Virus record (IMG/VR): IMGVR_UViG_3300034072_000758 | Span: 248,001-312,000 of that record | Strand: one strand, 5' to 3' | DNA length: 64,000 bases | The notes under the pieces: model-generated | Told to the model about the DNA's origin: nothing | What the model saw: the letters and a program-made list of their open reading frames with translations, nothing else | The model's database searches: none | Shown here: piece after piece, positions 1-64,000 of the stretch | How positions within the stretch are numbered: the stretch's first letter is position 1 | Layout: every line of letters starts with the position of its first letter | Position numbers and translations under genes: made by a program

Positions 1-103
1 AACCGATTAGACCGATAGCGAGAATGAGTAGTGCGGTGGTACGAAACATGATGTGGTCTCCTTTTAAATTGACTGTTCAGTAACAAAGCAAGTATCGTGC
101 CGT

Positions 104-481
104 ATGGAAACTTTTACGCTTGACCTTCTTATCAAACTTATAACGAATGCTCCGAAGAAGTATCGCCGTTCACAACACAATGCTTACACGGCGGAGTTTG
201 TTTGCGGGACAAAAATTTCCTTTGAGTACAAAGCAAGCTTAAAGTACATGGACTTTCGTTGCTACAAAGCGAGATCATTCAGTATACGTGGTTCCGTGAG
301 CGCCAACACTAACCCACCACATTCAAATTATTCACAGTCTTTGAGCTTGGTTGGCTACCGCACATTTCCACTTACCCTACATTTTAGACCCTCTTCGTAT
401 TACTGTCACCTGATCGTCAATGGCAATCAAGAGAAATCCGAAGAAGACTTAGTTAAGTTCCTGTTGGTCAACTGTGGGTAG
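104..481 (+). CDS. Hypothetical protein, C-terminal acidic-hydrophobic tail family
   Basis: ORF after a TTGACT..TATCGT promoter-like element; ends SEEDLVKFLLVNCG. Confidence 0.6.
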   Translation: METFTLDLLIKLITNAPKKYRRSQHNAYTAEFVCGTKISFEYKASLKYMDFRCYKARSFSIRGSVSANTNPPHSNYSQSLSLVGYRTFPLTLHFRPSSYYCHLIVNGNQEKSEEDLVKFLLVNCG

Positions 482-517
482 CTTTGTAGAACTTGGGGGC
501 GATGCTCATGACCCCGA

Positions 518-751
518 TCAGTCCAGAAAGTTGTCGTTGCCATCGCCGATCCAGTCTGGGAGAACCCATTCCAGATGATGCTTGTTGGCGAGTTCGTACA
601 TGTATTCCAGAGCCGTAGGAATGGTCTCGAAGCCACGACGCGAAGCGACTGAATAATCATTCAGTTCATACGACGAACTGTCATATATTTTACAGATCGA
701 AAGCTTGGTGTGGTCCCCACCCGGAAAAATGATGTGATACATGACGGACAT
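518..751 (-). CDS. Hypothetical protein
   Basis: Tightly packed minus-strand operon with 754..1053 and 1050..1370. Confidence 0.6.
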   Translation of the reverse strand: MSVMYHIIFPGGDHTKLSICKIYDSSSYELNDYSVASRRGFETIPTALEYMYELANKHHLEWVLPDWIGDGNDNFLD

Positions 752-753
752 GG

Positions 754-1053
754 TTAGGGTTCCTCCACTTCATATTGGCCACGAATGACCTCTCGACTGA
801 TTTCATTCCAATGGCCACCAAAAAGCCAAGTGCTTGGCTTGGTCAATGACCGTGGGACTTTCACCCATTCGCGCACAATTTTGGTGACGACGACTTGATC
901 GTCCGAGTGTCTATACAGGGTCCGAGCACAGCCGGGGCAATGCTCGAAACGACTGGCGATGAAGAATCCTGTCAGGAACGTAGACTTGTCTGCCGAATCA
1001 AAACAGTGGCGACATACCGAACAGCGAGCGGTGTAATAGACGTTTAGGCTCAT
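754..1053 (-). CDS. Hypothetical protein with two CxxC pairs (possible zinc ribbon)
   Basis: CSVC...CPGC; 4-nt overlap with upstream gene. Confidence 0.6.
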   Translation of the reverse strand: MSLNVYYTARCSVCRHCFDSADKSTFLTGFFIASRFEHCPGCARTLYRHSDDQVVVTKIVREWVKVPRSLTKPSTWLFGGHWNEISREVIRGQYEVEEP

Positions 1054-1370
1054 TGGTTCGGATACTTCGCTGCCAGAATTGCCAGTTGGGCGCGCTCATG
1101 CTTTTCCCGATCAGCAGCGATCTTTTCTTCACGAGCGATGCGTTGCGCCATCTGTTCGTCCGTTTCGGGGACGTAGTGATATATGGACAGCCCGTAACAC
1201 TCGTTAGGGTCATAGCTCCCAGCGATGTCTTCATAGGAGATCATGGCGTTCGGATAGTCGGACTGATACTTTTGGAGATACTTGATCGCATCACCGATGC
1301 TACCGTCAAGATCGCCGGTAATCGTGGTGATGACTTCCTTGACCTTGCCGCGCACACGATTAACAGTCAT
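1050..1370 (-). CDS. Hypothetical protein
   Basis: AGGAG RBS and TTGACA-N17-TATGTT promoter upstream. Confidence 0.7.
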   Translation of the reverse strand: MTVNRVRGKVKEVITTITGDLDGSIGDAIKYLQKYQSDYPNAMISYEDIAGSYDPNECYGLSIYHYVPETDEQMAQRIAREEKIAADREKHERAQLAILAAKYPNQ

Positions 1371-1442
1371 AATATATCTCCTAGAATATTGATATGCTCA
1401 CAACATAACATGAAGCGTGATATTGTCAAGTCATGCCAAGAA

Positions 1443-1468
1443 AAAAGCCCCGGTTATCCGGGGCTTTT
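1443..1468. terminator. Intrinsic terminator, possibly bidirectional
   Basis: AAAAGCCCCGG-TTAT-CCGGGGCTTTT perfect stem flanked by A and T tracts. Confidence 0.85.
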
Positions 1469-1471
1469 ATT

Positions 1472-2056
1472 TTAGAGTTCGTTTTCGTATTTCGAGAACA
1501 TCTTTTTCGAAATACCGTCGAAGACGACCGCGAGACGATGATACAGCATGTTGTAGAGACGAGTGAGTGGATCATTCAGAACCCACCACAGAGCCGACAC
1601 CGGCCAATAGGCCATCCAAAAAACAACACGACCCTTGTGTTCTTTGATGTTGGGTGGGAAGTCGCCTTCATTGTATTGATAACCAGCCAGACGCTTGAAA
1701 GTTTCCTTGTTGAAAGGCTTACCTTCTTCGGTATAAAGCTTGCGCAAAGCTTCGTACTTGTCACGTTGCTTGAGGCAGTAGAAGAACCACTTGACGATAC
1801 CCCAGAGGATGCCGACGCCGATATAACCGGCGACATAGTAGAGGATGGTCAGTGGATTGTGTGTCACCCATGTGAGCCACTGTTTGTCACCGAAAGCCGC
1901 GAACGCAGCGAAAGTGGCGACCAAAGTAAACAGGGCCATTCCGCTCTTTTCGTTCTCAACGAACGCAATAAGAAGAAGGAAAGGAATGACGGTCGCGGCC
2001 CAGAACCAGATGGACCCAAAAACGATCAGTTCGTAAAACATTGTGTTCTCCAACAC
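1472..2056 (-). CDS. Membrane protein
   Basis: Several hydrophobic segments; start probably the Met at about 2041 after GGAG. Confidence 0.7.
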   Translation of the reverse strand: MLENTMFYELIVFGSIWFWAATVIPFLLLIAFVENEKSGMALFTLVATFAAFAAFGDKQWLTWVTHNPLTILYYVAGYIGVGILWGIVKWFFYCLKQRDKYEALRKLYTEEGKPFNKETFKRLAGYQYNEGDFPPNIKEHKGRVVFWMAYWPVSALWWVLNDPLTRLYNMLYHRLAVVFDGISKKMFSKYENEL

Positions 2057-2118
2057 ATAAGATTATCTTAGTAATACATGTAAGACAATCGTAAGTCAAC
2101 TGTTAAAAGAACACCATT

Positions 2119-2349
2119 TCATCGGCGGAAAAGCCATGCGACATAAAAGACTGCCAGCGCAATCATAATGGCGATGTAGAACCCGCCTTGCGCAAGCTGG
2201 AATGTGCGGGGTTCGAGCTTGGAACCCGCGAAGAAGATGGTCATCACGCCGACAAACAGTACGGCTTCGATAGCGAAAAGAGCCAGTCCGGCCAGAATTT
2301 TCAGGATCATTGTTTTTACCTTAATCGAAGAAATTGAACCTTTTCCCAT
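2119..2349 (-). CDS. Small membrane protein (start likely about 2310)
   Basis: Two hydrophobic helices. Confidence 0.55.
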   Translation of the reverse strand: MGKGSISSIKVKTMILKILAGLALFAIEAVLFVGVMTIFFAGSKLEPRTFQLAQGGFYIAIMIALAVFYVAWLFRR

Positions 2350-2389
2350 GTCGTGATTTCATCTGCGTCGATGCGCTTTTCAGGAGGCA

Positions 2390-3013
2390 TTAGTAAATCT
2401 CCGACAAGTTCTTATTCGGGATGAACGTGACGATCACGCGATCCTCTGGGTTGTACACGAGGCCGATGGTTTCACTGGCGACATTCAGGGTCACCGTGAT
2501 ACAATCGTCATTGGTGTTGTGAAGCGTGTAGCGTCCCGCGTCCATTTGCTTCACGATCTCGTCCACATAGTCCGAGTTGAGGTCGATACCCCAGCGTTGC
2601 TTGGCACGTTCGACCGCATGTTTCGTGACGTGTTCATAGGCGGCGCTGGTCACCTTGGCTACCTGACGCTTACCGACATGGACCGTCACGCGGTACTTGC
2701 TACCCTCGTAGTAAACAGTGGCCGAATAGAACCACTTACCGTCATAGCGCTTCGGAACATCCGTCTCGAACAGAGACAGGAAATCCTTGGCAATCTTTTC
2801 TTGATGGGTTTTGAAACCGAGCTTGGATAGATCGGCGAACGCTTGGGTAGAAGCGATCTCGAAATCGTATAGAGGAAGTTCTTCGCTTTCATGCGTATAA
2901 CGATTTACACGCACACGATGTTCGCCACCCTTATGGTCCTTGTAGATGACGGTCGAGACGCCGTTTATACCATCGTAACGGAACACTTCGGCCACGCTAA
3001 AGAGAAGAGACAT
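2390..3013 (-). CDS. Hypothetical protein; C-terminal domain resembles RelE/DUF4258-like folds
   Basis: TKHAVERAKQRWGI...VYNPEDRVIVTFIP. Confidence 0.45.
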   Translation of the reverse strand: MSLLFSVAEVFRYDGINGVSTVIYKDHKGGEHRVRVNRYTHESEELPLYDFEIASTQAFADLSKLGFKTHQEKIAKDFLSLFETDVPKRYDGKWFYSATVYYEGSKYRVTVHVGKRQVAKVTSAAYEHVTKHAVERAKQRWGIDLNSDYVDEIVKQMDAGRYTLHNTNDDCITVTLNVASETIGLVYNPEDRVIVTFIPNKNLSEIY

Positions 3014-3210
3014 TATTGCTCCTTCCCATCCAGAACAGCCTTGATCTTTGCCGACAGTTCTTCGGCTTGGCGCGCAAGGTCTTCACCCTTTGCTTTGAGT
3101 TCAGCTTCCTTGGCTAATTCTTCTGGGGTAGGATCGACCCAGACTTGCTCCGGTTCCATCCAGCTATTGACGCCATCCGTGAAGCGTTTCATGACAGTCT
3201 TATATGGCAT
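3013..3210 (-). CDS. Hypothetical protein
   Basis: AGGAG RBS; coupled to downstream gene. Confidence 0.6.
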   Translation of the reverse strand: MPYKTVMKRFTDGVNSWMEPEQVWVDPTPEELAKEAELKAKGEDLARQAEELSAKIKAVLDGKEQ

Positions 3211-3319
3211 CAGATTCGATCTCCTATAAAATATTTGTCCATATTATCATACATTGTGTTTATGTCAATATACTCGGAAAATTATTGACAGTATAACATC
3301 ATTAAAATATATTCCGACC

Positions 3320-5035
3320 ATGAACATTAAGAACCATATTGCCGGATTATTGCGTCGTTCGATTGGCGAACAATTCGATAAGTACGATGAAGTAGTCATA
3401 TCGACTTCGGATAAAGAAGGCGTAGATTTCCAATACAATGGCGCATTCAAACTCGCCAAAGAAGTTGGGACATCGCCAGAAAAAATTGTCGAAATACTTT
3501 GTGCTAACTTCCCAACCGAAGTTGCTTCCACGTCTTTAGGTGGCAAAGGGTTCATGAATTTTTCGGTGAGCCAAGACTATCTTAACAAAACAATCTCGTG
3601 GCTTGCTAACGATAAACGTCTTGGGTTTCGAGAAGGTGTTCCGGGGTTCAGGATTATTATGGATTTTGGTGGACCCAATGTCGCCAAAGCCCTTCATGTC
3701 GGTCACCTTCGTTCGGCAATCATTGGTGACACACTGGCGCGGATATTCCGTTTCGCCGGATGTGAAGTCATCACCGATTGTCATCTAGGTGATTGGGGTT
3801 TTCAGATGGGCCTCTTGATTGTGGCCATTCAGGATTTATATCCCGATCTCCCCTATTTCGATTCAACCTTTGCTGGGGAATATCCACAAACGTCTCCGGT
3901 AACGCTCGCCGATCTGGAAGCGCTTTATCCCATCGCCTCGAAGAAGGCTGAAACCGACGAAGCATTCAGATCACGTGCGCAAGAAGCCACAACCATCCTC
4001 CAAACGCCATCCGACCGAAATGGGTATAAGGAACTGTGGAAACACATCGTTTCTGTTTCGGTCGCACAAATCAAAATCGACTTTGAACGTCTGGACGTAT
4101 CCTTCAATCTGTGGAACGGCGAGAGCCATGTCAATGACATGATCCCGGCGATGATCACCGAGCTTGAGCCTTTCACTAAGGAAGACGATGGCGCAATCAT
4201 CATGCCGCTGGATGATCTTCCACCTCTGATCGTCAAGTCCAAGGCTGGTGCGGCTCTTTATGGTACGACCGATCTGGCGACGATCAAGCAACGTAGCGAA
4301 GAGTATAAACCTTCGGTAATGTTCTATTGCGTGGACTATAGACAGGCTACGCATTTTGAACAGGTCTTCGCCGCTGCCTATAAGGCTGAGTTTACGTATG
4401 CCTCTCTTGAACACCTCAAGAATGGCACAGTCAACGGTCAGGATGGAAAACCGTTCAAGACCAGAACTGGCGGCACTGCGAAGCTGGTTGATCTGATCGA
4501 CATGGCACGGGATGCTGCGCGGGATGCTTTATCTCAATCGGAATCAGCAAAGAAGCTTTCAGAAGACAGTTTTGAAAAAGCGGTCGATGCCATTTCGCTG
4601 GCCGCATTGCGCTTTGGTGAATTGATCAACAAGCGTACCGAATCCTATGTGTTCGACACCGACCGTTTTGGCTTCGAAGGGAAGACCGGACCATATATCA
4701 TCTATCAGTGTGTTCGGATCAAGTCTGCCCTCAGCAAGACGACCGAGCAACCCGGTTATATCGACATCGGTGATGATGAACGTGAAATTGCGATCCTGAT
4801 TGACGGCTTCCAAGAAGCTATTCAACAGACGATGGTGAATCGTATGCCGCACTATCTGGCCACTCATGCCTATGAACTGGCAAGCGCATTCTCGCGGTAT
4901 TACGGGAAGGTTAGCATCCTTCATGAAGCGGATGACGACAAGAGACGTTCACGCTTGGCGCTGTTGTCTCTTGTCTACTCGACGCTCGAATTGGAGCTTG
5001 AGTTGCTGGGGATCAAAATCCCCGACGCGATGTGA
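3320..5035 (+). CDS. argS: Arginyl-tRNA synthetase
   Basis: DFGGPNVAKALHVGHLRSAIIGD (HIGH motif), HLGDWGFQMG, YGTTDLAT, KPFKTRTG, FEGKTGPYIIY, canonical C-terminus LLGIKIPDAM; start moved to ATG 3320. Confidence 0.95.
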   Translation: MNIKNHIAGLLRRSIGEQFDKYDEVVISTSDKEGVDFQYNGAFKLAKEVGTSPEKIVEILCANFPTEVASTSLGGKGFMNFSVSQDYLNKTISWLANDKRLGFREGVPGFRIIMDFGGPNVAKALHVGHLRSAIIGDTLARIFRFAGCEVITDCHLGDWGFQMGLLIVAIQDLYPDLPYFDSTFAGEYPQTSPVTLADLEALYPIASKKAETDEAFRSRAQEATTILQTPSDRNGYKELWKHIVSVSVAQIKIDFERLDVSFNLWNGESHVNDMIPAMITELEPFTKEDDGAIIMPLDDLPPLIVKSKAGAALYGTTDLATIKQRSEEYKPSVMFYCVDYRQATHFEQVFAAAYKAEFTYASLEHLKNGTVNGQDGKPFKTRTGGTAKLVDLIDMARDAARDALSQSESAKKLSEDSFEKAVDAISLAALRFGELINKRTESYVFDTDRFGFEGKTGPYIIYQCVRIKSALSKTTEQPGYIDIGDDEREIAILIDGFQEAIQQTMVNRMPHYLATHAYELASAFSRYYGKVSILHEADDDKRRSRLALLSLVYSTLELELELLGIKIPDAM

Positions 5036-5461
5036 TTATGTCGTTTGAACTACTTTGGCGTATTCTATAGTCAACGTTTGAGTACAAGGTTCAGTAAGTG
5101 AATATGATAATTCACTTCTTTCAATCGACACCACATTGCATTCAGATAGTTCCCAAGTTTCGAGCGGAAGGTGCTGTCCGCCATCAAGAACGCTGATAAC
5201 AATCTTGAAATCTTTACCCAGCAGTTTGATAGCGTTCTGCGCTTCCTGATTAACAAGCCAGCAAGGGGACGATTGGTTGCCGATCAAAGTCGTTTTCCGA
5301 GAAGATGGGCGAGATACCTTCGCCAAAGCTAATGACAGGTATTCAAGTTCTTCACCGGCACAAGTTGTGAAAACGACTTTGAACTTGTGCGAGACCATTG
5401 GTTGAATGATTCGACCGAGAGACGTTCCTAATGGAACGCCAAATGAAACTGTAGATGACAT
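5036..5461 (-). CDS. Tail-tube-like (gp19-type) paralog
   Basis: QPMVSHKFKVVF...SRP...VLDGG...LETWEL..C...LSYS..EP...LTIEY pattern; late promoter upstream. Confidence 0.55.
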   Translation of the reverse strand: MSSTVSFGVPLGTSLGRIIQPMVSHKFKVVFTTCAGEELEYLSLALAKVSRPSSRKTTLIGNQSSPCWLVNQEAQNAIKLLGKDFKIVISVLDGGQHLPLETWELSECNVVSIERSELSYSLTEPCTQTLTIEYAKVVQTT

Positions 5462-5468
5462 AATAAAA

Positions 5469-5494
5469 ACCCCTTAAAATATTATTTAAGGGGT
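5469..5494 (-). promoter_or_regulatory. Hairpin masking the RBS, with an embedded late promoter (TAAATA)
   Basis: ACCCCTTAAA-N6-TTTAAGGGGT 10-bp stem; the minus-strand 3' arm is the AAGGGG RBS. Confidence 0.65.
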
Positions 5495-5508
5495 AATTAA
5501 CACCGGCT

Positions 5509-5706
5509 TTAATCTTTGTCTTTGTCAGTCCAGATCACATAGGGTTGTTTGCCTTTTTCCTTGATCTTTTTGGCATTGTGAATACACCATTTATGGTCAG
5601 CGTATCGGGAATCGTCCGCCCGACGCCATTGTGACCAGAAGGTAGGCTTCACCTCGATTACGTAGCGGTCATCGACCCACCATTCATGAACAACGCGAAC
5701 TCGCAT
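5509..5706 (-). CDS. Hypothetical protein
   Basis: AAGGA RBS; similar in style to 9008..9259. Confidence 0.6.
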   Translation of the reverse strand: MRVRVVHEWWVDDRYVIEVKPTFWSQWRRADDSRYADHKWCIHNAKKIKEKGKQPYVIWTDKDKD

Positions 5707-5715
5707 GATGTTTCC

Positions 5716-6201
5716 TTAAATCTTATCCAGCATTGCTTGGTGGACGCCGAGCCAGTTGTGATGACGCTTGGCGACTTCATCTTTGTGAACGAACTCGCGC
5801 CCGGTACATTCGAAGCGAGCCTCGAACGGATGCGTCCGGTAGTCATCGATGGCGAAGAATAGTTGGTAACCGATAAGGGGATAGCCCTTCTCAACGCCCT
5901 TGGGGTTGTCGCGGTTGTCCACGCGGATCGCGCCCAGCAGATACATACCCAGAGCGTCGATACAGGCTTCCTCGAACACTTCCCGACGAATAGCCTCCGA
6001 GTGCGTCTCACCCGGCTCAACGTGACCCCCAATGATGTCCAGACCACGTGGATTGACGGTGAACATAACTTCGCCGCCATAGCCCAGCGGGAAGGCGTGG
6101 ACGGATGTTACAATCGGGTCTGTAATGCGCATGTATTCGACAACGGAAAGGGCGGTCAGATAGACCGCCGCATCACCGAACATGACCTTTTCTTCTGACA
6201 T
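5716..6201 (-). CDS. Nudix hydrolase
   Basis: Nudix box GGHVEPGETHSEAIRREVFEEA. Confidence 0.9.
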   Translation of the reverse strand: MSEEKVMFGDAAVYLTALSVVEYMRITDPIVTSVHAFPLGYGGEVMFTVNPRGLDIIGGHVEPGETHSEAIRREVFEEACIDALGMYLLGAIRVDNRDNPKGVEKGYPLIGYQLFFAIDDYRTHPFEARFECTGREFVHKDEVAKRHHNWLGVHQAMLDKI

Positions 6202-6833
6202 TAAACGTTCACCTCAATGCGTTCTTTGCCACGACGAACGAAGCCACCGTTCTTGATCAGTTCGTTGTGCGGAACCATAGTGTATTCGGCGATGGTTCGA
6301 AAATGCTGAATGTCGTATTGAACCACGATGCCTTCGAAGCGCTTGATCTCGCGGACGACAGCCGTTTGGAGCTTGATTTCACCGAATATTTCGAACTCGA
6401 AATCGACTGTTTCGCCGACCTTCAACGGAGCTTCGGTGACGCGGGCCAGATCAACGAGCTTGAAACCCATCATAGTGACTTCATGAGCTTCCTTATCATC
6501 GATCACGAAGATGTCGCCGAACATAGACGAGCGCAGACCATAGATTTTCCCGTTGCGGCCATCATGCCATAGAGGACGCTTCACTTCGACATTCGGGAAA
6601 TAGTCGCCATTACGCTCATAGCCTTCGGGATTTTCCGACCACTTGCTTTCGGGAACATCAAAATATGGCCCCATAGACCAAGAGCCTTTGACATTGTTGG
6701 TTTGACGCCACGATTTGTTCAAAGCATCATTCACATCGGTGCCATCTTCAAAAGTGATTTCGGCGACCAGTTCCATACCTTCCTTGAGGCCGGTCAGTTC
6801 ATTGAACTTTGTATGATAAACCGAAACTTTCAT
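6201..6833 (-). CDS. Hypothetical protein
   Basis: AGGAG RBS, TTGACA promoter upstream. Confidence 0.7.
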   Translation of the reverse strand: MKVSVYHTKFNELTGLKEGMELVAEITFEDGTDVNDALNKSWRQTNNVKGSWSMGPYFDVPESKWSENPEGYERNGDYFPNVEVKRPLWHDGRNGKIYGLRSSMFGDIFVIDDKEAHEVTMMGFKLVDLARVTEAPLKVGETVDFEFEIFGEIKLQTAVVREIKRFEGIVVQYDIQHFRTIAEYTMVPHNELIKNGGFVRRGKERIEVNV

Positions 6834-6898
6834 GTGATGTGCTCCTATATAATATTCGATATTATATTTCTATCACAGATATAAAAGTTGTCAAGCTA

Positions 6899-7123
6899 TC
6901 AACTTAAAAAGTCTTTAGGGAATAATGCTATTCTACATTGACCATCACTGGTTTTAATCATACGTTCTACATGTTGATTGGATAATGTTTCTTCGGTGTG
7001 GCCGTCTGAGCAAACATCAAATGTTTTGAAACAAGAATCGCATATGACGGTGCCTTCCTCGAAGGAGGACATTTCAAACCCGCAATGTAAACACTCGAAC
7101 TTGATCATACTTCTATTTAACAT
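6899..7123 (-). CDS. Small zinc-ribbon-like protein
   Basis: CLHC...CDSC. Confidence 0.45.
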   Translation of the reverse strand: MLNRSMIKFECLHCGFEMSSFEEGTVICDSCFKTFDVCSDGHTEETLSNQHVERMIKTSDGQCRIALFPKDFLS

Positions 7124-7142
7124 ATTTTGTAACTCGATGTGA

Positions 7143-7150
7143 AATAAATA
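7143..7150 (+). promoter_or_regulatory. T4-like late promoter, 5 nt before ATG
   Basis: AATAAATA-TCCAC-ATG. Confidence 0.7.
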
Positions 7151-7155
7151 TCCAC

Positions 7156-7539
7156 ATGAGCAACTGGTATAGAAATTTGATCAACCTTCTCGAAGGCGCG
7201 GAACCATTGGTGCTTTATCACGGGACACACGCCAAGTTTGATGGTGTTCCGACCATTCCAGAAAGCGGTGCTGGTCTATATGGGCGCGGGGTTTATTTCT
7301 CGACCGATAAACGTGTTGCGCAAGGCCACGGTCCCACCATTGTCACTTGTACAGTGTCAGGAAAACTCGCCACCAATGCTCAATTGGATGCGGCTAGAGA
7401 ACAAGCATCAGAAGAAGGCTTTGTTAGATCGGAGAAGATGCATCGTGCCAGAGACATCCTTATCGATGCCGGGTATGTGGGTGTTCAGGATAAAGACCTT
7501 GTGGTGGTCTATGTTCAGGATGCTATGACGAGAGTTTAA
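7156..7539 (+). CDS. Leader-bearing ADP-ribosyltransferase-like protein
   Basis: MSNWYRNLINLLE leader; LYHGT...YGRGVYFSTD. Confidence 0.65.
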   Translation: MSNWYRNLINLLEGAEPLVLYHGTHAKFDGVPTIPESGAGLYGRGVYFSTDKRVAQGHGPTIVTCTVSGKLATNAQLDAAREQASEEGFVRSEKMHRARDILIDAGYVGVQDKDLVVVYVQDAMTRV

Positions 7540-7819
7540 GCGCATCTATCTTCGTTTGAAGCGTGGCAATCTCGTTTAGATCAATATCCACCGCTTCGAC
7601 CGAATAATACTGTTTCGATTGTTGAAATTTCGAAGCGAGGTCCAATGCTTCTCCTGCTACCAGTATAGCATCAGCTACCAAAGCGTCTGCTGCGTTTTGG
7701 ACGAAGTATTTGGATAGGATATGCGTAGTCGCATCAACCTCAGCCAGCCGGGTCGTATGATACGCCGTTAGGACTTGCTCTACGAGCTTGCGTAAATTGA
7801 GATTATTTTGATATGACAT
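7523..7819 (-). CDS. Hypothetical late protein
   Basis: TTTAAATA and AAGGA RBS upstream; N-terminus ...LRKLVE. Confidence 0.55.
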   Translation of the reverse strand: MSYQNNLNLRKLVEQVLTAYHTTRLAEVDATTHILSKYFVQNAADALVADAILVAGEALDLASKFQQSKQYYSVEAVDIDLNEIATLQTKIDALKLSS

Positions 7820-7839
7820 ACTATCCTTATATCGCATAT

Positions 7840-8331
7840 TTAAAATGTGTCAAGCCAATAGGGGGCGCGACGATTTTTCCAAAAATGAATGTGTGCTTTT
7901 TCATGTCGATAGAAAAAACGATAGCTATCAACGAAATTATCACCTCTATATTTTTCAGGCATACAAAGCGTTACAGACGTAAATGGAATGTCCGGTAAGC
8001 TATCTATCCATAAAGGGTTTTGTTCTGAGAACTGATGCCATTTTAAGAATGATTTATGAAATTTTGTTTCTGGGTGATTATAGCGGTAGCGCCATTCGTG
8101 GTGTAACGCATGAAGTAAATCTTGTAACCAAAGAGCATTGTAGCGAGATTGTCCTACCCATAACCGCGAAGGGTGGTTCCAGTGTGTTGGCTTCATAGGC
8201 GTCTCATACCCAAGAACATTTGCTGTTGTACACAAAAGTTGCGCATACTCGGAAATCATTTTTACCACATGCTTATCGACATGGTATTCTGCGCAAATTA
8301 CGGGATCGAGGTCTAAGGCAAATATATTCAT
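7840..8331 (-). CDS. Pyrimidine-dimer DNA glycosylase (DenV-like) family protein
   Basis: MNIFALD.DP..CAEYHVDKHVVKMISEYAQLL...THWNHP. Confidence 0.75.
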   Translation of the reverse strand: MNIFALDLDPVICAEYHVDKHVVKMISEYAQLLCTTANVLGYETPMKPTHWNHPSRLWVGQSRYNALWLQDLLHALHHEWRYRYNHPETKFHKSFLKWHQFSEQNPLWIDSLPDIPFTSVTLCMPEKYRGDNFVDSYRFFYRHEKAHIHFWKNRRAPYWLDTF

Positions 8332-8498
8332 AAAAAAACATTTAGCCATAGTGTTGGTTTAGTTCAATTTAAAACCGGATTGACCCATCGATGTTTTTCC
8401 ATATATTTTTTTAGCATTAAAAAAGACGCTGCCTACCATTTACTACTTTGTTCAATATGTTTCAAACCGCCGATGGGCTACGCCTAAGTAAAAAATAC

Positions 8499-8963
8499 TT
8501 AGTCGGGGCGAAAAACTTTCTCTCCCCAATATTTCTTAGCAGCTTCACAGTATGCGGCATAGGCTTGTTCGGGAGTGTCAAAGTCACCAAGATGTCTATG
8601 CCGATCCCTGTAGAACAATCTAGCTTGATATTTACCGCGACGTTTGGTTACGCCTTTATATCCAGTAGATGAATTTTTTTGAAGGCCGCGTTTTGCTCGA
8701 CTTTCTTCATCCGTTAGCGGTTGAAGATTATCGTGGCGATCATCACCTTTTACGTTGTTTATGTGATCAATATTGGGCCGATCATCTGGGATAGCGCCAT
8801 ATACGAGCACGTACATGAGTCTATGCCGCATATATGGTTCACCATCGACCGTAACGCGATAATATCCTTCTCCTTTACCTTTTTCGCACCCGGCGTTTAA
8901 AAGGGTTTCTGGGGTGAAAATTTCTCGAAGACGTTCTTGTGTGGGTAACGGTTTTCTATACAT
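8499..8963 (-). mobile_element. Free-standing HNH-AP2 homing endonuclease
   Basis: HRLMY...IDHINNVKGDDRHDNL (HNH) plus NSSTGYKGV...YQARL...HLGDFDTPEQAYAAY (AP2). Confidence 0.85.
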
Positions 8964-9007
8964 ACCGCTATGGTATCGTAACCTCACAAGTATAGTCAAA
9001 ATAAATT

Positions 9008-9259
9008 TTAATCGTTGACCACACCCGTCCAGACGACCTTGCTAGGTGTCGTTTGAATTTTCAGCCACCTCAGCGCTTCGTGTTCAGTATCGAACATGGC
9101 TGTCCCTTTGATCGGCAAGATGTAATACTTCCAGCATTTGTAGCGATTGATGAACCCTTTGAAAGGGTTGATAGAAAATTCACAATGTTCTGCTTCCCAC
9201 TGAGGGAAATAGTACATCGTGCCATTGCGCGGTTCACGAACGATGCGAACGTTGGTCAT
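9008..9259 (-). CDS. Hypothetical protein
   Basis: Coupled to upstream ORF. Confidence 0.6.
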   Translation of the reverse strand: MTNVRIVREPRNGTMYYFPQWEAEHCEFSINPFKGFINRYKCWKYYILPIKGTAMFDTEHEALRWLKIQTTPSKVVWTGVVND

Positions 9260-9900
9260 TAGCGTTTATCCATTATAAGCTTAGACACGAGAAGAGAAAA
9301 CTCGACAGTGAAGCAATTGTCACGGATTTGATTGTCCGTGTCAACACAAGCATAGCTGATCGGCCCACGAAACTTGTTCAGTGCCTCCACACTATCAAGA
9401 CTTTCGGCGTAGGTAGAGATCGTCGCCCAGAGTTCATCCCGACGATGATAGACCGCTTGCTGCGCATCAGCGAAGGCAACCAGATCGGCCATCATTTTCT
9501 TTGTCAACTTGAGTGGCGTTGTTTCGGGAGTATGTGTGGTGTAGTTATACGGCGTATTGGACTCCGGGTCTTTGTAGAAGTCGCAGAGAACCGTAGCCCA
9601 TTCAACGCCGAAGCATCGGCGATACTTGATGTCGGCTTGGGTGATCATGTGGACCTGATGCATGGCATCCCGGCCCTTACGCAACGTGAGGTCCATAGCG
9701 TAGACCTTCTTACCGATCCGATTCCAGAGCTTTACCTGAATATCATAAACACGATCCAATTCATCGGCCAGATCAGTACACTGGTTGAGAAATGCTTCGG
9801 TAAGGATATGAGCATGTTCAGTCGGAACATACGCCATATAGCGCGAGAGATTTTGGGCGCGCTTTGTTTTCTTCTTGCTCGTGGTAGGATCAGCGCTCAT
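9259..9900 (-). CDS. Hypothetical protein
   Basis: GGAG RBS before MSADP. Confidence 0.65.
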   Translation of the reverse strand: MSADPTTSKKKTKRAQNLSRYMAYVPTEHAHILTEAFLNQCTDLADELDRVYDIQVKLWNRIGKKVYAMDLTLRKGRDAMHQVHMITQADIKYRRCFGVEWATVLCDFYKDPESNTPYNYTTHTPETTPLKLTKKMMADLVAFADAQQAVYHRRDELWATISTYAESLDSVEALNKFRGPISYACVDTDNQIRDNCFTVEFSLLVSKLIMDKR

Positions 9901-10031
9901 GATATTTTGTCTCCACAATATGATATACTTTCACCTATAGCATATATCGACAGCAAGTCAACATATAAACAATAATTGACCCACTTCACCGAACGATGAT
10001 ATACATATTTACCAAATAAAAGGACTACTCA

Positions 10032-10586
10032 ATGGACGATTACGCCAAAGAAGCTCAAGAAAAAAGCGTATTCAAGTTATATCAACCCGTTCGTGTAAGA
10101 CGATCTGGTGGATTGTCGCTCGTTAATGGAATGCACGAGATACCGCGTCCCGAAGATGATCCCAATTTGTATTTCGATTCCAGAGTTGTTGGGTGGGACA
10201 TGTTCGGGCGGATCGAAGTCGCCACGATTATCACAGATAACGTCCACTGTACTGAATGGTGTTGGTCCGAAGATAAGCTTCAAGCCCAACCAGCCGGTAA
10301 ATGGGACTGGTATCAGGATCGTATGGCCGGTCTGGCGGCTGGCAAAGATGGATATTGGGATAAAAATCGTTTCTGGCAGGAAGTGGGTTCCGAAATCTAC
10401 TTTATGTGGGAACTCACCACTAAATTTTGCGGGGATGATAATTATACTCTTGGCGAAACGGTCAAAGCGGTCTTAGTCGGCCCGCATATCAATCATGGTG
10501 ACTGGATAGTTTCTTATGAAAAGAAACCCAAGGACATGTGGATTACACGAGTTCTGAATGAACGGCAGATGTGGCCGCGCGAATAG
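10032..10586 (+). CDS. Hypothetical protein
   Basis: AAGGA RBS, TTGACC promoter-like element. Confidence 0.65.
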   Translation: MDDYAKEAQEKSVFKLYQPVRVRRSGGLSLVNGMHEIPRPEDDPNLYFDSRVVGWDMFGRIEVATIITDNVHCTEWCWSEDKLQAQPAGKWDWYQDRMAGLAAGKDGYWDKNRFWQEVGSEIYFMWELTTKFCGDDNYTLGETVKAVLVGPHINHGDWIVSYEKKPKDMWITRVLNERQMWPRE

Positions 10587-10660
10587 CTTATATTTCAGAA
10601 GCAACTTTCCGAGACGATGCCCTCATCAGGGCCACTGTTTAACAGAATAGAAGTCGGTGA

Positions 10661-10924
10661 TCATCGGTCGATGGTGATTACAGCGGGAATGATTTCGAAA
10701 TATTCTTTGTATTGTTCGTCCGTGAAATTACCAGCGGATACATCGGCTGATTTTTTCAAGAACGCACTCGCCTTCCCAATTGTCGGGAAAAGCTTTGATT
10801 TTTCTAATTCTTTTTGGAATCCTTTGTTGGCCAGATAATCTCCTGCGTCCCAACACCCATAATAGAAATATTCACTTGGGTGGTTTTTGATCGCCCGAAC
10901 GATATATTGCGTAAATGTCAGCAC
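10661..10924 (-). CDS. Hypothetical protein
   Basis: GAGG RBS, GTG start. Confidence 0.55.
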   Translation of the reverse strand: MLTFTQYIVRAIKNHPSEYFYYGCWDAGDYLANKGFQKELEKSKLFPTIGKASAFLKKSADVSAGNFTDEQYKEYFEIIPAVITIDR

Positions 10925-10979
10925 AGGAACCTCACTAAGGATAGCTATCCTAAAACATATGGGAGGATCGTTGTCAATC

Positions 10980-10987
10980 TATAAATA
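10980..10987 (+). promoter_or_regulatory. T4-like late promoter, 5 nt before ATG
   Basis: TATAAATA-TACGT-ATG. Confidence 0.8.
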
Positions 10988-10992
10988 TACGT

Positions 10993-11802
10993 ATGAGCAA
11001 TTGGTATCGAAATCTTGTAAATCTGATAGAAAGCGCTATAGACGAAGATGTATCTGACGGTTATTACCCGGCAACCGAACGTAACATAAAGCTTGCTAAA
11101 GCCTTTGTATTCGACAAATGGAAAGAGCGAGCCTATGAGCGCATGGGTGGTTTGGATAGCTATTCTCCGCCTACTGATTTAAGCAATTCCTGTAAATTCA
11201 CATCACAGTTTGTCAAGAATATTTTTGGCGGAACCATACAGGGAAACTTCGATCACCAGTATGTCGTCAAGGATGGTGCTATCATCGATTTGAATATCGA
11301 TGCTAAGGATGTCAAGACATTGGGCGATAAAGCTCATGTCCATGATCCTAAGTTCTTTGGAAAGCGTGACCACAAAGCTTCCATGAAAAGCTGCGAACCA
11401 AGAGTAGCCGCATGGACCCAAGAGTTTCTGTCCAAGTACGGTTCGAAGCTCGATAAAAAGCCTATTTACGAACAAGTTATAGAGCCTATTACGGTCTATC
11501 ATGTTACGCCAAAACGTAATTTGAAATCGATCAAATCCAACGGCTTAACTCCACAAATCGGAGATAATAGCACCCGTCTTGGAGAGACCGAAGAAGCCAT
11601 TCATGTATTTTATAATTTGGACGATCTTGAGGATGCGCTTTCGAATTGGGATTTGTTTGACGAAGATGAAGAACTTGTTTGCTTGAAGATAACAGTACCA
11701 AAAAACGAAGTAAAAGACGATCCGGCGTATCCTAATTCTGTAGGATTGATAAAAACGGTTGTTCCGCCACAGAATATAAAGAAGATGAATATAGAGCTAT
11801 GA
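10993..11802 (+). CDS. Leader-bearing protein: papain/transglutaminase-like domain plus ART-like domain
   Basis: MSNWYRNLVNLIE; NSCKF...DHQYV...IIDL; VYHVTPKRNLKSIKSNGLTP. Confidence 0.6.
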   Translation: MSNWYRNLVNLIESAIDEDVSDGYYPATERNIKLAKAFVFDKWKERAYERMGGLDSYSPPTDLSNSCKFTSQFVKNIFGGTIQGNFDHQYVVKDGAIIDLNIDAKDVKTLGDKAHVHDPKFFGKRDHKASMKSCEPRVAAWTQEFLSKYGSKLDKKPIYEQVIEPITVYHVTPKRNLKSIKSNGLTPQIGDNSTRLGETEEAIHVFYNLDDLEDALSNWDLFDEDEELVCLKITVPKNEVKDDPAYPNSVGLIKTVVPPQNIKKMNIEL

Positions 11803-12914
11803 GTAATTGGTACAGAGAAATTGTAAATCTACTGGAAGGTATCGGAGATATTCGACCGCACATTGAAACGATTGAGAAACAATATGGGGTATCCATAAAA
11901 TACACTATAGACAACAACGTATTTCGTTTAGAAAACATAGATCGAACAACTGGCACCAAAGGCAATGGAAGTCTCGCTTTATCCAAGTTGATCGAACTTA
12001 CTAATGAATATGGATTTAATATTACGCTAACGGTGGATAAAGGTCATCCAAATCTTGTCAAATTTTATCTGGATCATGGGTTTGTCCCTGCCGATCATCC
12101 AACCGACATAAAAGCGTGGTTCAATAAACATCAAAGAGACTGGTATTATGCTGACGAATATGAGCCAGAAGATGAAGATGATGAGCGACCAGAATTACCT
12201 TGGGTGAATATGATACATTACGCCGGTCAAGGAATAAGGTCTCCAAACACCATAATATCAGAAGATTTTAACATAGATGACTATACGTCTCTTGGGTTGG
12301 ATGCGACCAAAGCCGAACCATTCATGAAGGCCGGGTTTTCTCCCAAGGCCGCTAGAATGTATCTTGAAGTCAATGCTACGGTTGATGACGCGATGAGAGA
12401 TCGAGAGTTCGGCGAAAGACGTAGAGCCAAAGAAGAAGCCGAACAAAAAATGCTCGCCAACATCGAAAAAGTTGCGAAGAAGAATACGCCTATCACTTAT
12501 AACGAGGCTTGTGCGATCATCGCAGCCGATGATGATTTGTTCGATTTGGTACGCGGTTGGACTTGGAATGCTGACTATGCTGAGTACGACCAACCGGAAG
12601 ACGCTGCCCGCTTTCTTGCGGTGTTGAAGCGTATGAAGCCGGTTAAGAAGCATCTGTTTCGTGGCCAGATGCCATTTGGTGACCATGATAGCCATACGCG
12701 CGGCTTTCACTCATGGTCGGCCAATCGTCAGACTGCTGAAATTTTCGCCGAACGTAATGGTGTAGTTCTGGAAATTAATCGTCCGATCCAAGGAGTCGCA
12801 TTGAGCGATGTCCTTGATCTGCGCATGAAGCTCAGACCGGGTGAAAGCCATTATGGCGGACCACAAGCTGAATGGTTTGTTGTGGACCAGCCTGAGCAAT
12901 TTAAAAAATATTGA
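11799..12914 (+). CDS. Leader-bearing protein: GNAT-like domain plus R-S-E type ART-like domain
   Basis: MSNWYREIVNLLE; KGNGSLAL...LVKFYLDHGF; LFRG...HSWS...QAEWFV. Confidence 0.6.
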   Translation: MSNWYREIVNLLEGIGDIRPHIETIEKQYGVSIKYTIDNNVFRLENIDRTTGTKGNGSLALSKLIELTNEYGFNITLTVDKGHPNLVKFYLDHGFVPADHPTDIKAWFNKHQRDWYYADEYEPEDEDDERPELPWVNMIHYAGQGIRSPNTIISEDFNIDDYTSLGLDATKAEPFMKAGFSPKAARMYLEVNATVDDAMRDREFGERRRAKEEAEQKMLANIEKVAKKNTPITYNEACAIIAADDDLFDLVRGWTWNADYAEYDQPEDAARFLAVLKRMKPVKKHLFRGQMPFGDHDSHTRGFHSWSANRQTAEIFAERNGVVLEINRPIQGVALSDVLDLRMKLRPGESHYGGPQAEWFVVDQPEQFKKY

Positions 12915-13058
12915 CAGGCTTCAACATGATTTGTCTCCATCGCGGCCTTATGCCATAATGGCATCTTTGAAGAAATTGAAAACCTTTTTGGCTTTGTTTT
13001 TATCGGGTGACCAGCACGTTAGCAACCTCACGTAGCCCAAACGGACTGGATAAAAAAA

Positions 13059-13847
13059 TTACCAATCACCCTCATATGAAGGGTCGATGTAAAGCGGATC
13101 GATCATCACAATCTGTCCATTAGAACGCATCATTAGGTTATGTGGGGTAACATCTGCGTGTGGCTCCCAATTCGAAATGAATTTGGAGAGCTTGGCCAAA
13201 TCAGGATCACCGGCAATCGCGTCCTTATCCCTCCACGGTGCCGAATCAATCTGTTCCATCTTCTCACAAAATTCAACAGCCTTGTCAGTAGGGCAAGGAA
13301 CTAAGGTCTCAAGCCTAACCGCTTTAAAGATGCTATTAATTCGCAATGGGTTCCCTTTTATCTTCGGGACATACTTGTTACCCTTGTTGGATAACATGAA
13401 ATGAACAAACTCATCGTAACCCTGATCGTTGCGATACACTTTCAGAACATATGAATATGCCGGATGACTGAACACCGCTCCGTTGATACCCGATCCAATA
13501 AGGTCGAAGCCATAGTTCTTCATTGTCTTAACGAGGCTACGTTTCCATGCCGGGTTTTTTCTAGCCGCTTGTTGATGCACGTTTTTATCAATTTTAGGGT
13601 CATTAAACGATGATTTGAAATTTCGGTAATCATCGAGCGGACCTTCTTCAAGTTTAGAAATGCGTGGCTTGAAAAGCTTCTGGTCACCCTTATTGGTCTT
13701 CAATACTGGCTGGTTGTGTTCATCCTTATCGAACCCTTTGACAACAGCCTTGCGGTTCTTGAATTTACCCACGAGAACTTCATCGCCGACTTCGATGTCT
13801 GGTAATTCAAGTGTCTCTTTACTTTCAAGGATTTCACGATAGCGCAT
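13059..13847 (-). CDS. Leader-bearing protein kinase-like protein
   Basis: MRYREILE; IGSGINGAVF...VLKVY...ADVTPHNLMM...MIDP. Confidence 0.7.
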   Translation of the reverse strand: MRYREILESKETLELPDIEVGDEVLVGKFKNRKAVVKGFDKDEHNQPVLKTNKGDQKLFKPRISKLEEGPLDDYRNFKSSFNDPKIDKNVHQQAARKNPAWKRSLVKTMKNYGFDLIGSGINGAVFSHPAYSYVLKVYRNDQGYDEFVHFMLSNKGNKYVPKIKGNPLRINSIFKAVRLETLVPCPTDKAVEFCEKMEQIDSAPWRDKDAIAGDPDLAKLSKFISNWEPHADVTPHNLMMRSNGQIVMIDPLYIDPSYEGDW

Positions 13848-13856
13848 GTGTATATT

Positions 13857-14234
13857 TTACCAGTTCTTACAGGACCAGTAATTAGCCTTCCACTTTGGGC
13901 CGGGATCGGTATCGCAATGATGTCTTGCTCTATATGATTTTCTGTGTTCGGGATAACGCTTCTTGATCGTCATATCGGGGTCACCGAAATTGACTTTTAC
14001 AACATTATCCTTGTCGTTCTTCACATAGACAGAAAACTTCTTAGGGCCATCTGGGGTTCTGAATGGTTTGTTCAGTGTAACTTCGCGCCCTTGGTATTCA
14101 GCTTCGGTCAGAGTTTCAGACATTTCTACCCAGCCGTATTTTTCAAAGAAATCGTCACCGTGAAGGGTTTCTTCGCAATTTTCACGGTCGTGAGACTCGA
14201 TAAGATTGATTATATTTCGATACCAGTGTGTCAT
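13857..14234 (-). CDS. Leader-bearing phage protein of unknown function
   Basis: GTTAAATA-TAATC-ATG; MTHWYRNIINLIE; KVNFGDP...YRARHHCD...YWSCKNW. Confidence 0.7.
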   Translation of the reverse strand: MTHWYRNIINLIESHDRENCEETLHGDDFFEKYGWVEMSETLTEAEYQGREVTLNKPFRTPDGPKKFSVYVKNDKDNVVKVNFGDPDMTIKKRYPEHRKSYRARHHCDTDPGPKWKANYWSCKNW

Positions 14235-14251
14235 GATTATATTTAACAACT

Positions 14252-14878
14252 TTAATAAGCTTCATCTTTGAATGTGTAATCAAGAAGATTTATATGAGCA
14301 TTTGGTTTCAGACGAACTTCTTGTTCTTCTTCGTATGCCGGATCAGCGTTCATACCCAATGTGGCGACCCAATCGACTTCGTTTTCATCAACCTCGCCTT
14401 TCAGAACTACAATAACCGGATCAGAGATATGCTCGCGGCCCTGCCAGTAAGCTTCTGCCGAATGTTCTTCCCATGTCCAATATATACCTAAGTGACGAGA
14501 GTTCGGCTTCCACCCGCGAGGGACGGCCATCGCGCGATAGAGAATAATCTTGCCATTTTTTATACGCGAGGCGAGTTCATATTCAACCTCCGCATATCGT
14601 CCACGAACGTATTCAGAAAACCAGTTTTTAAATTCCTCAGTGGTATGGTCTACTTCACTACCATTATTTTTTGTAAAGTCCTTGAAAAAATCATCTTCTA
14701 TATCTTCCGAATCGTCTTCGATACCCATGTCTTCGCGGTATTCATCTTCGACCCGTTCACCCGTACCACTACTCCAATCAATATGATCGTAAGTAAATTC
14801 TACGACAGCATCATGAATATCAGTTGGAATCGAAGCACGTTCCATAAGATTAACAAGATTTCTATACCAGTGTGTCAT
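14252..14878 (-). CDS. Leader-bearing ART-like protein
   Basis: MTHWYRNLVNLME; LYRAM...GIYWT...EEEQEVRL. Confidence 0.6.
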   Translation of the reverse strand: MTHWYRNLVNLMERASIPTDIHDAVVEFTYDHIDWSSGTGERVEDEYREDMGIEDDSEDIEDDFFKDFTKNNGSEVDHTTEEFKNWFSEYVRGRYAEVEYELASRIKNGKIILYRAMAVPRGWKPNSRHLGIYWTWEEHSAEAYWQGREHISDPVIVVLKGEVDENEVDWVATLGMNADPAYEEEQEVRLKPNAHINLLDYTFKDEAY

Positions 14879-14883
14879 GAGTA

Positions 14884-14895
14884 TATTTATAAATA
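14884..14895. promoter_or_regulatory. Bidirectional overlapping late promoters
   Basis: Palindrome TATTTATAAATA gives TATAAATA on both strands, each 5 nt from an ATG (14878 minus, 14901 plus). Confidence 0.8.
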
Positions 14896-14900
14896 TTCAC

Positions 14901-15272
14901 ATGCGCGAATACATGACTATCCTAAACGAAATCTACCAAGAGCCGAAAGACTCTTCGTTCACACATGAGGGGGCGCAATATGATCTGAATGCCATCCTCA
15001 AAGCAACGAAGGATAATGAGACCGTTGATGTTGAGATCGCCGATTTGATCTGGGTATTCAAGTACGATCCGATGACCGAGGAAGATGCCGACCGAATATT
15101 CGGTTCCGACTTGGAAGCACCAATCCTGATCACCGTCGAAACCGAGGATGACCAAGAAAAAGTTGTTGTCTTGGATGGAGAGCACCGCCTAGCAAAAGCT
15201 GTGCTCTCAGGTCGAGCCACGTTACCAGCCGTCAAAGTTGATAGAGAATTTCTTTCGAAATTCAAAATTTAA
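14901..15272 (+). CDS. Leader-bearing ParB/Srx-like protein
   Basis: MREYMTILNE; PILI...VLDGEHRLAKA. Confidence 0.7.
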   Translation: MREYMTILNEIYQEPKDSSFTHEGAQYDLNAILKATKDNETVDVEIADLIWVFKYDPMTEEDADRIFGSDLEAPILITVETEDDQEKVVVLDGEHRLAKAVLSGRATLPAVKVDREFLSKFKI

Positions 15273-15275
15273 AAG

Positions 15276-15560
15276 TTATACGCGCTTGTGATTACGTTTA
15301 TCGACTGTGATAAACAAGTACCAAGTTTCGCCATTATCACCCTCGAACACTTTACATGTTTCCAGTTGATAATTTCCTACTTTGCTCTCGCTACCAGTCT
15401 GAATGAAATACTTGTTCCGGCGTGACTTATGAAGCTTGCGCGCATGGTTGCCAGCTTTCAACCGAACAAAGATACGACCATTCTCGGAGAATACCTTGTC
15501 CAGATATTCTTTAACCAGTGGGTGATCTGTCGGGTAATCGCCATATGCTATATCGACCAA
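15276..15560 (-). CDS. Hypothetical protein
   Basis: AGGAGG RBS, TTG start. Confidence 0.6.
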   Translation of the reverse strand: MVDIAYGDYPTDHPLVKEYLDKVFSENGRIFVRLKAGNHARKLHKSRRNKYFIQTGSESKVGNYQLETCKVFEGDNGETWYLFITVDKRNHKRV

Positions 15561-15664
15561 TGCTGCCTCCTAAGTTAACTCGAACGGGTTACCGTAAGTG
15601 TTAGGGTAATATTTTCAAACAGTATCAGGTGCTCGTGTTTTGTCAATGTAATAATAAATATCAT

Positions 15665-16573
15665 ATGCGTTTATATGAAATAATGGCAAATTGGCAAATA
15701 GAAGAACAATACGCTTATGGTGATTGTGATATACTTGCTATAGGTTTACATATAAAATTGAAGTTACCACTCAGAGCCGTGGTCGATGGTGACAAGTATT
15801 CGCATGTTTGGGTATCCCCATCACCCAATACCGCACTTGATATATGGGGAGAGCGCCCAGAAAAAGAAATATATCAAGCTTGGATCGCAGAAGATGATCA
15901 AGGTGGCGAAATTAAAACCGTCTCCCTCGAATGGCTGATGGCACATTTACCAGCCAAACAAAAAGAAAATCTAAATCAGCGAGTGAAAAAATCGTTAGAA
16001 GATTTTAAAATAGTTCACCCGAACAGTAGGTTGATTGAATCTTTCGGAAAAGTATTTAACTTTGATCCACAATTAGGCGACAAAACCCTGTTCGATCTGG
16101 ATGTTAAGGCTCGAAATGGCAGCTTAACACAAGACGACTTGAAATCTTTCAGAGCATTATTGAACCGCGATAAAAACGCATTTGTTCGTATGTATCATGG
16201 CACATCAAGCTCACATGACGTTCTGGGAAAAGGATTACTACCAACCTCACCAAATCGCTCTAAAAGCCTCCAAAGTGCCGCAGGATATGTTTATGTAGCA
16301 TATGATCCGAGGATGGCGTTAGCGTTCGCACGACACGCTTACCCATCTGATAATGAATTTACCGTTTATGCCGTGGATGTGACGATAGCTCGTTTATTAC
16401 CAGACCACGATCAATTACGAAACAAACGACATTTCGCCGGTATAGAAGTGGGAGACAGTCTTGTCGATTCATTAATCTTTGGTGGTGGAGCAAGAGTTAA
16501 GGGAAAGATCAGTCCGATGCAAATTCATATCTACGGTAAATTTGATAAGAGCGGTAAAGAGATTGATTTTTGA
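15665..16573 (+). CDS. Leader-bearing protein: papain-like domain plus ART-like domain
   Basis: AATAAATA-TCAT-ATG; MRLYE; YGDCDILAIGL...HVWV...ALDIWG; RLIE linker; MYHGT...GLLP...YVYVA. Confidence 0.6.
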   Translation: MRLYEIMANWQIEEQYAYGDCDILAIGLHIKLKLPLRAVVDGDKYSHVWVSPSPNTALDIWGERPEKEIYQAWIAEDDQGGEIKTVSLEWLMAHLPAKQKENLNQRVKKSLEDFKIVHPNSRLIESFGKVFNFDPQLGDKTLFDLDVKARNGSLTQDDLKSFRALLNRDKNAFVRMYHGTSSSHDVLGKGLLPTSPNRSKSLQSAAGYVYVAYDPRMALAFARHAYPSDNEFTVYAVDVTIARLLPDHDQLRNKRHFAGIEVGDSLVDSLIFGGGARVKGKISPMQIHIYGKFDKSGKEIDF

Positions 16574-16605
16574 TGCGGCACGAAGATCGATAACTTGATC
16601 TTGAA

Positions 16606-16959
16606 TTAGGATAGCAATGCCAGCATGGTCATGAAATGGTCGCGGAAGGCGCGGCCATTTTTATTGAACGTGATCGAACGCACCGATTTAATCTTAGAGT
16701 TCTTGATAAAAATATTGAGACGCCACCCGTTACCAACGATGCGGTATCGAGTGTAATAGTCTTGCATTCCAATATCCAAGACGCTCCAATGGGCTACGAT
16801 AAATTTGAACTCGTAGCCTTGAAACGATGCTGGGGCCGTAAACCAATCTACAACAAATGGAATGAATGATTTACACGTCTTGAATTTGGTATCACCCAAA
16901 TGATTGAGATCAAACAGATAGTTGTAGATTGCATCTTTCTGATCTTCGGTGAATGTCAT
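16606..16959 (-). CDS. Hypothetical protein, C-terminal tail family
   Basis: Ends FRDHFMTMLALLS. Confidence 0.6.
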   Translation of the reverse strand: MTFTEDQKDAIYNYLFDLNHLGDTKFKTCKSFIPFVVDWFTAPASFQGYEFKFIVAHWSVLDIGMQDYYTRYRIVGNGWRLNIFIKNSKIKSVRSITFNKNGRAFRDHFMTMLALLS

Positions 16960-17168
16960 TGAGGAACACAAACCGCATCGAGCGTCGTTTCGGTGATCGT
17001 GGTGTTACAGTAATCATCTGTGCTTGGATTCGTGCGACGGTCGCGGTAACGCCCTTGCTCCATGACCGCTTCTTGTTCGGCTCGCTCCTGTGACGTGAAG
17101 ACACCCACAAGCCATTGTGACATGACATCGTAATCGTGGTTGTCGGCGTATACCACCCAGACCTTCAT
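16956..17168 (-). CDS. Hypothetical protein
   Basis: MKVWVVY...GVFTSQERA, a common small phage protein pattern. Confidence 0.6.
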   Translation of the reverse strand: MKVWVVYADNHDYDVMSQWLVGVFTSQERAEQEAVMEQGRYRDRRTNPSTDDYCNTTITETTLDAVCVPQ

Positions 17169-17431
17169 GCTTGTAACACCCATTCCGAGATCATAAACAG
17201 ATTGTCATAGCCCTCGACGGATATGCCATACACCCAATGAACCTTTCGTCCGGCGCGCGCGTCGATCATCATAATCTCCCCGGTCGCAACGTCTTCCTCC
17301 GAAAACTTGAAATCATTAATGAAGTTCGCCGGAAAAGAAACCTTCTGATCCAGAGTAAATTTCGGCGGGTAATCCGGCAGAATCTTTTCTGGGATTGCCA
17401 TTCGTGAGGAATAAATCGGGTAGCTGGTCAC
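17165..17431 (-). CDS. Hypothetical protein
   Basis: Overlapping start/stop with neighbours. Confidence 0.55.
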   Translation of the reverse strand: MTSYPIYSSRMAIPEKILPDYPPKFTLDQKVSFPANFINDFKFSEEDVATGEIMMIDARAGRKVHWVYGISVEGYDNLFMISEWVLQA

Positions 17432-17913
17432 AGAGATAATCTTTCAAGTCCGGCGAGATAAATGATGGTTAAGGCTTGCTCGACCTCAGCATCAGGTACT
17501 TTATTGTACGCCCAATGTTTATCAATCTCAGGTTTTATGTTATAGGGGGATATGCCTTGAGACGCAAACGTTAAGACCGAGTTATCGGGTGTGGCTTCTT
17601 TATAGTGTATAACACGATACCAGAAGCGCAAATTTGTCAAATGCCGATCAGATTGATGGAGAGCGATTTCTTCGCTTAGCCAAAAATCGGCATTGGAGTC
17701 ATAACAAATGCTTGGATCGATCTTGAGCACATAATCTTGGAACTTCAACGGACGAAAGCGATTTCCGCCGATTGTCTTTTTGGATTCATCATTGGACTTG
17801 TTGATGACGCCAATCCAGAACTCATGATCAGTAAAAACGGTCATAATACCACCAAGGCTGCGATCAGAATGACCAAAAATAAAGTTAATAGTTTCTTGTT
17901 CGACATACACCAA
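17428..17913 (-). CDS. Hypothetical protein
   Basis: First gene of minus-strand operon; tail EVEQALTIIYL. Confidence 0.55.
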   Translation of the reverse strand: MVYVEQETINFIFGHSDRSLGGIMTVFTDHEFWIGVINKSNDESKKTIGGNRFRPLKFQDYVLKIDPSICYDSNADFWLSEEIALHQSDRHLTNLRFWYRVIHYKEATPDNSVLTFASQGISPYNIKPEIDKHWAYNKVPDAEVEQALTIIYLAGLERLSL

Positions 17914-17960
17914 GACTATTAAAATTGACTTAACGTGTCAACCTCAATTATGATTAACGT

Positions 17961-18443
17961 ATGCCATTTTCAGATGAAGAAATACATGATATTCAGCAAT
18001 GGGATACGATTGGTTATATGATAACCGATGAATGGGAAAAGTTTGCGTCGAGTAAAACGTTTACAAGAGACGTTCAGTTAAGAATAGTCAATTCGGCACC
18101 AGAAAATATAGTCCGACTCCACAATCCACACGAAGATGTAATTCAATATTGTAATGCTTTGTTCGTGAGTAGAATTGATAGGCTAAGACCCTATTCATTT
18201 GATGATTTTGCGATCTTCGCGTATTTTCATACTTTCTCAGCCGAAAGGATATTTGATTTCTTATATGAGAGTACGATAACGCATATCACCGAATTTGTTA
18301 TGGAGCGTCTTGATCGAATGATAATGTTCGTTCATAATTATTTCGAAGGGAACCGTATTCCAGAATACGTATCCGTCATCAACACAATCTCGCGCTTCAT
18401 CAATAACGACGAAGACCGCATCAAGTTCAGGCTCATGGTATGA
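17961..18443 (+). CDS. Hypothetical protein, paralog 1 of tandem trio
   Basis: VQLRIV...IVRLHNPHEDVI; ends DEDRIKFRLMV. Confidence 0.65.
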   Translation: MPFSDEEIHDIQQWDTIGYMITDEWEKFASSKTFTRDVQLRIVNSAPENIVRLHNPHEDVIQYCNALFVSRIDRLRPYSFDDFAIFAYFHTFSAERIFDFLYESTITHITEFVMERLDRMIMFVHNYFEGNRIPEYVSVINTISRFINNDEDRIKFRLMV

Positions 18444-18982
18444 TTACCGAAACCGACATTCAATTCATCAGTCTGTTTGACCAAGTTTCTAATACAAGGT
18501 ATTCCGATTCGGGTACACTTGAGTTCTATCAGATGATCCGTGAAACAGAACTGAGCGAAGTATGTCAGGTTGTATTCGTATCTCGATACATCCCGCATAT
18601 CGTTTTCCTATACAATCCCTGTCCAGCGGTCATAGATTTATTCAATCGATACATACAAAGAGATTTCCCATCTTGGCTATCTGAACTGGTTAATATGGAA
18701 TCGTCATATGATCACTACAATCTGGTTGCTAATCTGATCGACACATTTTCGAATGATGCGTTCAAGCTATTGACCGATCAAACTAAAGAACTAATCACAA
18801 GCACCATTCGAGGCAACTTTCAACAGAACGCCTACGACATTGGACACGCGGTCCAGAGGAATTATGGCGGGCGAGTCTTTGGGGGACCGGAGGTTACGAC
18901 AGAAGAAATGACAAAGAACATATTGTCCTTGCTTACTGATGAAGAAGCCGTCAAATTCGTTTTGTATGGCAGCACCCGATGA
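18440..18982 (+). CDS. Hypothetical protein, paralog 2 of tandem trio
   Basis: CQVVFV...IVFLYNPCPAVI; ends DEEAVKFVLYGSTR. Confidence 0.65.
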   Translation: MITETDIQFISLFDQVSNTRYSDSGTLEFYQMIRETELSEVCQVVFVSRYIPHIVFLYNPCPAVIDLFNRYIQRDFPSWLSELVNMESSYDHYNLVANLIDTFSNDAFKLLTDQTKELITSTIRGNFQQNAYDIGHAVQRNYGGRVFGGPEVTTEEMTKNILSLLTDEEAVKFVLYGSTR

Positions 18983-19917
18983 CAGAGCTAGAATGTATCC
19001 GATTACTCATTGAAGATCAGACATTTCTCGAACGTTATAATGGCAACGCGGGTAACCGGTGTGACGGTGGTATGAAAAGCCGTATGCCGCTCTATATGGA
19101 GCACAATCCGTCCTTCCAACAGCCATTGGTCCAGCTATACATTATCTCGAAGAACTATGGTTATCGCTATTGTATTAAAACAGATGATCCGATTTTCAAT
19201 GAGGTGGTAAACCAGCGGGTTTGCTCCATCCTTGATAGGATTGATGCGAAAATGCGCGCGAATTTGGATCGATCTGTGGTTTATTCCATGTTCGATGCTA
19301 CTAGCGTCATATTCCGCTACCTATACCCGGATGTGTTGAAACGGCTGTTTAATGTTTATAAACTTCTCGATGATCAGCCCGATAACATCGGGGCAAAGCA
19401 ATTGTACGCAGAGCATATTCGTGTGGCAGAACAAGCACTGATTGATTTTGAGAACGGTAACCTTCAAGGCGTCCCAGATTTAGCATCTGAAAACGACAAG
19501 CTTGTAGTCAAACAATTCGCGTTGATGACCAACACTTACTTCAACACAGAAAATTTTGATCTTGATGATTTCGATCCACGCGCACAAAATATGTTCATTT
19601 TTTACCTGCCCTTTGTGGCTGGAAAAGTGAAGAACATTAAACAGCTTCACCGGGATTATCTGAACATATATGCCCTCACGCAAGCCTCTGTGATAGGCAC
19701 AGCGGAAGAACTCATTTATTGGCAAATTGATAATTTCGCAGGTAACTTTACACACATCTTGACTGATGAAACTAAGAAAGCCATCGAGAAGATTTATGAC
19801 ACGCCGTCATTTTTCAAATTGTGGTGTGAATGCGACTTCTCACATTACAATGTCGATGGCTTTATTAGTGCGTTTTACTCGGACGAGTTCAAAATGAAAA
19901 TGAAGCTTACTGCTTAG
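18979..19917 (+). CDS. Hypothetical protein, paralog 3 (apparently internally duplicated)
   Basis: VQLYII and AQNMFI units; ends DEFKMKMKLTA. Confidence 0.65.
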   Translation: MTELECIRLLIEDQTFLERYNGNAGNRCDGGMKSRMPLYMEHNPSFQQPLVQLYIISKNYGYRYCIKTDDPIFNEVVNQRVCSILDRIDAKMRANLDRSVVYSMFDATSVIFRYLYPDVLKRLFNVYKLLDDQPDNIGAKQLYAEHIRVAEQALIDFENGNLQGVPDLASENDKLVVKQFALMTNTYFNTENFDLDDFDPRAQNMFIFYLPFVAGKVKNIKQLHRDYLNIYALTQASVIGTAEELIYWQIDNFAGNFTHILTDETKKAIEKIYDTPSFFKLWCECDFSHYNVDGFISAFYSDEFKMKMKLTA

Positions 19918-20185
19918 AATTGTCAACTACTAATCGAAGACCGGCCTTGGTGAAGGTAAAATCGCTCCATCCTTCGACATCAGTTGCGACCACCTTGAAA
20001 TGGTAGCCGTGGAGCTTGGCCATATCGATGTACAGTTCGGTGTTTTTCGTATGGAGGCAAGCCACCAGTTCGGCGGGTTGTTCTTCCTTCATACGTCGAT
20101 AGATTTCCCCAGCCTCAAAGCCGAGGGCGAAGCTTTCGCTTTGATCGGGAAAACGAAGGACAAGGCCATAGGTTGTGTCGGTCAT
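19907..20185 (-). CDS. Hypothetical protein
   Basis: Coupled to CYTH gene. Confidence 0.6.
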   Translation of the reverse strand: MTDTTYGLVLRFPDQSESFALGFEAGEIYRRMKEEQPAELVACLHTKNTELYIDMAKLHGYHFKVVATDVEGWSDFTFTKAGLRLVVDNSKQ

Positions 20186-20667
20186 TCTGGTGTCTCATTT
20201 AGCGAGAGATAGGCGTTAGAATATCGGTAGTCGTTTGTGACATCTTTACCCAGCCAAGCGGGGAAATTGTTGAGCACCACATCGGCGCTGTTGACCTCGA
20301 TCTCAGCCACGACAAGTCCGCGATGCTTTCCGTCGAAAATATCGACTTCGATTGTATGTTCTCCATGCGGGACGTAAACGCGGGTTTTCAATATCACTCG
20401 GTCGCCACAAAGAGCCAGAAGCTCTTTCGCATCGGTAACCGGAATGTCGTATTCATATTCCGACTTAACCAGTCCGCTGCCACCCTTGACGGTGATGTTG
20501 GCTTTGGTGTCTTTGCTTGGTTCAGTCGAGAGACGAACGCGAATAGCAATTTCTTCGTTGTCTTTTGTGAGGTAGCCTTGTTGGATAACACAGTATCCAC
20601 TAGGCTTATATACGGAACGAAAATCCGGGTCCGTCACGAGAAATTTGTATTCGATTTCTTTGGCCAT
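20182..20667 (-). CDS. CYTH-domain (triphosphate tunnel) protein
   Basis: EIEYKFLV...QGYL...RVR...EYEY...KTR...EVD.F...AEIE...WLGKDVT.D.RYSN. Confidence 0.9.
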   Translation of the reverse strand: MAKEIEYKFLVTDPDFRSVYKPSGYCVIQQGYLTKDNEEIAIRVRLSTEPSKDTKANITVKGGSGLVKSEYEYDIPVTDAKELLALCGDRVILKTRVYVPHGEHTIEVDIFDGKHRGLVVAEIEVNSADVVLNNFPAWLGKDVTNDYRYSNAYLSLNETPE

Positions 20668-20771
20668 CGTGTCCTCACAATCAGATTATTCATACCATAA
20701 ATCGACAGCTTATCAACTTTTTTATTGATCATTGATCTCAAAGCAAATATTATGCGGGTAGGAGAAATATT

Positions 20772-21215
20772 ATGTTAAAGATGTCTTATCTTCCAGCGCC
20801 AACAGCGCCAGTAGATGCCGACCTAGCAAGGCTCGGTTTCCTTTGGTATGGAGATTTGCTTTGTATTCGTGAGAAGTACATCGCGTATGTTGCCCCCACA
20901 ACTGTTGAGGATGAAGAAACGAAGGAAAAACACATCCTCTGGTTCGCTCAGTCTGAGCACAATGGTCGCATTACCAAGCGTAATACTTTCATTCCACGCG
21001 AATCCGCTGTGGATCAGGCCGAAGGCTGGGCGCGGCGCGAGCATAGCATCATGATTGGTCTTCTCGAAGAGATCAGGGCGTTGGAACGATTGGTCAAAGA
21101 AACGGAAGCGCAAGTCGCTCAACGTGACGAGACCATCAGCAAAATTCGCAGCGATGCGAGTTGGGAGGCGGAGTATAACCGCACCATGAACCCACCGGCT
21201 AGAGAAAGCTGGTAA
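20772..21215 (+). CDS. Hypothetical coiled-coil protein
   Basis: AGGAG RBS; C-terminal coiled coil. Confidence 0.65.
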   Translation: MLKMSYLPAPTAPVDADLARLGFLWYGDLLCIREKYIAYVAPTTVEDEETKEKHILWFAQSEHNGRITKRNTFIPRESAVDQAEGWARREHSIMIGLLEEIRALERLVKETEAQVAQRDETISKIRSDASWEAEYNRTMNPPARESW

Positions 21216-21500
21216 ATGAAAGTTTCTGGCCAAACGGTTGATAAGAAACCTACGATGGAGGATGTCTTTGTGCTCGTTGGCACCAAAGGAGTCCCCCTCG
21301 AATTTATCTTGGAGCAATTCAAGAAGAACGAATGGATCATGGATTGGCCAGCCTACGTTGATGATGCCATGAAGGACGGTGCGAAGCTCCGTACCGTCCG
21401 TGGCCGTATTCTGGCGGCTGTGGGTGAAGTCTATGGTCCCAAGTACGTCGATGGCTTTAAAGAGCGTTTCGACTCTTTTTATAATTTTGGTGATAAATGA
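21216..21500 (+). CDS. Small protein resembling a helical subdomain of alanyl-tRNA synthetase
   Basis: DVFVLVGTKGVPLEFI...MDW compared with AlaRS AFKLYDTYGFPLDLT...VD. Confidence 0.45.
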   Translation: MKVSGQTVDKKPTMEDVFVLVGTKGVPLEFILEQFKKNEWIMDWPAYVDDAMKDGAKLRTVRGRILAAVGEVYGPKYVDGFKERFDSFYNFGDK

Positions 21501-21781
21501 TGTCGCAAAAAGAACCAAAAATCGTTGTGATACCGGCATCGGATAAAGCACAAAAAGCATACCAGAAGCTCAAGGGCCTGTGGGAAGCAGCCATGCTAAC
21601 TGTACCGGGATTTGCCCGCCGTGGTTTGGATTGTCAGCACATAAATGAAATCCCAGAATATTCGATAGACGCTGACCAAGTGCTGCGCGCTCAAGCTGCC
21701 AAGCACGAGGTAAACGGGTGTACACATCGTATGGCTATAAAGGATGGGGTTCTTCAACATGTCATCGCCATCCCGAAATAA
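21497..21781 (+). CDS. Hypothetical protein
   Basis: ATGA overlap. Confidence 0.6.
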   Translation: MMSQKEPKIVVIPASDKAQKAYQKLKGLWEAAMLTVPGFARRGLDCQHINEIPEYSIDADQVLRAQAAKHEVNGCTHRMAIKDGVLQHVIAIPK

Positions 21782-22139
21782 CATCACGGTCAATCGCACC
21801 CTGAGCGTAAGGTTTACCAGCAAACTGGTGAATCTGGTAAAGAAGTACATTGCTGCGAATGTAGATCGCCCATTATTGCTTCTTTCGACGGGGAAACAAA
21901 GTGTTATCTATTCGGTTGGTGATGATGGCAAAACATCTATAAAAGTTTATAGAAGTTCATTCGCTTCCGCTCAATCTAGTATAGTATATGAAGGGGGCTT
22001 TTTTCGCTGGCATTTAGGCCATGTCGAAGTGGCTAATCATTTTCGATTAGCTTTTATCGGCGGTCGTCTCCGTTACCTCTCTGACATCAACATGGGCGAA
22101 GACGAAATCCTGATGAAAGTTGTGTTATTTTTGTCATGA
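21759..22139 (+). CDS. Hypothetical protein, C-terminal tail family
   Basis: Ends GEDEILMKVVLFLS. Confidence 0.6.
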   Translation: MSSPSRNNITVNRTLSVRFTSKLVNLVKKYIAANVDRPLLLLSTGKQSVIYSVGDDGKTSIKVYRSSFASAQSSIVYEGGFFRWHLGHVEVANHFRLAFIGGRLRYLSDINMGEDEILMKVVLFLS

Positions 22140-22471
22140 GTGGTCAAGCATCAACCGAAGCAATGACACGCTTTTTGAACGCCTATTTAAAGGCGTTTGA
22201 GGATCGTCGTGAGTGGAACAATGAGAGCGGCTTTTACGATCTGGGTAAAACCCAAATCGTAGTCAGGCGCAGTAAGCATTTGGAGAAACATAATGATTAT
22301 GTGAAAGTAGGGCGCATGATCGACACCAAAACGTATACCAAATACATATTGTATATAAATGTAATATGGTCACAACATATTATGGTTCATTTCTTCCACG
22401 ATGGAAGCCATGTGGTCACTAGCCAAGATGAACCCGATGACGCTTTAGTTTCTCTTTTATTATTGATATAA
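22136..22471 (+). CDS. Hypothetical protein, C-terminal tail family
   Basis: Ends PDDALVSLLLLI. Confidence 0.6.
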   Translation: MSGQASTEAMTRFLNAYLKAFEDRREWNNESGFYDLGKTQIVVRRSKHLEKHNDYVKVGRMIDTKTYTKYILYINVIWSQHIMVHFFHDGSHVVTSQDEPDDALVSLLLLI

Positions 22472-22791
22472 TGACGCCAGAAGTTCAGACATTTAGTAAA
22501 CAAGCCGTGAAGAGTATATTGTCAGTTTTGACGATAGACGCTATTACCAGCCAGATTTCGCAAAAATATTGTTCGGTTTTTCAGGTAGGTAAAACTTTTG
22601 TCCGCATATCGAGAACTGTCCAATTCGTATCGCCGGACATTGTATTGTATGGACCAACCCCGTATTATTACATCATGTATATAATGTACGAAAAAGATTT
22701 TATACACTTTGAACGTGACGGAACGTATGCTATATTTTGTGAGTACGATCATGATGAATTTCTCATGACAACTCTATTGGCTATGGCGTGA
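22471..22791 (+). CDS. Hypothetical protein, C-terminal tail family
   Basis: Ends HDEFLMTTLLAMA. Confidence 0.6.
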   Translation: MTPEVQTFSKQAVKSILSVLTIDAITSQISQKYCSVFQVGKTFVRISRTVQFVSPDIVLYGPTPYYYIMYIMYEKDFIHFERDGTYAIFCEYDHDEFLMTTLLAMA

Positions 22792-23472
22792 ATGGGATAC
22801 TGTTCAAAATTCTACGGATCAATCAAAATCACTCCTGCGGTCGAACTGACCCCGGAGTTTTTGGCGCGATATAATACTCTGGACATTACTGAGCGTTGGC
22901 AGAAATGTCAAAGTCAAAACGGGATGTTGTCTGGTAACTATTGGAAGATTTCGGATGACGGTCAACGTCTCGTATGGATGACTGGTTATGAAAAATTCTA
23001 CTTATCAAACCTGTGGCTCGAAGAAGTCATGGATTTTCTTACCGGACTCGGCCACAAGATGAATGGTCGTTTTCGTGTGAGTGGCGAGGAACGTCCCGAT
23101 TTTTGGGGCATGATGGTTGTGGATGGTGTCGTCTTCACCATTGGTCAAGAACATCTTTATTTTGAAGAGGCTGAACGGTCTTTAGTACGTTTTGCGTCGG
23201 CGACGGTGGGGATGGGTCAACCATATAGGCGGACAGATCGCGTCCCATCGGCAGTTGATGAAAAGCTCGTTCAGTATATCGTTCGAGGCAAAGTCAACGA
23301 TCCATTTCCTATAGAAATTCTCGAAACAGAATACCACGAGATCACTAATCCACCACTCGCCAGATTGGTCGCCAAGATCGCCGAACGCGAAGGCAAAGAC
23401 GATGTTGCCGTGGGATTGATCACCAAATTCGGTCGCAACAGTCATAGGCATTATTCCATTTATGCTCCGTAG
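22792..23472 (+). CDS. Hypothetical phage protein
   Basis: MGY.SKF.GSI.ITP...EKFY...WL...GEE..DFW pattern. Confidence 0.65.
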   Translation: MGYCSKFYGSIKITPAVELTPEFLARYNTLDITERWQKCQSQNGMLSGNYWKISDDGQRLVWMTGYEKFYLSNLWLEEVMDFLTGLGHKMNGRFRVSGEERPDFWGMMVVDGVVFTIGQEHLYFEEAERSLVRFASATVGMGQPYRRTDRVPSAVDEKLVQYIVRGKVNDPFPIEILETEYHEITNPPLARLVAKIAEREGKDDVAVGLITKFGRNSHRHYSIYAP

Positions 23473-23785
23473 ATCACAACTCCCCACCGCTGTTCCCCCA
23501 GATCAAATGTTCAAGATCGTAAAAATGATCTGGGACAAGCGCGCTCCTCTGGCTATCCATGCTGGTAAAATGAAGGTGGCTGGGTTGGAGGTTTTCGTTT
23601 GGGAAGAAAAGCCTACGAACGATGACGAAAAAGCCTCTGTGTTCCAAGTCAAGTCAATCACTTGGGATGACCTTCATATCGACTTGGAATATACATCGAA
23701 TAAGGTGTATGGCTATCTTGCTGCCCGTTATCCGGGGAGCCTTGACGACGCATTGATCACACTCAACCTGAAACTGGCCGCATGA
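23462..23785 (+). CDS. Hypothetical protein, C-terminal tail family
   Basis: Ends LDDALITLNLKLAA. Confidence 0.6.
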   Translation: MLRRSQLPTAVPPDQMFKIVKMIWDKRAPLAIHAGKMKVAGLEVFVWEEKPTNDDEKASVFQVKSITWDDLHIDLEYTSNKVYGYLAARYPGSLDDALITLNLKLAA

Positions 23786-24159
23786 CGACCCGAAAATATA
23801 TATCCTACAAGTCTCAGCAAGAAATCGTTCAATACGCCCGAAAGCTGTTAAGAAATAAAACGACAAAGGATGCTAGTTACACCGGAGTTGCTGGCCAGAT
23901 TGTATACGATTATGGAAAAGCAATCTTGACAATAGGCTATTCCTTTGACGGTAGCACTCATGGTACTATTGGTGATGTCAGTAGCTTGCTATTAATGAAG
24001 TCTGCTACCGATGACATAGCGCATTGGTTTCTGGTTTGTATTGAAATAGAAGAAGAGTTTAATTTAGTTTCTTATCGTAGCAAGATGCTATACTACTCTG
24101 AACACCAAGACTTAAGTGAAGACGAAATATTGGTCAAGGTTGGTCTTTATTTAAATTGA
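23782..24159 (+). CDS. Hypothetical protein, C-terminal tail family
   Basis: Ends SEDEILVKVGLYLN. Confidence 0.6.
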   Translation: MTTRKYISYKSQQEIVQYARKLLRNKTTKDASYTGVAGQIVYDYGKAILTIGYSFDGSTHGTIGDVSSLLLMKSATDDIAHWFLVCIEIEEEFNLVSYRSKMLYYSEHQDLSEDEILVKVGLYLN

Positions 24160-24192
24160 TGAATACTTATTCAATACTGTATAATATACGGT

Positions 24193-25170
24193 ATGAAGAA
24201 TATTCTCGTGACTGGCGGAGCCGGATATATTGGCTCCCATACTTGTAAAGCATTATCGAAAGCTGGCTATAAGCCAATCGTCATAGACAACCTCTCTACC
24301 GGCTTTGAGAAGGCCGTACAGTGGGGTCCGCTGATTGTCGCGGACATCCAAGACAAAGAGGTTGTCTCAACGATCCTGACCGATCACAACATCGACAGCG
24401 TAATTCATTTCGCGGCGTCCAGTCAGGTGGCGGAGTCCATCGATAACCCGGACAAATATTTTACGAACAATGTTGAGAACGCCTGTCTCTTCTTGAAGAC
24501 CTGTATCGATAATGGTGTGAAGAATTTCATCTTCTCTTCGACCGCCGCTGTCTATGGTAATCCTCTGACCGACATCATCACCGAAGATCATCAGACCAAG
24601 CCTATCAATCCGTATGGCGATAGCAAGCTGGCCTTCGAGACGATCCTGCGCGAGGAAGCACCCAAGTACGCTGGGGGAGATTTCAATTCAATTGTGCTGA
24701 GATACTTCAATGCGTGTGGGGCGGATGTGGATGGGGAGATTGGCGAAGACCATGACCCGGAGACGCACCTTATCCCGCTGATCTGTAAAGCTTGGCTTAA
24801 GGGCGATCACATCCGTATCTTCGGGACCGATTACAAGACCGTAGACGGCACAGCGGTGCGAGACTATGTGGACGTGGCCGATCTTGCTGACGCCCATGTA
24901 CGGGCCTTGGAGAGCCTTCTAGGGGGTGGTTCGTCTCAGGTGTTCAATGTAGGCACCGGAGCGGGCTACAGTGTCCTACAGGTCTGTCAGATGGCATCGG
25001 GGATGATGGAGGGGTTGCGGGGTGAGAACTTGGATCGCAGACCGGGTGATCCGCGTATTCTGGTAGCGTCGAACCAAAAGATAAAAGACGCCCTCGGTTG
25101 GGAACCGAAGACGCCTTTGGAAGAGAGTATCAGGCGGACGCTTGCTTGGGAGAGGAAGAAACTCGATTAA
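24193..25170 (+). CDS. galE: UDP-glucose 4-epimerase
   Basis: VTGGAGYIGSH, HFAA, FSSTAAVYG, PYGDSK, LRYFNACGA, RDYVDV.DLA.AH, RRPGDP. Confidence 0.95.
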   Translation: MKNILVTGGAGYIGSHTCKALSKAGYKPIVIDNLSTGFEKAVQWGPLIVADIQDKEVVSTILTDHNIDSVIHFAASSQVAESIDNPDKYFTNNVENACLFLKTCIDNGVKNFIFSSTAAVYGNPLTDIITEDHQTKPINPYGDSKLAFETILREEAPKYAGGDFNSIVLRYFNACGADVDGEIGEDHDPETHLIPLICKAWLKGDHIRIFGTDYKTVDGTAVRDYVDVADLADAHVRALESLLGGGSSQVFNVGTGAGYSVLQVCQMASGMMEGLRGENLDRRPGDPRILVASNQKIKDALGWEPKTPLEESIRRTLAWERKKLD

Positions 25171-26506
25171 TTCTTATTATCTCACTCTGTTCTCTATACC
25201 ACTTATTAAATGAGCCACTTGTTCGTGATCTCATACTATGATGCCTATTATATTCGTAACTCCCCACTACAAAATTTCCCAACTTATATTCTTCTAAAAG
25301 TTCTTCCGCACTTTTAGTTGAGTTGCGCTGATTATAAATTTCATCTGTTGCTTTTCGATAAGCTTCATTTTTTGCGCGCAACCTAATATGTCGATTGTGC
25401 TCATAAGTATTTGTAACAAAAGGGCCTTTGCGAAATAATTCAATCATGGCTTCGGGCGTGATTGTTTTATTTCTTGCTTTGGAAATTTGATCAGTTTCTC
25501 TTTTATAAGCTGAATTTTTTTTACGCAATGTGTAATGGCGCTCACTCAATTTTGACCCATTTTCAAACGTGCTCACTTTAAATAGTTCCAGCATTTCCTC
25601 AGCGCTTTTAGATTTAGGGCGTGTGGCAAGAATGGCTTCGGTTTCCGCCCTGTACCACTCGTTTTTTCTACGCTGGTAGTGATGGCGGATTAATTGAGAT
25701 TTGTTAAGAAGTCCTTCTTTAAACAATTTCAGCAATTCATTTAGTTCTTCTTGAGTTGTAGCTGACCTAAATTTCCATTTAGGGTTAATACGTATAAGTT
25801 CATCGATGAACGCCGGATCGGATTTATGTAGTCGAACCACCCCAGCCCCCAGCTTACCGCTCTTTGGGCGATCTCTTCCTTGTTTTGCCAAAGACAATAA
25901 TGATGTTTTCAGTTTCTCTATATTTCTGGTTTCAAACCATTCTGGACGCAAGTTATGTATTTCGGCAGATAGCGCAGCATCATACGTTTTTGATTTTGGA
26001 TTCCAACAATATCTCATAAAAGCCATGTTTATTTTCGGATCATCCTTTCTGTTGGAGCCATCCTTCGCAAATTGTAATATCATTTGTTTAGTTCTATCTA
26101 CAGACCGTAGCCACTCTGGGTGAAGGCTAAGAACCAAAGGTCTTAAGCTAATAGGCCCACTTTGGTTTAAATAAACATATGAGCTATATCCGCTATGAAG
26201 TGGATGCCCTTGTTTAGGAGGTATTTTCTCTTCTCTGATATACTTTTCTACACGATCTCTGAGTGTAAGTAACCAATCGGGATGATGCTTCTTCACTAGA
26301 TCAATAATGTATTGTCGATGATTTTTATTTGAGGGAGAAGCATATGCCACATATGCTGGATATAAGTCATGACCTTTCTCTGGTTTTTTGCTATCAGCAT
26401 TAATAATATATTCCACCAACTGTTCCACGCGATTGCGCTTATTCTCTAACCAAGAGGGGGCTTTAGTCCTTATTTCTTTTAGTAATCTCAACTGTTGATT
26501 TAACAT
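25130..26506 (-). CDS. Basic protein with two kinds of tandem helical repeats
   Basis: Repeats ending HPDWL/HPEWL/RPEWF/NPKWK, then four units of LLELFK...RH..LR.KN..Y...T..I. Confidence 0.7.
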   Translation of the reverse strand: MLNQQLRLLKEIRTKAPSWLENKRNRVEQLVEYIINADSKKPEKGHDLYPAYVAYASPSNKNHRQYIIDLVKKHHPDWLLTLRDRVEKYIREEKIPPKQGHPLHSGYSSYVYLNQSGPISLRPLVLSLHPEWLRSVDRTKQMILQFAKDGSNRKDDPKINMAFMRYCWNPKSKTYDAALSAEIHNLRPEWFETRNIEKLKTSLLSLAKQGRDRPKSGKLGAGVVRLHKSDPAFIDELIRINPKWKFRSATTQEELNELLKLFKEGLLNKSQLIRHHYQRRKNEWYRAETEAILATRPKSKSAEEMLELFKVSTFENGSKLSERHYTLRKKNSAYKRETDQISKARNKTITPEAMIELFRKGPFVTNTYEHNRHIRLRAKNEAYRKATDEIYNQRNSTKSAEELLEEYKLGNFVVGSYEYNRHHSMRSRTSGSFNKWYREQSEIIRINRVSSSPKQASA

Positions 26507-27120
26507 TACTTAACGCCTTGTTGAATTATTTTCATACCGTCTGGTCTAATATCACCATCTGGTGATACTATGCGATATAATGTGTTTCGAGTTATTTTCA
26601 TTTTCTTACAAAAATCTTCAATAGACATATCTCTATTAGAAGATTTCAGAAAATCAACTGCTTCGTACAATTCATTTGTTGTCCAAACAAATTTACGACC
26701 TCCGGGGTTACCGATCTCTATGCCGGAAAACGTTTTATATGCTTTATACAATCTATCCAACTCACTCTTCAAGTACAAAATCGCATATATTGAAATTTTA
26801 TATTTTGAACTTATTTGTTTATCAGGACAGCCATCCAATATATCTCTACAGATTGCGTCGGTTTTTTTATCAAACAGCCCAGCAAATAATTTTTCTTTCA
26901 TGTATTTCGGCTTCTTCTCAAGCATACACTCATACGCCTGTTTGTTTGTGATGCGTTTATAGGTATCACACTCGTTTCTATATTTCTGATGTGTATCCAA
27001 ATCGGAACCAGTGAAACGCTCACCACTCAAGGTTCTTTCTAAAAAAAGTTCTTTTTTATCTTTTAGTAGGTTAGGAGCATGCATTCTGAGCATAGAAAGT
27101 AACTGTTTCTCGGTCGCCAT
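26506..27120 (-). CDS. Protein with C-terminal serine-resolvase-type HTH
   Basis: GGRKF...FCKKMKITRNTLYRIVSPDGDIRPDG. Confidence 0.65.
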   Translation of the reverse strand: MATEKQLLSMLRMHAPNLLKDKKELFLERTLSGERFTGSDLDTHQKYRNECDTYKRITNKQAYECMLEKKPKYMKEKLFAGLFDKKTDAICRDILDGCPDKQISSKYKISIYAILYLKSELDRLYKAYKTFSGIEIGNPGGRKFVWTTNELYEAVDFLKSSNRDMSIEDFCKKMKITRNTLYRIVSPDGDIRPDGMKIIQQGVK

Positions 27121-27123
27121 TAT

Positions 27124-27852
27124 TTAATACCTCGATATATTGAAAAGAATGAAATACATCGGGGAAGAAGTAGTAGTCGCCCGATATAATTTGCTATCTA
27201 TTACATTCAAAATCTTCATATCCGTTATTTCCTCTAATAGCAATGAATAAATGGCAGAGGTAACAACTTCTAAAGTATTAAGTTTTAACACACGCTCGTC
27301 TACATCATGTGTGAAAACTTCTTTCGAGATATTGTCCGTTTGGCTATACATTTCTTCTTCGGAAAGATAAGCGTTATCGGACAAGAAGCGATAGAACCAA
27401 TCGGCAGTACCTCTTGGTGTTCTTTGGAATGTTACTCCAAGAATTAAATTTTTCTGGGAAGCATATTTAACAAAATCACAAATATCGGACATTATACTTT
27501 CTGATGGCGCTCCCATATAATCTAAAAAGGCAGCGTCGTGTTTTATCTTATCCGTTTCTGGATTATTGATATATTGGTGATTTATGTACTTATTCACCGA
27601 GCAATTGTACATGTGAATAAATGGATGCGCCGTCATAATACTATGATATATAGTCGTATCTATTTCACAGCCAACCAAGCGAATATTAGGCCATTTTGAT
27701 CGAAGTAATTTGGCATCATGAGCTTCCGCACTAGGAAGCAAGAATGTGTATTTCGGCTCTATTAAATGATTACTAAGAGCCGTAATAAAAGATTCTCTAC
27801 ATTCTTGCTTATGGCCTTCTGATGTATCGAACGGCATGTTCATCCGATCCAC
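27124..27852 (-). CDS. Class I SAM-dependent methyltransferase-like protein
   Basis: FLLPS...LVGCEID...DAAFLDYMG...LGVTF Rossmann-type pattern. Confidence 0.5.
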   Translation of the reverse strand: MDRMNMPFDTSEGHKQECRESFITALSNHLIEPKYTFLLPSAEAHDAKLLRSKWPNIRLVGCEIDTTIYHSIMTAHPFIHMYNCSVNKYINHQYINNPETDKIKHDAAFLDYMGAPSESIMSDICDFVKYASQKNLILGVTFQRTPRGTADWFYRFLSDNAYLSEEEMYSQTDNISKEVFTHDVDERVLKLNTLEVVTSAIYSLLLEEITDMKILNVIDSKLYRATTTSSPMYFILFNISRY

Positions 27853-29441
27853 TCCATGTTTTCATCATACTTTTCATTCAGGGCGCGCATCTGTTTTAAC
27901 AGGGGGCGGAACTCCACCGGACAGCTTTTAGCAGTCCCATCAAAAGAATCGCTATGTAAGAAATCCATGAATTTTTGGATAGTTAATGTTTCGGTATATT
28001 GTTTTGGATCACCGAATACGCGAAGGAAGGGAACGGCATTTGTGATCTTGCTTTTACGTGCCTCTCGAACAAAAAACAACGAGTTCTTTCTAAGTGTCAC
28101 TTGCGTGGAAACAATGCCAAGTTTTTCACAAATTTTCGAAAGAGCTTCATCATTCAGAGTTACTTGTTCGCATTGATTCTCATTAATTTCTATATTAGTA
28201 TCTGTGTCAGAAATACCATCGGCTTGAGTTCTAACAGCAGCGGTAAAAACCGAAGAACGATCATCGTCAGACAATTCTTCGTGCATATGAACAAAATTTT
28301 GAATGTCGCGTGAATAGAAATATTGACTGATGGGCTTGTTATCACATACTCGCGCAATTCGTCCGATACGTTGAATCAGACGAGAAATAGATTGCGTTGT
28401 AAAACGACTCAAAGTTCGACAATCGAACGCTAGTTCTAAGTCCGGTAAGTCGAAACCTTCTTGTAGCATACCAACTACGAAAATAGCATCCAGCGTTTTG
28501 TTCTTGAAATCGGCAATCCGATTTAAGGCGTGTGAAGTCTTACCGTGCGCGGCTCCCCCAAATTTTTTAATTCCGTACCGTTGAGCATACTTATTGAACT
28601 CGCGCGCAGCAAACTCGGCATCAGCGATCTGAGGGCAAAAGAAAATAGCTTGCTTGTTAGTATGACTAAATAGCTTAAAATACAGAGCGATCATTTCCAT
28701 ATGTCGAGCTTTGACAATGGCGTTCCGAGACTCGACTAAATTTACGCCAATCCCGTCTCTTTTACAAATCTTTGCCAGTTCCTCTAAGCTGTCGGCCTCG
28801 CGCGTTTCGATTTCTTGAAAATTTTGCCCCGTGGTATTTTGAAACTCTTCAATTTTCAAACGAAGTCCAGTCTCAACTTCGAGCATCATAACATCATTGA
28901 TAATACCATCATGGTAAGCATCGGTGAGGCTATAAGTGTAGGTGTGTCCTTCCTTCTGGCCAAGAAGTTTTTCCTCAGCAGCTTGAATCGTCGCTGACAC
29001 GTTGATGATTTCCATCGGGCGATAAAAATTCAAAATAGCCGGAATGCTGACGCTATCCTCGTGCGCGGCCCCTAAATGGCATTCGTCAAACATCAATCGA
29101 TTTAATACGTAGGATGGGTTATGTTTAATTTCAGAGTACAAAGTTTGCCATGTGGTGATACGCACTTTGCGACCAGTTGGGGACACGTAAATGTCAGGGT
29201 CTATCGGATCAACGGTGTATCCAAATTCCACAAACTTATCTTGGTGTTGCTCAACGATTTGGTTCATACCAACAATGATTATGTTGATGCCATCGCCAAT
29301 TGCTTGCTCAGAAGCATGATGTAAAAAAAAGGTCTTACCCGAACCTGTGGGCGCACTTACGTACACATGAGGTTTTTGTTCGATACGTAAAATACGATCA
29401 ACTGCCTCAAGTGCTTCTTTTTGCCACTTTCTCAATTCCAT
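27840..29441 (-). CDS. Superfamily 2 DExH helicase/ATPase
   Basis: LRKWQ, APTGSGKT, FDECH, SAT, MLQEGFDLP, QRIGRIAR. Confidence 0.9.
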   Translation of the reverse strand: MELRKWQKEALEAVDRILRIEQKPHVYVSAPTGSGKTFFLHHASEQAIGDGINIIIVGMNQIVEQHQDKFVEFGYTVDPIDPDIYVSPTGRKVRITTWQTLYSEIKHNPSYVLNRLMFDECHLGAAHEDSVSIPAILNFYRPMEIINVSATIQAAEEKLLGQKEGHTYTYSLTDAYHDGIINDVMMLEVETGLRLKIEEFQNTTGQNFQEIETREADSLEELAKICKRDGIGVNLVESRNAIVKARHMEMIALYFKLFSHTNKQAIFFCPQIADAEFAAREFNKYAQRYGIKKFGGAAHGKTSHALNRIADFKNKTLDAIFVVGMLQEGFDLPDLELAFDCRTLSRFTTQSISRLIQRIGRIARVCDNKPISQYFYSRDIQNFVHMHEELSDDDRSSVFTAAVRTQADGISDTDTNIEINENQCEQVTLNDEALSKICEKLGIVSTQVTLRKNSLFFVREARKSKITNAVPFLRVFGDPKQYTETLTIQKFMDFLHSDSFDGTAKSCPVEFRPLLKQMRALNEKYDENMEWIG

Positions 29442-29625
29442 GAGTCAATACTCCACATCAAATTATATATGCCTGAACATTAGAAAGATTTATTTTGATA
29501 GTCAATAAAAAAATGAATTAAGACAAATACATATAATCTAATTATAACAAAATCGCATATTCTGGTTTCAAGAAGAATCAATAAGAGACAGCGTTTTTTG
29601 AAGAATAATATGCTAAAATGGAATA

Positions 29626-29808
29626 TTACTTTTTCTTACTAAACAATCCAGCGATCCCGCCAATCAACCCAACCACGGCCAGAACGATCAGTGTAGCAAG
29701 TCCGAGGAAGCCAACGACCACCAACCCAATCGAGAAAATGATCATGTTCTCGATACGGTAGCCGTCGAAGTTGTTCTCAGCCTTGTCCAAAAAATAATCA
29801 ACCAGCAT
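29626..29808 (-). CDS. Small membrane protein
   Basis: Hydrophobic C-terminal half, KKK end. Confidence 0.45.
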   Translation of the reverse strand: MLVDYFLDKAENNFDGYRIENMIIFSIGLVVVGFLGLATLIVLAVVGLIGGIAGLFSKKK

Positions 29809-29809
29809 C

Positions 29810-30352
29810 CTATGTCCTCACCTTTAAAGGTATGTATCTAGCTTCTTCGTTGGTTAGGCCGAAATAATACTTCAACAACGACTGTATTGCCGACTTTTCT
29901 TTAGAGCCAACCACGTAGAAAATATGGAAAAGAGATCGCAAAATTACAACATATACACTTTCTCCACTTTGAGGAAGGCGCGGATCACTTAGTACCTTAT
30001 TATAAAGCTTGTGTAACGAAGTTGCTTGAAGCAAAACCGTTGTGAATTGATTATCATCCGGCATGCATTTTTGTCTGAATAAAAGTACCTTACCAAGATG
30101 TATCATGAGTTCATCTGCGGTTATGTTCTCAAAATCCATGACAGTCAGGTTGTTAAACTGGATACTATCTTCCAGATTCACAATGGAATATGTTCCGATC
30201 AGATTTAGTAATACCCATGCCAGCTTAATCAAAGACTCTGGATCGGTCGTCATTTGATGATTGGGATCGAAGTACCCATAAACTATGGACTGATAGATGA
30301 CCAACCCATCATTGGTATCGAACGTTATGTTACTATGTGGTGACATGGACAC
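29810..30352 (-). CDS. Hypothetical protein
   Basis: Operonic ORF. Confidence 0.55.
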   Translation of the reverse strand: MSMSPHSNITFDTNDGLVIYQSIVYGYFDPNHQMTTDPESLIKLAWVLLNLIGTYSIVNLEDSIQFNNLTVMDFENITADELMIHLGKVLLFRQKCMPDDNQFTTVLLQATSLHKLYNKVLSDPRLPQSGESVYVVILRSLFHIFYVVGSKEKSAIQSLLKYYFGLTNEEARYIPLKVRT

Positions 30353-30567
30353 TTCGAGTTATAGCAAACATAACCCATCGGGACGGTCCAGTCGAGATTA
30401 CAGACCGGGCAGTTGGAAGGAGGTGGAATATACGGGTCACCCGTAGTCCGATGCGGTAACGGGGTGGGAGGATTACCCGTGGGTTCCTCATATTCCTGTG
30501 ATAGAAGCTCGTCTAATTTCTTCTGGTTCATGGAAAGATGATACATTAACCATGAAGCAAAAAGCAA
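30325..30567 (-). CDS. Small Cys-rich protein (start likely MNQKK)
   Basis: CPVC...GYVC...CPC. Confidence 0.55.
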   Translation of the reverse strand: MLFASWLMYHLSMNQKKLDELLSQEYEEPTGNPPTPLPHRTTGDPYIPPPSNCPVCNLDWTVPMGYVCYNSKCPCHHIVT

Positions 30568-30578
30568 TAAATAAATTC

Positions 30579-31724
30579 ATGCGTTTACTTGAGTTAAAAC
30601 ATTCCGAACAAACTGTTGTACTGTATAGAGGCGACAATAAGCGTATCGATGTGTTTGATATTGAACAAACCGATATTAAGGCTCTGTTCGGAAAAGGTAT
30701 CTATTTGACTGATAGCAAAGTAGTCGCAAAGGATTACGCAAAGAAAGGCATTAATGTATTCTTCGAGGGTGATTACCCTTCTAAGAGTAAGAAAAGTCTA
30801 CTTAACAAATACTTGTTCAAAGTCATGATGGAAGAACTTAACCTTAAAGAAAAGGTCTACATGGCGACAAACAAAAAATATGAGCCGGAATTTCCGCGAT
30901 CTGGTCCTGAGCGGGTTCAAGCCATTGCTATGCTTAAGCTGGCAGTGAAGCACGTTGTTGCCGAGACGTTAGCTAAGGCCGTCACACTTTGGAATCAGCG
31001 TCGAAAGAATGTCAAGTTCCACACTGATACAACCGGGGCAGTCGTCATGATCGACAAGTCTGTTAAGGGGAGCGTATCTGAGTTCCACATTCCGACCGAT
31101 TATATGGCGCGTGTATTGGATGGCGAAGCACCCCTCCCAGACAAAGCTTTGAAGGTCGTTCGAGACACATTCGATGCCTTCCGTAGAAGCAAAGGTGGAT
31201 CAATCGAAGATGCTTTAGATTTTAGAAGTGTTGCGCACAAAGATAGCTTGGTCACTAAACATCTGAACTTCGATCAGTTCATAAAATACTATAAATCGCA
31301 TGGTTCCGAATATGCTTGGAGTGATGATGATGTGCGTGGTGGTGATAATCAGAACCCATCATTTGACTTCATCTTCAATGGTCAACACGCCGGGGAAATT
31401 TTAAAGATCAAAGAATTTCAGGATCATTTGATCGCGGGTCTCATGACTATTGGATATGTCGGTTTCAAATATGATGGTGGTATCCGCGCTGGGGGTGCTC
31501 TGGCTCGTGGCGGTGGTGGTTTGCGTCACACAGCGTATTCATTCTGGAACGCAGAATATATCAACGCACATCGCGTCAATGATGAAGAACCAGAAGACGC
31601 AAGAAACTATAATCCAAAGGTTACCGTTGACGATTATGAATTTGCGATTAACAGTGCTGTGGGCGAATCTGTCGAGATCGCCGAGACGTTCGATACGTCG
31701 CTTGATGTAAAATACAGAGGGTAA
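30579..31724 (+). CDS. Leader-bearing ART-like (polyvalent-protein type) protein
   Basis: AATAAATA-AATTC-ATG; MRLLE; LYRG...F...LFGKGIYLTDS..VA..YA; GYVGFKY. Confidence 0.65.
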   Translation: MRLLELKHSEQTVVLYRGDNKRIDVFDIEQTDIKALFGKGIYLTDSKVVAKDYAKKGINVFFEGDYPSKSKKSLLNKYLFKVMMEELNLKEKVYMATNKKYEPEFPRSGPERVQAIAMLKLAVKHVVAETLAKAVTLWNQRRKNVKFHTDTTGAVVMIDKSVKGSVSEFHIPTDYMARVLDGEAPLPDKALKVVRDTFDAFRRSKGGSIEDALDFRSVAHKDSLVTKHLNFDQFIKYYKSHGSEYAWSDDDVRGGDNQNPSFDFIFNGQHAGEILKIKEFQDHLIAGLMTIGYVGFKYDGGIRAGGALARGGGGLRHTAYSFWNAEYINAHRVNDEEPEDARNYNPKVTVDDYEFAINSAVGESVEIAETFDTSLDVKYRG

Positions 31725-32061
31725 GAATGGTGGATATGTTACCAAGATCGACATTGAGGGTCATCCATTTTTTGTCACGTTCTCTCCAAATGATAGCAAC
31801 GAATACCACGTCAGCTTTTATGATAAGAACTTCAACTTAGGAACAACCAATTCTGGCGAAGTTTCGGCCATGAAAGTTTTGAGTTCTATCGTAGATGTAA
31901 CCAAAAAGTTCGTGGATACTTATTCGCCCAACGCCTTGATCTTCGGCACGAGCGATGTAAAGAAGAACGCTTTATATGGCAAGATCGCTAAAAAGATTGG
32001 GGTACAATTACAAGCTCAATCCGGCCCTCACGGCGATTATTATAAGATTGAGCTTAACTGA
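31711..32061 (+). pseudogene. Frameshifted C-terminal domain of the 30579 gene (open +1 frame)
   Basis: The +1 frame is open from 31711 to 32061 and reads as a continuation of the domain starting at IAETFD. Confidence 0.5.
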
Positions 32062-32072
32062 CCAGCGCGCAA

Positions 32073-32477
32073 CTAACAATATTCGGGGCGCTCTGGCTGA
32101 ACTCCAAAGCAAACCATGAGACAGAGATCGTCTTGGAATTTTTCAACGTCCCCAGAGAAATACCAGCGAGCGCCGCCACCATGAATGATATTCCCGGTTT
32201 GCCAGTCGCGGTTCGAGATCGCTTCGTAGAACATCCCCGCACCTTGGGTCTCGATCCGCCATTCTTCGCAGAACATTGCGGATAAGCTGTCGCCGAAATA
32301 CAGGACGGTGAATGGCTTGCCTATAAATTCGATCACACACTCGCGGTAATTTTTCGCACAAATGATCAGGTTGCGCGGTTGAGGGATAATCTTTTCGGAC
32401 AACTTCTCACCGGTCTCCACAACATAGATAGCGTCAAGATCGATGTTGACAGGCTTATTTTTTTCAAACTTTAACAT
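32073..32477 (-). CDS. Hypothetical protein, C-terminal tail family
   Basis: FQDDLCLMVCFG near the C-terminus. Confidence 0.55.
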   Translation of the reverse strand: MLKFEKNKPVNIDLDAIYVVETGEKLSEKIIPQPRNLIICAKNYRECVIEFIGKPFTVLYFGDSLSAMFCEEWRIETQGAGMFYEAISNRDWQTGNIIHGGGARWYFSGDVEKFQDDLCLMVCFGVQPERPEYC

Positions 32478-33108
32478 GGTCTATCAACTCGTCACAGGCT
32501 TTGTTCAAGACCTCTTCGCGGGTGCCAGCGAAGGTATTCTCATGGCTCATTGGAGCATAGTAATCTCTGACCAGAATATTTTGTCTGGTCCCTATATCAT
32601 TGGCGACAACTATATCGGCCCCGGACTCACTGATTTGGCGGCGAGCCTTGGCTATTTGTGTGGTAGCGTCGTCATTGGAGGTCGTCTTGAAGCCGATCAC
32701 AAAGATGTCGGGCCGACGAAGCTTGATGTTGCTGATGATCTTCTTCGATGGTGTCAGGACCATAGTGTGTGGACCATCGCGGGATTGTAGGCGGGGCGCG
32801 GTCTTCCCGCTGGGGACTTCATCGATCTCGCCCGTAAAGTCACAGAGAGCCACGTTGAAAATCAGGGCCGATACGCCGGGATCGGTCAGGAGAGTGTTGA
32901 CGTAGATTTCCACATCCAGATTAGTGATCAATCCTGAATGATGATCCGCCATCTTGGTGAGAACCAGTTCCGGGTTACAGTGTTCCCGAAAATAGCTCAT
33001 GTAGTCGTACATATAGCGCGCTGTTCCACCGAACGCGCGTGTACACAAAGAAAGGTGGGCGCGAACGTCATTGAACGTTCCGCCACCCATGATTACGACT
33101 TTACTCAC
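32464..33108 (-). CDS. CoaB-like (DFP C-terminal, phosphopantothenate-cysteine ligase) protein
   Basis: VVIMGGGT...NVALCDF...VIGFK...DIVVAND; GTG start at 33108. Confidence 0.7.
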   Translation of the reverse strand: MSKVVIMGGGTFNDVRAHLSLCTRAFGGTARYMYDYMSYFREHCNPELVLTKMADHHSGLITNLDVEIYVNTLLTDPGVSALIFNVALCDFTGEIDEVPSGKTAPRLQSRDGPHTMVLTPSKKIISNIKLRRPDIFVIGFKTTSNDDATTQIAKARRQISESGADIVVANDIGTRQNILVRDYYAPMSHENTFAGTREEVLNKACDELIDHVKV

Positions 33109-33706
33109 CGATGATCCTTTGGAAAACTTCGTAGAGTTCTTCGGGCAGGGAGGTCCGGCGAGCGAAGAACGTTTTATTGAGCATGTAGCTACAACGCTTC
33201 GGATGATAGCGAGGTGTAGCCACCTTCGTTTCACCATGTCTGTTGACATAGGTTTCGATTTCGAGAAGTGAATTGTTCGTGATCAGGTCTTCAACGTCGA
33301 TCAGGTCTTGGTGTGTATCAAGGCGCAAAGGGGCGCTATACTTTTCAGTCTTGAAGATTTCACAAGCGGTCTTGATCGTCTCACCAAAGACAATATCCGT
33401 ATCGAGGATGCGAACGTTTGAGCCACGATAATTGATGTTGCCACACTTATGGCGTCGGCTTACCGAACCATCAGAGCGGAACACCCGCGATAGTTGGAAG
33501 TAAGGGATTTGGAGCTTGCTCGCTATGTGGCGGTCAATAGAGATCAATACTTCACCAAGTTGAACATCAAAGTCCTTGAGACTGATGTTGGTGTGATCGA
33601 TCAGGACCACGTTCATATTCGTGTGTTGCTCAATAGCTTGCTTGAGCTTTTCTTGGAGAGCAACACCTTCTGCGGTGAAAGCCCTCAAGAGGATTTCGGT
33701 TTTCAT
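33101..33706 (-). CDS. Hypothetical protein
   Basis: GGAGG RBS. Confidence 0.65.
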   Translation of the reverse strand: MKTEILLRAFTAEGVALQEKLKQAIEQHTNMNVVLIDHTNISLKDFDVQLGEVLISIDRHIASKLQIPYFQLSRVFRSDGSVSRRHKCGNINYRGSNVRILDTDIVFGETIKTACEIFKTEKYSAPLRLDTHQDLIDVEDLITNNSLLEIETYVNRHGETKVATPRYHPKRCSYMLNKTFFARRTSLPEELYEVFQRIIGE

Positions 33707-33769
33707 GCGTCATGACCTCCATGCGCTATATATCAGATATTTATAACACCGGTTGATCAATTTGGCAAG

Positions 33770-34207
33770 TTATTTTAATAACAAAGCCGTCATCAAAATA
33801 TCTCCGATACGTTTCTCGGAAATGAACCGATTATCTTCTGGCCATCTACGATCATAATCCCAGCGGTCAAAGAGATAAGCATGTGAATCTACAGCCTTCG
33901 TAGTATCGAATACATAATTTGCCACGTTGTCATATCGCGGAAGGCCATCATACAGATGAATTTCCTTTTGTTGTTCTGGGGTAATCGTACCCTCGAACAT
34001 GTATTCAACTTGAAAGTGTGGCCAAACGTTAAACTTGATCGTCAGATATACTTTGCCTTTGGGACCGAAACCCAAGTGCTCACGCTTGATGTCAATCCCG
34101 TAGGAACCACCTTCAAAATCAAATTTGATTCGTCTTGCCCCACTACCTAAAAAGATAGGTTCGGCCAGCGTGGCGAACGGTGCGACGTTATCAAATATTT
34201 TGTACAT
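33770..34207 (-). CDS. Hypothetical protein, C-terminal tail family
   Basis: Ends IGDILMTALLLK. Confidence 0.6.
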   Translation of the reverse strand: MYKIFDNVAPFATLAEPIFLGSGARRIKFDFEGGSYGIDIKREHLGFGPKGKVYLTIKFNVWPHFQVEYMFEGTITPEQQKEIHLYDGLPRYDNVANYVFDTTKAVDSHAYLFDRWDYDRRWPEDNRFISEKRIGDILMTALLLK

Positions 34208-34968
34208 TAGACCTTCAAATTCCTCGCGGCTTTTTCTTTCAGCATTTCCGCAATGAGCTTGGACATGTTGTCGTGCTCCGCAAGAAACCCTTCGACCATA
34301 TCGAAGAGGCGCTGGCCGCGTTCGCCATATGCCGACTTGTACTGATACAGATGCGAGCGCAACACCCGCATAAACTCTACTGTTCCATCCATGAAGTCGG
34401 GGTGAACGTTAGACGGCATCTTGAACAGCGTCCAGTTCTCGAATGTTTGCCAGATGCGGCTCAACAGTGCGGACGCGAGTTCCTTGGTGCTACCGTTATA
34501 GGTGGCGCGGTCAGTATAAAGATCAATGTTGTCGTAACGCAGCGCAAATTCCAGCGCTTCACGTTGGTCGAACGCCTTCTCGATAAACTCTTCGCGTGTC
34601 AGGGGCTTGTACGGGTCTTCGCGGACCATCACGCCGTTTGCGTCATAACCCCAAGTGTCCATAAACATGCCGATCATGGCAGACAGACGATTCGGATACA
34701 GTGTCGGATACGCCAGCAGCATATCCTTGATGTGATTCTCGAACAGATTACCGGGAAGAGGTTCTTGTTCCGGCATTGTGTCGGTTTCTTTAAGCGTGAA
34801 CGCCGAAATATAGAAGTCGCGGATCGCGCCTTCGTCATCGGTGATACGGACGGTTTCGCGGTCGAGCTTATTGCCGAACATGTCCTCGAAACCACGGCTA
34901 TGGACTTCATACGCACGACCGTGAGTCATAGCTCCCATTGTGCTACCGGTATATGTGGCAATAAGCAT
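34207..34968 (-). CDS. Hypothetical protein
   Basis: AGGAG RBS, TTGACA promoter. Confidence 0.7.
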   Translation of the reverse strand: MLIATYTGSTMGAMTHGRAYEVHSRGFEDMFGNKLDRETVRITDDEGAIRDFYISAFTLKETDTMPEQEPLPGNLFENHIKDMLLAYPTLYPNRLSAMIGMFMDTWGYDANGVMVREDPYKPLTREEFIEKAFDQREALEFALRYDNIDLYTDRATYNGSTKELASALLSRIWQTFENWTLFKMPSNVHPDFMDGTVEFMRVLRSHLYQYKSAYGERGQRLFDMVEGFLAEHDNMSKLIAEMLKEKAARNLKV

Positions 34969-35019
34969 GTGGTGGTCTCCTATATTGTATATCTCACAAT
35001 ATCACAGAAGACTAGATTG

Positions 35020-35283
35020 TCAAGTCTTCGGCTTCTTCTTATTTTTCTTATAGTCTTTGAAGAATTTGTCTATAGCTGGTTTGTGTTTGGTTTCGTGTAG
35101 ATAACCGTAACCACCGCGCCCACTATATCCACCCGTTCCCCTGATCGGGAAAACTTGGTTAGTAAGCGTCCAATCCAAAAAGGCGACGACCAAATCATGA
35201 TCGTCTTTTATACGGACATATACGGCATCGATTATTTTTACAGACATAATCCTATTATTAGGATTACGCCTCTTCGATGTCAA
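35020..35283 (-). CDS. Hypothetical protein (start likely MSVKI)
   Basis: Operonic ORF. Confidence 0.5.
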   Translation of the reverse strand: MTSKRRNPNNRIMSVKIIDAVYVRIKDDHDLVVAFLDWTLTNQVFPIRGTGGYSGRGGYGYLHETKHKPAIDKFFKDYKKNKKKPKT

Positions 35284-35482
35284 TATTTACTTTGACGACC
35301 GACTGACCATGATCGATTTCGTTGAAGATACCGTCGATTTCGGCATCCGTTTCCTTGGACAGATTTTGGGCGGTCAGACGAGAGAAGTTTTCGATAAAAC
35401 GAATCTTGGCGACACGCGCAGAGCCAGCCACGGTGTAGAGAAAGATACCGCCCGACTTCTTTTTGATAGCATATGCTTTCAT
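35264..35482 (-). CDS. Hypothetical protein
   Basis: GGGAG RBS. Confidence 0.55.
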   Translation of the reverse strand: MKAYAIKKKSGGIFLYTVAGSARVAKIRFIENFSRLTAQNLSKETDAEIDGIFNEIDHGQSVVKVNIDIEEA

Positions 35483-35554
35483 ATTTTATACTCCCGATAT
35501 AAATGATATAGTTTCACCTTACCACATGTTTTCTGGTTGTCAATAAATACACCT

Positions 35555-36202
35555 ATGCGTTATCACGAAATACTTAGAGAAAGCCGAGAAGCATCTTTGT
35601 ATCATGGCTATAAGAAGCCGGAACATGCTCGCATGGCTCTTGAGGCTAACGAAATGTTGGGGACAACTACTCAGCGCTGGTGGCCTAACGGGGTTGAACT
35701 CGTCCCCGAAGATGACCCTAAGTACCGCGAATCATACTGGATGAAGGGTATCTCGTTGACCCGCGATCTTAGCTACGCAGCGCATTGGGGAGACATTATT
35801 TTTGAACTCGATCAGCGCGCATTGTCTTACAATTATAAGATCATACCATTCAACTGGATGCGAGGTCGAGCACAGAAATATTCAGTCAATGATACGCAAA
35901 GCGACGTAGCTCACTTTAGAAAGGGTGAGCGCGAAGAGTTTCTGATCCTTGAAAAGGGACCAAATAATTACATGTTTCCGAAAGACCCTGAGTTCGATGA
36001 TTACCCGGAGTATGAACCGCGTTTAGACCTCAAGGCTTTTAAGACCCCAGCTAACAAAAAGCTGGCTCCATTGTCTCGCTACTTAAAAGCAATTTATGTC
36101 GAGCCGTATTTCATGAACAAATATCCCGAAACATATGACTATCAGTATTTTATTGATCATCCTAAATTCGGTGGATTTAAGTCTTTCCCGCGCAGAAAAT
36201 AA
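35555..36202 (+). CDS. Leader-bearing ART-like protein
   Basis: AATAAATA-CACCT-ATG; MRYHEILRE; LYHG...GISLTRD...EREE. Confidence 0.6.
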   Translation: MRYHEILRESREASLYHGYKKPEHARMALEANEMLGTTTQRWWPNGVELVPEDDPKYRESYWMKGISLTRDLSYAAHWGDIIFELDQRALSYNYKIIPFNWMRGRAQKYSVNDTQSDVAHFRKGEREEFLILEKGPNNYMFPKDPEFDDYPEYEPRLDLKAFKTPANKKLAPLSRYLKAIYVEPYFMNKYPETYDYQYFIDHPKFGGFKSFPRRK

Positions 36203-36235
36203 TATGCTATGGTCACTCGAAAATAGGAGTGTGTC

Positions 36236-36457
36236 ATGAAGTCTTGGAAAGACAGCAACAAAGAGTTTACGGATTACCTGAACGTTTATAACAAGGCTTC
36301 CGCCGAACTCAGCAGAAAGCAAAAGCGTTTCCTCGAAAACGTATTCGATGCCGGGGCGCTGGCTGATCTTCAAAACGAACAGCGCAAGTTCGACGCGGTG
36401 AACGAGGTCTATCTTCGTATGACCGAAGAACGCAAGCAGATGATGCTACATGGTTAG
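36236..36457 (+). CDS. Hypothetical helical protein
   Basis: AGGAG RBS. Confidence 0.6.
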   Translation: MKSWKDSNKEFTDYLNVYNKASAELSRKQKRFLENVFDAGALADLQNEQRKFDAVNEVYLRMTEERKQMMLHG

Positions 36458-36898
36458 GAAGTAAGTGAAGAGGTCTTCTTCATAGTCCTCTTCCAATACT
36501 CCATCAAAACGCTTGACTTCAAAATCATACAAATTGTTGCTATGGATACTTGCCAATATATCGGTTTGTTGGTTCGAAGAAAAGTTTTGTATCGAACATT
36601 TCAAGGTCAGCATTTCTTCGACTTTGGTTCCATCATATCGATAGTTGGGTTCGATTGATGATGAAGGTTTCGGTATGATGTTTGCCTTATACCCAAACAG
36701 AAACTTATCCGGGGCATAGAACCAGAACTGATAATGGCGTTTATGGTGAAAGTAGGTCACTGACATGCGGAAAGGTCGTGGGTGACCATGAACCACACGC
36801 CGCGCCGAATATGCGGTGAAGGTCGAATTTCGAGCGGCATGGAACGTATTCCGCTCCAATAGATGCCGCCAGATGTCATCATTCTTAAAAACGCTCAT
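36446..36898 (-). CDS. Hypothetical protein, C-terminal tail family
   Basis: Ends YEEDLFTYFLTM. Confidence 0.6.
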   Translation of the reverse strand: MSVFKNDDIWRHLLERNTFHAARNSTFTAYSARRVVHGHPRPFRMSVTYFHHKRHYQFWFYAPDKFLFGYKANIIPKPSSSIEPNYRYDGTKVEEMLTLKCSIQNFSSNQQTDILASIHSNNLYDFEVKRFDGVLEEDYEEDLFTYFLTM

Positions 36899-37383
36899 GA
36901 GAGCAAAGATAGCATAAACACATGATCTATCAAAGACTCTTCGGTCTTATCGACACATAATTTTGAATACATCGATTCAATTTCGAGACCATTATAATCT
37001 ACTTGTCTTGGAACTATACGGTTCTCGTCACTGACGACTCGCAAATGAAATGTTACCTTCGGCCCCGGCGTCTTGCTCATTCGGAATTTTATTACGAACC
37101 GCCCAAGTTGATGTACATGAGCGATGGCCACGATCCGGTGACCTTCATAAAACATTCTGACCTTGGCGCGGATACATTGTTCTATGTGTAGTTCCCCGGC
37201 AATTTCCGAGATAGTTGTCACACTATAGCGAGTGCCTAAGAGTGATCTACAGTAAGTAACCTTCCCGCGCATATCGATAAAATCGCTAAATCGATTGAAA
37301 AATCGAAGCCAAAGCTCCGCATCTTTCAGGGGAGAACCGTCAAGAACTTCGACGCTATTTAGCGGTATAGTCCACTTAGCCAT
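36895..37383 (-). CDS. Hypothetical protein, C-terminal tail family
   Basis: Start MAKWT; ends EESLIDHVFMLSLLS. Confidence 0.55.
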   Translation of the reverse strand: MAKWTIPLNSVEVLDGSPLKDAELWLRFFNRFSDFIDMRGKVTYCRSLLGTRYSVTTISEIAGELHIEQCIRAKVRMFYEGHRIVAIAHVHQLGRFVIKFRMSKTPGPKVTFHLRVVSDENRIVPRQVDYNGLEIESMYSKLCVDKTEESLIDHVFMLSLLS

Positions 37384-38086
37384 TATGCGCTTTGCGGATC
37401 GCGGTCGAAGACATAGGGTTGTCGCCACCCACGAAATTAATATGCCGCGAGCACCAAGGAAGATAGCTATACAGCTTATACATTTCCGAGTTCTCACGAC
37501 CGACGATGGTACATGCGCCAGAATCACGAAAAGCGAGAGCATAGTTAGCTCGGTCGCCACCAGACACAAAAATAGTTTTATATGAGGGGCGATTTTTCCG
37601 AAGTTCAGCGTAAAGACGAGTAAAATTGCGCGAACAACCGTTCGGCATAGCGTCTTCAAATACCGGAAATACGTTGAGAGAATGCCCGCGCCACTTAGCC
37701 TCTTTGATAAGGCGCAGGGCGTCAACAACCTTCTCTTCGGGATACTCACCCTTAGAATTACGGTATTCGCTGTGATCGACGTGAATGACTATGGCGACTG
37801 TACCACCAGCCACAAACGATTCAAAGCGCCCATCAACGACAGCGTTTTCGATTTCAGCTTGCGCATCCAACGCACCCATAATGACGCTCAGGTGACCTTC
37901 GTGGAAGGGATGGAATGCCCCTGAGAACTGGAAGACCCAATAGTAATCGTCGGAGGGAAGAACGTTGTGATCAGCGTAGCGTACCGAATCATCCCACGGC
38001 TTCGTTTCTTCGAAGTATCCGGCGCGGTCGCAGTATTCCATCCCATAGCGCTTGTAGAGTGTTTTGTACCAAGGATCGTTGATCAT
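37376..38086 (-). CDS. HxGH-type nucleotidyltransferase (NadD/cytidylyltransferase-like)
   Basis: FSGAFHPFHEGH, GGD, MSSTAIR. Confidence 0.8.
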   Translation of the reverse strand: MINDPWYKTLYKRYGMEYCDRAGYFEETKPWDDSVRYADHNVLPSDDYYWVFQFSGAFHPFHEGHLSVIMGALDAQAEIENAVVDGRFESFVAGGTVAIVIHVDHSEYRNSKGEYPEEKVVDALRLIKEAKWRGHSLNVFPVFEDAMPNGCSRNFTRLYAELRKNRPSYKTIFVSGGDRANYALAFRDSGACTIVGRENSEMYKLYSYLPWCSRHINFVGGDNPMSSTAIRKAHNG

Positions 38087-38097
38087 GTTACCCTTCC

Positions 38098-38427
38098 CTA
38101 TGGTGTGTGACGGAAACCCGCTGATGGAAAACATTTCCTCTTTATTTCAGCGGTGATTTTATTCACACGCTTCATCTTCCGAGGATGGGTGTCAATATTG
38201 ACGTAGTACCACTTTTTCATATCAGGAAGTTCGAAAAGATCACGGAGGAAACCGTCACCGTTTATATAGCGGTCGTATTGCCCCTTGGTCATTTCAGCGC
38301 CGAAGAAATCGTATTCATCTTCGGCGTTGAAAGCTATCGCCACGATCTTGGTCCCACGCTTGGTATCGAATGCTACCAATTGCGGCCCATCGTAGTAATA
38401 TAGTATTTCGACTTCCTGATTATTCAT
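38098..38427 (-). CDS. Hypothetical protein
   Basis: LYYYDGPQL start, operonic. Confidence 0.6.
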   Translation of the reverse strand: MNNQEVEILYYYDGPQLVAFDTKRGTKIVAIAFNAEDEYDFFGAEMTKGQYDRYINGDGFLRDLFELPDMKKWYYVNIDTHPRKMKRVNKITAEIKRKCFPSAGFRHTP

Positions 38428-38810
38428 GAAATCAGTGTATACTTCACTTCGGTATTAGAGTCAAAGAAGCCGTCGCTTAAAACGAAAATTTTCTTTGTCT
38501 TGAGTACGGTAAAGCGCGTTAGAGCTTTCTCGATGTCAGACCCACCGCAGAACTTTGTAGGTGCGCGAATGTCGGAAAATTTTGTTGTCACGATTTCCTT
38601 GATTATGTCGTTATCGAAGTAAACAACGTGATAGATGTTATTCAGACCGAAGCAGCCTTTTCGCAACGTTTTGAACGCCGGGTCGAACTCGAAATTGAAT
38701 TGGCTTCCCGACACGTCAATGGCGATGCCATAGCAACGAGTTGTGTACAGCCACGAGATCGCCACAGAGGCCAGTGCGGCGATGACTATGATTAGGCTAG
38801 AAGCCATAAG
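38424..38810 (-). CDS. Membrane-anchored vWA-like domain protein
   Basis: TM helix then AIDVSGS...YFD...GGSD...LSDG (MIDAS). Confidence 0.65.
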   Translation of the reverse strand, partial: LMASSLIIVIAALASVAISWLYTTRCYGIAIDVSGSQFNFEFDPAFKTLRKGCFGLNNIYHVVYFDNDIIKEIVTTKFSDIRAPTKFCGGSDIEKALTRFTVLKTKKIFVLSDGFFDSNTEVKYTLIS

Positions 38811-39618
38811 CCACGTCTCCCCGAATGATGTAGCGATGGCCATTGCCGACGAACTCTTGGACCTGATGGCAGAGCCAGTGCGGGAAGATCAGGAGACGAC
38901 CGGCCTTCGGCTGGATGCTGTGAATGATTTCGTCGGCGGTCGCTTGGCGCGTCCAATCATCACGCTTCCAGTCAGCCGGGGCCAGATGCTCTTGTCCGTC
39001 CTTGACGAATTGGAAATGACCGCCTTCGCCATCGAGATCGTTCAGATACAGAACCCACGAATAGAGGGTGATATATTTTTCCGATTCGTTGATAAATGGC
39101 GCGTCATAGTGCGGAACGTGCTTGCCACCCGACGAATATTTCATGAAGCGCATCCACGGCGTTGAGCCAAGAAGTTCATACTTCTGTTCCGGGGAGAATG
39201 GCAGCATGAAATCGAGCGGTTCATCTGAGCGTCCCCACGAAGCCGACATAGAGCCATCGCGTTCCAGCGTCAGATAGCGATAGTCCGCGAGACAGCCATC
39301 GAGAATGGTGGACATATAGGCGTCGAACCCATCCGCCCATGCCATTGCGCGCCATGAGCCGATATTGGCCGAAGGATCGCCGTAGCCATCAACGCCGACC
39401 GGGTACTTGGACGGTTGGGCTTCGAAGTCGGAGATCAGAGCTTGGCACTGTTCCGGCGACAGAACATCGTCACAGCACAGGGCCTTGTAGTCGATGTATT
39501 TTGTCTTGATGACGTGATCTGTCACTTCAACAGACTTGTTGTTTGCGTCATAGAAGTTGACGCAATTCCATGTCGGCTTTGCGGCCAGCGGACCAGTGTA
39601 TTTCTTGAGGTTCCACAT
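38797..39618 (-). CDS. 2OG-Fe(II) dioxygenase (prolyl-hydroxylase-like)
   Basis: RFMKY..GG.H.PHYD, LYLND, GRLLIFPH..CH, RYIIRGDV. Confidence 0.85.
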   Translation of the reverse strand: MWNLKKYTGPLAAKPTWNCVNFYDANNKSVEVTDHVIKTKYIDYKALCCDDVLSPEQCQALISDFEAQPSKYPVGVDGYGDPSANIGSWRAMAWADGFDAYMSTILDGCLADYRYLTLERDGSMSASWGRSDEPLDFMLPFSPEQKYELLGSTPWMRFMKYSSGGKHVPHYDAPFINESEKYITLYSWVLYLNDLDGEGGHFQFVKDGQEHLAPADWKRDDWTRQATADEIIHSIQPKAGRLLIFPHWLCHQVQEFVGNGHRYIIRGDVAYGF

Positions 39619-39620
39619 GG

Positions 39621-40058
39621 TTAGGCGTCCAGCTTCGACCAGAATTGAGCGCGCGAAGTCACGCCTTCTTCGCTGTTGCCGAAAAATTCGGGAAACAGTT
39701 GAGCCATCTGTCCGACAGCGCGTTCGTGTGCTGAAATCGTTTGACCCAAGCAAAGATTGGTAAGAACACCGCTGATAGTCCGATTGACGAAATCGGCCAC
39801 AGTTTGTTCACCGCCGACCACGGCACGGCGAAGACGTTCCAGAAGATCGCGCAGAGCGACACAGGTGTTATAGCTATCCACCGCCGATTGTGAGATATGA
39901 AGCATATCATCGGTGAAGGTCAGATTGATCACGCCGCCCATTTGCTTTTCAGTGGCTCGCGCATATTGAATGCGCTGGTCGATCTTCATCAGAAGTTCTT
40001 CTTTTAGAGAAAATTCGGACATAGATATATGCTCCATATTTTGTTGATATGGTGCCAA
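39621..40058 (-). CDS. Hypothetical protein (start likely MSEFS)
   Basis: GGAG RBS. Confidence 0.6.
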   Translation of the reverse strand: MAPYQQNMEHISMSEFSLKEELLMKIDQRIQYARATEKQMGGVINLTFTDDMLHISQSAVDSYNTCVALRDLLERLRRAVVGGEQTVADFVNRTISGVLTNLCLGQTISAHERAVGQMAQLFPEFFGNSEEGVTSRAQFWSKLDA

Positions 40059-40090
40059 TATATCCCAAACAAAGATATTGTCAAGCTATC

Positions 40091-40528
40091 TCAGTCGAAA
40101 TAAAGTTGAAAAAGTAATTCGTCATCATGGCTGAAAGAAATCCGAAGTGGATTTATGTCACCAATGATATGCTGAAATATTGGGAAGCGCTCAGATATAT
40201 CAGCAATGATCTTGTCAGTCTTCGTTTGGTGATAAACCGATAGACGATTTCCATACCAAATACGATATAAGTTATCACCGCATCGCCACATAACAATTCG
40301 ATCAGATTCTCGAATTGTTACGCCGTTAATTTCTAACACACATGTAATTGGAAGCGTGTTGTTGGTAATTAAGTGTATTGTCTGATCAGCGAAAATGGCA
40401 GTCTTATAGTCAAGCGTCATCCCACCCGATGATATGATTGGCGGTCCCGGCGGAGAAGATTTTATTCCACCTCCGCCTCCACCGTGGCCAAAACCAATAA
40501 AATCACTAACGCTCAATTTTAAACCCAA
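40091..40528 (-). CDS. Hypothetical protein, C-terminal tail family
   Basis: Gly/Pro-rich N-terminus; ends HDDELLFQLYFD. Confidence 0.5.
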   Translation of the reverse strand: MGLKLSVSDFIGFGHGGGGGGIKSSPPGPPIISSGGMTLDYKTAIFADQTIHLITNNTLPITCVLEINGVTIRESDRIVMWRCGDNLYRIWYGNRLSVYHQTKTDKIIADISERFPIFQHIIGDINPLRISFSHDDELLFQLYFD

Positions 40529-40561
40529 TCTGGTTGCTCGCTGCCATAGCCTTCGGCATAC

Positions 40562-41659
40562 TTAAACGGGAAATGATAACTTGTTTTCGTCGTACTCTTC
40601 GTCTCCATCACCCCATTCGGCGTGACGTTCTTTCTGTGACTTCCTCGATTCAACAACAACGCGCTTGACCAATTCGCCATACATATGGCCGCAGTCATTG
40701 CCGTAATCTTGACCTGTGTAGACCATCGGTGAAAGTCGAATACCGATTGTCTCTAAACCACTGATAAAATTGGCGTATTTCAGATAATAATAAAATGATA
40801 CCTGAGACTCTTGGAGACCTTGGATACGAGAGAGCGAGAGAAGGAGTTCGCCCAATTGGCGGCGCGAGAAGACTGGATTATGAAAACTGCCGTAATCACC
40901 GAAGAAAAATTTCAGCTTGTCGCTATTATCAAAGAAACGGCGTTCCGCCTTCAATTCGGCAATCTCTTGCGTTATCTCAGTCGCAGACAATTCCGGGTCG
41001 TTGGCGATCTCAGCAATTTCAGCTTCGAGTTTTTCGAATGCCTTTACATATTCGGACCAATAAAGCTCTTTCAGCCGGGGATTCTTACCATTCCAATCCG
41101 GGGTATTCTCGTAGATGTCGGCCAGAGCGTCATATGCTGTCTCGCTTACTACAAAGCGCGTGAGCAAGGCTGGTTGATTGTGGTGATTGATGAACATACG
41201 ATTGTCGTGGAAGTGTTCTTCTAACTCTTCCCATATGGAGTGAAGAACATCCCATGTGGGCGCAATTTCGGATGAAGGCACAAAACCCCGATCTTTAATC
41301 AATGCCTGAACATCAACCGCTTTCTGATGAACGGGATTGTTGCCCGCAACTACTTTAAGCGCGTAATAGTCCAATCCCGCCAAAAAATACATCATGGCTG
41401 TCATATTGTGAGCGTCTTCGGTCAGGACGAACGTGCCATAGTCGTTATACTTACCACGGAGGGGTAACCCGAACTCGTTCCAGAATGCGTTGTAATAGCA
41501 CGTAGAGTCGAAAGGCGCGCGAACCTTCACTTCATCCTTGCCGATAATGACGGTCGTTAAGCTATAATCGTTGTTTTGAAAAATGGGGATGATTACACAA
41601 GGCTGTTGCTCTTGGATCGATTGGTGTGTGACCGCGCATTGTGTAAGGAACGAACCCAT
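40562..41659 (-). CDS. Hypothetical phage protein
   Basis: MGSF...C.VT...PLRGKYNDYG. Confidence 0.7.
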   Translation of the reverse strand: MGSFLTQCAVTHQSIQEQQPCVIIPIFQNNDYSLTTVIIGKDEVKVRAPFDSTCYYNAFWNEFGLPLRGKYNDYGTFVLTEDAHNMTAMMYFLAGLDYYALKVVAGNNPVHQKAVDVQALIKDRGFVPSSEIAPTWDVLHSIWEELEEHFHDNRMFINHHNQPALLTRFVVSETAYDALADIYENTPDWNGKNPRLKELYWSEYVKAFEKLEAEIAEIANDPELSATEITQEIAELKAERRFFDNSDKLKFFFGDYGSFHNPVFSRRQLGELLLSLSRIQGLQESQVSFYYYLKYANFISGLETIGIRLSPMVYTGQDYGNDCGHMYGELVKRVVVESRKSQKERHAEWGDGDEEYDENKLSFPV

Positions 41660-41732
41660 TTGTAACCCCAGCTTGTTAAGAAATTGTTAACCGAATTGCG
41701 TTCGGTTGTCAAATCTCATTTCAAACATAAAA

Positions 41733-42113
41733 TCATTTGTAAGTCAACAATAGGTAAGAAAGAAAATCCCAAGCGGATTCGTCATCTGCCTCCGTATTAT
41801 AAATGTATGTTAATTTATCCATTCGTAGAAAAACAGAATTTCCACCCAACACTGTATATTGTGGATTGAAACCAGAGACATCCCACCCAATTACTATATA
41901 GGCGAACTGTTTCCCGTTTATGATGATGTGTAGCGAAAGGCTATCCGCGCGCTGGAACTGGTATACAAGTATGGGATGTCCGTGATAATTGACATCCCAT
42001 ACATTTTGTTTGACCTCGACAAGGTTTTCCTTACTCAAGCGCCATAGGTCTTGAACAAAAAATACCCAAGCCTCTTGGAGATTATAATTTTTGCTGACTT
42101 GTAACATATACAC
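41733..42113 (-). CDS. Hypothetical protein, C-terminal tail family
   Basis: Ends DDESAWDFLSYLLLTYK. Confidence 0.55.
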   Translation of the reverse strand: MYMLQVSKNYNLQEAWVFFVQDLWRLSKENLVEVKQNVWDVNYHGHPILVYQFQRADSLSLHIIINGKQFAYIVIGWDVSGFNPQYTVLGGNSVFLRMDKLTYIYNTEADDESAWDFLSYLLLTYK

Positions 42114-42966
42114 GGCACCCCATGATGATGCTATCGTAGTAACGTTGGCGGAAATCTTCGAGTTTTTTGTTCAGATGGAATCCACCGAACGGAAGCTCGT
42201 ATTTGAAACGGTTACGAAAGATGTTGTCCATGAACAGTTGCGGGTCGCCCAGCTTGCCGATAGTTTCACCGATTTTCATAATTTCGGGGATCGTCGGCTC
42301 ATATGCCAACCGAGCGATAAGTTCGATCTGATCATAATTGGCACCGATCATGGTATAATCGTTCACTTCCCCGGAAAACAGGAGGTCACCAGATGGAACG
42401 GCTTCTATGATCGATTGTGGCACACCGAGTTCCCGTGCCATTTGATAAACTTCGGACTTGTGAAGATGGCTGATCAGATAGAGGTCTTGAGCGGCGTCCG
42501 ACGCTTTGCCCCAGAAACCGAGGTAGGCGGCTTCATCGAAATTGGCCGTACCGACCACGACCGGTTTAAGGCCGTAGCAACGATATTCGGCAGCGACACC
42601 ATAGAAGATGGCGTTACGGATGATCGGAAGGGCGGCTTCGTTCATCGCACCTTCGGTCATGTCACAGTTCAGACGACCATCGGAAAGAACCGTGCCGAAG
42701 GGGAACTGGAAATTGACCGTCTTGGGCGTGGCGTTGCGGAAGATTTCGCAGAACTCGCGCGTATTGTTCCCGGCCTTGCTGGAATAGGTTTGGTTTGGAG
42801 CATTGGCGCAGACGAGAATGACGCGGATGCCAGCTTCGGACAGGATAGCCGCTGTGACGGCGCTGTCGATACCGCCTGAAAAGCCGACGATGGCCGTGTT
42901 CAGATCGCGGTCTTTGAACCATTGCTTTGTGAGACCTATGATATTTTCGCGCACTAGAATGCTCAT
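42082..42966 (-). CDS. nadE: NH3-dependent NAD+ synthetase
   Basis: VGFSGGIDSAV, VVGTAN..E...GFWGK..D, LHKSEVY..A..LGVP.SII...PSGDL. Confidence 0.9.
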   Translation of the reverse strand: MSILVRENIIGLTKQWFKDRDLNTAIVGFSGGIDSAVTAAILSEAGIRVILVCANAPNQTYSSKAGNNTREFCEIFRNATPKTVNFQFPFGTVLSDGRLNCDMTEGAMNEAALPIIRNAIFYGVAAEYRCYGLKPVVVGTANFDEAAYLGFWGKASDAAQDLYLISHLHKSEVYQMARELGVPQSIIEAVPSGDLLFSGEVNDYTMIGANYDQIELIARLAYEPTIPEIMKIGETIGKLGDPQLFMDNIFRNRFKYELPFGGFHLNKKLEDFRQRYYDSIIMGCRVYVTSQQKL

Positions 42967-43081
42967 AGAAAATGCTCCTATATTATTTCGATCTTTCTTT
43001 CATAGCATAGATTTCAAAAATGTAAAGTCATCTTGATTTACTTAATGATGTTTTGTATAATAGGTTAATGGAGAATTAAAT

Positions 43082-43540
43082 ATGTTTGATCTGAATGGTA
43101 TATTGCCTGAGAGCTATCCCAATATATTGATAAAACTTACCGATCTTATGGATATTCCTGTATTAGTTGACGCTATTGAAAATATAGATAATGATTCAAA
43201 AACTATTCCAATGATGCTTCATTTGAGAGTGGGTGGGGCCTATGATCGCATGATTGCTTATTATTTCGACGCGATCAGAAATCTTCAAAAAACGGACAAA
43301 GAAATAGCATCTATGTTCGCTATCTCTTTAAAAGACGTATATTCTATGCGAGCGGGTATTTTTGAAGCGTGTCTGAAACGAGCGATACCCATGCTCTACC
43401 ATGACTATTTCCAACACAATAGGAGTGGTTGCGAATGGAGCTTCGAAACTTCCTACAGAAGGAAACTTATCGATACAAACTTGCGCAACCCTCACGCATT
43501 GTATATAAATAGCTTCATTCGTTTCCACAGGTACGCCTAA
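43082..43540 (+). CDS. Hypothetical protein with a possible HTH
   Basis: TDKEIASMFAISLKDVY; TTGATT..TATAAT promoter and GGAG RBS. Confidence 0.55.
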   Translation: MFDLNGILPESYPNILIKLTDLMDIPVLVDAIENIDNDSKTIPMMLHLRVGGAYDRMIAYYFDAIRNLQKTDKEIASMFAISLKDVYSMRAGIFEACLKRAIPMLYHDYFQHNRSGCEWSFETSYRRKLIDTNLRNPHALYINSFIRFHRYA

Positions 43541-43548
43541 ATATTCCC

Positions 43549-43839
43549 ATGAGAGACATCCTAAACAAACTGAGCGGCTTAACCGAAAGTGAATCCTTGA
43601 CGCACGAGGATAAGAAATACGTATGCTATACGGAAGATAGCAACGGCAATCAGCTATCTCAATTTTATGGCGATGCTATCAACGATCTTCTCAAAGAAGC
43701 CCTTCGTTCGGATGACTCTGTTCATGTTGTGACTATATTCCGCAATGAGAATAACGAACACGTTGCTACTTATACTCGCACGGACGCGCCAACTCTTCGT
43801 GGTGATGGCTGGGAACTGATTAAACAAAATATTGGTTGA
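43549..43839 (+). CDS. Leader-bearing small late protein
   Basis: CCTAAATA-TTCCC-ATG; MRDILNKLSGLTE. Confidence 0.65.
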   Translation: MRDILNKLSGLTESESLTHEDKKYVCYTEDSNGNQLSQFYGDAINDLLKEALRSDDSVHVVTIFRNENNEHVATYTRTDAPTLRGDGWELIKQNIG

Positions 43840-43886
43840 TTTCGTAGACTAAGCTTTCTATAGTCTTCCCACTATAGGAGTTCAGA

Positions 43887-44615
43887 ATGTCAGATACCGA
43901 GGTTAGCCCATCGCATTGGATGCTTGAGCCAGATGCTCGCATTTTCAAGCACATAGGCTATGATCTCAATCCTTCCAAAATGCGAATGATGATGGAGTTT
44001 GCCGAGAACTTCAACCAATCAAAATTCAATGATGGTAAGCATGTATCTGGGCGCGATCTGATCTTTAATTTTTTCAGCATACCCGATAAAAGCGTTCGTG
44101 CCGAGATTGGTGATGAATTGCTCAACTTTATCATTGGGCCGTGTGCCGAACGCTATAAGGTCAACAATGACCTGAAACTGTTCACCGATCTTGTCAAATT
44201 TCCTCTTCTATACACACTCGTGGAAGTCTTGTCTCTTGGGCTTCTTCCAACAAGTGCTCGTAAAGACTTCTATCCAAAATTCCTCGATCTGGGAGATACG
44301 TTCTCCCCGGAGATTCCCAATATCGAAATGGGGCCGTTGGGGCTTGTCGTCAATCCCGATCCGCTATGGGAAGCGCGAACACAGGTCTTCGGGCTTCTCG
44401 CCGAGGTATGCGCACCGATCTTTGATGAAGCTGGGTCCGGGGAGATTGCTGAGATCGCCCGCAAGATCATCGCTGATAACCCGGCGCAAGCGGACAAGGC
44501 CAGAGAGGATCAAAAGCTGGTGGGATGGTTCATGGGCCAAGTCATGAAACAGCTTAAGACCAAGACCGATCCTAACGCTGTTCGAGCGGTCGTAATCGAA
44601 GAGTTGTCCAAATGA
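43887..44615 (+). CDS. Protein with C-terminal GatB/YqeY tRNA-binding domain
   Basis: IIADNP......KLVGWFMGQVMK......DP..V. Confidence 0.75.
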   Translation: MSDTEVSPSHWMLEPDARIFKHIGYDLNPSKMRMMMEFAENFNQSKFNDGKHVSGRDLIFNFFSIPDKSVRAEIGDELLNFIIGPCAERYKVNNDLKLFTDLVKFPLLYTLVEVLSLGLLPTSARKDFYPKFLDLGDTFSPEIPNIEMGPLGLVVNPDPLWEARTQVFGLLAEVCAPIFDEAGSGEIAEIARKIIADNPAQADKAREDQKLVGWFMGQVMKQLKTKTDPNAVRAVVIEELSK

Positions 44616-44986
44616 AGATAGGCGATGTGGAAGCCGATACGGCGTTCTGGGTAAGATTTTGGAACGTTACTCCGACAGAGGGATACCTAAAACACTGGAA
44701 TGGTAGAACGATCCGCCTGATAAAAGCGCGTCACCAGATGCGAGACAGCATAGGGATGTATTCTTTCTATTATCGTCTCGATCTCCATATTTACGGGATG
44801 ATGCGTTGCTATGTATCTTGGAATACAAGGCGCGTGTTGCCCGGTGTTGATCATCCGTCAATTGAGTTTTATGGCCCGACGCCCATTGAGAAAAATTTCA
44901 AGAAATCTTGGATAAAATTCTACAAGGACTGTAATGTCAACGAAGTTCAAGACATCATGGTTATGGCTATGATGGGTATACTTTAA
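44612..44986 (+). CDS. Hypothetical protein, C-terminal tail family
   Basis: Ends EVQDIMVMAMMGIL. Confidence 0.6.
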   Translation: MKIGDVEADTAFWVRFWNVTPTEGYLKHWNGRTIRLIKARHQMRDSIGMYSFYYRLDLHIYGMMRCYVSWNTRRVLPGVDHPSIEFYGPTPIEKNFKKSWIKFYKDCNVNEVQDIMVMAMMGIL

Positions 44987-45032
44987 CCCTTGCTTAATTC
45001 CAAAACGCTTGATTTAACAGAGGGTCTTGTGG

Positions 45033-45065
45033 TATAAATACTGTACGGCCCTTAAGGCCGTTTTT
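45033..45065 (+). promoter_or_regulatory. Late promoter TATAAATA followed by a short hairpin and T tract, upstream of the RF1-like gene
   Basis: TATAAATA 45033-45040; ACGGCC-CTTAA-GGCCGT-TTTT. Confidence 0.55.
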
Positions 45066-45078
45066 ATGGAGTATCACG

Positions 45079-45762
45079 ATGAAGTATAATATCGAGATTC
45101 GCTCCGCCGAAGGTGGGAGCGATAGTCAGCTTTTCGTAGCTGATCTGGCCAATGCTTATGCCAAACTCTTCAACTCGAAGGGTTGAAAGCACCGTGTCGT
45201 AAAAGAGAGACCGAGCGACACAGGTTTCTTCGAAATCACCATAGAGGTCAATGGTGAAAATCTCAAACAATTAAAGAATGAAGCTGGTGGACACCGTATC
45301 CAACGTGTTCCACCAACGGAAAAACGTGGCCGGGTACATACCAGTACCGTAACGGTCGCGGTGATCGATGCTGACCAGACGCAGGATACTGCCGACGAAC
45401 AGTTCGAATACCGTTGGTTCTCAGGCACCGGGGCTGGTGGTCAACACCGTAACAAGCACCAGAACTGCCTAGAGCTTACACACGTCGCCACAGGCATCAA
45501 ACAGAGCGCCCACGGGCGTTGTCGAGAAAGCAACAAGCGTGAGGCTCTGGACGCCATCAGGGCGAAGCTACAGAGCCATTATGCGGGTCAGTTTGGTGTC
45601 AAGAAGAATACGGATCGTTCCAGTCAGATCGGATCGGGAATGCGCGGGGACAAGCGCCGCACATATCGTTTCCAAGATGATTCGGTGGTCGATCATGAAA
45701 CCAATAAAGCCACGTCCTGCCGGTCTCTAATGAAGGGGAAGTTTGACGAGCTTTGGTCCTAA
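45079..45762 (+). CDS. RF1-like peptide chain release factor lacking domain 1, with in-frame TGA at codon 36
   Basis: GGAG RBS; MKYNIEIRSAEGGSDSQLF...YAKLFNSKG*KHR...EAGGHRIQRVPPTEKRGRVHTSTVTVAV...GAGGQHRNK...KRRTY; TGA at 45184-45186. Confidence 0.85.
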
Positions 45763-46076
45763 GCGACACCCGGAGCGGGGTTCTTATCCCGCTCCATATT
45801 CGTTCGGATGCGCCCACGTAGAATGTTTTTGGCGTGAGTGAAATATATGGTTTCGTTCTCAGTAAAGAAGTCGAAAGAGACAATCTCTTTTATGAGAGAA
45901 TGGTACGCCCATTTCCGCACCAAATCGTCTTCGATCTTAGATATACCGACGATCATGTTACTGTAGTGGTTCACGAAGCTGGCGATTTTTCGCACCCGTA
46001 CATCATCGGGCGCTTTTACCAGCATGTCGGCCAGATTGATCGCGGCTTGAGAATTTCCGAAAGTCGTGGGGTTCAT
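45759..46076 (-). CDS. Hypothetical protein
   Basis: Operonic ORF. Confidence 0.55.
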   Translation of the reverse strand: MNPTTFGNSQAAINLADMLVKAPDDVRVRKIASFVNHYSNMIVGISKIEDDLVRKWAYHSLIKEIVSFDFFTENETIYFTHAKNILRGRIRTNMERDKNPAPGVA

Positions 46077-46675
46077 ACGTGTAACATTACCTTCATTAGG
46101 TCTTCTTCTAGTTTGGTCATGTCACCACAAACAATCAAGGGTGTGTTGACAATAATACCATGCGGGGGTGATTTGCCCCAGCGCCCGATGCTTCCGTTTT
46201 CGGTCTCAACATATAGAACTTTGATCGGGATTTTAGAACGATTTGATGTTTGATAATGACTATAACCGGAATCGCGGAAATGCCTATCCCATTCATTCTC
46301 GCGTTGTCTTTGCTTATATTCTTCGTCCACATAATGAGTACGAAAAGACGGTCCCTTAAAGCTAGGGCGTGTTTCTATCACCGCATTTCCTTCGCGGTCA
46401 TATGTATGTTTAATTGCGAAATCTGGGTAATCTTTGATATGGTCTTCGATCCGGCGCAGAAAAGTTTCAAATGTGGTGAAATCGAAAGAGATTTTCTTCG
46501 CATCGATCCACTGACCAAAACTTATGTACGAGTCCTCGTCAGATAAGGATTTGTGTCTATTATATTTGGCTTCTTCGGCCTCAAACCAGACGCTCGAACG
46601 TTCTTCTTCACGATCAATGCTGGCCGTGAACCAGATAGTCAATAAGACAGCAACAACCCCTAGTGCGATCCACAT
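46073..46675 (-). CDS. Membrane-anchored protein, C-terminal tail family
   Basis: N-terminal TM; ends LEEDLMKVMLHV. Confidence 0.65.
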   Translation of the reverse strand: MWIALGVVAVLLTIWFTASIDREEERSSVWFEAEEAKYNRHKSLSDEDSYISFGQWIDAKKISFDFTTFETFLRRIEDHIKDYPDFAIKHTYDREGNAVIETRPSFKGPSFRTHYVDEEYKQRQRENEWDRHFRDSGYSHYQTSNRSKIPIKVLYVETENGSIGRWGKSPPHGIIVNTPLIVCGDMTKLEEDLMKVMLHV

Positions 46676-47125
46676 TTACTTCAAAGCCGCTATTTCTCTG
46701 TAAACCAGTTCGATAGAACGAATATTTTCAAGAATTTCGTTCGTTGGCTTAAGCGCATGGGCGATACGGGCGGCTGTCTGAAAGATCATTTCTTCATTAG
46801 CCAGATCACCAGTACCATTCTCCTTACGAAGCAATTCACGAATTTCAGCCCAATCCGCGTCATAGCGGGATTGAATGGCATTCTTGGATGCTTCGTAAGT
46901 CGCCACTTCGGCGCGATAATTTAACAATTCCGTCTTGGCGTTTTCGAGTTCTTCGTCCGTGAAATTGGCGAGGCTCTTTGCCAGCAGTGGCGACGGGATA
47001 GGGGCAATCGGATTTGCCATGCGGGGGAAGAAATGGCCCGCATTCAGCTTGGCCCTCAGTGTCGTAGGTTCGGTGCGATCTTTGTGGTCGATCTCTACTT
47101 CGAAATTGAGGTAATCAGGATTCAT
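46676..47125 (-). CDS. Hypothetical protein
   Basis: AGGGG RBS. Confidence 0.65.
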   Translation of the reverse strand: MNPDYLNFEVEIDHKDRTEPTTLRAKLNAGHFFPRMANPIAPIPSPLLAKSLANFTDEELENAKTELLNYRAEVATYEASKNAIQSRYDADWAEIRELLRKENGTGDLANEEMIFQTAARIAHALKPTNEILENIRSIELVYREIAALK

Positions 47126-47146
47126 TACTCGCCCCTAAAATGACTT

Positions 47147-47194
47147 GTCCCGACTACATGGCTTTGGGGGGGGGGTGGACCATGTAGCCGGGAC
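47147..47194. repeat. 15-bp imperfect inverted repeat with a G10/C10 loop
   Basis: GTCCCGACTACATGG ... CCATGTAGCCGGGAC. Confidence 0.75.
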
Positions 47195-47303
47195 TTGCTC
47201 AACCAGAAAGGCGCTTACCCTCTGGGAGAAGCCTACTATGATAGATGGATGACTCCGTGTCAACACTTATTTTCAAACTTTTTGTGTTTGAATAAATATG
47301 TGT

Positions 47304-47837
47304 ATGATCGATTTAGAAAAGATACAGGAATCCCAACACCTTTTGGATGTTCTTCTACAGATGGAAGACGTTCTCGACTCGTTGGATTTGTACGTTTTTG
47401 AGAACTGGTATAATGGCGAGATCATTGATGGTCCGAACATCAAGAGATACTGGCTCGATTTCACGTTAAAATACGCATGGGACAAGCAACCAGACGATAA
47501 AGCTGCTTATCGTCTTATGAAACATGGTATTCGTGTATCCTTTGATAAGATGAGATATTCTAAGGGTAAGGAAGAACCGGAGATCGTTGAAGATGAAGAC
47601 GATGAAGAAAAGGTATTTCTTGCTGTAAAGATCAGTATACCTCGTATGCTTTGCGTACAAATTGCCGACGAAGAACTTGACTTCTACGATGAAGAAATTG
47701 ATGCGGAGGACGTTTCTGACGCTAAGGACTCTGACATCGAGAGTGAAGACGAATATTATGGAGACCAAGAAGGCGACGATGATATGAACGCCGACGCAGA
47801 AGGAGAGGCCCCAGATGACCAAGAAAAACCTCAGTGA
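47304..47837 (+). CDS. Acidic late protein of unknown function
   Basis: AATAAATA-TGTGT-ATG; LDSLDLYVFENW..GEII.GP...RYW. Confidence 0.75.
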   Translation: MIDLEKIQESQHLLDVLLQMEDVLDSLDLYVFENWYNGEIIDGPNIKRYWLDFTLKYAWDKQPDDKAAYRLMKHGIRVSFDKMRYSKGKEEPEIVEDEDDEEKVFLAVKISIPRMLCVQIADEELDFYDEEIDAEDVSDAKDSDIESEDEYYGDQEGDDDMNADAEGEAPDDQEKPQ

Positions 47838-49383
47838 GGGCCTAAGACGTGGTGATCTGGAAGACCAAGTTCTTCCTATGATCTCCTTCGATGAATATGA
47901 AAGCAACTTCGGCGACACCGCCCTGACTATCGCTTTTTATATTCATGGTAAGGACGCCGCGACCGACTTCAACAAATTTCTCCAAAAGTCTCACGTAAAC
48001 TTCCTCACGACCGATATTTCGCCATCGCAGGATAAGGACGGTTACTACGCTGTATTTGTCGAGTTCAAGATCGATGACAAGCTTATCGCCAACTTCTTTG
48101 ACATCATCGAAGAGGTAAATAACCTCACCCTGATCGAAGAATGGCAAATCCACTTGAATAACCGCGAACTCATGGCTCTCTCAAAAAAAGCCTTGGAGTT
48201 CTATATCCACGCCAAGTACGAGCGCGTGATCATGAAGGAAGATGTTCAAGAAGATACCAGCGTCGAACAAAAGGCCAAGGCATTCATTGTTAAAAATTTA
48301 GAACACCTCAGCAAGTATTATTCCCTACGTGATTTCAAGAGTGAAGACGCCGCGCGCGAGTTCTATTTTAACTCCTTGGAAAAGGACGATAAATCACCTT
48401 GGGTTCAAGCCATGCCAAGTAGTTTCCACGGTACTGAACTGAATAAGGCAATTAGTCTACTTGTGCCAATCTACAAGGCTGGTAAGAATTTCCGTATCGG
48501 CAAAGCTCCAAAGAAAGTTGCTAGAGACCCTTGGGCCGAAATTGATGTCACCACACCAAGCCTCGCGCCATTACAGTCTGTAGGCATTCTGAACCCATTC
48601 GACGGCTATAAAGTGAAGGGTGTGAAGATGCTCTCGATCAACGATATTAATATGACAGAAGACCATAGTTATACTACTGGTGGAGTCAAAAAAGTCGAAT
48701 GGTTGGCCGAGAAGATTAAAGAGAATGGGAAATTTACGGCCATTATCGTGAACCAAGATTATTCTATTTTGGACGGGCATCACCGTTTTAGAGCCATTCG
48801 TGATTATCTGCGTTACAAGACCATTCCCGCGCTGGTAATCGAAATCAATGACGGAACCAACGAAAGCTATCTGATCGAAGGCTCTGGGGAAGAAGTGACT
48901 TTTGAAAATGTTCACATTGATTTTCATCACGATCAACATGATTATGAATTACGTGCCATCATTCTGGGTAAAGTTGTTGGCTATATACGCTATGTCGTTT
49001 ATCAGGACGAAGTTCACCTCAGCATGATCAAGGTCCACGAGGATTACCGTCGCAAGGGAATAGCTACACAACTGGTGAAGCATCTACAAAAGATGTTCCC
49101 CAATACTGAAATACAAAAGGGTTCAATGACCGATGATGGTTCAAAGCTGTTTGGTGTCTTGCCAACTCATACTGTCGTTGATCCTAATTATGCGCCCAAG
49201 TTCAAGCGCCACGAAGAAGTCAAGAATATGTTAAAGAAATATTCCGATGACTTTGAGGCAATGTCGGATAAGTCAACCTTTATGGATACTCACTCGGATT
49301 GGAATGATCTCCACGACGAAAACGACAAGTTAGATCAAGAGCTTTACGGTAAAAAACCAACAAAAACAATATTTAAGGTGTAA
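47815..49383 (+). CDS. Multidomain late protein: N-terminal domain, ParB-like and GNAT
   Basis: MTKKNLSE; ILDGHHRFRA (ParB); IKVHEDYRRKGIATQL (GNAT). Confidence 0.75.
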   Translation: MTKKNLSEGLRRGDLEDQVLPMISFDEYESNFGDTALTIAFYIHGKDAATDFNKFLQKSHVNFLTTDISPSQDKDGYYAVFVEFKIDDKLIANFFDIIEEVNNLTLIEEWQIHLNNRELMALSKKALEFYIHAKYERVIMKEDVQEDTSVEQKAKAFIVKNLEHLSKYYSLRDFKSEDAAREFYFNSLEKDDKSPWVQAMPSSFHGTELNKAISLLVPIYKAGKNFRIGKAPKKVARDPWAEIDVTTPSLAPLQSVGILNPFDGYKVKGVKMLSINDINMTEDHSYTTGGVKKVEWLAEKIKENGKFTAIIVNQDYSILDGHHRFRAIRDYLRYKTIPALVIEINDGTNESYLIEGSGEEVTFENVHIDFHHDQHDYELRAIILGKVVGYIRYVVYQDEVHLSMIKVHEDYRRKGIATQLVKHLQKMFPNTEIQKGSMTDDGSKLFGVLPTHTVVDPNYAPKFKRHEEVKNMLKKYSDDFEAMSDKSTFMDTHSDWNDLHDENDKLDQELYGKKPTKTIFKV

Positions 49384-49386
49384 GAT

Positions 49387-49935
49387 ATGCGTTTATTTGA
49401 AATGTGCGGAGCATTCCATCAACCAGTTATCGATGAACTTAATCAAGTTCTGAGCGATACATTTGCGCTATATTTCAAGACGCATACTTATCACTGGAAT
49501 GTGGAAGGTATGTTCTTCCACTCTCTTCACGATCTTTTCGGTAAACAATATACCGAAATGTGGGAATCAATTGACGAGATTGCTGAACAAATTCGCCAAC
49601 TAGGTGCCAAGCCAGCTACCGCGATGAAAGACATGATGCCTACCGTTATCACGAACGGTCGTCCAGACATGAGCGCCAAGGATATGATCATCGATTTGCG
49701 AAATGGCCATAGCTTGATCATTGATCGTTTAAGAGAAGCTATACGCATTGCTCAAAACAACGGTGACGAAGGCACAGCCGATCTCTTCATTCAACGCATC
49801 AAGGCCCATCAAAAGCATATGTGGATGCTGGCTTCCAGTGCCAAGGAGATTATTGATTCCCCGGCTCCGGTAGAAGATGCCGTTCGATCCGACATCAGCG
49901 TTGCTTCCGTGCTTATTTCGGTTTCACGAGATTAA
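49387..49935 (+). CDS. dps: Dps/ferritin-like protein with MRLFE leader
   Basis: LYFKTHTYHWNVEG..F.SLH.LF..QY...DEIAE.IR.LG...D.GTADL...HQKHMWML. Confidence 0.9.
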   Translation: MRLFEMCGAFHQPVIDELNQVLSDTFALYFKTHTYHWNVEGMFFHSLHDLFGKQYTEMWESIDEIAEQIRQLGAKPATAMKDMMPTVITNGRPDMSAKDMIIDLRNGHSLIIDRLREAIRIAQNNGDEGTADLFIQRIKAHQKHMWMLASSAKEIIDSPAPVEDAVRSDISVASVLISVSRD

Positions 49936-50239
49936 GAGAACGTTTATTCACAATTCGCACTGTGGTGTAGATTGGGATAGTAAATATCCCAACAATAATT
50001 CCAATCGCAAGGACCGCTGGGGCGAGCATTCCGAACAAGAACGCACCGAGAGTGGTTACCAGAGAGCATAAAATAGAATCTCCAATAGGAGTTTTTTTAA
50101 GACATTTCTTTTGATCTACGTAAAACAAGTAGAAGAAAATATTGAATGCTATAAACACGAGAATAAGGACCAAGGGCATATTACCGAAGAATAGACCCAA
50201 CCATTTAATCATGATAGCGAAGGGGTTCTCCATATACAT
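49913..50239 (-). CDS. Membrane protein
   Basis: Hydrophobic helices. Confidence 0.6.
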   Translation of the reverse strand: MYMENPFAIMIKWLGLFFGNMPLVLILVFIAFNIFFYLFYVDQKKCLKKTPIGDSILCSLVTTLGAFLFGMLAPAVLAIGIIVGIFTIPIYTTVRIVNKRSLNLVKPK

Positions 50240-50745
50240 TAAATAGCCTCACCAGCAATCAACTTATCATAGAGCTTTTGTTCGAGTACGAATACCTCTA
50301 CTTGGGTCTTACACCCGACTTCACAATCCTTGATGATCTCGGAAATGACTTTCCAATCGCCGCCACCCAGACCCGCGCCGATTAATGGGATGCGAACTAC
50401 CAATTCGGCAGCATTGGCAAACTGGCAGACATCGCTCATAGCTTTAGCAACAGCAACGTAATTGACCTGACGACGATTCGTGCCCGTATTTTGTTGGGTA
50501 ATACAGTTGGCAATTAGGACTTCATTTTCAGGGTTGCCATCATTGTGATGGTAGTACACCACCTCGCCAAGTTTCAAGCCGTTCTTTTGGTGCCAGCGGG
50601 AATATTCCGAAAAACATGCGGGAAATTGATCCTTGATCGCCTTAGCGATCCCCGAACCCATCACACCTAGAGCATTACACCCGTGCGCGATCAAACCGCC
50701 TCTGATGTTTTCGGGAGCAAGAAGATTGCCGTGGTAATAGAGCAT
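50239..50745 (-). CDS. Macrodomain (ADP-ribose processing) protein
   Basis: GNLL...IAHGCNALGVMGSGIAKAIK...PLIGAGLGGGDW. Confidence 0.9.
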   Translation of the reverse strand: MLYYHGNLLAPENIRGGLIAHGCNALGVMGSGIAKAIKDQFPACFSEYSRWHQKNGLKLGEVVYYHHNDGNPENEVLIANCITQQNTGTNRRQVNYVAVAKAMSDVCQFANAAELVVRIPLIGAGLGGGDWKVISEIIKDCEVGCKTQVEVFVLEQKLYDKLIAGEAI

Positions 50746-50793
50746 GATACAAATCCTATAACTCGGATTAACTTTGTCTTAGGATTTGTATCA
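50745..50793 (-). promoter_or_regulatory. 14-bp hairpin covering the RBS and start of the macrodomain gene
   Basis: TGATACAAATCCTA ... TAGGATTTGTATCA perfect inverted repeat. Confidence 0.65.
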
Positions 50794-50797
50794 GATT

Positions 50798-51523
50798 TTA
50801 TCGGACATCCGCAATATCTAATTTGCGCTCGACTGACCAATTTTCTGGCATGAACTTAGGTGACATAACTTCTAGGAAATGCTTGCGCCAAAGAATGACG
50901 AACTCGTGGAGCTTTTCTGGGGTGTCAAGCTTTTCAACCACACGCTTGGCCCAATCGAAATACTTGATCTCCATCGTATCTTTGTAGCTCGCAAATTGTT
51001 GAAGGCGCTCTCTACGCTCCGGGGGAATTAGATGACCATAACGCTCCAAAGTCAAATGCGCTTTAATCGCAGATCGACTTTGGTTGGCTTCGTTTTGAAG
51101 CTCATTAAATGGACGACCGAGATAGCGTTCACACAGTTCTTCTCGATAGCGATCTCCCACACGCTCGTAAGTCTCATGACATTCGCCACAGACAAATAGA
51201 ACATCGTGGAACGAATGCGCCTTGTTCTCGACCGGAAAGTATCGACGGAAAGCCGAAGGGACAACATGATGCCGAGTCAGAAGGTCTTTACTCCCACAAC
51301 ACACACATTGATTTTGGAAATTTTGGAGGTAATAGTCGTCATCATGCTTCCCCTTACCGTTCGGAACAAACAGTAAGCGATAGGACTGTTGATCGTCATC
51401 CATCCATTCAGCAAGACCACGATTGATATACCACAAAGCTTTATCCTTGGTGGTACTACACATCAATGTCCCGTCCATATGGAACATTTTGTATGAGTCG
51501 TAGAAACGCTTAGTGCCTTGCAT
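50798..51523 (-). CDS. HNH/zinc protein resembling the EXD2 C-terminal domain
   Basis: KALWYI.RGL...YY....NQCVCCG...TRHHVVP..FRRYFP...K.H.FHDVL..C..CH. Confidence 0.7.
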   Translation of the reverse strand: MQGTKRFYDSYKMFHMDGTLMCSTTKDKALWYINRGLAEWMDDDQQSYRLLFVPNGKGKHDDDYYLQNFQNQCVCCGSKDLLTRHHVVPSAFRRYFPVENKAHSFHDVLFVCGECHETYERVGDRYREELCERYLGRPFNELQNEANQSRSAIKAHLTLERYGHLIPPERRERLQQFASYKDTMEIKYFDWAKRVVEKLDTPEKLHEFVILWRKHFLEVMSPKFMPENWSVERKLDIADVR

Positions 51524-51561
51524 GACATATCCCTTTCCCTTTTAATATAGAGGGTAGCCGC

Positions 51562-52029
51562 TCAGGCGTCAACCTTTGTGAAATAGAAATCCAACATATT
51601 GAATTGAAATGCGTTGGCTTGCGGTATTGTCATATTTGGTGATTGTAATAAAATAATATTTGTTACTTTATAAATGATAGTTCTTACTCGATCATCCTCA
51701 CTCATTGTGGGGTTAGAATAAACACCCGCCTGTTGCTCTGCTAAAAAATTCCAAGCATCTATAATATGTTTCATACAAGAGAACGAATAGTATCTGAGTA
51801 AGTTTGGTTCAGATTCTAAATTGTTATGCCAGACGAAAAACGATCCTTTTTGATAAAAATCGACATCACCCGTGGGTATAGACTTATATCCGCTGGTAAT
51901 AGAAGTCAAAGCTTTTGTATGAATATTATCGGGATAGCTGTCGTACACCAGACCCAGAATATCGAGATACAGAAGGAGAAACCTTTGTAAATTGATCTCG
52001 TATTTTCGGTCCATTATGGCAACTAACAT
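51562..52029 (-). CDS. Hypothetical protein
   Basis: Operonic ORF. Confidence 0.55.
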   Translation of the reverse strand: MLVAIMDRKYEINLQRFLLLYLDILGLVYDSYPDNIHTKALTSITSGYKSIPTGDVDFYQKGSFFVWHNNLESEPNLLRYYSFSCMKHIIDAWNFLAEQQAGVYSNPTMSEDDRVRTIIYKVTNIILLQSPNMTIPQANAFQFNMLDFYFTKVDA

Positions 52030-52676
52030 TCAACTCCCGACAACGAAGGCTTCATGGCCTTCACCAGATTTACTCTAGTATTTAATTGCGAAATCATTCC
52101 ACGCACCATATTTCGGGTATATTTTTCGTCGGTATTGCTTTCGTCTTCAACCCACCAGAGATCGCGCGTATAAGACATGCGGTAAATCTCTTCTTTCTCG
52201 AATGACAGAAGAGGCTTATAGCGCACCATGTTGCGATGATAAGAAAAGGTTTTCATGTTCAGCGAATCATGTGGTTTTCCACGCATGAGAGACATGAATA
52301 CCTGTTCCACGTTGTCATTAAGATTATGAGCGGTGATAACCAGATTGGAACTCCCGCTAATCACACTCTCGACATACTTCCAGCGCTGATCATGCGCTTG
52401 GGCCTCAGTATTTGTTTTGGAGATATTACGCCCATGTCCGTGGTGAAATGTGATTCCGTGTTGTTCACAGAGCGTTTTAATACCCTGAGCTTCAACGTCA
52501 TCCGTATCTCGGATATGGTGTTGAAAATGAATTACTTCAAATGAAAATCCATTTCTTACCATCAAATCGAAGAGGAACATCGAGTCCACGCCGCCCGACA
52601 CCATCAGGTAAGTATGATCATACTTCTTGACGGTTTCCAACATATGTTGGATGACTTTGCGGATAGATGCTTGCAT
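52023..52676 (-). CDS. tilS: tRNA(Ile)-lysidine synthetase, catalytic domain only
   Basis: VSGGVDSM, HFQHHIR, TAHNLND..E, KPLL, WVEDESN....YTRN.VR. Confidence 0.85.
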   Translation of the reverse strand: MQASIRKVIQHMLETVKKYDHTYLMVSGGVDSMFLFDLMVRNGFSFEVIHFQHHIRDTDDVEAQGIKTLCEQHGITFHHGHGRNISKTNTEAQAHDQRWKYVESVISGSSNLVITAHNLNDNVEQVFMSLMRGKPHDSLNMKTFSYHRNMVRYKPLLSFEKEEIYRMSYTRDLWWVEDESNTDEKYTRNMVRGMISQLNTRVNLVKAMKPSLSGVEC

Positions 52677-53161
52677 TATTCCTCCTTAAGCGCTTCCTGA
52701 AAAGCTCTCGCTCGTAAGCGATACATATTATACAAGTATTCGGAAACGGTCAACAAAGTATCTTGTTGATCATGTTTGCCGATATAGTGTGTAAATAAGC
52801 TGAACTCCGACTCCAACAAAGCTTCGCGGAAGGCCGGGTTTTGTTCATAGCATTCGTTGTAGGCGCGCTCCATTAGGTCTTTGTACTGCTTGGAGTTTCG
52901 CTTGATGGGGTCTTCCAACCAATAGACCGTTTGATCCTCTTTCCAGACGTTTCCGCGCTCTTGTCCGACCTTGAAGGCTTCGAACGACTTCTCCATCGTG
53001 GCGATCTCGAATTGTTCCTCCAACGTCTTGAACTTCAAGCACTGAATAAACGTTTCCATCGACGTACATGGCATGTCATCCATAACGAAGGGATAGTTGT
53101 AAAGATTGGACAGTCTCTTACCGAGACCTTGCTGTTTAATGCCTAATTCTATAGATTTCAT
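52676..53161 (-). CDS. NADAR-like (T4 gp30.3-type) protein
   Basis: LSNLY.YPF.MD...C.S.E.FIQCLKF...QN..FR.ALL. Confidence 0.7.
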   Translation of the reverse strand: MKSIELGIKQQGLGKRLSNLYNYPFVMDDMPCTSMETFIQCLKFKTLEEQFEIATMEKSFEAFKVGQERGNVWKEDQTVYWLEDPIKRNSKQYKDLMERAYNECYEQNPAFREALLESEFSLFTHYIGKHDQQDTLLTVSEYLYNMYRLRARAFQEALKEE

Positions 53162-53240
53162 GACTCACCTCATTTTCTTTTCAAAGATAATAGCACATTT
53201 GAGACTTGAAGGCGAAATAGAAATCAATTAGGCTAGAAGT

Positions 53241-53555
53241 ATGATCAGCTATCACTATACCCATGCGCGGAACGCCGAAGCCATCTATGATGCGCTCTTG
53301 AAGAAGATCGAGTGGATTCCCCAACAGAATTTTGAAATGGAGCTTTTTGGGTATCCGAGCAAACTCAAAACATCACTCTGTAAAGAAATCATGATGATGT
53401 ATATCAGCCATGTCGAAACCGAAGACTTGGAAATTGTCTTCGGCGTCAAGTGGGCGGGGCTGGATAAAGTGAAATGTTACGCCATTTACATGTCGGCCAG
53501 ATCGGAGAAAGCCGCCGAAGACTGGCTAATGGACATCATGCTTTATTTAAATTGA
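53241..53555 (+). CDS. Hypothetical protein, C-terminal tail family
   Basis: Ends AEDWLMDIMLYLN. Confidence 0.6.
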   Translation: MISYHYTHARNAEAIYDALLKKIEWIPQQNFEMELFGYPSKLKTSLCKEIMMMYISHVETEDLEIVFGVKWAGLDKVKCYAIYMSARSEKAAEDWLMDIMLYLN

Positions 53556-53823
53556 CCGATTGCTCGATCCGAAGCATGAACATCATCAGGTCATCGTCAT
53601 CGAAGGTCACAACCAGTCCCTTGATAGAAGATGATGGGAAGTTCGTTTTTAACATTTCATCGAACGCCGGGTTCGATTTGAAGAGAGTGAAATTTTCACC
53701 GTTCCGTATAAGAACGTTGTCATACGCAAAATCGTAAGTGCTCGCGGTGTATGGTTTGGAGGACTTGACTTCCTCCATAACCATAATTTTCACACCGTCG
53801 ATTTCCATATAGGATTTTTTCAT
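53536..53823 (-). CDS. Hypothetical protein, C-terminal tail family
   Basis: FDDDDLMMFMLRI near the C-terminus. Confidence 0.6.
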   Translation of the reverse strand: MKKSYMEIDGVKIMVMEEVKSSKPYTASTYDFAYDNVLIRNGENFTLFKSNPAFDEMLKTNFPSSSIKGLVVTFDDDDLMMFMLRIEQSVNLNKA

Positions 53824-54431
53824 AGTTCAACCGAAGGGTCCGATAGGACTTTCAGGACGCGAGTGGCACCTTCTCCGCTATGGCGATAGTTGGGAGCCAT
53901 GAACTCATAGCCTTCGACCACGAGTACACCATCGGGCAAAACATCACCCACTACGACTTTCTCGTAGCTTGTCAGACCGAACGCAATGAAGCCCATAGCC
54001 ACATAGTCACCACGCTTCGCCTCGGCCAGATCGGTAACTTTCTTGCCTCTGCGCTTTTTAGGTGGAGTTTTGGGGACATCAGCGGCGAGGATATATTCGC
54101 CATCGTAGCGGGTAAGTTCAGACATAACACCGTCAACGAAACGATAGCCCCAGCCGGTCCCGGCGTTGTCGCCGTCGCTGCTGCTGAACCAGATTTCGCC
54201 GTTGACCTTGTTGTCCAAAAGGATTTTCAGAACCTCCTTATTCCAGACATAATCCATCCATTCCTTATGGCGTCTCAGGAAGACGAGCTTGTCACCTTCG
54301 TAAGAAATGCCTATACCGTTGATGGGTTTGCTGAAACGGGGATCGACCCAATGCTCAAGAGCGTTGATGCCAGCTTTGACCCCATCATTGATAATGAGGT
54401 CGTTTTTTACGAGATTGATATACCACCCCAT
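53820..54431 (-). CDS. Hypothetical protein
   Basis: Start MGWYI directly after upstream stop. Confidence 0.65.
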   Translation of the reverse strand: MGWYINLVKNDLIINDGVKAGINALEHWVDPRFSKPINGIGISYEGDKLVFLRRHKEWMDYVWNKEVLKILLDNKVNGEIWFSSSDGDNAGTGWGYRFVDGVMSELTRYDGEYILAADVPKTPPKKRRGKKVTDLAEAKRGDYVAMGFIAFGLTSYEKVVVGDVLPDGVLVVEGYEFMAPNYRHSGEGATRVLKVLSDPSVEL

Positions 54432-54432
54432 T

Positions 54433-54702
54433 TTACACCGGATCATAAGTTGCGAGGAAGATGCCTTCCTTACAAGGATAAAACTCACCCTTCACGCCTT
54501 TGATGATGTAATCTGACGGAATGGCAGTCATCGAGCCTTCCAAAGTTTCGATGATGATAATTGTTTGGGAGTGATCCGTTGGATTAAGATCACCCTCTAA
54601 CACGGCAGACTCGCCGATAAAGTCCAAAACTTCTTGGACATTATCAAGTCTGAACTGTAAAGCGTCGATCTGGACGGGTTTCTTGGTGTACTGTCTTACC
54701 AT
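54433..54702 (-). CDS. Small phage protein of the KKPV...GDYIIKGVKGEFYPCK type
   Basis: YTKKPVQIDALQF...TLEG...DYIIKGVKGEFYPCK..IF..TY. Confidence 0.8.
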   Translation of the reverse strand: MVRQYTKKPVQIDALQFRLDNVQEVLDFIGESAVLEGDLNPTDHSQTIIIIETLEGSMTAIPSDYIIKGVKGEFYPCKEGIFLATYDPV

Positions 54703-54958
54703 TGAGTTTTTCCGTTTTTATGTAGAATAGGTCATCCGAGGTAACCCAAGGTAATCTGGTCTTTGCCTTGGTCATATGCCATCCACGGCAATTTTCGCAC
54801 TGATAAACACCCATTACGCGAGGTGCGTTCTCTTGAGTATTGATAACATGCTGCGCCGAAATTCTTGCCGTAAACTCGTCAGAATAGCGACGTTTGTTTC
54901 GACAATGCTTATCCCATGCGTCTTGAGTTCGACCATGAGATTTATTCGGGGCAGTCAT
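54644..54958 (-). CDS. Small zinc-binding protein
   Basis: C..KRRY...Y.C..C.GWHMT. Confidence 0.65.
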   Translation of the reverse strand: MTAPNKSHGRTQDAWDKHCRNKRRYSDEFTARISAQHVINTQENAPRVMGVYQCENCRGWHMTKAKTRLPWVTSDDLFYIKTEKLNGKTVHQETRPDRRFTVQT

Positions 54959-54971
54959 GTTATGTCCTTTC

Positions 54972-57026
54972 TTATGATAGACCTTCTTCGTAAGTGGTAA
55001 AGTCGTTCTCTTTGCGGACCATTAGGACATTGTTGATACGCGCTGTCAAGTCGTCTTTGTGGCTGATCAAGAAAATAGATTTACCGCCTTCTCTTGACAT
55101 TGTTTTCAAAATAGCCAGCGCCGCTTCGACACCACTTGTATCCGTACCTTGATCCAAGATTTCGTCCACAAACATCAAGTTGACTTTTTCATTCATAGCT
55201 TCCCAAACATCGCGGAACGCCCAAGATGTAGCCATGATTACACGATTCATTTCACCTCTGGACAATTGCTCAAAGTCGTAATCACGACCTACTTGAGAAA
55301 TCTCGACAGTGAGATCGGACATGAAACGCACTTGGTGTGGAAGGCCCAGCTTTTCCAAGTAGTGAGACATACGATAGTTGAGGTGGTGAATGTTCTGATC
55401 GATGATCTTCTTACGGATAAAGCTGTCCTTGTTGGTTAATAACTTCAACAGGAACTCTTGATGCTTCAAGAGCAATTCCGCATCATTCAAGCCCTCATAA
55501 TCGATCTCTTGAAGCGTAGCGGTCAAGGTCTCGATCTGGTAGGTATTCGGATTGTCTTTCGCGCTTTCGGTCTCGTAATCCTTAACTAGATTATCTACAG
55601 TCTGTTTAGTCTGGTAGATTTCATCCTTGGACGAGAAAATGAGTTGTGGCTTATCACCCAGACCAGCAAGTCGATCATTCAAGATTTGAATACCCGCATT
55701 CAGATCAGCAAGTTCGGTTATTTTTTCGATCAGCGATTGCTCGACCATAACTCGATTAGCTTCTTGCTCAGAAGCCTTCGTGGCAGCTTCTTCCGTGATT
55801 TGCTTGATTTCCGCTTGGATGTTGACGATTTCGTTTTCAAAAGCAGTTTTCTTACCTTCTAGCGAAACAAGGTCTTTTTCTAAAGCGACCAGACTTGCGG
55901 ACATATTCTCGATAACGGATGCTAAGTGATCCGTACCTTCAAGGTTCTGGCCGCAACAAACGCATACCTGATCATCCGCATTTTCGATGTCGGCAGCAAC
56001 CTTGGCGAACTCAACAGCTTTGTTTTCCATTGCCGTTTCGGTAGCGGCGATGTCACGCTTCTTACGAGCAATTTCATTCTCAAGACGGGTGATCTGCGGA
56101 TCGGAACCCCCAGAGGTCACGGTTTTGATCTGAGAGTTCAGGAGAGCAATTTCACGCTGGGTGACTTGGATCGACTTTTGCAGGTTGACCTTTTCCTGTT
56201 CAATAGTCGCGGCGGCAGAAACCCATGCCTGATAATCGTCGTATTTCTTAAGTTCGCCATCAAAATCGATTTCCGAGAAGGCAGCAATATCCTGTTCAAG
56301 TTGTGTCAGGCGGGAGGCATGTGTGCGGTCCCATTGATCGCGGCTTATTTCGAGAGCCTTGATAGATGTGCTAATATGAGCATTCGATTCTGTCTTGGCG
56401 CGAATGACAGCCTGTATATTTTTGATGTCGTCCTTTGTAGCCGTGATTTCTGTTTTCAATGACGCGGCGCGGGTTGAAATTTGAGAAATGGCGATCAGTT
56501 CTTCAATCACTTCACGTTGTTCAGCGGCCTTCATTTGAAGAAATGGCGTGGTATGAGTATTCAACGCAATCAGATGACGGAAGAGATTATAACTCATACC
56601 AACGGCGCGCTCAATCTCTTCTTGAGTATGACGGTTTTCACCTAAAGCGTTGTCTTCTTCGGTATCGTAGTCTTGTTTCTGATCGTTGATAAAGAAACGC
56701 AGAACATTCGGCTTGCGGCCTCGCTCAATACGGTACACGACATCACCCTTTTCAAACTCAAGAGTGACAATCATGTTTTTCGTATTGATATTGTTGATCA
56801 GGTTGTCTTTCTTGATGTTCGAGATCGGCGAGCCGTACAGAGCATAAGAAATTGCCTGAATGATAACCGACTTACCCACGCCGTTGCGCGAGATACCCGA
56901 ACCATTGGAAGTGTCCTTGTTTTCTCCCAGAACAAGCGTAAGACCTTTTTTGTCCAAGGTAATCGCCGTGGTGACGTTACCGACAGACAAGAAGTTTTTC
57001 ATGGAAATGTTGAGAATATTAAGCAT
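54972..57026 (-). CDS. Recombination nuclease ATPase subunit (T4 gp46/SbcC/Rad50-like)
   Basis: KNFLSVGN, NGVGKS, coiled coil with CVCCGQ hook, LSRGE, VDEILD, LISH. Confidence 0.95.
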   Translation of the reverse strand: MLNILNISMKNFLSVGNVTTAITLDKKGLTLVLGENKDTSNGSGISRNGVGKSVIIQAISYALYGSPISNIKKDNLINNINTKNMIVTLEFEKGDVVYRIERGRKPNVLRFFINDQKQDYDTEEDNALGENRHTQEEIERAVGMSYNLFRHLIALNTHTTPFLQMKAAEQREVIEELIAISQISTRAASLKTEITATKDDIKNIQAVIRAKTESNAHISTSIKALEISRDQWDRTHASRLTQLEQDIAAFSEIDFDGELKKYDDYQAWVSAAATIEQEKVNLQKSIQVTQREIALLNSQIKTVTSGGSDPQITRLENEIARKKRDIAATETAMENKAVEFAKVAADIENADDQVCVCCGQNLEGTDHLASVIENMSASLVALEKDLVSLEGKKTAFENEIVNIQAEIKQITEEAATKASEQEANRVMVEQSLIEKITELADLNAGIQILNDRLAGLGDKPQLIFSSKDEIYQTKQTVDNLVKDYETESAKDNPNTYQIETLTATLQEIDYEGLNDAELLLKHQEFLLKLLTNKDSFIRKKIIDQNIHHLNYRMSHYLEKLGLPHQVRFMSDLTVEISQVGRDYDFEQLSRGEMNRVIMATSWAFRDVWEAMNEKVNLMFVDEILDQGTDTSGVEAALAILKTMSREGGKSIFLISHKDDLTARINNVLMVRKENDFTTYEEGLS

Positions 57027-57031
57027 GGGTC

Positions 57032-58048
57032 TTACATATTTTTCAGAGTGTTGTAGATAGCAATAAGCTTCTGGCTTTGAATGTCTTTGCTAGTGATACT
57101 ATTCAGACCTTCAATTACGATCTGATCAATCGACTGATAATCGACGTTTTCTTCAAACTCAGCGGCTTCAACCGATACCGCTTGCGGAACCAATTCCAGC
57201 TTACGAAGCCCATAGTTTTTGATGAACTCTTCCTTGATGACCTGAGACTCTTCATATGTAATGTCAAAGTCTATGGCGACCCGTGCCGACATCTTTTGCT
57301 TGAGCATTTCATTAGGCTTATTGATCATGTCGCTAAGACGCATGGTTCGGAACAACGGTTGTTCATCCCAAGCCTTAAAGATGGGGTCTTTACCCCATTC
57401 CAACATCATAATCCCACGGTCCTGATCCCAAGCATCCGAATAGTTGAATGGAAAAGTATTACCAATATAGACCACGTTCTTCTTTTGCTGGCGGATGTGG
57501 AAGTGTCCAGAGAATACATATTCTTGGTTCACAAACGAACTATGAGTAACCGAGTGACCAGTCTCAGGCATGACGACTTTCGCGTTCATCATAAAGCCAC
57601 CCATTTCCAAATGACCAAATGCATAGCGTGTCTTGATATTCGGAAGCTTCTTGTGTTCGTCCCCGACCAGCCAAGGCAACAAAAGAACATCGTCCATGAC
57701 TGTGGGTTCGGTAATTACCTTGATGTTGGGAAGAAGCTTGGCGAACTCGACCGACGACAGGTCGCGCTTATCACGATAGAACAGATCGTGGTTGCCGGGA
57801 AGCCAGATTACATTGAAGGCTTCGTTGAGCTTTTCCATACCACGAAGGCCGTAGTGGAGCGTCGAAACGGCAACAGAGTGGCGATTATCAAAGTAATCAC
57901 CACAGAAGATCATGGTTTCAGCGCCCCACGTTTTCCCCTGTTCAATAGCCCAATCGATAAACTCTAAGTTATCAAGATTAGCTTGGGGCGAATTACCCGT
58001 TCTACCAAAGTGAATATCAGTAAAAGAAATGGCTTTCTTAAAGAGCAT
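57032..58048 (-). CDS. Recombination nuclease subunit (T4 gp47/SbcD/Mre11-like)
   Basis: TDIHFG, GDYFDNR, GNHD, GHLE, SGHFH. Confidence 0.95.
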   Translation of the reverse strand: MLFKKAISFTDIHFGRTGNSPQANLDNLEFIDWAIEQGKTWGAETMIFCGDYFDNRHSVAVSTLHYGLRGMEKLNEAFNVIWLPGNHDLFYRDKRDLSSVEFAKLLPNIKVITEPTVMDDVLLLPWLVGDEHKKLPNIKTRYAFGHLEMGGFMMNAKVVMPETGHSVTHSSFVNQEYVFSGHFHIRQQKKNVVYIGNTFPFNYSDAWDQDRGIMMLEWGKDPIFKAWDEQPLFRTMRLSDMINKPNEMLKQKMSARVAIDFDITYEESQVIKEEFIKNYGLRKLELVPQAVSVEAAEFEENVDYQSIDQIVIEGLNSITSKDIQSQKLIAIYNTLKNM

Positions 58049-58212
58049 CGTATTACCTTCTTTCCTATAAAAGGTATATCATGGTTAACAATGCTGTTAC
58101 AATTTAAATGAGTCAAATCAAACAATAAAAAAGGTAAGCCGAATCGCTTGACAAACAAAGTTTTTGATATATTGTCTATCTATCAATATATAAAATATTC
58201 GGAGATACAAAT

Positions 58213-58926
58213 ATGCTGAACTCTATGGTTTTTGAAGGTGATATGAATGTCGCTGGTTCGTTTTGCGATGCTGACCTTCGAGCTATTCGTAATCCGAAAT
58301 GGCAAGCGAAAGTAGAACGCTATCTTTCGCGCCTTCCCTTTAAGTTTGATTTGATCATCCGTAATCAAACACCAGAAGATCATTTCAAAATTCTAACAAA
58401 AGTCATTCTGGGTGGTCATACACACCAACCAGAATCCAATATTTTGTCCGAAGATGATCTCAAACGAAATAAGGACGACACAATCACCATTATTCTTGGT
58501 GGTAATCGAGAACTTGGAACATCCGCTAATAAAATAAATGGCGAAGCTTTTACTCCGTGGATTTTAGTTCATAGGATGGCTCATGCTATGGATTTTGCTA
58601 TGGCCATAAAGGATGGCGCTGGTTGGAAGATGGGGACGGCTGAATACAAAGCATGGCATACTGCCTATAGCAACCTCACCAATCATCTTCCGGTTACATA
58701 CGAAAACTATGGTATTAAAACTGCTATACCGGGAACTAAAGTTAATGATTTCCATATCGAAGTCATGACTAAGTATATGATCAACAATAAACTACGTCCG
58801 CACGAGGACGGTTTTGTTGGACCTCTGAGACAACATTATCTTAGGCCATCGGATCATATTCTTCATTTTGAGCAATGTGCTCATGCTTTCATCGAATCTT
58901 GTGTCGGGAAGGTCTTTTATTTCTGA
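58213..58926 (+). CDS. Hypothetical protein with an HxxxH motif
   Basis: TPWILVHRMAHA; GGAG RBS. Confidence 0.6.
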   Translation: MLNSMVFEGDMNVAGSFCDADLRAIRNPKWQAKVERYLSRLPFKFDLIIRNQTPEDHFKILTKVILGGHTHQPESNILSEDDLKRNKDDTITIILGGNRELGTSANKINGEAFTPWILVHRMAHAMDFAMAIKDGAGWKMGTAEYKAWHTAYSNLTNHLPVTYENYGIKTAIPGTKVNDFHIEVMTKYMINNKLRPHEDGFVGPLRQHYLRPSDHILHFEQCAHAFIESCVGKVFYF

Positions 58927-58990
58927 TAGCTTGACAAGCCCATGTTTTATGTTAAACTGTAAGTATATCAAATATACAGGAGTACAAAAT

Positions 58991-59146
58991 ATGGGCTTAT
59001 TTCTTTGGACTATCGTTTTGCTCTCTGCGCTGGTACTCATTTGGGTATTCCTCGGCGCTGTGTATATTTTCATGGGAACCGCTGCTGGCCTGTTCATAGT
59101 CTGGCTCGGTCGTCTCTTCGGCTTTTGGGGTAGCCCCGTACTATGA
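58991..59146 (+). CDS. Small membrane protein
   Basis: AGGAG RBS before MGLFLW. Confidence 0.55.
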   Translation: MGLFLWTIVLLSALVLIWVFLGAVYIFMGTAAGLFIVWLGRLFGFWGSPVL

Positions 59147-59547
59147 GTGACATCGGCATTAAATTCATCCAAGACTATCATGAGGGAAAGTACGGTTACG
59201 CGGTGCGTGACGAAATGAAAGCTCTCATGTTCTATCGCGCTACCTTTCTGGAAACAGAAGATCAGCGGCGTAGTATGCTGTGGGCTTTCGAGAACAGCAT
59301 CGGTGGCGACGGTCGTTGTGCTTGGGTTGGTCCAGATGGTGACATCATATATGTTCAACACGGCCATCATCTAGCCGTCGCGGAACATATATTCATGACT
59401 TCCGAAGGGGAGTTTGAAAAAATCTGGGCGAAAATTACTCGATCTACCAAGTCGCCAGAAGACGCACTCAAGTACGTCGAAAACCCCACACGCCGCCAAA
59501 AGCGCTTTGTGGAAGAAACCTTTTACAATCATCGTAAGGAGTCCTAA
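59143..59547 (+). CDS. Hypothetical protein
   Basis: AWVGPDG....HGHH pattern. Confidence 0.65.
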   Translation: MSDIGIKFIQDYHEGKYGYAVRDEMKALMFYRATFLETEDQRRSMLWAFENSIGGDGRCAWVGPDGDIIYVQHGHHLAVAEHIFMTSEGEFEKIWAKITRSTKSPEDALKYVENPTRRQKRFVEETFYNHRKES

Positions 59548-59817
59548 ATGTCTATTCTCGCAATTCTCATGGCAATCATTCTACTGGTCGTCATGTACGC
59601 TGTTCTCCAATTCATCTTCTTTTTTGTCGGCGGCTTCGTCGGCGGTATCTGGACAATCCTGTCCAAAAGCATGAAGGGTCTCGCTATCAAGGGCGTCATT
59701 ACTGCGTGTGTGATGTTCGGTGGACCCTTCGTCACCACGCTCCTGCTGTACCCGCCGATCTTCGAGTTCTTATTTCACCGAAACTTCTGGGCGCTCTTGA
59801 GCACACCGGTCATCTAA
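59548..59817 (+). CDS. Small membrane protein
   Basis: AAGGAG RBS; hydrophobic. Confidence 0.65.
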   Translation: MSILAILMAIILLVVMYAVLQFIFFFVGGFVGGIWTILSKSMKGLAIKGVITACVMFGGPFVTTLLLYPPIFEFLFHRNFWALLSTPVI

Positions 59818-59822
59818 AAAAG

Positions 59823-59850
59823 AAAAAGCCTCCCAACCGGGAGGCTTTTT
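59823..59850. terminator. Bidirectional intrinsic terminator
   Basis: AAAAAGCCTCCC-AACC-GGGAGGCTTTTT between convergent genes. Confidence 0.9.
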
Positions 59851-60638
59851 TAATCGTTTGTTCCGACTGCTGCGGCCTTGGCTGCTGCGGCGGCTTCTTG
59901 TTGTTTCTTCATTTCCATTTCGTGTTCGATCTGGCGAGTATGAGACGGGCTGCTACCATACATCATGAGCAAATCGTCACGCAAGTGCTGGTGTTGTTTC
60001 TCAATGTTCAGGATACGAGTGAAGCACATCTTCATACAAGTGGTCAGATAACTGAACGGGTTAGATGATTTGCTTTCGTCAAATTGAAGACCAACCTGAG
60101 ACATCTGAACTAACGCTTGCCCTTTCATTTCCTCGGCGTAGGTGTAGCCTCGCCAGTTCGACTTCTCAGCATAACGAGTGACCATGATTAGCATCATACG
60201 GGCCAGACGACGATTGATCGTCCCGTGCGTGATACAGAAGTGGCCATTATCGAAGCCACCCACCCAATGTGATCTCAGAACTTCTTTGGGGCCTTCGGGT
60301 GTCATAATGTAATGCTTGAAAGGTGGGAAAGGAGTCTTCTTCCAAGGGGTCGAGTTCTTCTTTTGTTTGTCGGTCGCGTCTTTGAGCGGAATATGCTCGG
60401 CAGTCATGACACGCAAGACGATGTTCTCAGGTGTCAATTTCTTCTCTTGTTTCTTCTTGGTAAGACTTTCGGCGATAATTTGTTCAATCAATTCGTCATT
60501 AAACTTATTGACATCATCAACGATATAATCATATTGAATATACTTTTCATCAAGATAAGAACAATATGAAGCTTTACTTAAATTAATCTCACGTAGAAGG
60601 TCTTTGTTTCGAACAAATTCTACTGGTTTCTTAATCAT
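59850..60638 (-). CDS. Late-transcription sigma factor (T4 gp55-like)
   Basis: VRNKDLL.EI, NWRGYTYAEEM...A......QFDESKSSNPFSYLT...F.RIL..EK; lies near gp47/gp46 as in T4-like genomes. Confidence 0.85.
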   Translation of the reverse strand: MIKKPVEFVRNKDLLREINLSKASYCSYLDEKYIQYDYIVDDVNKFNDELIEQIIAESLTKKKQEKKLTPENIVLRVMTAEHIPLKDATDKQKKNSTPWKKTPFPPFKHYIMTPEGPKEVLRSHWVGGFDNGHFCITHGTINRRLARMMLIMVTRYAEKSNWRGYTYAEEMKGQALVQMSQVGLQFDESKSSNPFSYLTTCMKMCFTRILNIEKQHQHLRDDLLMMYGSSPSHTRQIEHEMEMKKQQEAAAAAKAAAVGTND

Positions 60639-60661
60639 TACAATTCCTCGGCAAGAATCTA

Positions 60662-60707
60662 TAGTATAGTTAATTAACTATACTAAATCAATATTTTTAT
60701 TGATTTA
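60662..60707. promoter_or_regulatory. Divergent promoter region with a 24-bp perfect palindrome
   Basis: TAGTATAGTTAATTAACTATACTA; minus strand TTGATT-N17-TATACT. Confidence 0.7.
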
Positions 60708-60751
60708 AAATGGAAGTGTGTTATTTATTAATCATACGTTGAGGAGGATTC

Positions 60752-61294
60752 ATGCGCGAGCCATTGATCAGCATTATTTTAGCCACCGATCTGAAATTGG
60801 GTATCGGTAAGGACGGTAAGTTGCCGTGGCATATTCCAGAGGACATGAAATGGTTCAGGACCATGACGAAAGACAAAATCGTCATCATGGGTTGGAAGAC
60901 TTGGGAAAGCCTCGCATTTCAGCCTCTTAAGGGACGGTTGAATGTTATCGTCACCTCTCGCAAAGAAACACCACAAGAAGAGTGGCTGACCGCTATCACA
61001 ATCTTTGTGAAGTCGATTGCCGATGCTCTAGCCGTAACCAAAATGAACGGTCATCCAGAAGCGGTCTTCATTGGTGGCGCTGTGTTGTGGGAGAGCTTAT
61101 TCGCAGACTATGTGGTAGACCGTATGTATATCACCGAAGTTCAAGGCGAATATGATTGTGATACGTTCTTCGACTACGTTGGTCGGGGAACCAAGCTCAC
61201 CAAATTCCAGTATGTCGCCAAGACAGATCGTTGTACATTTGCGATTGTGACGGACCCGGATAAGTTCGACAGGTTTCCGTCTATTCAGTATTAA
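60752..61294 (+). CDS. folA: Dihydrofolate reductase
   Basis: GIGKDGKLPWHIPEDMKWF, IMGWKTWESL, PLKGRLN, FIGG, CDTFF. Confidence 0.95.
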   Translation: MREPLISIILATDLKLGIGKDGKLPWHIPEDMKWFRTMTKDKIVIMGWKTWESLAFQPLKGRLNVIVTSRKETPQEEWLTAITIFVKSIADALAVTKMNGHPEAVFIGGAVLWESLFADYVVDRMYITEVQGEYDCDTFFDYVGRGTKLTKFQYVAKTDRCTFAIVTDPDKFDRFPSIQY

Positions 61295-61322
61295 AAAAGC
61301 CGCCCCGAAGGGCGGCTTTTTT
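61293..61322. terminator. Bidirectional intrinsic terminator
   Basis: AAAAAAGCCGCCC-CGAA-GGGCGGCTTTTTT. Confidence 0.9.
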
Positions 61323-61945
61323 TAAATTATCTTGACGTTTGGTACGCCAGCATATTCCTCGGCGAGAACCTGATCGATGTCGCGGACGATACCCTTGACC
61401 AGATCGCGCTTGATGGTGACGTTAAAGCCGCGCTTGACGAAGCCTTCGACCGCCCAATGGACGCAGAAGTCAGCCGCCACGCCGACGATTTCGATGTCGG
61501 TAACACCGCTTTGTTTCAGACGGTCGAACATGGTTTCTGCCAGTTCAATACCATTATTCGCCAGCGTAAGGTCTGGGTCGGTCGGGTCTTCATTGAAATC
61601 CGACACCATGAATTGCTTCCACCACATACCGAAGACATCTTTTTCCAGACGATACATCGGAAGATCGGTATTCAGCGCAGTCGGATTGTCGATGACCAGT
61701 TGCCAGCCCCAAGTCGGCTTGACGCAGTGAATGCCGAATTGTTTGGCTTCTTCCGAGTCGGCATATTCTTCGGGATCATGTGTGTCGAAAGTCCAGAGGA
61801 CGCCTTGCGTTGTCTCTGGACGCAGGGCCTTAATATAGTTGGCCAGAGGCGCGATCAGCGAATCAGCACCAGCCACGGCCAGTGCGCCGGTTTGCGCGAT
61901 GAAGTCATTTTGTGCGTCGATGACTACGACGAATTTCTTACCCAT
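61322..61945 (-). CDS. pncA: Nicotinamidase
   Basis: VIDAQNDF..GALAV, DTH, HCV..T.G, K, VGVAADFCV. Confidence 0.9.
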   Translation of the reverse strand: MGKKFVVVIDAQNDFIAQTGALAVAGADSLIAPLANYIKALRPETTQGVLWTFDTHDPEEYADSEEAKQFGIHCVKPTWGWQLVIDNPTALNTDLPMYRLEKDVFGMWWKQFMVSDFNEDPTDPDLTLANNGIELAETMFDRLKQSGVTDIEIVGVAADFCVHWAVEGFVKRGFNVTIKRDLVKGIVRDIDQVLAEEYAGVPNVKII

Positions 61946-61956
61946 TGTCTTTCCCC

Positions 61957-63201
61957 TCATACTTTCACAGGAATGTTTGTTTGGCCTTCGGTTCCGAAGA
62001 CACGGCGATAGCGGTCAATTTCCGAAGGCTGACCGATGGCCTTTAAATAGTTGTCCGACAGCTTCACCGCGCTGCGGCCATTGACCGTCTTGAGTTTACA
62101 AACGATACTCATGGCCTTCTTGCCAGCGGCACGGAAGTCGTTGGTGAAGTTGGTTCCCCAGCCGAAACCGAGGTTGACACGTTCCGCGAAATAGTCACGA
62201 AGTTCAACCATATCCGTTCCGTTCAAAACGTAGGTGTCGTTGTTGTCCGAAACGTCCACGTCCAGCCCATCGGCGAAAATGACAGTCTTTTCCTGCGGAT
62301 TGCGGTCATTTTCCAACCACCACTTAATTAATTCTTCGCCAGCCACATAGGCGTCCTTGGAGTCTGGACGAATTGATGGCCAATCCAGAAGATATTCTGG
62401 CGCATCCTTGAGGAACTGGCTGGTTCCGTAAGTATCGGGAAGAATGGTACGGCGATCCGGGTACATTTCGCCCCAGAGTTCAGTAACCTTGTAAGGCGAA
62501 TGTTTGAGGTCTTCGTCCGTTTCGGCTAATGCGGCTTGCGCCATCGGAAGCTCATGGGCGTTGGTGCCAACGGCTTTCAGGTTATATTTCATGGCAAAAT
62601 AAACGTTCGATGTGCCGACGATGACGCCGTAATCCACCGCCATGCGGATCGCGCGGTCTTGCCAAGCGAACGAATGGCGGCGGCGGGTGCCCATATCAGC
62701 AAAGACCACCTTGTTTTCTTGAAGGCGTTGAAGCTTCTGATGAAGAATGAACGCCGCGACTTCTTGATCATCATCTTCCTTCGATGGATCGGGATCGACC
62801 GAGGCCATTTCATTGATGATAGCAAGAACGTAGATTTCCCAAAGGGTCGTCTGTTCGATAGGACCGGTGAACGTAATTTCGTACTGGCCTTCTTCGGTCT
62901 TCGACGGGACAATGGCGAAGCTGACCTTATCAAAGTTGAAGGTCTTGAGCCATTTCAGAAAGTCCTTGTCGAAGTTGCCCTGCGAACCAATGTAGGCGAT
63001 TTCAGCCGGTGTGAACCGGAGATCGTAGAGTGAATTGATTTCGAGGCTCAAATGCTCTATATCGACCAGATCAGCCAGCTTGATTCCTTTGGAACGATTA
63101 GTAACCGCCCAAGTCGAAACCGTGCCACGAAGATGCTTCCAGTGATATTGGAGCATGGTGAACTTGTACAAATCATTGTCTGCGAGTGTCGTGATAATCA
63201 T
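61957..63201 (-). CDS. pncB: Nicotinate phosphoribosyltransferase
   Basis: DNDLYKFTMLQ, DMGTRRRHSF.WQ, GTSNV, GTNAHE, LPDTYG, RPDS, FGWGTNFTND, VKLSDN..KA.G. Confidence 0.92.
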   Translation of the reverse strand: MIITTLADNDLYKFTMLQYHWKHLRGTVSTWAVTNRSKGIKLADLVDIEHLSLEINSLYDLRFTPAEIAYIGSQGNFDKDFLKWLKTFNFDKVSFAIVPSKTEEGQYEITFTGPIEQTTLWEIYVLAIINEMASVDPDPSKEDDDQEVAAFILHQKLQRLQENKVVFADMGTRRRHSFAWQDRAIRMAVDYGVIVGTSNVYFAMKYNLKAVGTNAHELPMAQAALAETDEDLKHSPYKVTELWGEMYPDRRTILPDTYGTSQFLKDAPEYLLDWPSIRPDSKDAYVAGEELIKWWLENDRNPQEKTVIFADGLDVDVSDNNDTYVLNGTDMVELRDYFAERVNLGFGWGTNFTNDFRAAGKKAMSIVCKLKTVNGRSAVKLSDNYLKAIGQPSEIDRYRRVFGTEGQTNIPVKV

Positions 63202-63205
63202 GGCC

Positions 63206-64000
63206 TTAGTCCCTCGCCAGATGCTTGTTTTTTTGGATCATCAGATAATGATCCTCGAACATGATGCGGGGATCGACTTCATCCAGAGGAACCCACTTTG
63301 CTTTTTTGGCGTCGTCAGCCGCCTTGATTTTCGGGAGACCGAACGCCTTAATAAGACGCTTGTTGAACGAAGCGTTACTTTCGCCGCGTTCGGGCTTGGG
63401 AGCCGTAGGAACGAGGTGATAGATCGTCGCTTGTGTGATGGTGCGCAGACGGGTAGAGCGATAAGGATTGTCTTCCAGAGACACGCCCTTGATCGCGCCA
63501 CGAAGAACAGCGGTCGGCACGTCGATCTTGGTTTCTTCGATCAGTTCACGCATAGAACCGTCAATGAACGTTTCATTGCGGTTCAAGTGGCCACCCGGAA
63601 GCGCCCACAAATTTTTGCCGGGAAACGATTTACGTTGAACCAGAAGGATATGGCCGGACTGAATGACGATGTTATCCACAGTCACGAAGTTTGGCGGATA
63701 CGGAGACGAATCCCATTGTGCCAGATAGTTCTTCATGAACACGAACTCTTCGTGTTGTTCCTTGTACGCAGCCGTGGACAAAAAGTCCGCCATGTACTGC
63801 GCCGCGCCATCACCGATATGCTCCGCATCGATAAAGCCCGTTTCCAGATACTTGTCGCGCAAGGGCGTGGCGCTCAGACCAATGTTGTTGAGTGGAGAGG
63901 TCCAGCATTCCGCATTGATGCTTTCCCATTGCGGGAACAGTTTCAGATAGAAACTGGTATTGTCCTTCGAGTGGCCGATCAAGGTCACACGCTCGGCGCT
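63206..64000 (-). CDS. Bifunctional NMN/NaMN adenylyltransferase-Nudix hydrolase (NadM-Nudix), 5' end outside window
   Basis: LIGHSKD.TSFYL.LFPQW, SAT..R, PYPPNFVTVD, WALPGG....ET......RELIEET, AADDA..A.W, MFEDH. Confidence 0.88.
   Translation of the reverse strand, partial: SAERVTLIGHSKDNTSFYLKLFPQWESINAECWTSPLNNIGLSATPLRDKYLETGFIDAEHIGDGAAQYMADFLSTAAYKEQHEEFVFMKNYLAQWDSSPYPPNFVTVDNIVIQSGHILLVQRKSFPGKNLWALPGGHLNRNETFIDGSMRELIEETKIDVPTAVLRGAIKGVSLEDNPYRSTRLRTITQATIYHLVPTAPKPERGESNASFNKRLIKAFGLPKIKAADDAKKAKWVPLDEVDPRIMFEDHYLMIQKNKHLARD

What the first reader, a model, noticed from the sequence alone, without database searches (positions are those of the whole stretch)
104..53823. About 20 unrelated small proteins share an acidic-then-hydrophobic C-terminal tail
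Seen in the sequence: EEDLVKFLL (104), RDHFMTMLALLS (16606), EDRIKFRLMV (17961), EEAVKFVL (18440), DEFKMKMKL (18979), EDEILMKVVLFLS (21759), DDALVSLLLLI (22136), DEFLMTTLLAMA (22471), DDALITLNLKLAA (23462), EDEILVKVGLYLN (23782), DDLCLMVCF (32073), GDILMTALLLK (33770), EEDLFTYFLTM (36446), IDHVFMLSLLS (36895), DDELLFQLYFD (40091), WDFLSYLLLTYK (41733), QDIMVMAMMGIL (44612), EEDLMKVMLHV (46073), EDWLMDIMLYLN (53241), DDDLMMFMLRI (53536). The protein bodies look dissimilar, none of the recognisable enzymes has this tail, and members do not overlap with the N-terminal leader family. The tail is too short for a transmembrane anchor. Inference: it is a shared docking helix, making these interchangeable adaptors for one hub (phage scaffold, host chaperone or protease), or else a common degron or localisation tag for early proteins.
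Basis: partly seen in the sequence, partly recalled or inferred. Interest (0 to 1): 0.82.

Follow-up and report, generated by a model that had tools for sequence, protein, structure and literature searches.

The report
Expanded small-protein family, shared C-terminal helix
A 517-kb uncultured jumbo phage devotes about one gene in eight to small, very divergent proteins that all end in the same acidic-then-hydrophobic helix, which most likely closes a shared small beta-sheet fold rather than acting as a detachable tag, although a common docking role is not excluded.

Summary
All 20 tails are true C-termini of ORFs. The motif, [ED][ED]-x-L-M-x-[LF]-x-L-x(2-4)-end, marks about 87-98 ORFs of this 516,805-bp IMG/VR phage genome. 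At 6 bits or more, 78 hits are C-terminal and 2 are internal, and shuffled, reversed and foreign-genome controls give essentially none.

Selection acts on the protein, not the DNA. Third codon positions are free, and the near-invariant Leu uses all six codons.

The conserved unit is longer than the tail: a beta-strand, a turn, an acidic cap and an amphipathic helix, about 26 residues at fixed spacing. The bodies are mostly unalignable, but they are uniformly beta-rich and include paralog pairs and a 14-member subfamily. The one usable AlphaFold model (pLDDT 74) shows a six-strand sheet closed by the tail helix. Its fold matches nothing known.

Sinorhizobium phage Phosso has its own expansion of about 50 genes ending DAMLFKLxW. 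That tail aligns with this one in the same register (P 4e-6).

Best reading (confidence 0.55): a new, lineage-specifically expanded family in which the tail is a structural helix. A shared docking helix remains possible (0.22). A degron, a DNA element and chance are disfavoured.

The parts
104..481 (+). Family member, 125 aa, tail EEDLVKFLLVNCG
   Evidence: Translation. Family profile 15.6 bits, 3 aa from the end.
16606..16971 (-). Family member, about 117-121 aa, tail RDHFMTMLALLS
   Evidence: 8.1 bits.
17961..18443 (+). Family member, 160 aa, tail EDRIKFRLMV. First gene of a + strand run of three members.
   Evidence: 5.4 bits. Full-length paralog of genome ORF 246178-246717, E 4.8e-7 over 140 aa.
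18440..18982 (+). Weak member, 180 aa, tail EEAVKFVLYGSTR
   Evidence: Only 1.6 bits with the iterated profile.
18979..19917 (+). Doubtful member, 312 aa, tail DEFKMKMKLTA
   Evidence: -1.5 bits with the iterated profile.
21744..22139 (+). Family member, 131 aa, tail EDEILMKVVLFLS
   Evidence: 10.2 bits. Weakly similar to 23782-24159, E 8.7e-4. No homolog among 5.8 billion proteins.
22136..22471 (+). Family member, 111 aa, tail DDALVSLLLLI
   Evidence: 8.8 bits. Weak link to 22471-22791.
22471..22791 (+). Family member, 106 aa, tail DEFLMTTLLAMA
   Evidence: 9.8 bits.
23462..23785 (+). Family member, 107 aa, tail DDALITLNLKLAA
   Evidence: 7.3 bits.
23782..24159 (+). Family member, 125 aa, tail EDEILVKVGLYLN
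   Evidence: 6.4 bits with the first profile. Similar to 21744-22139 and to 46073-46675.
32073..32477 (-). Member of the 'W...YFxGD-xEQFExD' subfamily, 134 aa. The motif DDLCLMVCF is followed by 10 more residues.
   Evidence: alignment A3; hit P0007, E 1.4e-14. 10.2 bits.
33770..34207 (-). Family member, 145 aa, tail GDILMTALLLK
   Evidence: 9.9 bits.
36446..36898 (-). Family member, 150 aa, tail EEDLFTYFLTM
   Evidence: 7.7 bits.
36895..37383 (-). Family member, tail IDHVFMLSLLS. The open frame runs to 37749, but the likely start is ATG 37383 (162 aa).
   Evidence: 5.8 bits. The frame upstream of 37383 overlaps the better-scoring gene 37376-38134.
40091..40528 (-). Family member, up to 145 aa, tail DDELLFQLYFD
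   Evidence: 7.2 bits with the first profile. Similar to genome ORF 64301-64627, E about 2e-6.
41733..42113 (-). Family member, 126 aa, tail WDFLSYLLLTYK
   Evidence: 7.8 bits.
44612..44986 (+). Family member, 124 aa, tail QDIMVMAMMGIL
   Evidence: 10.3 bits.
46073..46675 (-). Member of the 'W...YFxGD-xEQFExD' subfamily, 200 aa, with an N-terminal membrane-span-like segment. Tail EEDLMKVMLHV.
   Evidence: A3; P0014. 12.4 bits. TM-like segment.
53241..53555 (+). Family member, 104 aa, tail EDWLMDIMLYLN
   Evidence: 10.1 bits. AlphaFold model with the family alignment: overall pLDDT 56, tail helix 89-103 at pLDDT about 85, preceded by strand 84-86.
53536..53823 (-). Family member, 95 aa. The motif DDDLMMFMLRI is followed by 11 more residues.
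   Evidence: 10.5 bits.

Best explanation
The tails mark one large, fast-diverging family of small proteins. Median length is 130 aa. There are about 87-98 copies, roughly 12% of the genes of this 517-kb T4-core jumbo phage and about 40% of the small genes at 150-215 kb.

What is conserved is the C-terminal closing module of a small beta-rich domain, in this order:
1. A beta-strand at -22 to -15 relative to the near-invariant Leu.
2. A Gly/Ser/Asp turn at -14/-13.
3. An acidic helix cap at -11, -10, -8 and -7.
4. A 12-residue amphipathic helix with hydrophobic positions -9, -5, -4, -2, -1, 0 and +2. It ends 2-4 residues after the Leu.

Inferred: the helix lies with its broad hydrophobic face (about 200 degrees of arc) on the sheet and holds the domain together, while the acids cap its N-terminus. 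The rest of each protein, the sheet surface and loops, is free to diverge, as expected of a binder or inhibitor scaffold used in host takeover or counter-defence.

Shown: the family, its size, protein-level selection, the strand-turn-helix module, and the helix prediction.

Inferred: packing of the helix on the sheet, one fold for all members, and the biological role.
For: - Position: 78 C-terminal versus 2 internal hits at 6 bits or more. 87 ORFs at 4 bits or more, 71 of them at 140-300 kb, with 24 adjacent same-strand pairs. Controls are clean.
- Protein-level selection: information sits at codon positions 1 and 2, with position 3 at about 0.05-0.2 bits at most motif codons (up to 0.45 at the Met and invariant-Leu codons). 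The invariant Leu is encoded by TTG 28, CTG 15, CTT 11, TTA 11, CTA 8 and CTC 5.
- Module longer than the tail: hydrophobic/basic alternation at -22 to -17 (0.51, 0.28, 0.50, 0.33, 0.59, 0.52, against about 0.35 in controls), and turn residues at 0.58 at -13.
- Bodies with the tail removed are richer in beta-formers than other small proteins of the same genome (34.4% versus 30.3%, p 1e-11) and poorer in helix-formers (p 7e-7).
- A continuum of relatedness: full-length paralog pairs (E 1.8e-10, 3.7e-7, 4.8e-7, 4.8e-5) and a 14-member subfamily alignable over about 55-95 aa.
- 0 of 70 members has a Pfam domain, so the tail is not found bolted onto known folds.
- AlphaFold model of the 98-aa member 156914-157210 (genome coordinates): pLDDT 73.8, pTM 0.66, helix 4-10, six strands, then helix 83-97, which is the tail. 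The last 30 residues have pLDDT 82-91. The second model is poor overall but shows the same strand-then-helix ending.
- Sister family in phage Phosso: nearly invariant Trp54, Phe79, Phe88 and Leu90 tie the tail to an upstream helix and strand of one roughly 55-aa domain. The two tails align in the same register, P 3.8e-6, beyond all 150 column permutations.
Against: - With the tail removed, almost no pairwise similarity remains. 6 of 4753 family pairs reach 10 bits, against 3 of 9800 family-decoy pairs, and jackhmmer on bodies links nothing. 'One fold for all' therefore rests on indirect evidence and on two models, only one of them usable.
- The tail is far better conserved than any other core element. 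It shows features that suggest more than packing: about 90% acidic residues at two positions and 48% Met at -4.
- The predicted fold has no significant neighbour: best Foldseek E 0.34 in PDB, best VIA Z 4.5.
Confidence: 0.55

Rival explanations
1. Shared docking module. The strand-turn-helix, or the helix alone, is an interface that brings about 90 different small bodies to one hub, such as the sliding clamp, a chaperone, a protease, or the packaging or ejection machinery. The proteins would then be interchangeable adaptors or cargo. This could coexist with a structural role for the helix.
For: - The tail is the only strongly conserved element, with near-invariant Leu, 85-91% acidic residues at -8 and -7, and an unusual Met preference at -4 (41 of 86) that the Phosso family shares.
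- Its distance to the C-terminus is tightly constrained: 72 of 86 have 2-4 residues after the Leu.
- T4-type phages have a direct precedent. [quoted passage not shown]
- This phage's own family-B DNA polymerase ends AEDLFVFE.
Against: - The polymerase tail does not score with the family profile at all, whereas in T4 the clamp-binding tails resemble one another.
- The T4 epitope hangs on a flexible linker of variable length. Here the tail sits at fixed spacing from a conserved strand and is predicted as a confident helix within a model of pTM 0.66.
- A 200-degree hydrophobic face would be hard to keep exposed in about 90 soluble proteins.
- About 12% of all genes competing for one site is hard to rationalise.
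- No clamp was detected with the Pfam gp45 models, which is inconclusive.
Confidence: 0.22
2. A common C-terminal degron or timing tag, read by a host or phage protease in the manner of ssrA/ClpXP or Tsp, that clears early proteins.
For: C-terminal position. Some tails end in LAA, AMA or LSA-like residues.
Against: - The last residue is highly variable: S 17, L 10, A 10, K 8, V 8, T 6, I 6, Q 5, plus D, E, G, P and R. Only 2 of 87 tails end in AA.
- 13 of 86 carry 5-11 residues after the invariant Leu.
- The conserved part is the helix and the upstream strand, not the terminus.
Confidence: 0.06
3. An in-plane membrane-binding amphipathic helix, like the C-terminal membrane-targeting sequences of MinD or FtsA, that localises the proteins to the inner membrane.
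For: A short amphipathic helix at the extreme C-terminus. Four members also have an N-terminal membrane-span-like segment.
Against: - Known bacterial membrane-targeting helices are basic (from my own knowledge of MinD and FtsA). This one is flanked by four acidic positions and has no conserved basic residue, which is unfavourable on anionic membranes.
- The hydrophobic arc is wider than usual for surface binding.
Confidence: 0.05
4. The motif is a by-product of a nucleotide-level element at gene 3' ends (a promoter, ribosome-binding region, terminator or recombination site for the next gene), or of chance or composition.
For: Genes are tightly packed and often overlap by ATGA. TGA stops are enriched in members, 54% versus 32%.
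Against: - Third codon positions carry almost no information, and all six Leu codons are used at the invariant position.
- Shuffled and reversed controls give 0-3 hits.
- Promoter-like and terminator-like sites are not enriched around one array.
Confidence: 0.01

Closest known systems
The 'DAMLFKLxW' small-protein family of Sinorhizobium phage Phosso (undescribed; found here)
   Same: - Same kind of genome: a jumbo myovirus of 469 kb whose SbcC-like protein is 41.5% identical.
- About 50 small ORFs of 60-130 aa, in arrays.
- The C-terminal helix has the same register (Met at -4, Phe/Leu at -2, Leu at 0, hydrophobic at +2, end at +3, acids upstream) and is preceded by a beta-strand.
- Profile-profile alignment falls in the identical register, P 3.8e-6.
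- A few Phosso-type copies also occur in this genome and in PA5oct.
   Different: - The Phosso members are mutually alignable over a roughly 55-aa helix-strand-strand-helix core with an invariant Trp. The members here mostly are not.
- Each profile finds almost nothing in the other genome.
- Full-length profile comparison is not significant, P 0.08. Common descent is therefore likely but not proven.
Lineage-specific expansions of small-protein families in jumbo phages, for example the roughly 35-copy zinc ribbon of Bacillus phage G (PMC7824862)
   Same: One genome holds dozens of copies of one small module. The copies cluster, and the module is absent or low-copy in relatives.
   Different: This expansion is larger, at about 90 copies. 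It has no recognisable known domain, and its bodies have diverged beyond sequence detection, so that only the C-terminal module identifies the family.
T4 sliding-clamp-binding C-terminal epitopes of gp43, gp55 and gp33 (PMC2988020)
   Same: An acidic plus hydrophobic peptide at the extreme C-terminus, shared by otherwise unrelated proteins of a T4-type phage and used to dock onto one hub.
   Different: - The T4 epitope is short, is tethered by a flexible linker and binds as a peptide, and three or four proteins carry it.
- Here the motif is a 14-residue predicted helix at fixed spacing from a strand, in about 90 proteins.
- This phage's own polymerase tail (AEDLFVFE) does not match the family profile.
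Helix-grip (SRPBCC/START-like) and PH-like small domains: a beta-sheet closed by a C-terminal helix
   Same: General architecture of the usable model: an antiparallel sheet followed by one long C-terminal helix. Several SRPBCC members appear among the weak structural matches. One language-model lead pointed to PH domains.
   Different: - All matches are at noise level: Z 3.4-4.5, Foldseek E above 0.06.
- No Pfam hit.
- The Atlas leads for three members disagree with one another.

Membership tests
Lineage-specific expanded paralog family (generic kind) | Many copies in one genome, clustered, often in tandem | tested here: met
   87 ORFs at 4 bits or more, plus about 10 sub-threshold partners. 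71 lie at 140-300 kb. 24 adjacent same-strand pairs.
Lineage-specific expanded paralog family (generic kind) | Members demonstrably homologous to one another | tested here: inconclusive
   The shared 26-residue module is highly significant, and several pairs and a 14-member subfamily are homologous over their full length. Most tail-trimmed bodies, however, show no detectable similarity.
Lineage-specific expanded paralog family (generic kind) | Absent or low-copy in related genomes | tested here: met
   0-1 C-terminal hits in each of Phosso, Atu_ph07 and PA5oct. The subfamily profile found only this genome's own proteins among 1.84 billion representatives.
T4-type sliding-clamp-binding C-terminal epitope | The motif resembles the C-terminus of the phage's own DNA polymerase, as the tails of gp43, gp55 and gp33 are 'highly similar' (PMC2988020) | tested here: not met
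   The polymerase (genome 384753-387524) ends AEDLFVFE and gives no hit with the family profile.
T4-type sliding-clamp-binding C-terminal epitope | A short epitope on a flexible linker of variable length | tested here: not met
   Fixed spacing to an upstream strand and turn. Predicted helix at pLDDT 82-91.
T4-type sliding-clamp-binding C-terminal epitope | Physical binding to the clamp | not testable with these tools
   No multimer prediction or binding assay was available. The clamp gene was not found with PF09116 or PF02916, which is inconclusive.
ssrA/ClpXP-type or Tsp-type C-terminal degron | A conserved terminal residue pattern at the free carboxyl end (for example LAA-COOH; from my own knowledge) | tested here: not met
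   16 different last residues. 2 of 87 end in AA. 13 of 86 have 5-11 residues after the invariant Leu.
Tail-anchor or transmembrane segment | About 18 or more uncharged hydrophobic residues | tested here: not met
   The hydrophobic stretch is at most 10-12 residues, with K/R/T common at -3 and -1.
PH-like or bacterial PH domains; SUKH/SMI1-KNR4 immunity domains | A match to the family's sequence models or to its fold | tested here: not met
   No Pfam hit in 20 + 70 scans. No PH or SUKH structure among the fold-search matches. The only pointer was an Atlas feature score of 0.68, below the stated lead threshold.
SRPBCC / helix-grip fold | Significant structural superposition of the sheet plus the C-terminal helix | tested here: inconclusive
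   CoxG, SLMO1, Aha1-C and ARO/CYC appear at Z 3.4-3.9. That is below the tool's stated noise level, and the model itself has pLDDT 74.

The most novel reading that the evidence does not exclude
The strand-turn-helix is a portable targeting module shared by about 90 otherwise unrelated small effectors, with a sister set of about 50 in phage Phosso. It would dock them onto a single phage or host hub: a phage-scale counterpart of effector translocation signals or of clamp 'tool-belt' motifs.
Probability: 0.2. Interest if true: 0.85.

Novelty: new member of a known kind. Interest (0 to 1): 0.55.

Why it matters
About one gene in eight of one of the largest complete phage genomes belongs to a family that no database describes: no Pfam or PHROG hit, and no homolog among billions of proteins. 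A related jumbo phage has expanded a sister family independently.

A single recognisable handle, the C-terminal module, turns roughly 90 'hypothetical' ORFs in one phage and 50 in another into one tractable question. One structure and one tail-deletion experiment would say whether jumbo phages build large repertoires of host-directed binders on a minimal sheet-plus-helix scaffold, or address many cargoes to one hub.

The motif also gives annotators a simple way to flag such genes in other huge phages.

Tried and rejected
- Pfam and PHROGs scans of the 20 window members, of 70 family members and of 10 Phosso members found nothing significant. The weak hits (DUF6559, Gal-bind_lectin, Trans_coact at E 0.065, an anti-restriction PHROG at E 0.037) are all below cut-off.
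- Homolog searches found little. 21744-22139 found only itself. The Phosso-like member at genome 418788-419123 found nothing. The subfamily profile against 1.84 billion representatives found only this genome's own proteins. A megablast and a tblastn against INPHARED phages found nothing for the family.
- No close kin of the phage turned up in IMG/VR when searched with the SbcC-like protein.
- Sequence search of PDB gave only noise, including hits to TEV-site tags (ENLYFQG) that mimic the subfamily's 'YFxG'.
- Fold searches of the usable model in PDB, in a wide VIA search, in AFDB clusters, in BFVD and in the ESM Atlas gave no significant neighbour.
- The first AlphaFold model, 53241-53555 with a 70-sequence family alignment, was too poor to search (pLDDT 56).
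- ESM Atlas feature searches gave three mutually inconsistent answers: PH domain at 0.68, Peptidase_A4 fragments at 0.94 with low recognition, and no features.
- The Shine-Dalgarno, promoter or terminator explanation was rejected by the codon-position information and by the site counts.
- Literature searches for the motif strings and for a described family found nothing.
- Models of gp33 and gp45 did not detect these proteins in the genome, so the clamp idea could not be pursued through the hub itself.

Full report
**What the window is.** The window is bases 248,001-312,000 of a single-contig, 516,805-bp virus record (45% G+C). IMG/VR classes it as having direct terminal repeats, and CheckV estimates it as 100% complete. 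It encodes an arginyl-tRNA synthetase, a helicase, SbcC/SbcD-like (gp46/47-type) nucleases, a NAPRTase and similar proteins. By the SbcC-like protein, its nearest named relatives are the jumbo myoviruses Sinorhizobium phage Phosso (41.5% identity), Agrobacterium phage Atu_ph07 (40.6%) and Pseudomonas phage PA5oct (38.6%). No close relative was found in IMG/VR.

**Checking the observation.** Each quoted coordinate is the ORF's low coordinate.
- 57 of the 70 best hits lie within 10 residues of a C-terminus, and 37 of those are new ORFs.
- Counting only ORFs outside the training set, at 2 bits or more there are 45 C-terminal and 20 internal hits.
- Shuffling the last 25 residues gives 0 and 17. 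Reversing the proteins gives 3 and 17.
- After four rounds of iteration there are 78 C-terminal and 2 internal hits at 6 bits or more, and 87 ORFs at 4 bits or more.
- The same profiles find 0-1 C-terminal hits in each of the complete genomes of Phosso, Atu_ph07 and PA5oct, so the procedure does not manufacture C-terminal hits.

Two entries (18440, 18979) are weak. Two (32073, 53536) carry 10-11 residues after the motif. ORF 36895-37749 probably starts at 37383.

**Protein signal or nucleotide signal?** I aligned the 86 tails on the near-invariant Leu. Information content is concentrated at codon positions 1 and 2 (up to 1.8 bits). Third positions carry about 0.05-0.2 bits at most motif codons, and up to 0.45 at the Met and invariant-Leu codons. 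The invariant Leu is written with all six codons. Promoter-like and terminator-like sites are not enriched around one array. The motif is therefore selected as protein.

**Anatomy.** The consensus is E-[EDK]-h-[ED]-[ED]-x-L-M-x-[LF]-x-L-x(2-4)-end.
- Leu is found at position 0 in 78 of 86 tails.
- Residues are acidic at -8 in 85% and at -7 in 91%.
- Met occupies -4 in 41 of 86.
- 72 of 86 tails have 2-4 residues after the invariant Leu. 13 have 5-11.
- The last residue is highly variable.

Without any gapping, the anchored profile also shows a hydrophobic/basic alternation at -22 to -17 and a Gly/Ser/Asp/Thr turn at -14/-13. Both are absent from other small proteins of the genome. The conserved unit is therefore a strand-turn-acidic cap-helix of about 26 residues. 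On a helical wheel the hydrophobic positions span about 200 degrees. That is my own geometric reading.

**Are the bodies unrelated?** Mostly yes by sequence.
- jackhmmer on bodies lacking the last 18 residues links nothing.
- Among tail-trimmed 90-residue bodies, 6 of 4,753 family pairs reach 10 bits, against 3 of 9,800 family-decoy pairs.

There are four lines of evidence against truly unrelated bodies.
- Full-length comparison finds paralog pairs similar over 100-140 residues (E 1.8e-10, 3.7e-7, 4.8e-7, 4.8e-5), and every partner also carries a tail.
- A subfamily of at least 14 members shares a Trp-containing strand, a 'YFxGD' strand and an 'EQFExD' cap. It includes the window genes 32073-32477 and 46073-46675.
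- Member bodies are compositionally distinct from other small proteins of the genome, with more beta-formers (p 1e-11), fewer helix-formers (p 7e-7) and more Tyr.
- None of 70 members has any Pfam domain, so the tail is never seen on a recognisable fold.

Four members add an N-terminal membrane-span-like segment.

**Structure.** AlphaFold on 53241-53555 with a 70-sequence family alignment gave a poor model (pLDDT 56). It did show a confident C-terminal helix (residues 89-103, pLDDT about 85) immediately after a strand. AlphaFold on the 98-residue subfamily member at genome 156914-157210 gave pLDDT 73.8 and pTM 0.66. That model has a short N-terminal helix, six beta-strands, and the tail as helix 83-97. 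The last 30 residues are the most confident part. Searches in PDB (Foldseek and a wide VIA search), AFDB clusters, BFVD and the ESM Atlas gave no significant match. The best values were E 0.34, Z 4.5, E 0.37, E 0.06 and TM 0.52. A few helix-grip (SRPBCC) proteins appear at Z 3.4-3.9, which is within noise. I could not read the coordinates, so burial of the helix is inferred, not measured.

**Relatives.** Phosso carries its own family of about 50 small ORFs ending ...D-A-M-L-F-K-L-x-[WF]-x. Thirty-two of them are linked by phmmer. They align over a helix-strand-strand-helix core with nearly invariant Trp54, Phe79, Phe88 and Leu90.
- Anchored 28-residue profiles of the two families align in exactly the same register. 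hhalign gives probability 87% and P 3.8e-6. The score is 14.3, against a maximum of 9.6 in 150 column permutations.
- Full-length profiles align tail to tail only, at P 0.08.
- A few Phosso-type copies exist in this genome (for example 418788-419123 and 35367-36032) and in PA5oct. None scores in Atu_ph07.
- The Phosso profile finds only Phosso-like sequences among 5.8 billion proteins, all unnamed.

The module therefore seems to be an old, low-copy element of this phage clade that was expanded independently in two lineages. Common descent of the two families is likely but not proven.

**Weighing the explanations.** The evidence best fits a fast-diverging, lineage-specifically expanded family whose C-terminal helix closes a small beta-sheet domain (confidence 0.55).

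The tail is conserved far beyond what the other core elements show, and the acidic pair and the Met preference hint at an interface. T4-type phages do use interchangeable 'hydrophobic and acidic C-termini' to dock gp43, gp55 and gp33 onto the sliding clamp (PMC2988020). Against that specific hub:
- This phage's polymerase ends AEDLFVFE and does not score with the family profile.
- The T4 epitope hangs on a flexible linker, whereas this tail is rigidly spaced from a strand.
- About 90 competitors for one site would be odd.

A degron that reads the free end is unlikely, given the variable termini. A membrane-binding helix is unlikely because the flank is acidic. A nucleotide element is refuted.

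**Novelty and limits.** No library, structure or paper searched describes either family. Large lineage-specific expansions are known in jumbo phages, for example the roughly 35 zinc ribbons of phage G (PMC7824862). I therefore file this as a new member of a known kind. It is notable for its size, about 12% of genes and about 40% of the small genes at 150-215 kb, and for the fact that only the C-terminal module survives divergence.

The main limits are these:
- My gene calls are crude.
- Only one structural model is usable.
- The single-fold claim and any function are inferred.
- The phage is uncultured, so its host and the timing of expression are unknown.

Noticed in passing
Genome (G000) 384753-387524 +, outside the window. 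Also G000 13420-14733 +, 34143-35345 - and 60657-62255 +.: The family-B DNA polymerase ends ...NFMAEDLFVFE. Three other large proteins end in short acidic-hydrophobic peptides: ...QLMNLNL, ...DDLLKFA and ...DDLLPVLV. These look like T4-type sliding-clamp-binding tails and are distinct from the family motif.
   Followed up: partly
Locus set L002-L025 (Sinorhizobium phage Phosso, PV764938.1), for example record 2896-3189, 96459-96707 and 175711-176025: About 50 small ORFs end in DAMLFKLxW and share a helix(W..eN)-strand-strand-helix core. All are annotated as hypothetical proteins, and there is no Pfam or PHROG match.
   Followed up: yes
window 47815-49383 +: A 522-aa protein combines a ParB N-terminal domain (residues 270-349) with a GNAT acetyltransferase domain (367-431). 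This is an unusual fusion.
   Followed up: no
window 30552-31724 +: A 390-aa protein has weak, sub-threshold matches to ART-PolyVal and DUF3990 (ADP-ribosyltransferase of polyvalent proteins) at its N-terminus.
   Followed up: no
window 3320-5035 +, 61957-63201 - and 24193-25170 +: The phage encodes an arginyl-tRNA synthetase, a nicotinate phosphoribosyltransferase and an NAD-dependent sugar epimerase/dehydratase.
   Followed up: no
All family members, genome-wide: TGA is the stop codon of 54% of members against 32% of other called genes. This fits the frequent ATGA stop/start overlaps in the arrays (for example 17961-18443 with 18440-18982, and 23462-23785 with 23782-24159).
   Followed up: partly
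window 36895-37749 - and 37376-38134 -: Two long open frames on the same strand overlap by about 370 bases. The family member most likely starts at ATG 37383, just inside the end of the upstream gene.
   Followed up: partly
Position -4 of the tail, in both this genome and Phosso: Methionine is strongly preferred at one helix position: 41 of 86 tails here, and nearly invariant in Phosso. No explanation was found.
   Followed up: no

What the first reader, a model, noticed from the sequence alone, without database searches (positions are those of the whole stretch)
7143..49935. Dispersed family of late genes with capsid-targeting-like leaders: candidate virion-packaged effector payload
Seen in the sequence: unrelated proteins share short N-terminal leaders ending in [IL]-x-E. 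These are MSNWYRNLINLLE (7156), MSNWYRNLVNLIE (10993), MSNWYREIVNLLE (11799), MTHWYRNIINLIE (14234-), MTHWYRNLVNLME (14878-), MRYREILE (13847-), MRYHEILRE (35555), MREYMTILNE (14901), MRLYE (15665), MRLLE (30579), MRLFE (49387), MRDILNKLSGLTE (43549), and more loosely MTKKNLSE (47815) and ...LRKLVE (7819-). Most follow a TAAATA late promoter, and what comes after the leader is enzymatic cargo (ART-like, kinase, GNAT, papain-like, ParB, Dps). Established: T4 internal proteins carry a roughly 10-residue capsid-targeting sequence removed by prohead protease gp21 at I/L-x-E, and T4 Alt is a packaged, injected ADP-ribosyltransferase. Inference: this phage has a portable late-promoter plus leader cassette that loads a large, swappable set of host-modifying enzymes into the head for injection.
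Basis: partly seen in the sequence, partly recalled or inferred. Interest (0 to 1): 0.92.

Follow-up and report, generated by a model that had tools for sequence, protein, structure and literature searches.

The report
Head-targeting leader peptides on phage enzymes
A half-megabase phage puts short shared N-terminal tags, written directly behind late promoters, on many unrelated enzyme-like proteins; in a cultured relative the same kind of tag marks proteins found in the virus particle, so these are probably enzymes packed into the head for delivery into the next host cell.

Summary
Five window genes share a 13-residue leader (MSNWYRNL[IV]NL[ILM]E type), conserved as peptide while codons differ; a sixth copy lies elsewhere on the same 516,805-bp contig.

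TAAATA-N5-ATG occurs 11 times against 0.81 expected. These genes have no Shine-Dalgarno site, and 11 of 12 carry [LI]-x-E within residues 4-14, against 16 of 98 other genes.

The window encodes a T4 gp55-type late sigma factor.

Two uncultivated relatives (46% and 60% GC) have the same promoter-ATG-leader arrangement. Orthologous cargo carries different leader variants, so the variants look interchangeable.

The strongest test was in the cultured relative Atu_ph07. There, 22 of 24 annotated proteins starting M-[RK]-[WYFLI]...[LI]-x-E are in the published virion mass-spectrometry table; the baseline is about 19% (p = 8e-15).

Homologues of three window genes (47304, 47815, 14901) are mass-spectrometry virion proteins in Atu_ph07 or PA5oct.

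Best reading: T4-style capsid-targeting propeptides, in a jumbo-phage clade where they had not been described. Not shown: cleavage, packaging and injection in this phage, and its prohead protease. It is a new variant of a known kind.

The parts
7156..7539 (+). Leader gene: MSNWYRNLINLLE, then a 127-aa ADP-ribosyltransferase-like cargo. TAAATA at 7145-7150, 5 nt before the ATG; no Shine-Dalgarno site.
   Evidence: Pfam ART-PolyVal E = 2.5e-5, below the curated cut-off.
10993..11802 (+). Leader gene: MSNWYRNLVNLIE, 269 aa, orphan cargo. TATAAATA ends at 10987, 5 nt before the ATG.
   Evidence: Residues 166-268 resemble hypothetical proteins of SPO1-like Bacillus phages. Very weak Tpt1/KptA hit, E = 0.07.
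11799..12914 (+). Leader gene: MSNWYREIVNLLE, 371 aa. Its start overlaps the stop of 10993; variant box AATATA. Two-module protein.
   Evidence: Residues 151-368 are 51% identical (E = 2e-73) to a 225-aa protein of relative L103 that starts MRWTEIFE.
13857..14234 (-). Leader gene: MTHWYRNIINLIE, 125 aa. TAAATA at 14240-14245 (- strand), 5 nt before the ATG.
   Evidence: phrog_7595 E = 6e-14 aligns only residues 40-125, so the family elsewhere lacks the leader.
14252..14878 (-). Leader gene: MTHWYRNLVNLME, 208 aa, orphan cargo. TATAAATA 5 nt before the ATG. Its promoter overlaps, as a palindrome, the promoter of 14901.
14901..15272 (+). Leader gene: MREYMTILNE, 123 aa. TATAAATA 5 nt before the ATG.
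   Evidence: phrog_17560 E = 4e-18 aligns from residue 10. The homologue is the C-terminal half of PA5oct EST35_0140, annotated 'structural protein, ESI-MS/MS', which itself starts MRFIE.
13059..13847 (-). Leader gene: MRYREILE, 262 aa, kinase-like cargo. Variant box AAAATA 5 nt before the ATG.
   Evidence: phrog_15752 (T7 gp0.7-type protein kinase) E = 6e-11 over residues 100-164.
15665..16573 (+). Leader gene: MRLYE, 302 aa, orphan cargo. TAAATA 4 nt before the ATG.
   Evidence: No family hit.
30579..31724 (+). Leader gene: MRLLELKHSE, 381 aa, ADP-ribosyltransferase-like cargo (LYRGD motif). TAAATA 5 nt before the ATG.
   Evidence: ART-PolyVal E = 5e-5, below cut-off. Orthologues start MRYTDLFE and MREFINLLE.
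35555..36202 (+). Leader gene: MRYHEILRE, 215 aa, with an LYHG motif after the leader. TAAATA 5 nt before the ATG.
   Evidence: No family hit.
43549..43839 (+). Leader gene: MRDILNKLSGLTE, 96 aa. TAAATA 5 nt before the ATG.
47304..47837 (+). First gene of an apparent late operon; TAAATA 5 nt before the ATG. Conserved virion protein, homologue of Atu_ph07 gp306.
   Evidence: phrog_12928 'virion structural protein' E = 8e-32. Synteny with Atu_ph07 gp306/gp305. gp306 is in the virion mass-spectrometry table.
47815..49383 (+). Conserved virion-protein N-terminal domain (residues 1-233) fused to ParB_N and GNAT. N-terminus MTKKNLSE followed by GL.
   Evidence: phrog_13138 E = 1e-27. Pfam GNAT E = 6e-10 and ParB_N 28.9 bits, above cut-off. 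The Atu_ph07 gp305 homologue starts MKIVE followed by GL and is in the virion mass-spectrometry table.
49387..49935 (+). Ferritin/Dps-like protein starting MRLFE, with its own Shine-Dalgarno site. Third gene of the 47304 operon.
   Evidence: Pfam Ferritin E = 2e-29, domain starting at residue 15. Upstream sequence.
7523..7819 (-). 98-aa protein starting MSYQNNLNLRKLVE. TAAATA at 7837-7842, then a Shine-Dalgarno site (AAGGA) before the ATG.
6899..7108 (-). 69-aa Cys-rich protein with TAAATA-N5-ATG but no [LI]-x-E leader. Shows that the promoter-ATG fusion is not restricted to leader genes.
59850..60638 (-). T4 gp55-type late sigma factor, the protein expected to read the TATAAATA-type promoters. 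It lies about 1.8 kb beyond the SbcD gene (57032-58048).
   Evidence: phrog_12791 'sigma factor for late transcription' E = 6e-76; phrog_234 E = 7e-18. In Atu_ph07 the sigma gene sits directly next to SbcD (PMC6102473).

Best explanation
The short N-terminal leaders are capsid-targeting propeptides of the T4 type.

Proposed mechanism:
1. The phage's gp55-type sigma factor transcribes these genes late from (T)ATAAATA boxes.
2. In this lineage the box is often placed so that the ATG is at or next to the transcription start. That would give leaderless or nearly leaderless mRNAs.
3. The first 5-14 residues have an aromatic or aliphatic residue near position 3-5 and end in [LI]-x-E. They bind the protein to the scaffolding core of the assembling prohead.
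4. The gp21-family prohead protease then cuts after the Glu and releases the mature enzyme inside the head.
5. The cargo is rich in ADP-ribosyltransferase-like domains. It also includes a kinase-like protein, ParB/GNAT and a Dps-like protein. It travels with the DNA and is available at the very start of the next infection.

Shown here:
- The leader class exists and is statistically tied to the promoter.
- Conservation is at the peptide level.
- The late sigma factor is present.
- The cassette is conserved in relatives.
- Leader variants swap on orthologous cargo.
- Proteins with this leader format are virion proteins in Atu_ph07 and PA5oct.

Inferred:
- Leaderless transcription.
- Targeting, cleavage, head-internal location and injection for the proteins of this phage.
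For: (1) Five window genes and one more on the same contig share a 13-residue leader with synonymous codon differences. Their mature parts show no BLASTP similarity.

(2) TAAATA-N5-ATG: 11 against 0.81 expected. None of the 12 such genes has a Shine-Dalgarno site. 11 of 12 carry [LI]-x-E at residues 4-14, against 16 of 98 other genes; p = 3e-7.

(3) A gp55-type late sigma factor is at 59850-60638. ATAAATA precedes structural genes in the related jumbo phages CBB and GAP32 (PMC5259590). T4 late promoters are an 8-bp TATA box about one helical turn upstream of the start site (PMC2988020).

(4) Relatives:
- A 46%-GC contig (L104/L112) has ATAAATA-N5-ATG before MRYTDLFE and ATAAATA-N4-ATG before MLLNELF. 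It also has a protein starting MSNWYRDVVNLME.
- A 60%-GC contig (L103/L113) has only 5-6 TAAATA sites per 20 kb. Three of them sit 4 nt before the ATG of genes starting MRWTEIFE, MREFINLLE and MLSMRELMLMVE.

(5) Leader swapping on orthologues:
- 30579 (MRLLE...) against P0004 (MRYTDLFE) and P0005 (MREFINLLE), 36-41% identity.
- The 11799 C-terminal domain is 51% identical to an L103 protein that starts MRWTEIFE.

(6) Atu_ph07, genome-wide:
- 24 annotated proteins start M-[RK]-[WYFLI]...[LI]-x-E. 22 of them are in the published virion ESI-MS/MS table, which lists 131 of about 681 proteins. Odds ratio 55, p = 7.6e-15; at least 11 independent families.
- gp205 (MDFRQIRALLE followed by G) and gp206 (MSIRKFLNIINE followed by S) are encoded directly after the prohead protease gp204. 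Both are in the virion.
- gp381 (MKWQDLSE followed by GIKVYHGS) is a weak ART-PolyVal match. gp53 carries a zeta-toxin-type kinase domain.

(7) Homologues of 47304 and 47815 (Atu_ph07 gp306 and gp305) and of 14901 (PA5oct EST35_0140, which starts MRFIE) are mass-spectrometry virion proteins.

(8) T4 itself:
- ipII and ipIII share a 10-residue leader with Tyr4, Phe7, Ile8 and Glu10.
- The review PMC9026906 assigns targeting to residues 4 and 7 and processing to residues 8 and 10. It also reports short N-terminal propeptides on Alt and gp24.
- Major capsid proteins of this clade keep L-x-E-G at residues 16-19 and L-x-E at residues 56-58.

(9) Group 2 jumbo phages all have the S77 (gp21) prohead peptidase (PMC7824862).
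Against: - There are no virion data for this phage.
- Its prohead protease and capsid genes were not retrieved, so a T4-type cleavage specificity is inferred from clade membership.
- No N-terminal peptide data show removal of the leader in any relative.
- Virion mass-spectrometry lists of jumbo phages contain contaminants. For example, SbcC is flagged ESI-MS/MS in PA5oct.
- In the short MRLxE leaders the residue after the Glu is hydrophobic rather than small.
- For 47304 the N-terminal I-Q-E is not conserved in the Atu_ph07 homologue.
- One gene with the promoter-ATG fusion has no leader (7108-).
- The 13-residue leader itself was found in only one other contig.
- The transcription start was not mapped.
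- Most cargo functions are weakly supported or unknown.
Confidence: 0.66

Rival explanations
1. The leaders mark virion proteins and may be processed, but the proteins are ordinary structural or decoration parts (tail, fibres, head surface). They would not be head-internal cargo injected into the host.
For: The Atu_ph07 mass-spectrometry table does not say where in the particle a protein sits. 47304 and 47815 belong to families conserved across the whole clade and annotated simply as virion structural proteins. These phages have elaborate hairy virions (PMC7824862).
Against: The cargo includes enzyme-like domains with no obvious structural role: ART-PolyVal-like, T7 gp0.7-like kinase, GNAT, ParB_N, ferritin, and a zeta-type kinase in Atu_ph07 gp53. 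The two clearest Atu_ph07 examples are encoded right after the prohead protease. The leader format matches T4 head-core proteins.
Confidence: 0.12
2. The shared N-terminal codons are a requirement of translating leaderless late mRNAs, acting as a 5' coding-region initiation signal. They would not be a protein-sorting signal.
For: The leaders are strongly associated with genes whose ATG lies 4-5 nt after the promoter box and which lack a Shine-Dalgarno site.
Against: The same leaders occur on genes that have Shine-Dalgarno sites or are translationally coupled: 11799, 49387, 7819-, the MSNWYRD gene of L104, and essentially all Atu_ph07 examples. Codons vary synonymously while the peptide is kept. 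One leaderless-type gene has no such leader (7108-). The motif predicts virion presence in Atu_ph07, where the genes have normal 5' leaders.
Confidence: 0.06
3. The leader is a different protein-level signal. It could be a tag for a phage or host chaperone or protease that times activity or keeps dangerous enzymes inactive until needed. It could also be a docking helix for a common partner, unrelated to the capsid.
For: The leaders look like short amphipathic helices. These phages encode ClpX/ClpA/Lon-type ATPases. No direct packaging evidence exists for this phage.
Against: This does not explain why 22 of 24 Atu_ph07 proteins with the motif are in purified virions. It does not explain why head-module proteins next to the protease carry the motif. 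It does not explain why the leader ends in the T4 gp21 cleavage motif.
Confidence: 0.1
4. Chance plus paralogy: the long leader marks one recently duplicated family, and the short 'MRLxE'-type matches are coincidences.
For: [LI]-x-E near an N-terminus occurs in about 10-16% of proteins by chance. Some listed cases are loose (47304, 47815, 7819-).
Against: No similarity is detectable beyond the leader. The association with the promoter class gives p = 3e-7, and remains at 8 of 9 after collapsing the long-leader family. The cassette is conserved in 46%- and 60%-GC relatives. Leader variants swap on orthologues.
Confidence: 0.03

Closest known systems
T4 internal proteins (IPI, IPII, IPIII) and their capsid targeting sequence
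   Same: - A roughly 10-residue N-terminal leader is shared by otherwise unrelated proteins.
- It has an aromatic residue near position 4 and a hydrophobic residue three positions on, and ends in [IL]-x-E (PMC9026906).
- T-even phages carry a variable set of internal proteins in which only the leader is conserved (PMC3012670).
- The MRY...IL.E leaders here resemble the T4 leader in sequence pattern.
   Different: - The phage is a 0.5-Mb member of a different clade (jumbo group 2.2, about 40% identity to Atu_ph07 and PA5oct in SbcC).
- There are several leader variants, including a 13-residue form.
- Many more carriers exist (at least 14 in 64 kb), and they are larger and enzyme-like rather than small basic proteins.
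- The genes are scattered rather than sitting at one or two loci.
- The promoter is fused to the ATG.
- Function is untested.
T4 Alt, a packaged ADP-ribosyltransferase
   Same: A late-made enzyme with a short N-terminal propeptide removed by gp21. It is carried in the head and injected to modify host RNA polymerase (PMC9026906; PMC9503650). Several cargos here look like ADP-ribosyltransferases.
   Different: No detectable sequence relationship to Alt was found. The matches here are to ART-PolyVal and fall below the curated cut-off. Targets are unknown.
Polyvalent proteins and MuF/portal-fused effectors (Iyer, Burroughs, Aravind and co-workers)
   Same: They predict that phages pack ADP-ribosyltransferase, GNAT, ParB, Nudix and similar domains into the head for early action (PMC7824862; PMC9503650). 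ART-PolyVal is the Pfam family hit here.
   Different: In those cases the effectors are carried by fusion to a large structural protein or to each other. Here most are separate small proteins, each with its own short leader. Only 47815 is a fusion to a conserved virion domain.
Ejection proteins of phiKZ-like phages (phiKZ, 201phi2-1, SPN3US)
   Same: Many head-internal proteins are processed by a gp21-related protease after Glu and ejected into the host (PMC5694885, PMC10052503 and PMC9026906).
   Different: It is a different jumbo group. The cleavage motif has small residues at P3 (from my own knowledge of that literature, not tested here), the propeptides are usually long, and no short portable leader has been described.
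Mobile promoter cassettes of T4-type phages (promoter-early stem-loops; Arbiol et al. 2010, recalled from memory)
   Same: Short conserved regulatory sequences at gene starts are proposed to drive modular gene shuffling.
   Different: Those are early promoters with a stem-loop and carry no coding leader. Recombination at the cassette described here was not tested.

Membership tests
T4-type capsid targeting sequence / internal protein system | Short N-terminal leader shared by proteins that are otherwise unrelated | tested here: met
   six copies of a 13-residue leader and several shorter variants; no similarity beyond the leader.
T4-type capsid targeting sequence / internal protein system | Leader ends in the gp21 cleavage motif [LI]-x-E | tested here: met
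   11 of 12 genes of the promoter class against 16 of 98 others. The same holds in relatives.
T4-type capsid targeting sequence / internal protein system | Phage encodes an S77 (gp21) prohead protease and a gp23-type capsid | tested here: inconclusive
The feature is present in Atu_ph07, pEa_SNUABM_47 and hundreds of related contigs, and is stated for all group 2 jumbo phages in PMC7824862.
T4-type capsid targeting sequence / internal protein system | Carriers are physically present in purified virions | not testable with these tools
   There are no data for this phage. By proxy, 22 of 24 motif-bearing Atu_ph07 proteins are in the virion mass-spectrometry table. Homologues of 47304, 47815 and 14901 are mass-spectrometry virion proteins.
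T4-type capsid targeting sequence / internal protein system | Leader is removed in the mature particle | not testable with these tools
   This needs N-terminal or semi-tryptic peptide data.
T4-type capsid targeting sequence / internal protein system | Leader alone suffices to pack a foreign protein | not testable with these tools
   Shown for T4 (PMC9026906). It needs a bench test here.
gp55-dependent late promoter | TATAAATA-type box upstream of late genes, and a gp55-family sigma factor in the genome | tested here: met
   Box. Sigma factor at 59850-60638. Late timing itself was not measured.
Leaderless mRNA | Transcript starts at or within a few nucleotides of the AUG; no Shine-Dalgarno site | tested here: inconclusive
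   No Shine-Dalgarno site in 12 of 12 genes, and a fixed 4-5 nt spacing from the box. The spacing matches the T4 box-to-start distance (PMC2988020). The 5' ends were not mapped.
ART-PolyVal (PF18760) ADP-ribosyltransferases | Score above the Pfam gathering threshold (31.2 bits) | tested here: not met
   7156 scores 25.5 bits, 30579 scores 24.5 bits, L104 2020 scores 30.5 bits and Atu_ph07 gp381 scores 21.7 bits. The hits are consistent in position, at the N-terminal start of the domain, but all are sub-threshold. A structure model of 30579 was too poor to test the fold.

The most novel reading that the evidence does not exclude
A compact, portable cassette turns any downstream ORF into head-packaged cargo. 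It consists of a late TATAAATA box, an AUG at the transcription start, and a 5-14-residue targeting/cleavage leader. The cassette has spread through a lineage of 0.3-0.5-Mb phages.

If so, the simple rule 'starts M-[RKS]-x-aromatic...[LI]-x-E behind a late box' reads out the injected effector repertoire of hundreds of uncultivated jumbo phages. The repertoire would include expanded ADP-ribosyltransferase-like families.

Internal [LI]-x-E junctions, as at residues 153-155 of the 11799 protein, may release several cargos from one precursor.
Probability: 0.4. Interest if true: 0.8.

Novelty: new variant of a known kind. Interest (0 to 1): 0.66.

Why it matters
Phages that inject ready-made enzymes can act on the host before any phage gene is expressed. 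That is where anti-defence and takeover functions are expected. In T4 the short leader that loads such proteins into the head is well studied and is already used to pack foreign proteins.

If the same principle operates in the very large Atu_ph07, PA5oct and Rak2-related phages, most of whose genes are unannotated, three things follow:
- A sequence rule would pick out their packaged proteins.
- Some of the many function-unknown proteins in their virion proteomes would be explained.
- A set of ADP-ribosyltransferase-like and kinase-like candidates for early host modification would be identified.

The promoter fused to the start codon would also be a compact case of late, probably leaderless, gene expression in a phage of Gram-negative hosts.

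Tried and rejected
**Searches for the 13-residue leader elsewhere**
- As a degenerate DNA pattern, IMG/VR returned only the source contig.
- The metagenome and genome collections returned only short chance ORFs.
- A relative carrying it (L104) turned up only through an orthologue of 30579.

**Region-limited protein search**
- A search with residues 1-40 of the 10993 protein found only the protein itself. The tool is not sensitive to a 13-residue match.

**Attempts to fetch the prohead protease and capsid genes of the source contig**
- A capsid-protein alignment found more than 600 related contigs and kept the best 80. The source contig was not among them.
- An anchor search with the phage's arginyl-tRNA synthetase found no close relative, but it did give the window's position on the contig, 248001-312000.

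**Other dead ends**
- A 'spread' listing of capsid homologues did not surface Atu_ph07.
- Structure prediction failed: 30579 with a 4-sequence alignment gave mean pLDDT 53, and 10993 alone gave 33. Neither was good enough for fold comparison, so no fold search was run.
- Nucleotide searches of the region against sequenced phages found nothing.
- The 'papain-like' cargo was not supported in Pfam or PHROGs for any listed protein.

**Considered and rejected**
- That the leader is part of a common fold: rejected and by PHROG families that align only after the leader.
- That the DNA rather than the peptide is conserved: rejected.

Full report
**Source and setting.** The window is positions 248001-312000 of IMGVR_UViG_3300034072_000758, a 516,805-bp viral contig.
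- No sequenced phage matches it at the DNA level.
- Its SbcC protein is about 40% identical to those of Sinorhizobium phage Phosso, Agrobacterium phage Atu_ph07 and Pseudomonas phage PA5oct. That places it among the 'group 2.2' jumbo phages.
- According to PMC7824862, these phages have gp23-type capsids, gp20 portals, S77 (gp21) prohead peptidases and their own sigma factors, but no RNA polymerase.
- The window holds mostly accessory and replication genes. Examples are an arginyl-tRNA synthetase, a helicase, SbcCD and a ferritin-like protein.

**Check of the observation.**
- Every N-terminus in the finding translates as written.
- A degenerate pattern for the long leader hits exactly the five stated genes and none of 100 shuffles. 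A sixth copy, a 93-aa protein, lies elsewhere on the contig.
- The copies differ at synonymous codon positions while keeping M-[ST]-[NH]-W-Y-R-[NE]-[LI]-[IV]-N-L-[LIM]-E. Selection therefore acts on the peptide.
- With the first 16 residues removed, no pair among 17 leader proteins reaches BLASTP E < 0.05.

**The promoter class.**
- TAAATA-N5-ATG occurs 11 times against 0.81 expected, with 0 of 100 shuffles as high. TAAATA alone is at chance level.
- In a simple 110-gene map, most genes have a GGAG-type ribosome-binding site. The 12 genes with [TA]AAATA 4-5 nt before the ATG have none (0 of 12 against 51 of 98).
- Eleven of these 12 have [LI]-x-E ending at residue 4-14, against 16 of 98 other genes. 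The background is 10% in internal windows. Fisher p = 3e-7. Counting the long-leader family once still leaves 8 of 9.
- The link is not absolute in either direction. The 69-aa gene at 7108- has the fused promoter but no leader. 11799, 47815, 49387 and 7819- have leaders but normal or coupled translation starts.

**Is the box a late promoter?**
- The window encodes a 262-aa protein that matches the PHROG 'sigma factor for late transcription' at E = 6e-76, and the T4 gp55 family at E = 7e-18. It lies about 1.8 kb beyond the SbcD gene; in Atu_ph07 the sigma gene sits directly next to SbcD (PMC6102473).
- In the related phages CBB and GAP32, ATAAATA precedes structural genes and was proposed as the late promoter (PMC5259590).
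- T4 late promoters are an 8-bp TATA box about one helical turn upstream of the start site (PMC2988020). With a 5-nt spacer the A of the ATG falls at or next to the start.
- Leaderless transcripts are therefore a reasonable inference. They are not a result: no 5' ends were mapped.

**Cargo.**
- Supported:
  - 47815 has GNAT and ParB_N domains.
  - 49387 is ferritin/Dps-like, with the domain starting at residue 15.
  - 13847- matches the T7 gp0.7-type kinase PHROG.
  - The homologues of 14901 include proteins annotated as partitioning proteins.
- Weak but recurrent:
  - ART-PolyVal matches occur at the very start of the mature part of 7156 and 30579.
  - The same match occurs in a leader gene of relative L104 and in Atu_ph07 gp381. 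All are below the curated cut-off.
  - Motifs of the LYHG or LYRG kind follow the leader in 7156, 35555, 30579, a seventh-class gene just upstream of the window (L099, MRYEELLE) and the C-terminal domain of 11799.
  - Reading these as ADP-ribosyltransferase signatures is my inference.
- Unknown: 10993, 14878-, 15665 and 43549.
- 'Papain-like' found no support.
- PHROG families for 14234- and 14901 align only after the leader, so the same domains exist elsewhere without it.

**Relatives with the same cassette.** Orthologues of 30579 led to two uncultivated relatives.
- A 46%-GC contig from an NCBI assembly (L104/L112) has ATAAATA-N5-ATG in front of the orthologue, which starts MRYTDLFE. It has ATAAATA-N4-ATG in front of another ADP-ribosyltransferase-like gene (MLLNELF). 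It also has a 131-aa protein starting MSNWYRDVVNLME, here with a Shine-Dalgarno site.
- A 60%-GC contig (L103/L113) has only 5-6 TAAATA sites in 20 kb. Three of them lie 4 nt before the ATG of genes starting MRWTEIFE, MREFINLLE and MLSMRELMLMVE.
- The MRWTEIFE protein is 51% identical (E = 2e-73) to residues 151-368 of the 11799 protein, whose own leader is MSNWYREIVNLLE.
- Orthologous cargo thus carries MRLLE, MRYTDLFE, MREFINLLE, MRWTEIFE or the 13-residue leader.

**Test against real virions.** Atu_ph07 has a published virion ESI-MS/MS list of 131 proteins (PMC6102473).
- I fetched 488 kb of its 490-kb genome.
- I listed every ORF start matching M-[RK]-[WYFLI]-(0-8 residues)-[LI]-x-E.
- I mapped the hits by eye to annotated gene starts.
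- Twenty-four annotated proteins match. Twenty-two are in the virion list: gp43, 47, 53-63, 196, 199, 381, 408, 482, 487, 548, 561 and 672. Two are not: gp51 and gp419.
- Against 131 of about 681 overall, this gives an odds ratio of 55 and p = 7.6e-15.
- gp53-63 and gp408 are paralogues. Even so, at least 11 independent families remain.
- gp205 (MDFRQIRALLE followed by G) and gp206 (MSIRKFLNIINE followed by S) sit immediately after the prohead protease gene gp204. They are detected with 10 and 6 unique peptides, and their leaders resemble the long leader of the window.
- gp381 starts MKWQDLSE followed by GIKVYHGS and is a weak ART-PolyVal match. gp53 contains a zeta-toxin-type kinase domain.
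- The Atu_ph07 paper does not mention N-terminal leaders or these paralogues.
- In Atu_ph07 the box usually lies about 27 nt upstream and is followed by a Shine-Dalgarno site. The fusion to the ATG is therefore a lineage feature, while the late box and the leader are shared.

**Direct homologues of window genes.**
- 47304 and the first 233 residues of 47815 match PHROGs annotated 'virion structural protein' (E = 8e-32 and 1e-27).
- They are syntenic with Atu_ph07 gp306 and gp305, both in the virion list.
- The junction [IL]-x-E followed by G-L is conserved between 47815 and gp305.
- The 14901 cargo corresponds to the C-terminal half of PA5oct EST35_0140. That protein is annotated 'structural protein, ESI-MS/MS', starts MRFIE followed by G, and has TAAATA 3 nt before its ATG.

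**Comparison with T4.**
- Read from the T4 record, ipII and ipIII share a 10-residue leader with Tyr4, Phe7, Ile8 and Glu10.
- Mutational work summarised in PMC9026906 assigns targeting to positions 4 and 7 and processing to positions 8 and 10. It shows that the leader alone packs foreign proteins. It also notes short propeptides on Alt and on capsid proteins.
- T4 gp24, gp22 and gp67 also begin with [LI]-x-E within ten residues.
- T-even internal proteins are described as a highly diverse set with only the leader conserved (PMC3012670).
- The MRY...IL.E leaders here fit that pattern closely. The 13-residue form keeps an aromatic pair, a hydrophobic run and L-x-E.
- Capsid proteins of the clade keep L-x-E-G at residues 16-19, as does T4 gp23.

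**Mechanism, and what is shown.**
- Shown: a non-random class of leaders; peptide-level selection; linkage to a T4-type late box; the sigma factor; conservation and swapping in relatives; virion presence of proteins with this format in two cultured relatives.
- Inferred: the leaders bind cargo to the prohead core, the gp21-type protease removes them after Glu, the proteins lie inside the head and enter the host with the DNA, and the mRNAs are leaderless.
- The late timing gives one functional argument. Enzymes that look like host-takeover functions (ADP-ribosyltransferase, gp0.7-like kinase) only make sense as late products if they are carried into the next cell, as T4 Alt is.

**Rivals.**
- A purely translational role for the conserved codons is contradicted by leaders on Shine-Dalgarno-bearing genes, by synonymous variation and by the Atu_ph07 result.
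- A role as a structural-protein signal without injection cannot be excluded.
- A different sorting or degradation signal does not explain the virion enrichment.
- Chance or paralogy is excluded by the counts.

**Limits.**
- The head module of this phage was not retrieved.
- Structure predictions were too poor to use.
- Virion lists of jumbo phages contain some contaminants.
- The mapping of motif hits to Atu_ph07 genes was done by eye from annotation tables.
- The denominator of 681 coding genes is 714 features minus about 33 tRNAs.

**Verdict.** It extends a known T4 principle to a distant clade of very large phages, with new leader variants, a much larger and ADP-ribosyltransferase-rich cargo set, and a promoter-start-codon fusion. 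I found no paper describing this for these phages in the library searched. I rate it a new variant of a known kind, with interest about 0.66.

Noticed in passing
window 14878-14901: Two leader genes are transcribed divergently from overlapping boxes. The 22 nt between the two start codons contain the near-palindrome TATTTATAAATA, so one short AT-rich element serves both strands.
   Followed up: partly
window 11799-12914 (residues 151-156 of the product): The 11799 protein is a two-module fusion. Its C-terminal 218 residues equal a whole 225-aa protein in relative L103. The L103 leader aligns with an internal T-I-I-S-E-D stretch here. This could be an internal cleavage site that releases two cargos from one precursor.
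   Followed up: partly
L099 5368-6072 (- strand), about 580 nt upstream of the window start: Another cassette gene lies just outside the window: ATAAATA-N5-ATG, leader MRYEELLE, 235 aa, with a YYHGT motif after the leader. No Pfam hit.
   Followed up: partly
window 47293-49935: An apparent late operon. A leaderless-type conserved virion protein is followed by a virion-domain-ParB_N-GNAT fusion and then a ferritin/Dps-like protein. The later genes have their own ribosome-binding sites. A Dps-like protein co-expressed with head proteins is unusual.
   Followed up: partly
window 3254-5035, and L103 8139-9716: A phage-encoded arginyl-tRNA synthetase. In the 60%-GC relative it lies two genes before the ADP-ribosyltransferase-like leader gene. 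The 46%-GC relative has a class I tRNA synthetase (cysteinyl-type Pfam hit) next to its copy.
   Followed up: no
Atu_ph07 39484-51377 (L015/L235), gp53-gp64: A tandem array of paralogous virion proteins of about 250 aa. The ten from gp53 to gp62 start M-[RK]-W-x-x-L-x-E, and gp63 starts MRLFQLLE. Several have a YRG motif about 40 residues in. gp53 additionally carries a zeta-toxin-type kinase domain. The genome paper does not remark on this.
   Followed up: partly
Atu_ph07 record 315248-315526 (- strand): An unannotated 92-codon ORF starts MRLFDLFE, between gp428 and gp429. It may be a missed gene of the leader class.
   Followed up: no
Atu_ph07 record 463635-464249 (gp676): RefSeq annotates a second 'head maturation protease' far from the head module, in addition to gp204. 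I did not check whether it is a true S77 paralogue.
   Followed up: no
L004 1118-1591: Next to the sixth long-leader gene lies a 157-aa protein whose N-terminus looks like a twin-arginine export signal (SRRSLLGAA...).
   Followed up: no
window 61957-63201 and 24193-25170: From their N-termini alone, these look like a nicotinate/nicotinamide phosphoribosyltransferase and an NAD-dependent sugar epimerase. NAD salvage next to many ADP-ribosyltransferase-like genes would fit, but neither gene was searched.
   Followed up: no

Follow-up and report, generated by a model that had tools for sequence, protein, structure and literature searches.

The question raised by this locus is whether a T4-like phage with a 516.8-kb genome and a T4-type head module encodes, within about 30 kb, a battery of ADP-ribosyltransferases (ARTs), and what such proteins would do for the phage. 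In the window, i.e., the whole 64,000-nucleotide stretch that was analysed, the original prediction had singled out seven ORFs between positions 7156 and 36202 by short ART-type motifs. On re-inspection, all seven ORFs and every cited motif set were present as quoted: A (7156-7539, plus strand, 127 aa; LYHGT, then GVYFS), B (10993-11802, plus, 269 aa; VYHVT, then SIKSNGL, both C-terminal), C (11799-12914, plus, 371 aa; LFRG, SWS, QAE), D (14252-14878, minus, 208 aa; LYRA, IYWT, EQE), E (ORF 15629-16573, start ATG at 15665, plus, 302 aa; MYHGT, YVYV), F (30579-31724, plus, 381 aa; LYRG, IYLT) and G (35555-36202, plus, 215 aa; LYHG, ISLT, EREE). Gene D lies on the minus strand and thus starts at 14878. 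Both types of first motif residue occur, as had been proposed, with His in A, B, E and G and Arg in C, D and F. The motif sets exceed chance: four of the seven proteins (A, C, E, F) have independent homology or structure support, the motif residues are invariant columns in the family alignments of C, D, E and G, and a strict two-motif pattern, composed post hoc with the data already known, matched three ORFs genome-wide against 0.005 expected from shuffled ORFs. The best explanation is that the seven proteins have ART-fold domains that use NAD and stem from at least four lineages, the fold of B, D and G being a prediction: ART-PolyVal (A, F), Tpt1/KptA-TreX-like (E, probably B), C3/iota-GNAT (C), R-[S/T]-ExE (D) and H-SxT-ExE (G).

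Profile-profile comparison firmly places A and F as divergent members of the ART-PolyVal group, whose domains occur in polyvalent proteins that are injected (Iyer et al. 2017, PMC5512222; PMC9503650). A comprises a leader (residues 1-13, ending L-L-E) and a diverged domain with His22 in YHGT and the GVYFS strand, while F combines the leader MRLLELKHSE with an ART-PolyVal-type domain in which Arg17 replaces His. Against Pfam PF18760, A scored 25.5 bits (E 2.5e-5), not reaching the cut-off of 31.2, and F stayed under the cut-offs of its two matches, to ART-PolyVal (E 5.7e-5) and to DUF3990 (E 5.5e-5). With the five in-genome paralogues above the Pfam ART-PolyVal cut-off as references, hhalign gave 96.3% for A (E 1.5e-9, 92 columns) and 92.6% for F (E 4.5e-7); moreover, jackhmmer from A recruited ART-PolyVal repeats of polyvalent proteins and grouped F with the in-genome paralogues. 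Read by eye, the F domain looks interrupted by an insert of ~230 aa, with the GIYLT strand N-terminal and a GYVG...AYSFW strand at ~300-340; its orthologues in G001 and L009/L010 (34-35% identity) carry the leader MREFINLLE. Inspection revealed no evident conserved third catalytic residue in the ART-PolyVal-type proteins, so some of them may be NADases, binders or inactive.

For C and E, structural evidence firmly establishes an ART fold of the C-terminal domain. In protein C, whose start overlaps the stop of B (ATGA), the leader (1-13, L-L-E) is followed by a GNAT-like N-terminal domain, and a helical linker connects this to a C3/iota-type R-S-E ART domain at residues 233-371 (12495-12911) with R288, S305-W-S307 and Q356-x-E358. 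Protein E carries the leader MRLYEIM, an unassigned N-terminal domain and an ART domain (~16121-16537) in which the His at codon 16196-16198 is invariant and which also contains a GYVY strand and a PDxDQL motif; the VIA alignment spans chain residues ~85-183 only. E belongs to a His-type family resembling the Tpt1/KptA NAD lobe and TreX, and so, probably, does B, the least supported of the seven. In B, the leader (1-13, L-I-E) and an unassigned N-terminal domain precede ~120 C-terminal residues (11443-11799; His170, His204) that probably resemble the Tpt1/KptA NAD lobe. This region matched Tpt1 in PDB (phmmer, 6e3a, E 1.1e-3, residues 131-205), Pfam PTS_2-RNA (E 0.074) and NCBIfam RNA 2'-phosphotransferase (E 0.035), and aligned in register with the E family at an hhalign probability of 8.7%; the search for relatives of B yielded a single 131-aa ORF, from megaphage G001.

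Proteins D and G each probably represent the ART-fold domain of an unannotated phage family, that of G being distinct. In D, the leader (1-13, L-M-E) and an acidic/helical N-terminal part precede a C-terminal domain of ~113 aa (14255-14593), which contains R115, GIYW-T135 and E185-x-E187. The domain was found at 33 IMG/VR loci, mostly phages of 200-600 kb, where it either occurs in a small leader-bearing protein or is one module of a multidomain protein of 350-1100 aa. An alignment of 24 sequences shows invariant R, GIYW, T and ExE, with GIYW always followed by S or T. In the ESM Atlas, DUF3990 clusters aligned exactly across residues 94/105-208 and a DarT/PARP cluster reached TM 0.45; features pointed to DRAT at 0.91, a type of family call that the Atlas itself cautions may be wrong. 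G has the leader MRYHEILRE and a domain with His17, G65-I-S67-L-T69-R70 and E125-R-E127-E128; 13 of its 15 homologues start with M-R, most as MR[YWF]xEI, and G65, S67, R70, I96, P98, E127 and E128 are invariant in the 16 sequences of the family. Its structural neighbours in the Atlas are DUF2971 (TM 0.53), DUF3626 (0.52), AbiGi (0.49) and Lart1 (0.41); ART status is established for AbiGi and Lart1 and predicted for DUF2971 (PMC12522546). By features, the neighbours of G are a DarT/PARP cluster and Arr-ms, at 0.91. A G-like copy lies within a 1026-aa polyvalent protein, and further paralogues occur in the same genome.

It is conceivable that only A, C, E and F have the ART fold and that B, D and G are small domains without relation to them, their H/R...S/T...E being coincidental, leaving four or five ARTs in the region, not seven. 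By sequence, D and G matched nothing in Pfam, NCBIfam or PDB, searches of B, D and G against the ARTs of Pfam, NCBIfam and PDB returned no significant match, B matching only at E 1e-3 to 0.07, and hhalign probabilities between families are low, mostly <10%. We consider such coincidence unlikely, as the columns that are invariant in D and G correspond to the motif residues, ordered and spaced as in ARTs, ART-clan families are among the Atlas neighbours of both, with DUF3990 covering exactly the D domain, and B matches Tpt1 in three independent libraries through the same motif. Elsewhere, D-, E- and G-like domains also form part of large phage proteins, either polyvalent ones or others with multiple domains; D- and G-like domains share polyvalent-type proteins with E-like domains and, in one instance, with ART-PolyVal-like ones. 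The core of the original prediction, divergent ART-like domains on leader-bearing proteins, thus stands, firmly in fold or family for A, C, E and F, where structural evidence showed the ART fold (E, C) or profile-profile comparison a family link (A, F), and probably for D and G, which combine invariant R/H...S/T...ExE columns with Atlas neighbours from ART families at TM 0.4-0.55. The claim of at least seven such domains is not yet firm for the 30-kb stretch, because D and G are only probable and B relies on one weak Tpt1-like match.

For the genome, by contrast, seven is an undercount, with nine solid cases and ~16 ART-like proteins in all: beyond the window, five ORFs exceed the Pfam ART-PolyVal cut-off, and there are at least four more candidates, namely two paralogues of G type, an ORF with weak similarity to E (E 0.021) and a further ORF that is PV-like. 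The leader-bearing set also includes other enzymes of host-modifier type, i.e., GNATs and a kinase-like protein between C and D (13059-13847, minus; leader MRYREILE), which matches phrog_15752 (T7 gp0.7-type protein kinase, E 6.4e-11) and belongs to the same tagged effectors without being an ART. Adjoining D, a leader-bearing protein of 125 aa (MTHWYRNIINLIE; 13857-14234, minus) matches phrog_7595 (E 7e-14), which has no assigned function. A macro-domain protein (50239-50745, minus; PF01661, 34.9 bits, above cut-off), of a type that binds or removes ADP-ribose, could be an eraser or reader partner of the ARTs, and a nicotinate phosphoribosyltransferase of NAD salvage (61957-63201, minus; NAPRTase E 2.4e-36, NAPRTase_N E 5e-26) could supply their co-substrate.

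Nearly all the ART-like proteins begin with a leader of 9-13 residues whose last residues are [L/I]-x-E, following one of two patterns, M-[S/T]-[N/H]-W-Y-R-N-h-h-N-L-h-E or M-R-[Y/W/L]-x-E-[I/L]-h-x-E; the class 1 leader is present on seven ORFs, and ~25 ORFs in the genome bear a leader. In T4, the internal proteins and Alt carry an N-terminal capsid-targeting sequence (CTS) or propeptide that is removed by gp21; residues 4 and 7 of the CTS are needed for targeting and residues 8 and 10 for processing, and proteases related to gp21 all cut after Glu (PMC9026906; PMC5694885). The present genome encodes a gp21-type protease (Peptidase_S77, 75 bits) and a Gp23 capsid protein (303.7 bits). We hypothesize, with a probability of about 0.6, that the small leader-tagged effectors are head-packaged, injected host-modifying ARTs like T4 Alt. 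They would be transcribed late from the ATAAATA boxes that precede ATG by 5 nt, their leader would work like the T4 CTS so that they dock on the prohead scaffolding core, the gp21-type protease would cut the leader off after Glu, and the mature enzymes would leave the head together with the DNA and ADP-ribosylate host proteins and/or nucleic acids at the onset of infection, as Alt does.

The proteins could instead be ordinary intracellular enzymes of the T4 ModA/ModB or AcrIF11 kind, made after infection and neither packaged nor injected, and the conserved N-terminus could reflect the needs of leaderless mRNAs beginning with the AUG, or be a signal for regulation or degradation that they have in common. 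ATAAATA stands exactly 5 nt before ATG in 39 of its 115 occurrences in the genome, upstream of most leader genes, A included, and also of many genes without a leader, which would place the 5' end under nucleotide-level constraint; moreover, the ART genes do not adjoin the head genes, lying ~40-70 kb away, and A weakly matches the AcrIF11 ART (E 0.055). We nevertheless regard this reading as quite improbable. Orthologues in other megaphages bear leaders of this style even though their mature parts have diverged, and the leaders are kept at the amino-acid level across distant orthologues despite different codons, their [L/I]-x-E end being in the style of a T4-type protease site, with the matching protease encoded in the genome. 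The many ATAAATA-N5-ATG genes without a leader also indicate that leaderless translation does not need the leader peptide.

The proteins may have NAD-dependent activity and, as originally proposed, a wide target range. For several domains, the substrate might be a nucleic acid or a small molecule and not a host protein; examples would be ADP-ribosylation of RNA/DNA ends or 2'-phosphate removal (E, B), modification of DNA in the manner of DarT (G) and NAD hydrolysis. The Tpt1 match of B, the ties of the G neighbours AbiGi and DUF2971 to DarT-like DNA-acting ARTs, and the TreX-family toxins, which are reported to attack translation components, RNA included, all point this way, but the odds seem somewhat against it, as C matches arginine-specific protein ARTs and the Tpt1 N-terminal RNA lobe was not detected in E or B, whose Pfam and NCBIfam matches concern the NAD-lobe motif only.

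That phages package ARTs in their heads and deliver ART domains within polyvalent proteins that are injected is well established (PMC9503650; PMC7824862). The present array is a variation on Alt and the polyvalent-protein ARTs. The T4 analogy of the original prediction is strengthened by the shared T4-type head (gp23 and gp21 homologues), the short N-terminal leader ending in [L/I]-x-E, as in Alt and IPI-III, and the late-promoter-like TATAAATA core upstream. The leader differs from the T4 CTS in sequence, being one residue shorter or three longer, none of the present ART-fold proteins matches the Alt/VIP2 Pfam model, and T4 packages one ART where this phage has seven to ~16 ART-fold proteins, presumably packaged and injected likewise. 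A, F and the five cut-off-passing paralogues lie within or adjoining ART-PolyVal, with the same predicted role of early host modification after injection; whereas polyvalent proteins are one giant processed polypeptide, here the domains are distributed over numerous small proteins of one domain each, every one bearing a leader. The C domain shares its fold and R...S-x-S...Q-x-E with the C3, iota/CDTa, VIP2, Certhrax and ExoS-type ARTs (arginine or asparagine), and D resembles these R-S-E ARTs in its R...[S/T]...E-x-E, but C has no sequence-level match to them, is very compact (R to S only 17-20 residues) and, unlike them, is fused to GNAT. B shares YH[GV]T...I..xGL and the second His with Tpt1/KptA, the match being confined to the NAD lobe below family cut-offs. 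AbiGi, DUF2971 and Lart1 are the closest annotated Atlas neighbours of G, with its motif order H / SxT / ExE, at TM 0.4-0.53 only and without a sequence match. The Rhs/T6SS toxins TreX and TreTu (Xenorhabdus, Salmonella) share only 14-16% identity with E and have another delivery route, and E, unlike them, has no adjoining immunity gene. In Bacillus phage G (498 kb), at least eight uncharacterised proteins (Gp336, 53, 251, 532, 568, 233, 141 and 610) have predicted structures matching the E-type ART domain, which suggests that ART expansions recur among the largest phages.

The seven open reading frames (ORFs) proposed as ADP-ribosyltransferases (ARTs) in the original prediction were all found in the window together with the motifs quoted for them, and their products are referred to here as A (7156-7539, + strand), B (10993-11802, +), C (11799-12914, +), D (14252-14878, -), E (15665-16573, +), F (30579-31724, +), and G (35555-36202, +). 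The ORF and motifs of D are real, with the correction that the gene lies on the minus strand, with its start at 14878 and its end at 14252. The ATG codons at 15665, 30579, and 35555 were taken as the true starts of E, F, and G because of their leaders, the N-termini of their orthologues, and an ATAAATA box. The proposed ART-like domains were borne out for E and C by structural models and Foldseek and for A and F by family profiles, while those of D and G are probable and that of B is possible. The split beta-sheet ART core, judged by superposition on solved ARTs, was recovered for E and C, and the ordered active site of the superfamily, i.e., [H/R] in strand 1, [Y or S-x-S/T] in strand 2, and [E/Q/D], often ExE, in strand 5, was recognised in C, D, E, and G and in part in A, B, and F. 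PHROGs yielded nothing for six of the seven proteins and only function-unknown matches for F. Cross-family hhalign probabilities were low for the pairs B-E, C-D, D-E, D-G, and E-G, thus the sequence tools used do not unite the seven into one family.

The window covers bases 248001-312000 of an IMG/VR virus record of 516,805 bp, a phage known only as a metagenome contig, which has direct terminal repeats and 45% G+C. Its relatives from metagenomes measure 415-607 kb, and a near-identity DNA search against GenBank phages gave no match, i.e., no close phage at the DNA level. The window encodes a full-length arginyl-tRNA synthetase (3254-5035, +), a nicotinate phosphoribosyltransferase (NAPRTase) of NAD salvage (61957-63201, -), helicases, a 522-aa protein in which an N-terminal ParB domain is joined to a GNAT acetyltransferase (47815-49383, +), and further large-phage genes. 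Just past the window lie two genes of T4 type, for a prohead protease (genome 323908-324354, +; Peptidase_S77, 75 bits) and a major capsid protein (genome 327390-328334, +; Gp23, 303.7 bits), therefore the virus has a T4-like head module and is a T4-like phage of megaphage size.

On the strength of its predicted structure, E can firmly be assigned an ART fold. The AlphaFold model, built from a 60-sequence alignment, reached a pLDDT of 95.6, and the Foldseek search suggested for it returned only ARTs among its 15 PDB hits at E <= 1e-3, including TreX/TreTu, the cholera, LT, and pertussis toxins, and Tpt1/KptA. A full HMMER search through 1.84 billion representatives recovered 246 sequences homologous to residues ~165-303, many within polyvalent proteins of 1-4 kaa, beside ART-PolyVal (Pfam PF18760), the ART domain of injected polyvalent phage proteins. 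In the family alignment H31 and D100 never vary, and the GYVY strand hardly does. No Pfam model covers the domain, with weak Arr-ms matches on homologues only, and no relatives were found in the viral-contig scan or in the related 415-kb phage G001. The N-terminal half of E (15665-16060, ~120 aa) belongs to no known family and has a stand-alone 121-aa homologue, P0015, with 57% identity.

C is well supported as a fusion of a GNAT with an R-S-E ART. Foldseek on its predicted model, the C-terminal half of which has pLDDT values mostly of 70-92, gave R-S-E toxins as top matches and GNATs for the N-terminus. An independent scan covering 48,161 chains matched residues 232-371 to ARTs only, with one exception, the anthrax lethal factor's VIP2-like domain, and the Swiss-Prot models agree with the assignment. 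Homologues of the last 220 residues share 41-65% identity with C and in other megaphages are mostly stand-alone proteins starting with an MRYxEI leader, and R288, S305-W-S307, and Q356-x-E358 are invariant in their alignment. Neither C nor D had a Pfam hit at E <= 1, including the T4 Alt/VIP2 model PF03496 (ADPrib_exo_Tox), and the relation of C to Alt/VIP2 is limited to similarity of fold and a score of 0.75 for Atlas features. Matches of C to PCNA arise from its acidic linker, and a PCNA relationship was dismissed.

A and F are relatives of ART-PolyVal. Their Pfam scores of 25.5 / 24.1 bits (A) and 24.4 / 25.7 bits (F) are below the gathering cut-off of 31.2 bits, with E-values of about 1e-5. 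Against a reference profile combining the five proteins of this genome that pass the cut-off with domains of polyvalent proteins, hhalign gave 96.3% for A (E 1.5e-9, 92 columns) and 92.6% for F (E 4.5e-7, 83 columns), and jackhmmer likewise tied both to ART-PolyVal proteins. The first two active-site motifs are clear in both, and no conserved third residue is evident. F has Arg in the family's His position, and in our reading of its sequence the halves of its ART domain would be separated by an insert of ~230 residues. PADLOC returned only weak candidate-defence models for F.

D and G come from families without annotation. D had no sequence match in Pfam, NCBIfam or PDB, the Pfam scan of every member of the D and G families gave only noise, and profile searches with the D, E, and G families against PDB sequences found nothing meaningful. 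The D domain occurs in 33 viral contigs, either in small proteins with a leader or built as a module into multidomain proteins of 350-1100 aa, and an alignment of 24 sequences shows an invariant R, GIYW, Thr, and E-x-E, with S/T always following GIYW. Its ESM Atlas model (pTM 0.77) aligns with DUF3990 clusters exactly over the domain and with a DarT/PARP cluster at TM 0.45, and D probably represents a new family of R-S-E ARTs. Of the 15 homologues of G, 13 start with M-R, mostly in the form MR[YWF]xEI. Invariant positions are S67 and R70 of G-I-S-L-T-R together with E127-E128, near-invariant ones are T69 and E125, and His17 is mostly conserved, with R in one sequence and L in another; the active-site candidates are S67-x-T69 and E125-x-E127-E128. 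The Atlas neighbours of G are DUF2971 (TM 0.53), DUF3626, AbiGi (0.49), and Lart1, of which two, AbiGi and Lart1, are established ARTs, and DUF2971 has been predicted to be one (PMC12522546). The structural neighbours of D and G have TM values of only 0.37-0.53, and G is likewise a probable ART.

The weakest case is B, a possible ART judged by its sequence. Its similarity to the Tpt1/KptA family is confined to a motif around VYHVT...SIKSNGLTPQ (PDB phmmer E 1.1e-3, Pfam E 0.074, NCBIfam E 0.035), and a second His (IHVF) resembles that of the H-H-h clade. The identification of H170 and H204 draws on two sequences only, B and the one relative found; a word-indexed protein search returned only B itself, and the viral-contig scan detected no relatives of the domain. 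The score of B against PF01885 was 13.5 bits with a cut-off of 26, and that against NCBIfam was 14 bits with a cut-off of 239. Both B and E match only the NAD lobe of the two-lobe Tpt1 architecture and not its N-terminal RNA lobe, so neither should be filed as Tpt1/KptA.

All seven proteins and about 18 further ORFs share a short conserved N-terminal leader. The first class, of the M-[S/T]-[N/H]-W-Y-R-N type, is present in 7 ORFs, and with the MRYxEIxxE class added the leader is found in about 25 ORFs genome-wide, ending in [L/I]-x-E in every case. Two regular-expression matches located in frame within the ArgRS and a phosphoesterase ORF were discarded as chance. In orthologues from other megaphages the mature parts have diverged and the style of the leader is retained. 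The capsid-targeting sequence of T4 consists of 10 N-terminal residues that dock internal proteins on the core, residues 4 and 7 serving targeting and residues 8 and 10 processing (PMC9026906). The N-terminal propeptide of Alt, the ART packaged in the T4 head, is removed, and the T4-type and phiKZ-type proteases all cleave after Glu (PMC9026906; PMC5694885). The leaders described here have the features of T4-type internal proteins, an aromatic or hydrophobic targeting position and the [L/I]-x-E site, and the cognate gp21-type protease and gp23-type capsid protein are encoded in the same genome.

The ATAAATA box, which we take to be the T4 late-promoter core, is present ahead of A, B, D, E, F, and G and of most other genes with a leader; in the window it was found upstream of 7156, 10993, 14878 (-), 15665, 30579, 35555, and 14901. 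It stands exactly 5 nt before an ATG in 39 of its 115 occurrences in the genome and 4 nt before in 9, with 1-3 occurrences at each other spacing, and 46 of the ATGs so spaced open ORFs of >= 50 aa. If the geometry is T4-like, the late mRNAs would begin with the A of AUG or a base adjacent to it and would thus be leaderless and lack a Shine-Dalgarno sequence. C lacks such a box, and its start overlaps the stop codon of B, so it is probably translated from the message of B. The best reading of the combined evidence is that the leader-bearing proteins would be made late in infection, loaded into the prohead, trimmed by the gp21-type protease, and injected along with the DNA, and that the injected ARTs would act on the host as T4 Alt does.

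About 16 ART-like proteins are encoded genome-wide and they are not restricted to this region. Five other ORFs pass the ART-PolyVal cut-off with 39-72 bits, one PV-like ORF of 312 aa may hold two ART domains, and G has two paralogues, one fused to a HExxH domain. A weak E-like ORF (genome 246714-247421, -; E-family profile E 0.021), ~580 bp before the window start, carries the leader MRYEELLEAA and the motifs YYHGT, GRVYLA, and PDEDS. Larger ART-like proteins (genome 223536-225596, -; 106280-107629, +; 149146-150084, -) combine a G-like domain or ART-PolyVal with the metallopeptidase-like HExxH motif or, in the 312-aa protein, may hold two ART domains; they have the look of mini-polyvalent proteins. 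A kinase-like protein with the leader MRYREILE (window 13059-13847, -; T7 gp0.7-type kinase PHROG, E 6.4e-11) sits between the ART genes. Leader-bearing GNAT domains form the N-terminus of C (window 11853-12233) and occur at genome 508716-509111 (+) and 141194-141616 (+), one stand-alone and one as a C-like N-terminal domain; therefore, the leader marks several kinds of modifying enzymes, not ARTs alone. GNATs and kinases are enzyme types that phages direct at host proteins (PMC7824862). The window also encodes a 168-aa macro-domain protein (50239-50745, -; PF01661, 34.9 bits), a possible candidate ADP-ribose eraser or reader beside the ART set, and the genome has no ARH-type hydrolase (PF03747). 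The presence of the macro-domain gene and NAPRTase in one window fits ADP-ribosylation and NAD economy.

We hypothesize, with a probability of roughly one in three, that the phage carries a "zip-coded" arsenal of more than 12 ARTs together with GNATs and a kinase, made from leaderless late mRNAs, loaded into the head by a universal capsid-targeting leader, and fired together. The single packaged ART of T4 would then be replaced by a modular set that includes the D, E, and G families, and transcription, translation, and NAD-dependent defence would be disabled at time zero. Defence systems or nucleic acids may be among the targets of the D, E, and G types. If packaged, this would be the largest known pre-formed set of ADP-ribosylating effectors delivered by one virus, and domains of polyvalent proteins would also be deliverable as many separately tagged small proteins. 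The short, conserved leader is a candidate portable cargo-loading signal for large phage heads.

Head-packaged ARTs and several ARTs per jumbo phage have been described, and among the modifying enzymes in injected polyvalent proteins ART domains are the most frequent (PMC9503650; PMC7824862). As the concept is already established by T4 Alt, jumbo-phage ARTs, and polyvalent ARTs, the advance lies in scale and organisation and not in principle. In contrast to the single polypeptide of polyvalent proteins, many small, individually leader-tagged proteins are putatively delivered here, and the number and diversity of ART lineages also set this phage apart. Three ART-type families without a Pfam model are defined, represented by 246 representative sequences (E), 33 viral contigs (D), and 15 homologues (G). 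In the 498-kb Bacillus phage G, at least 8 uncharacterised proteins (Gp336, 53, 251, 532, 568, 233, 141, and 610) structurally match the E-type ART domain in BFVD models, which suggests that the largest phages may in general carry expanded sets of ARTs.
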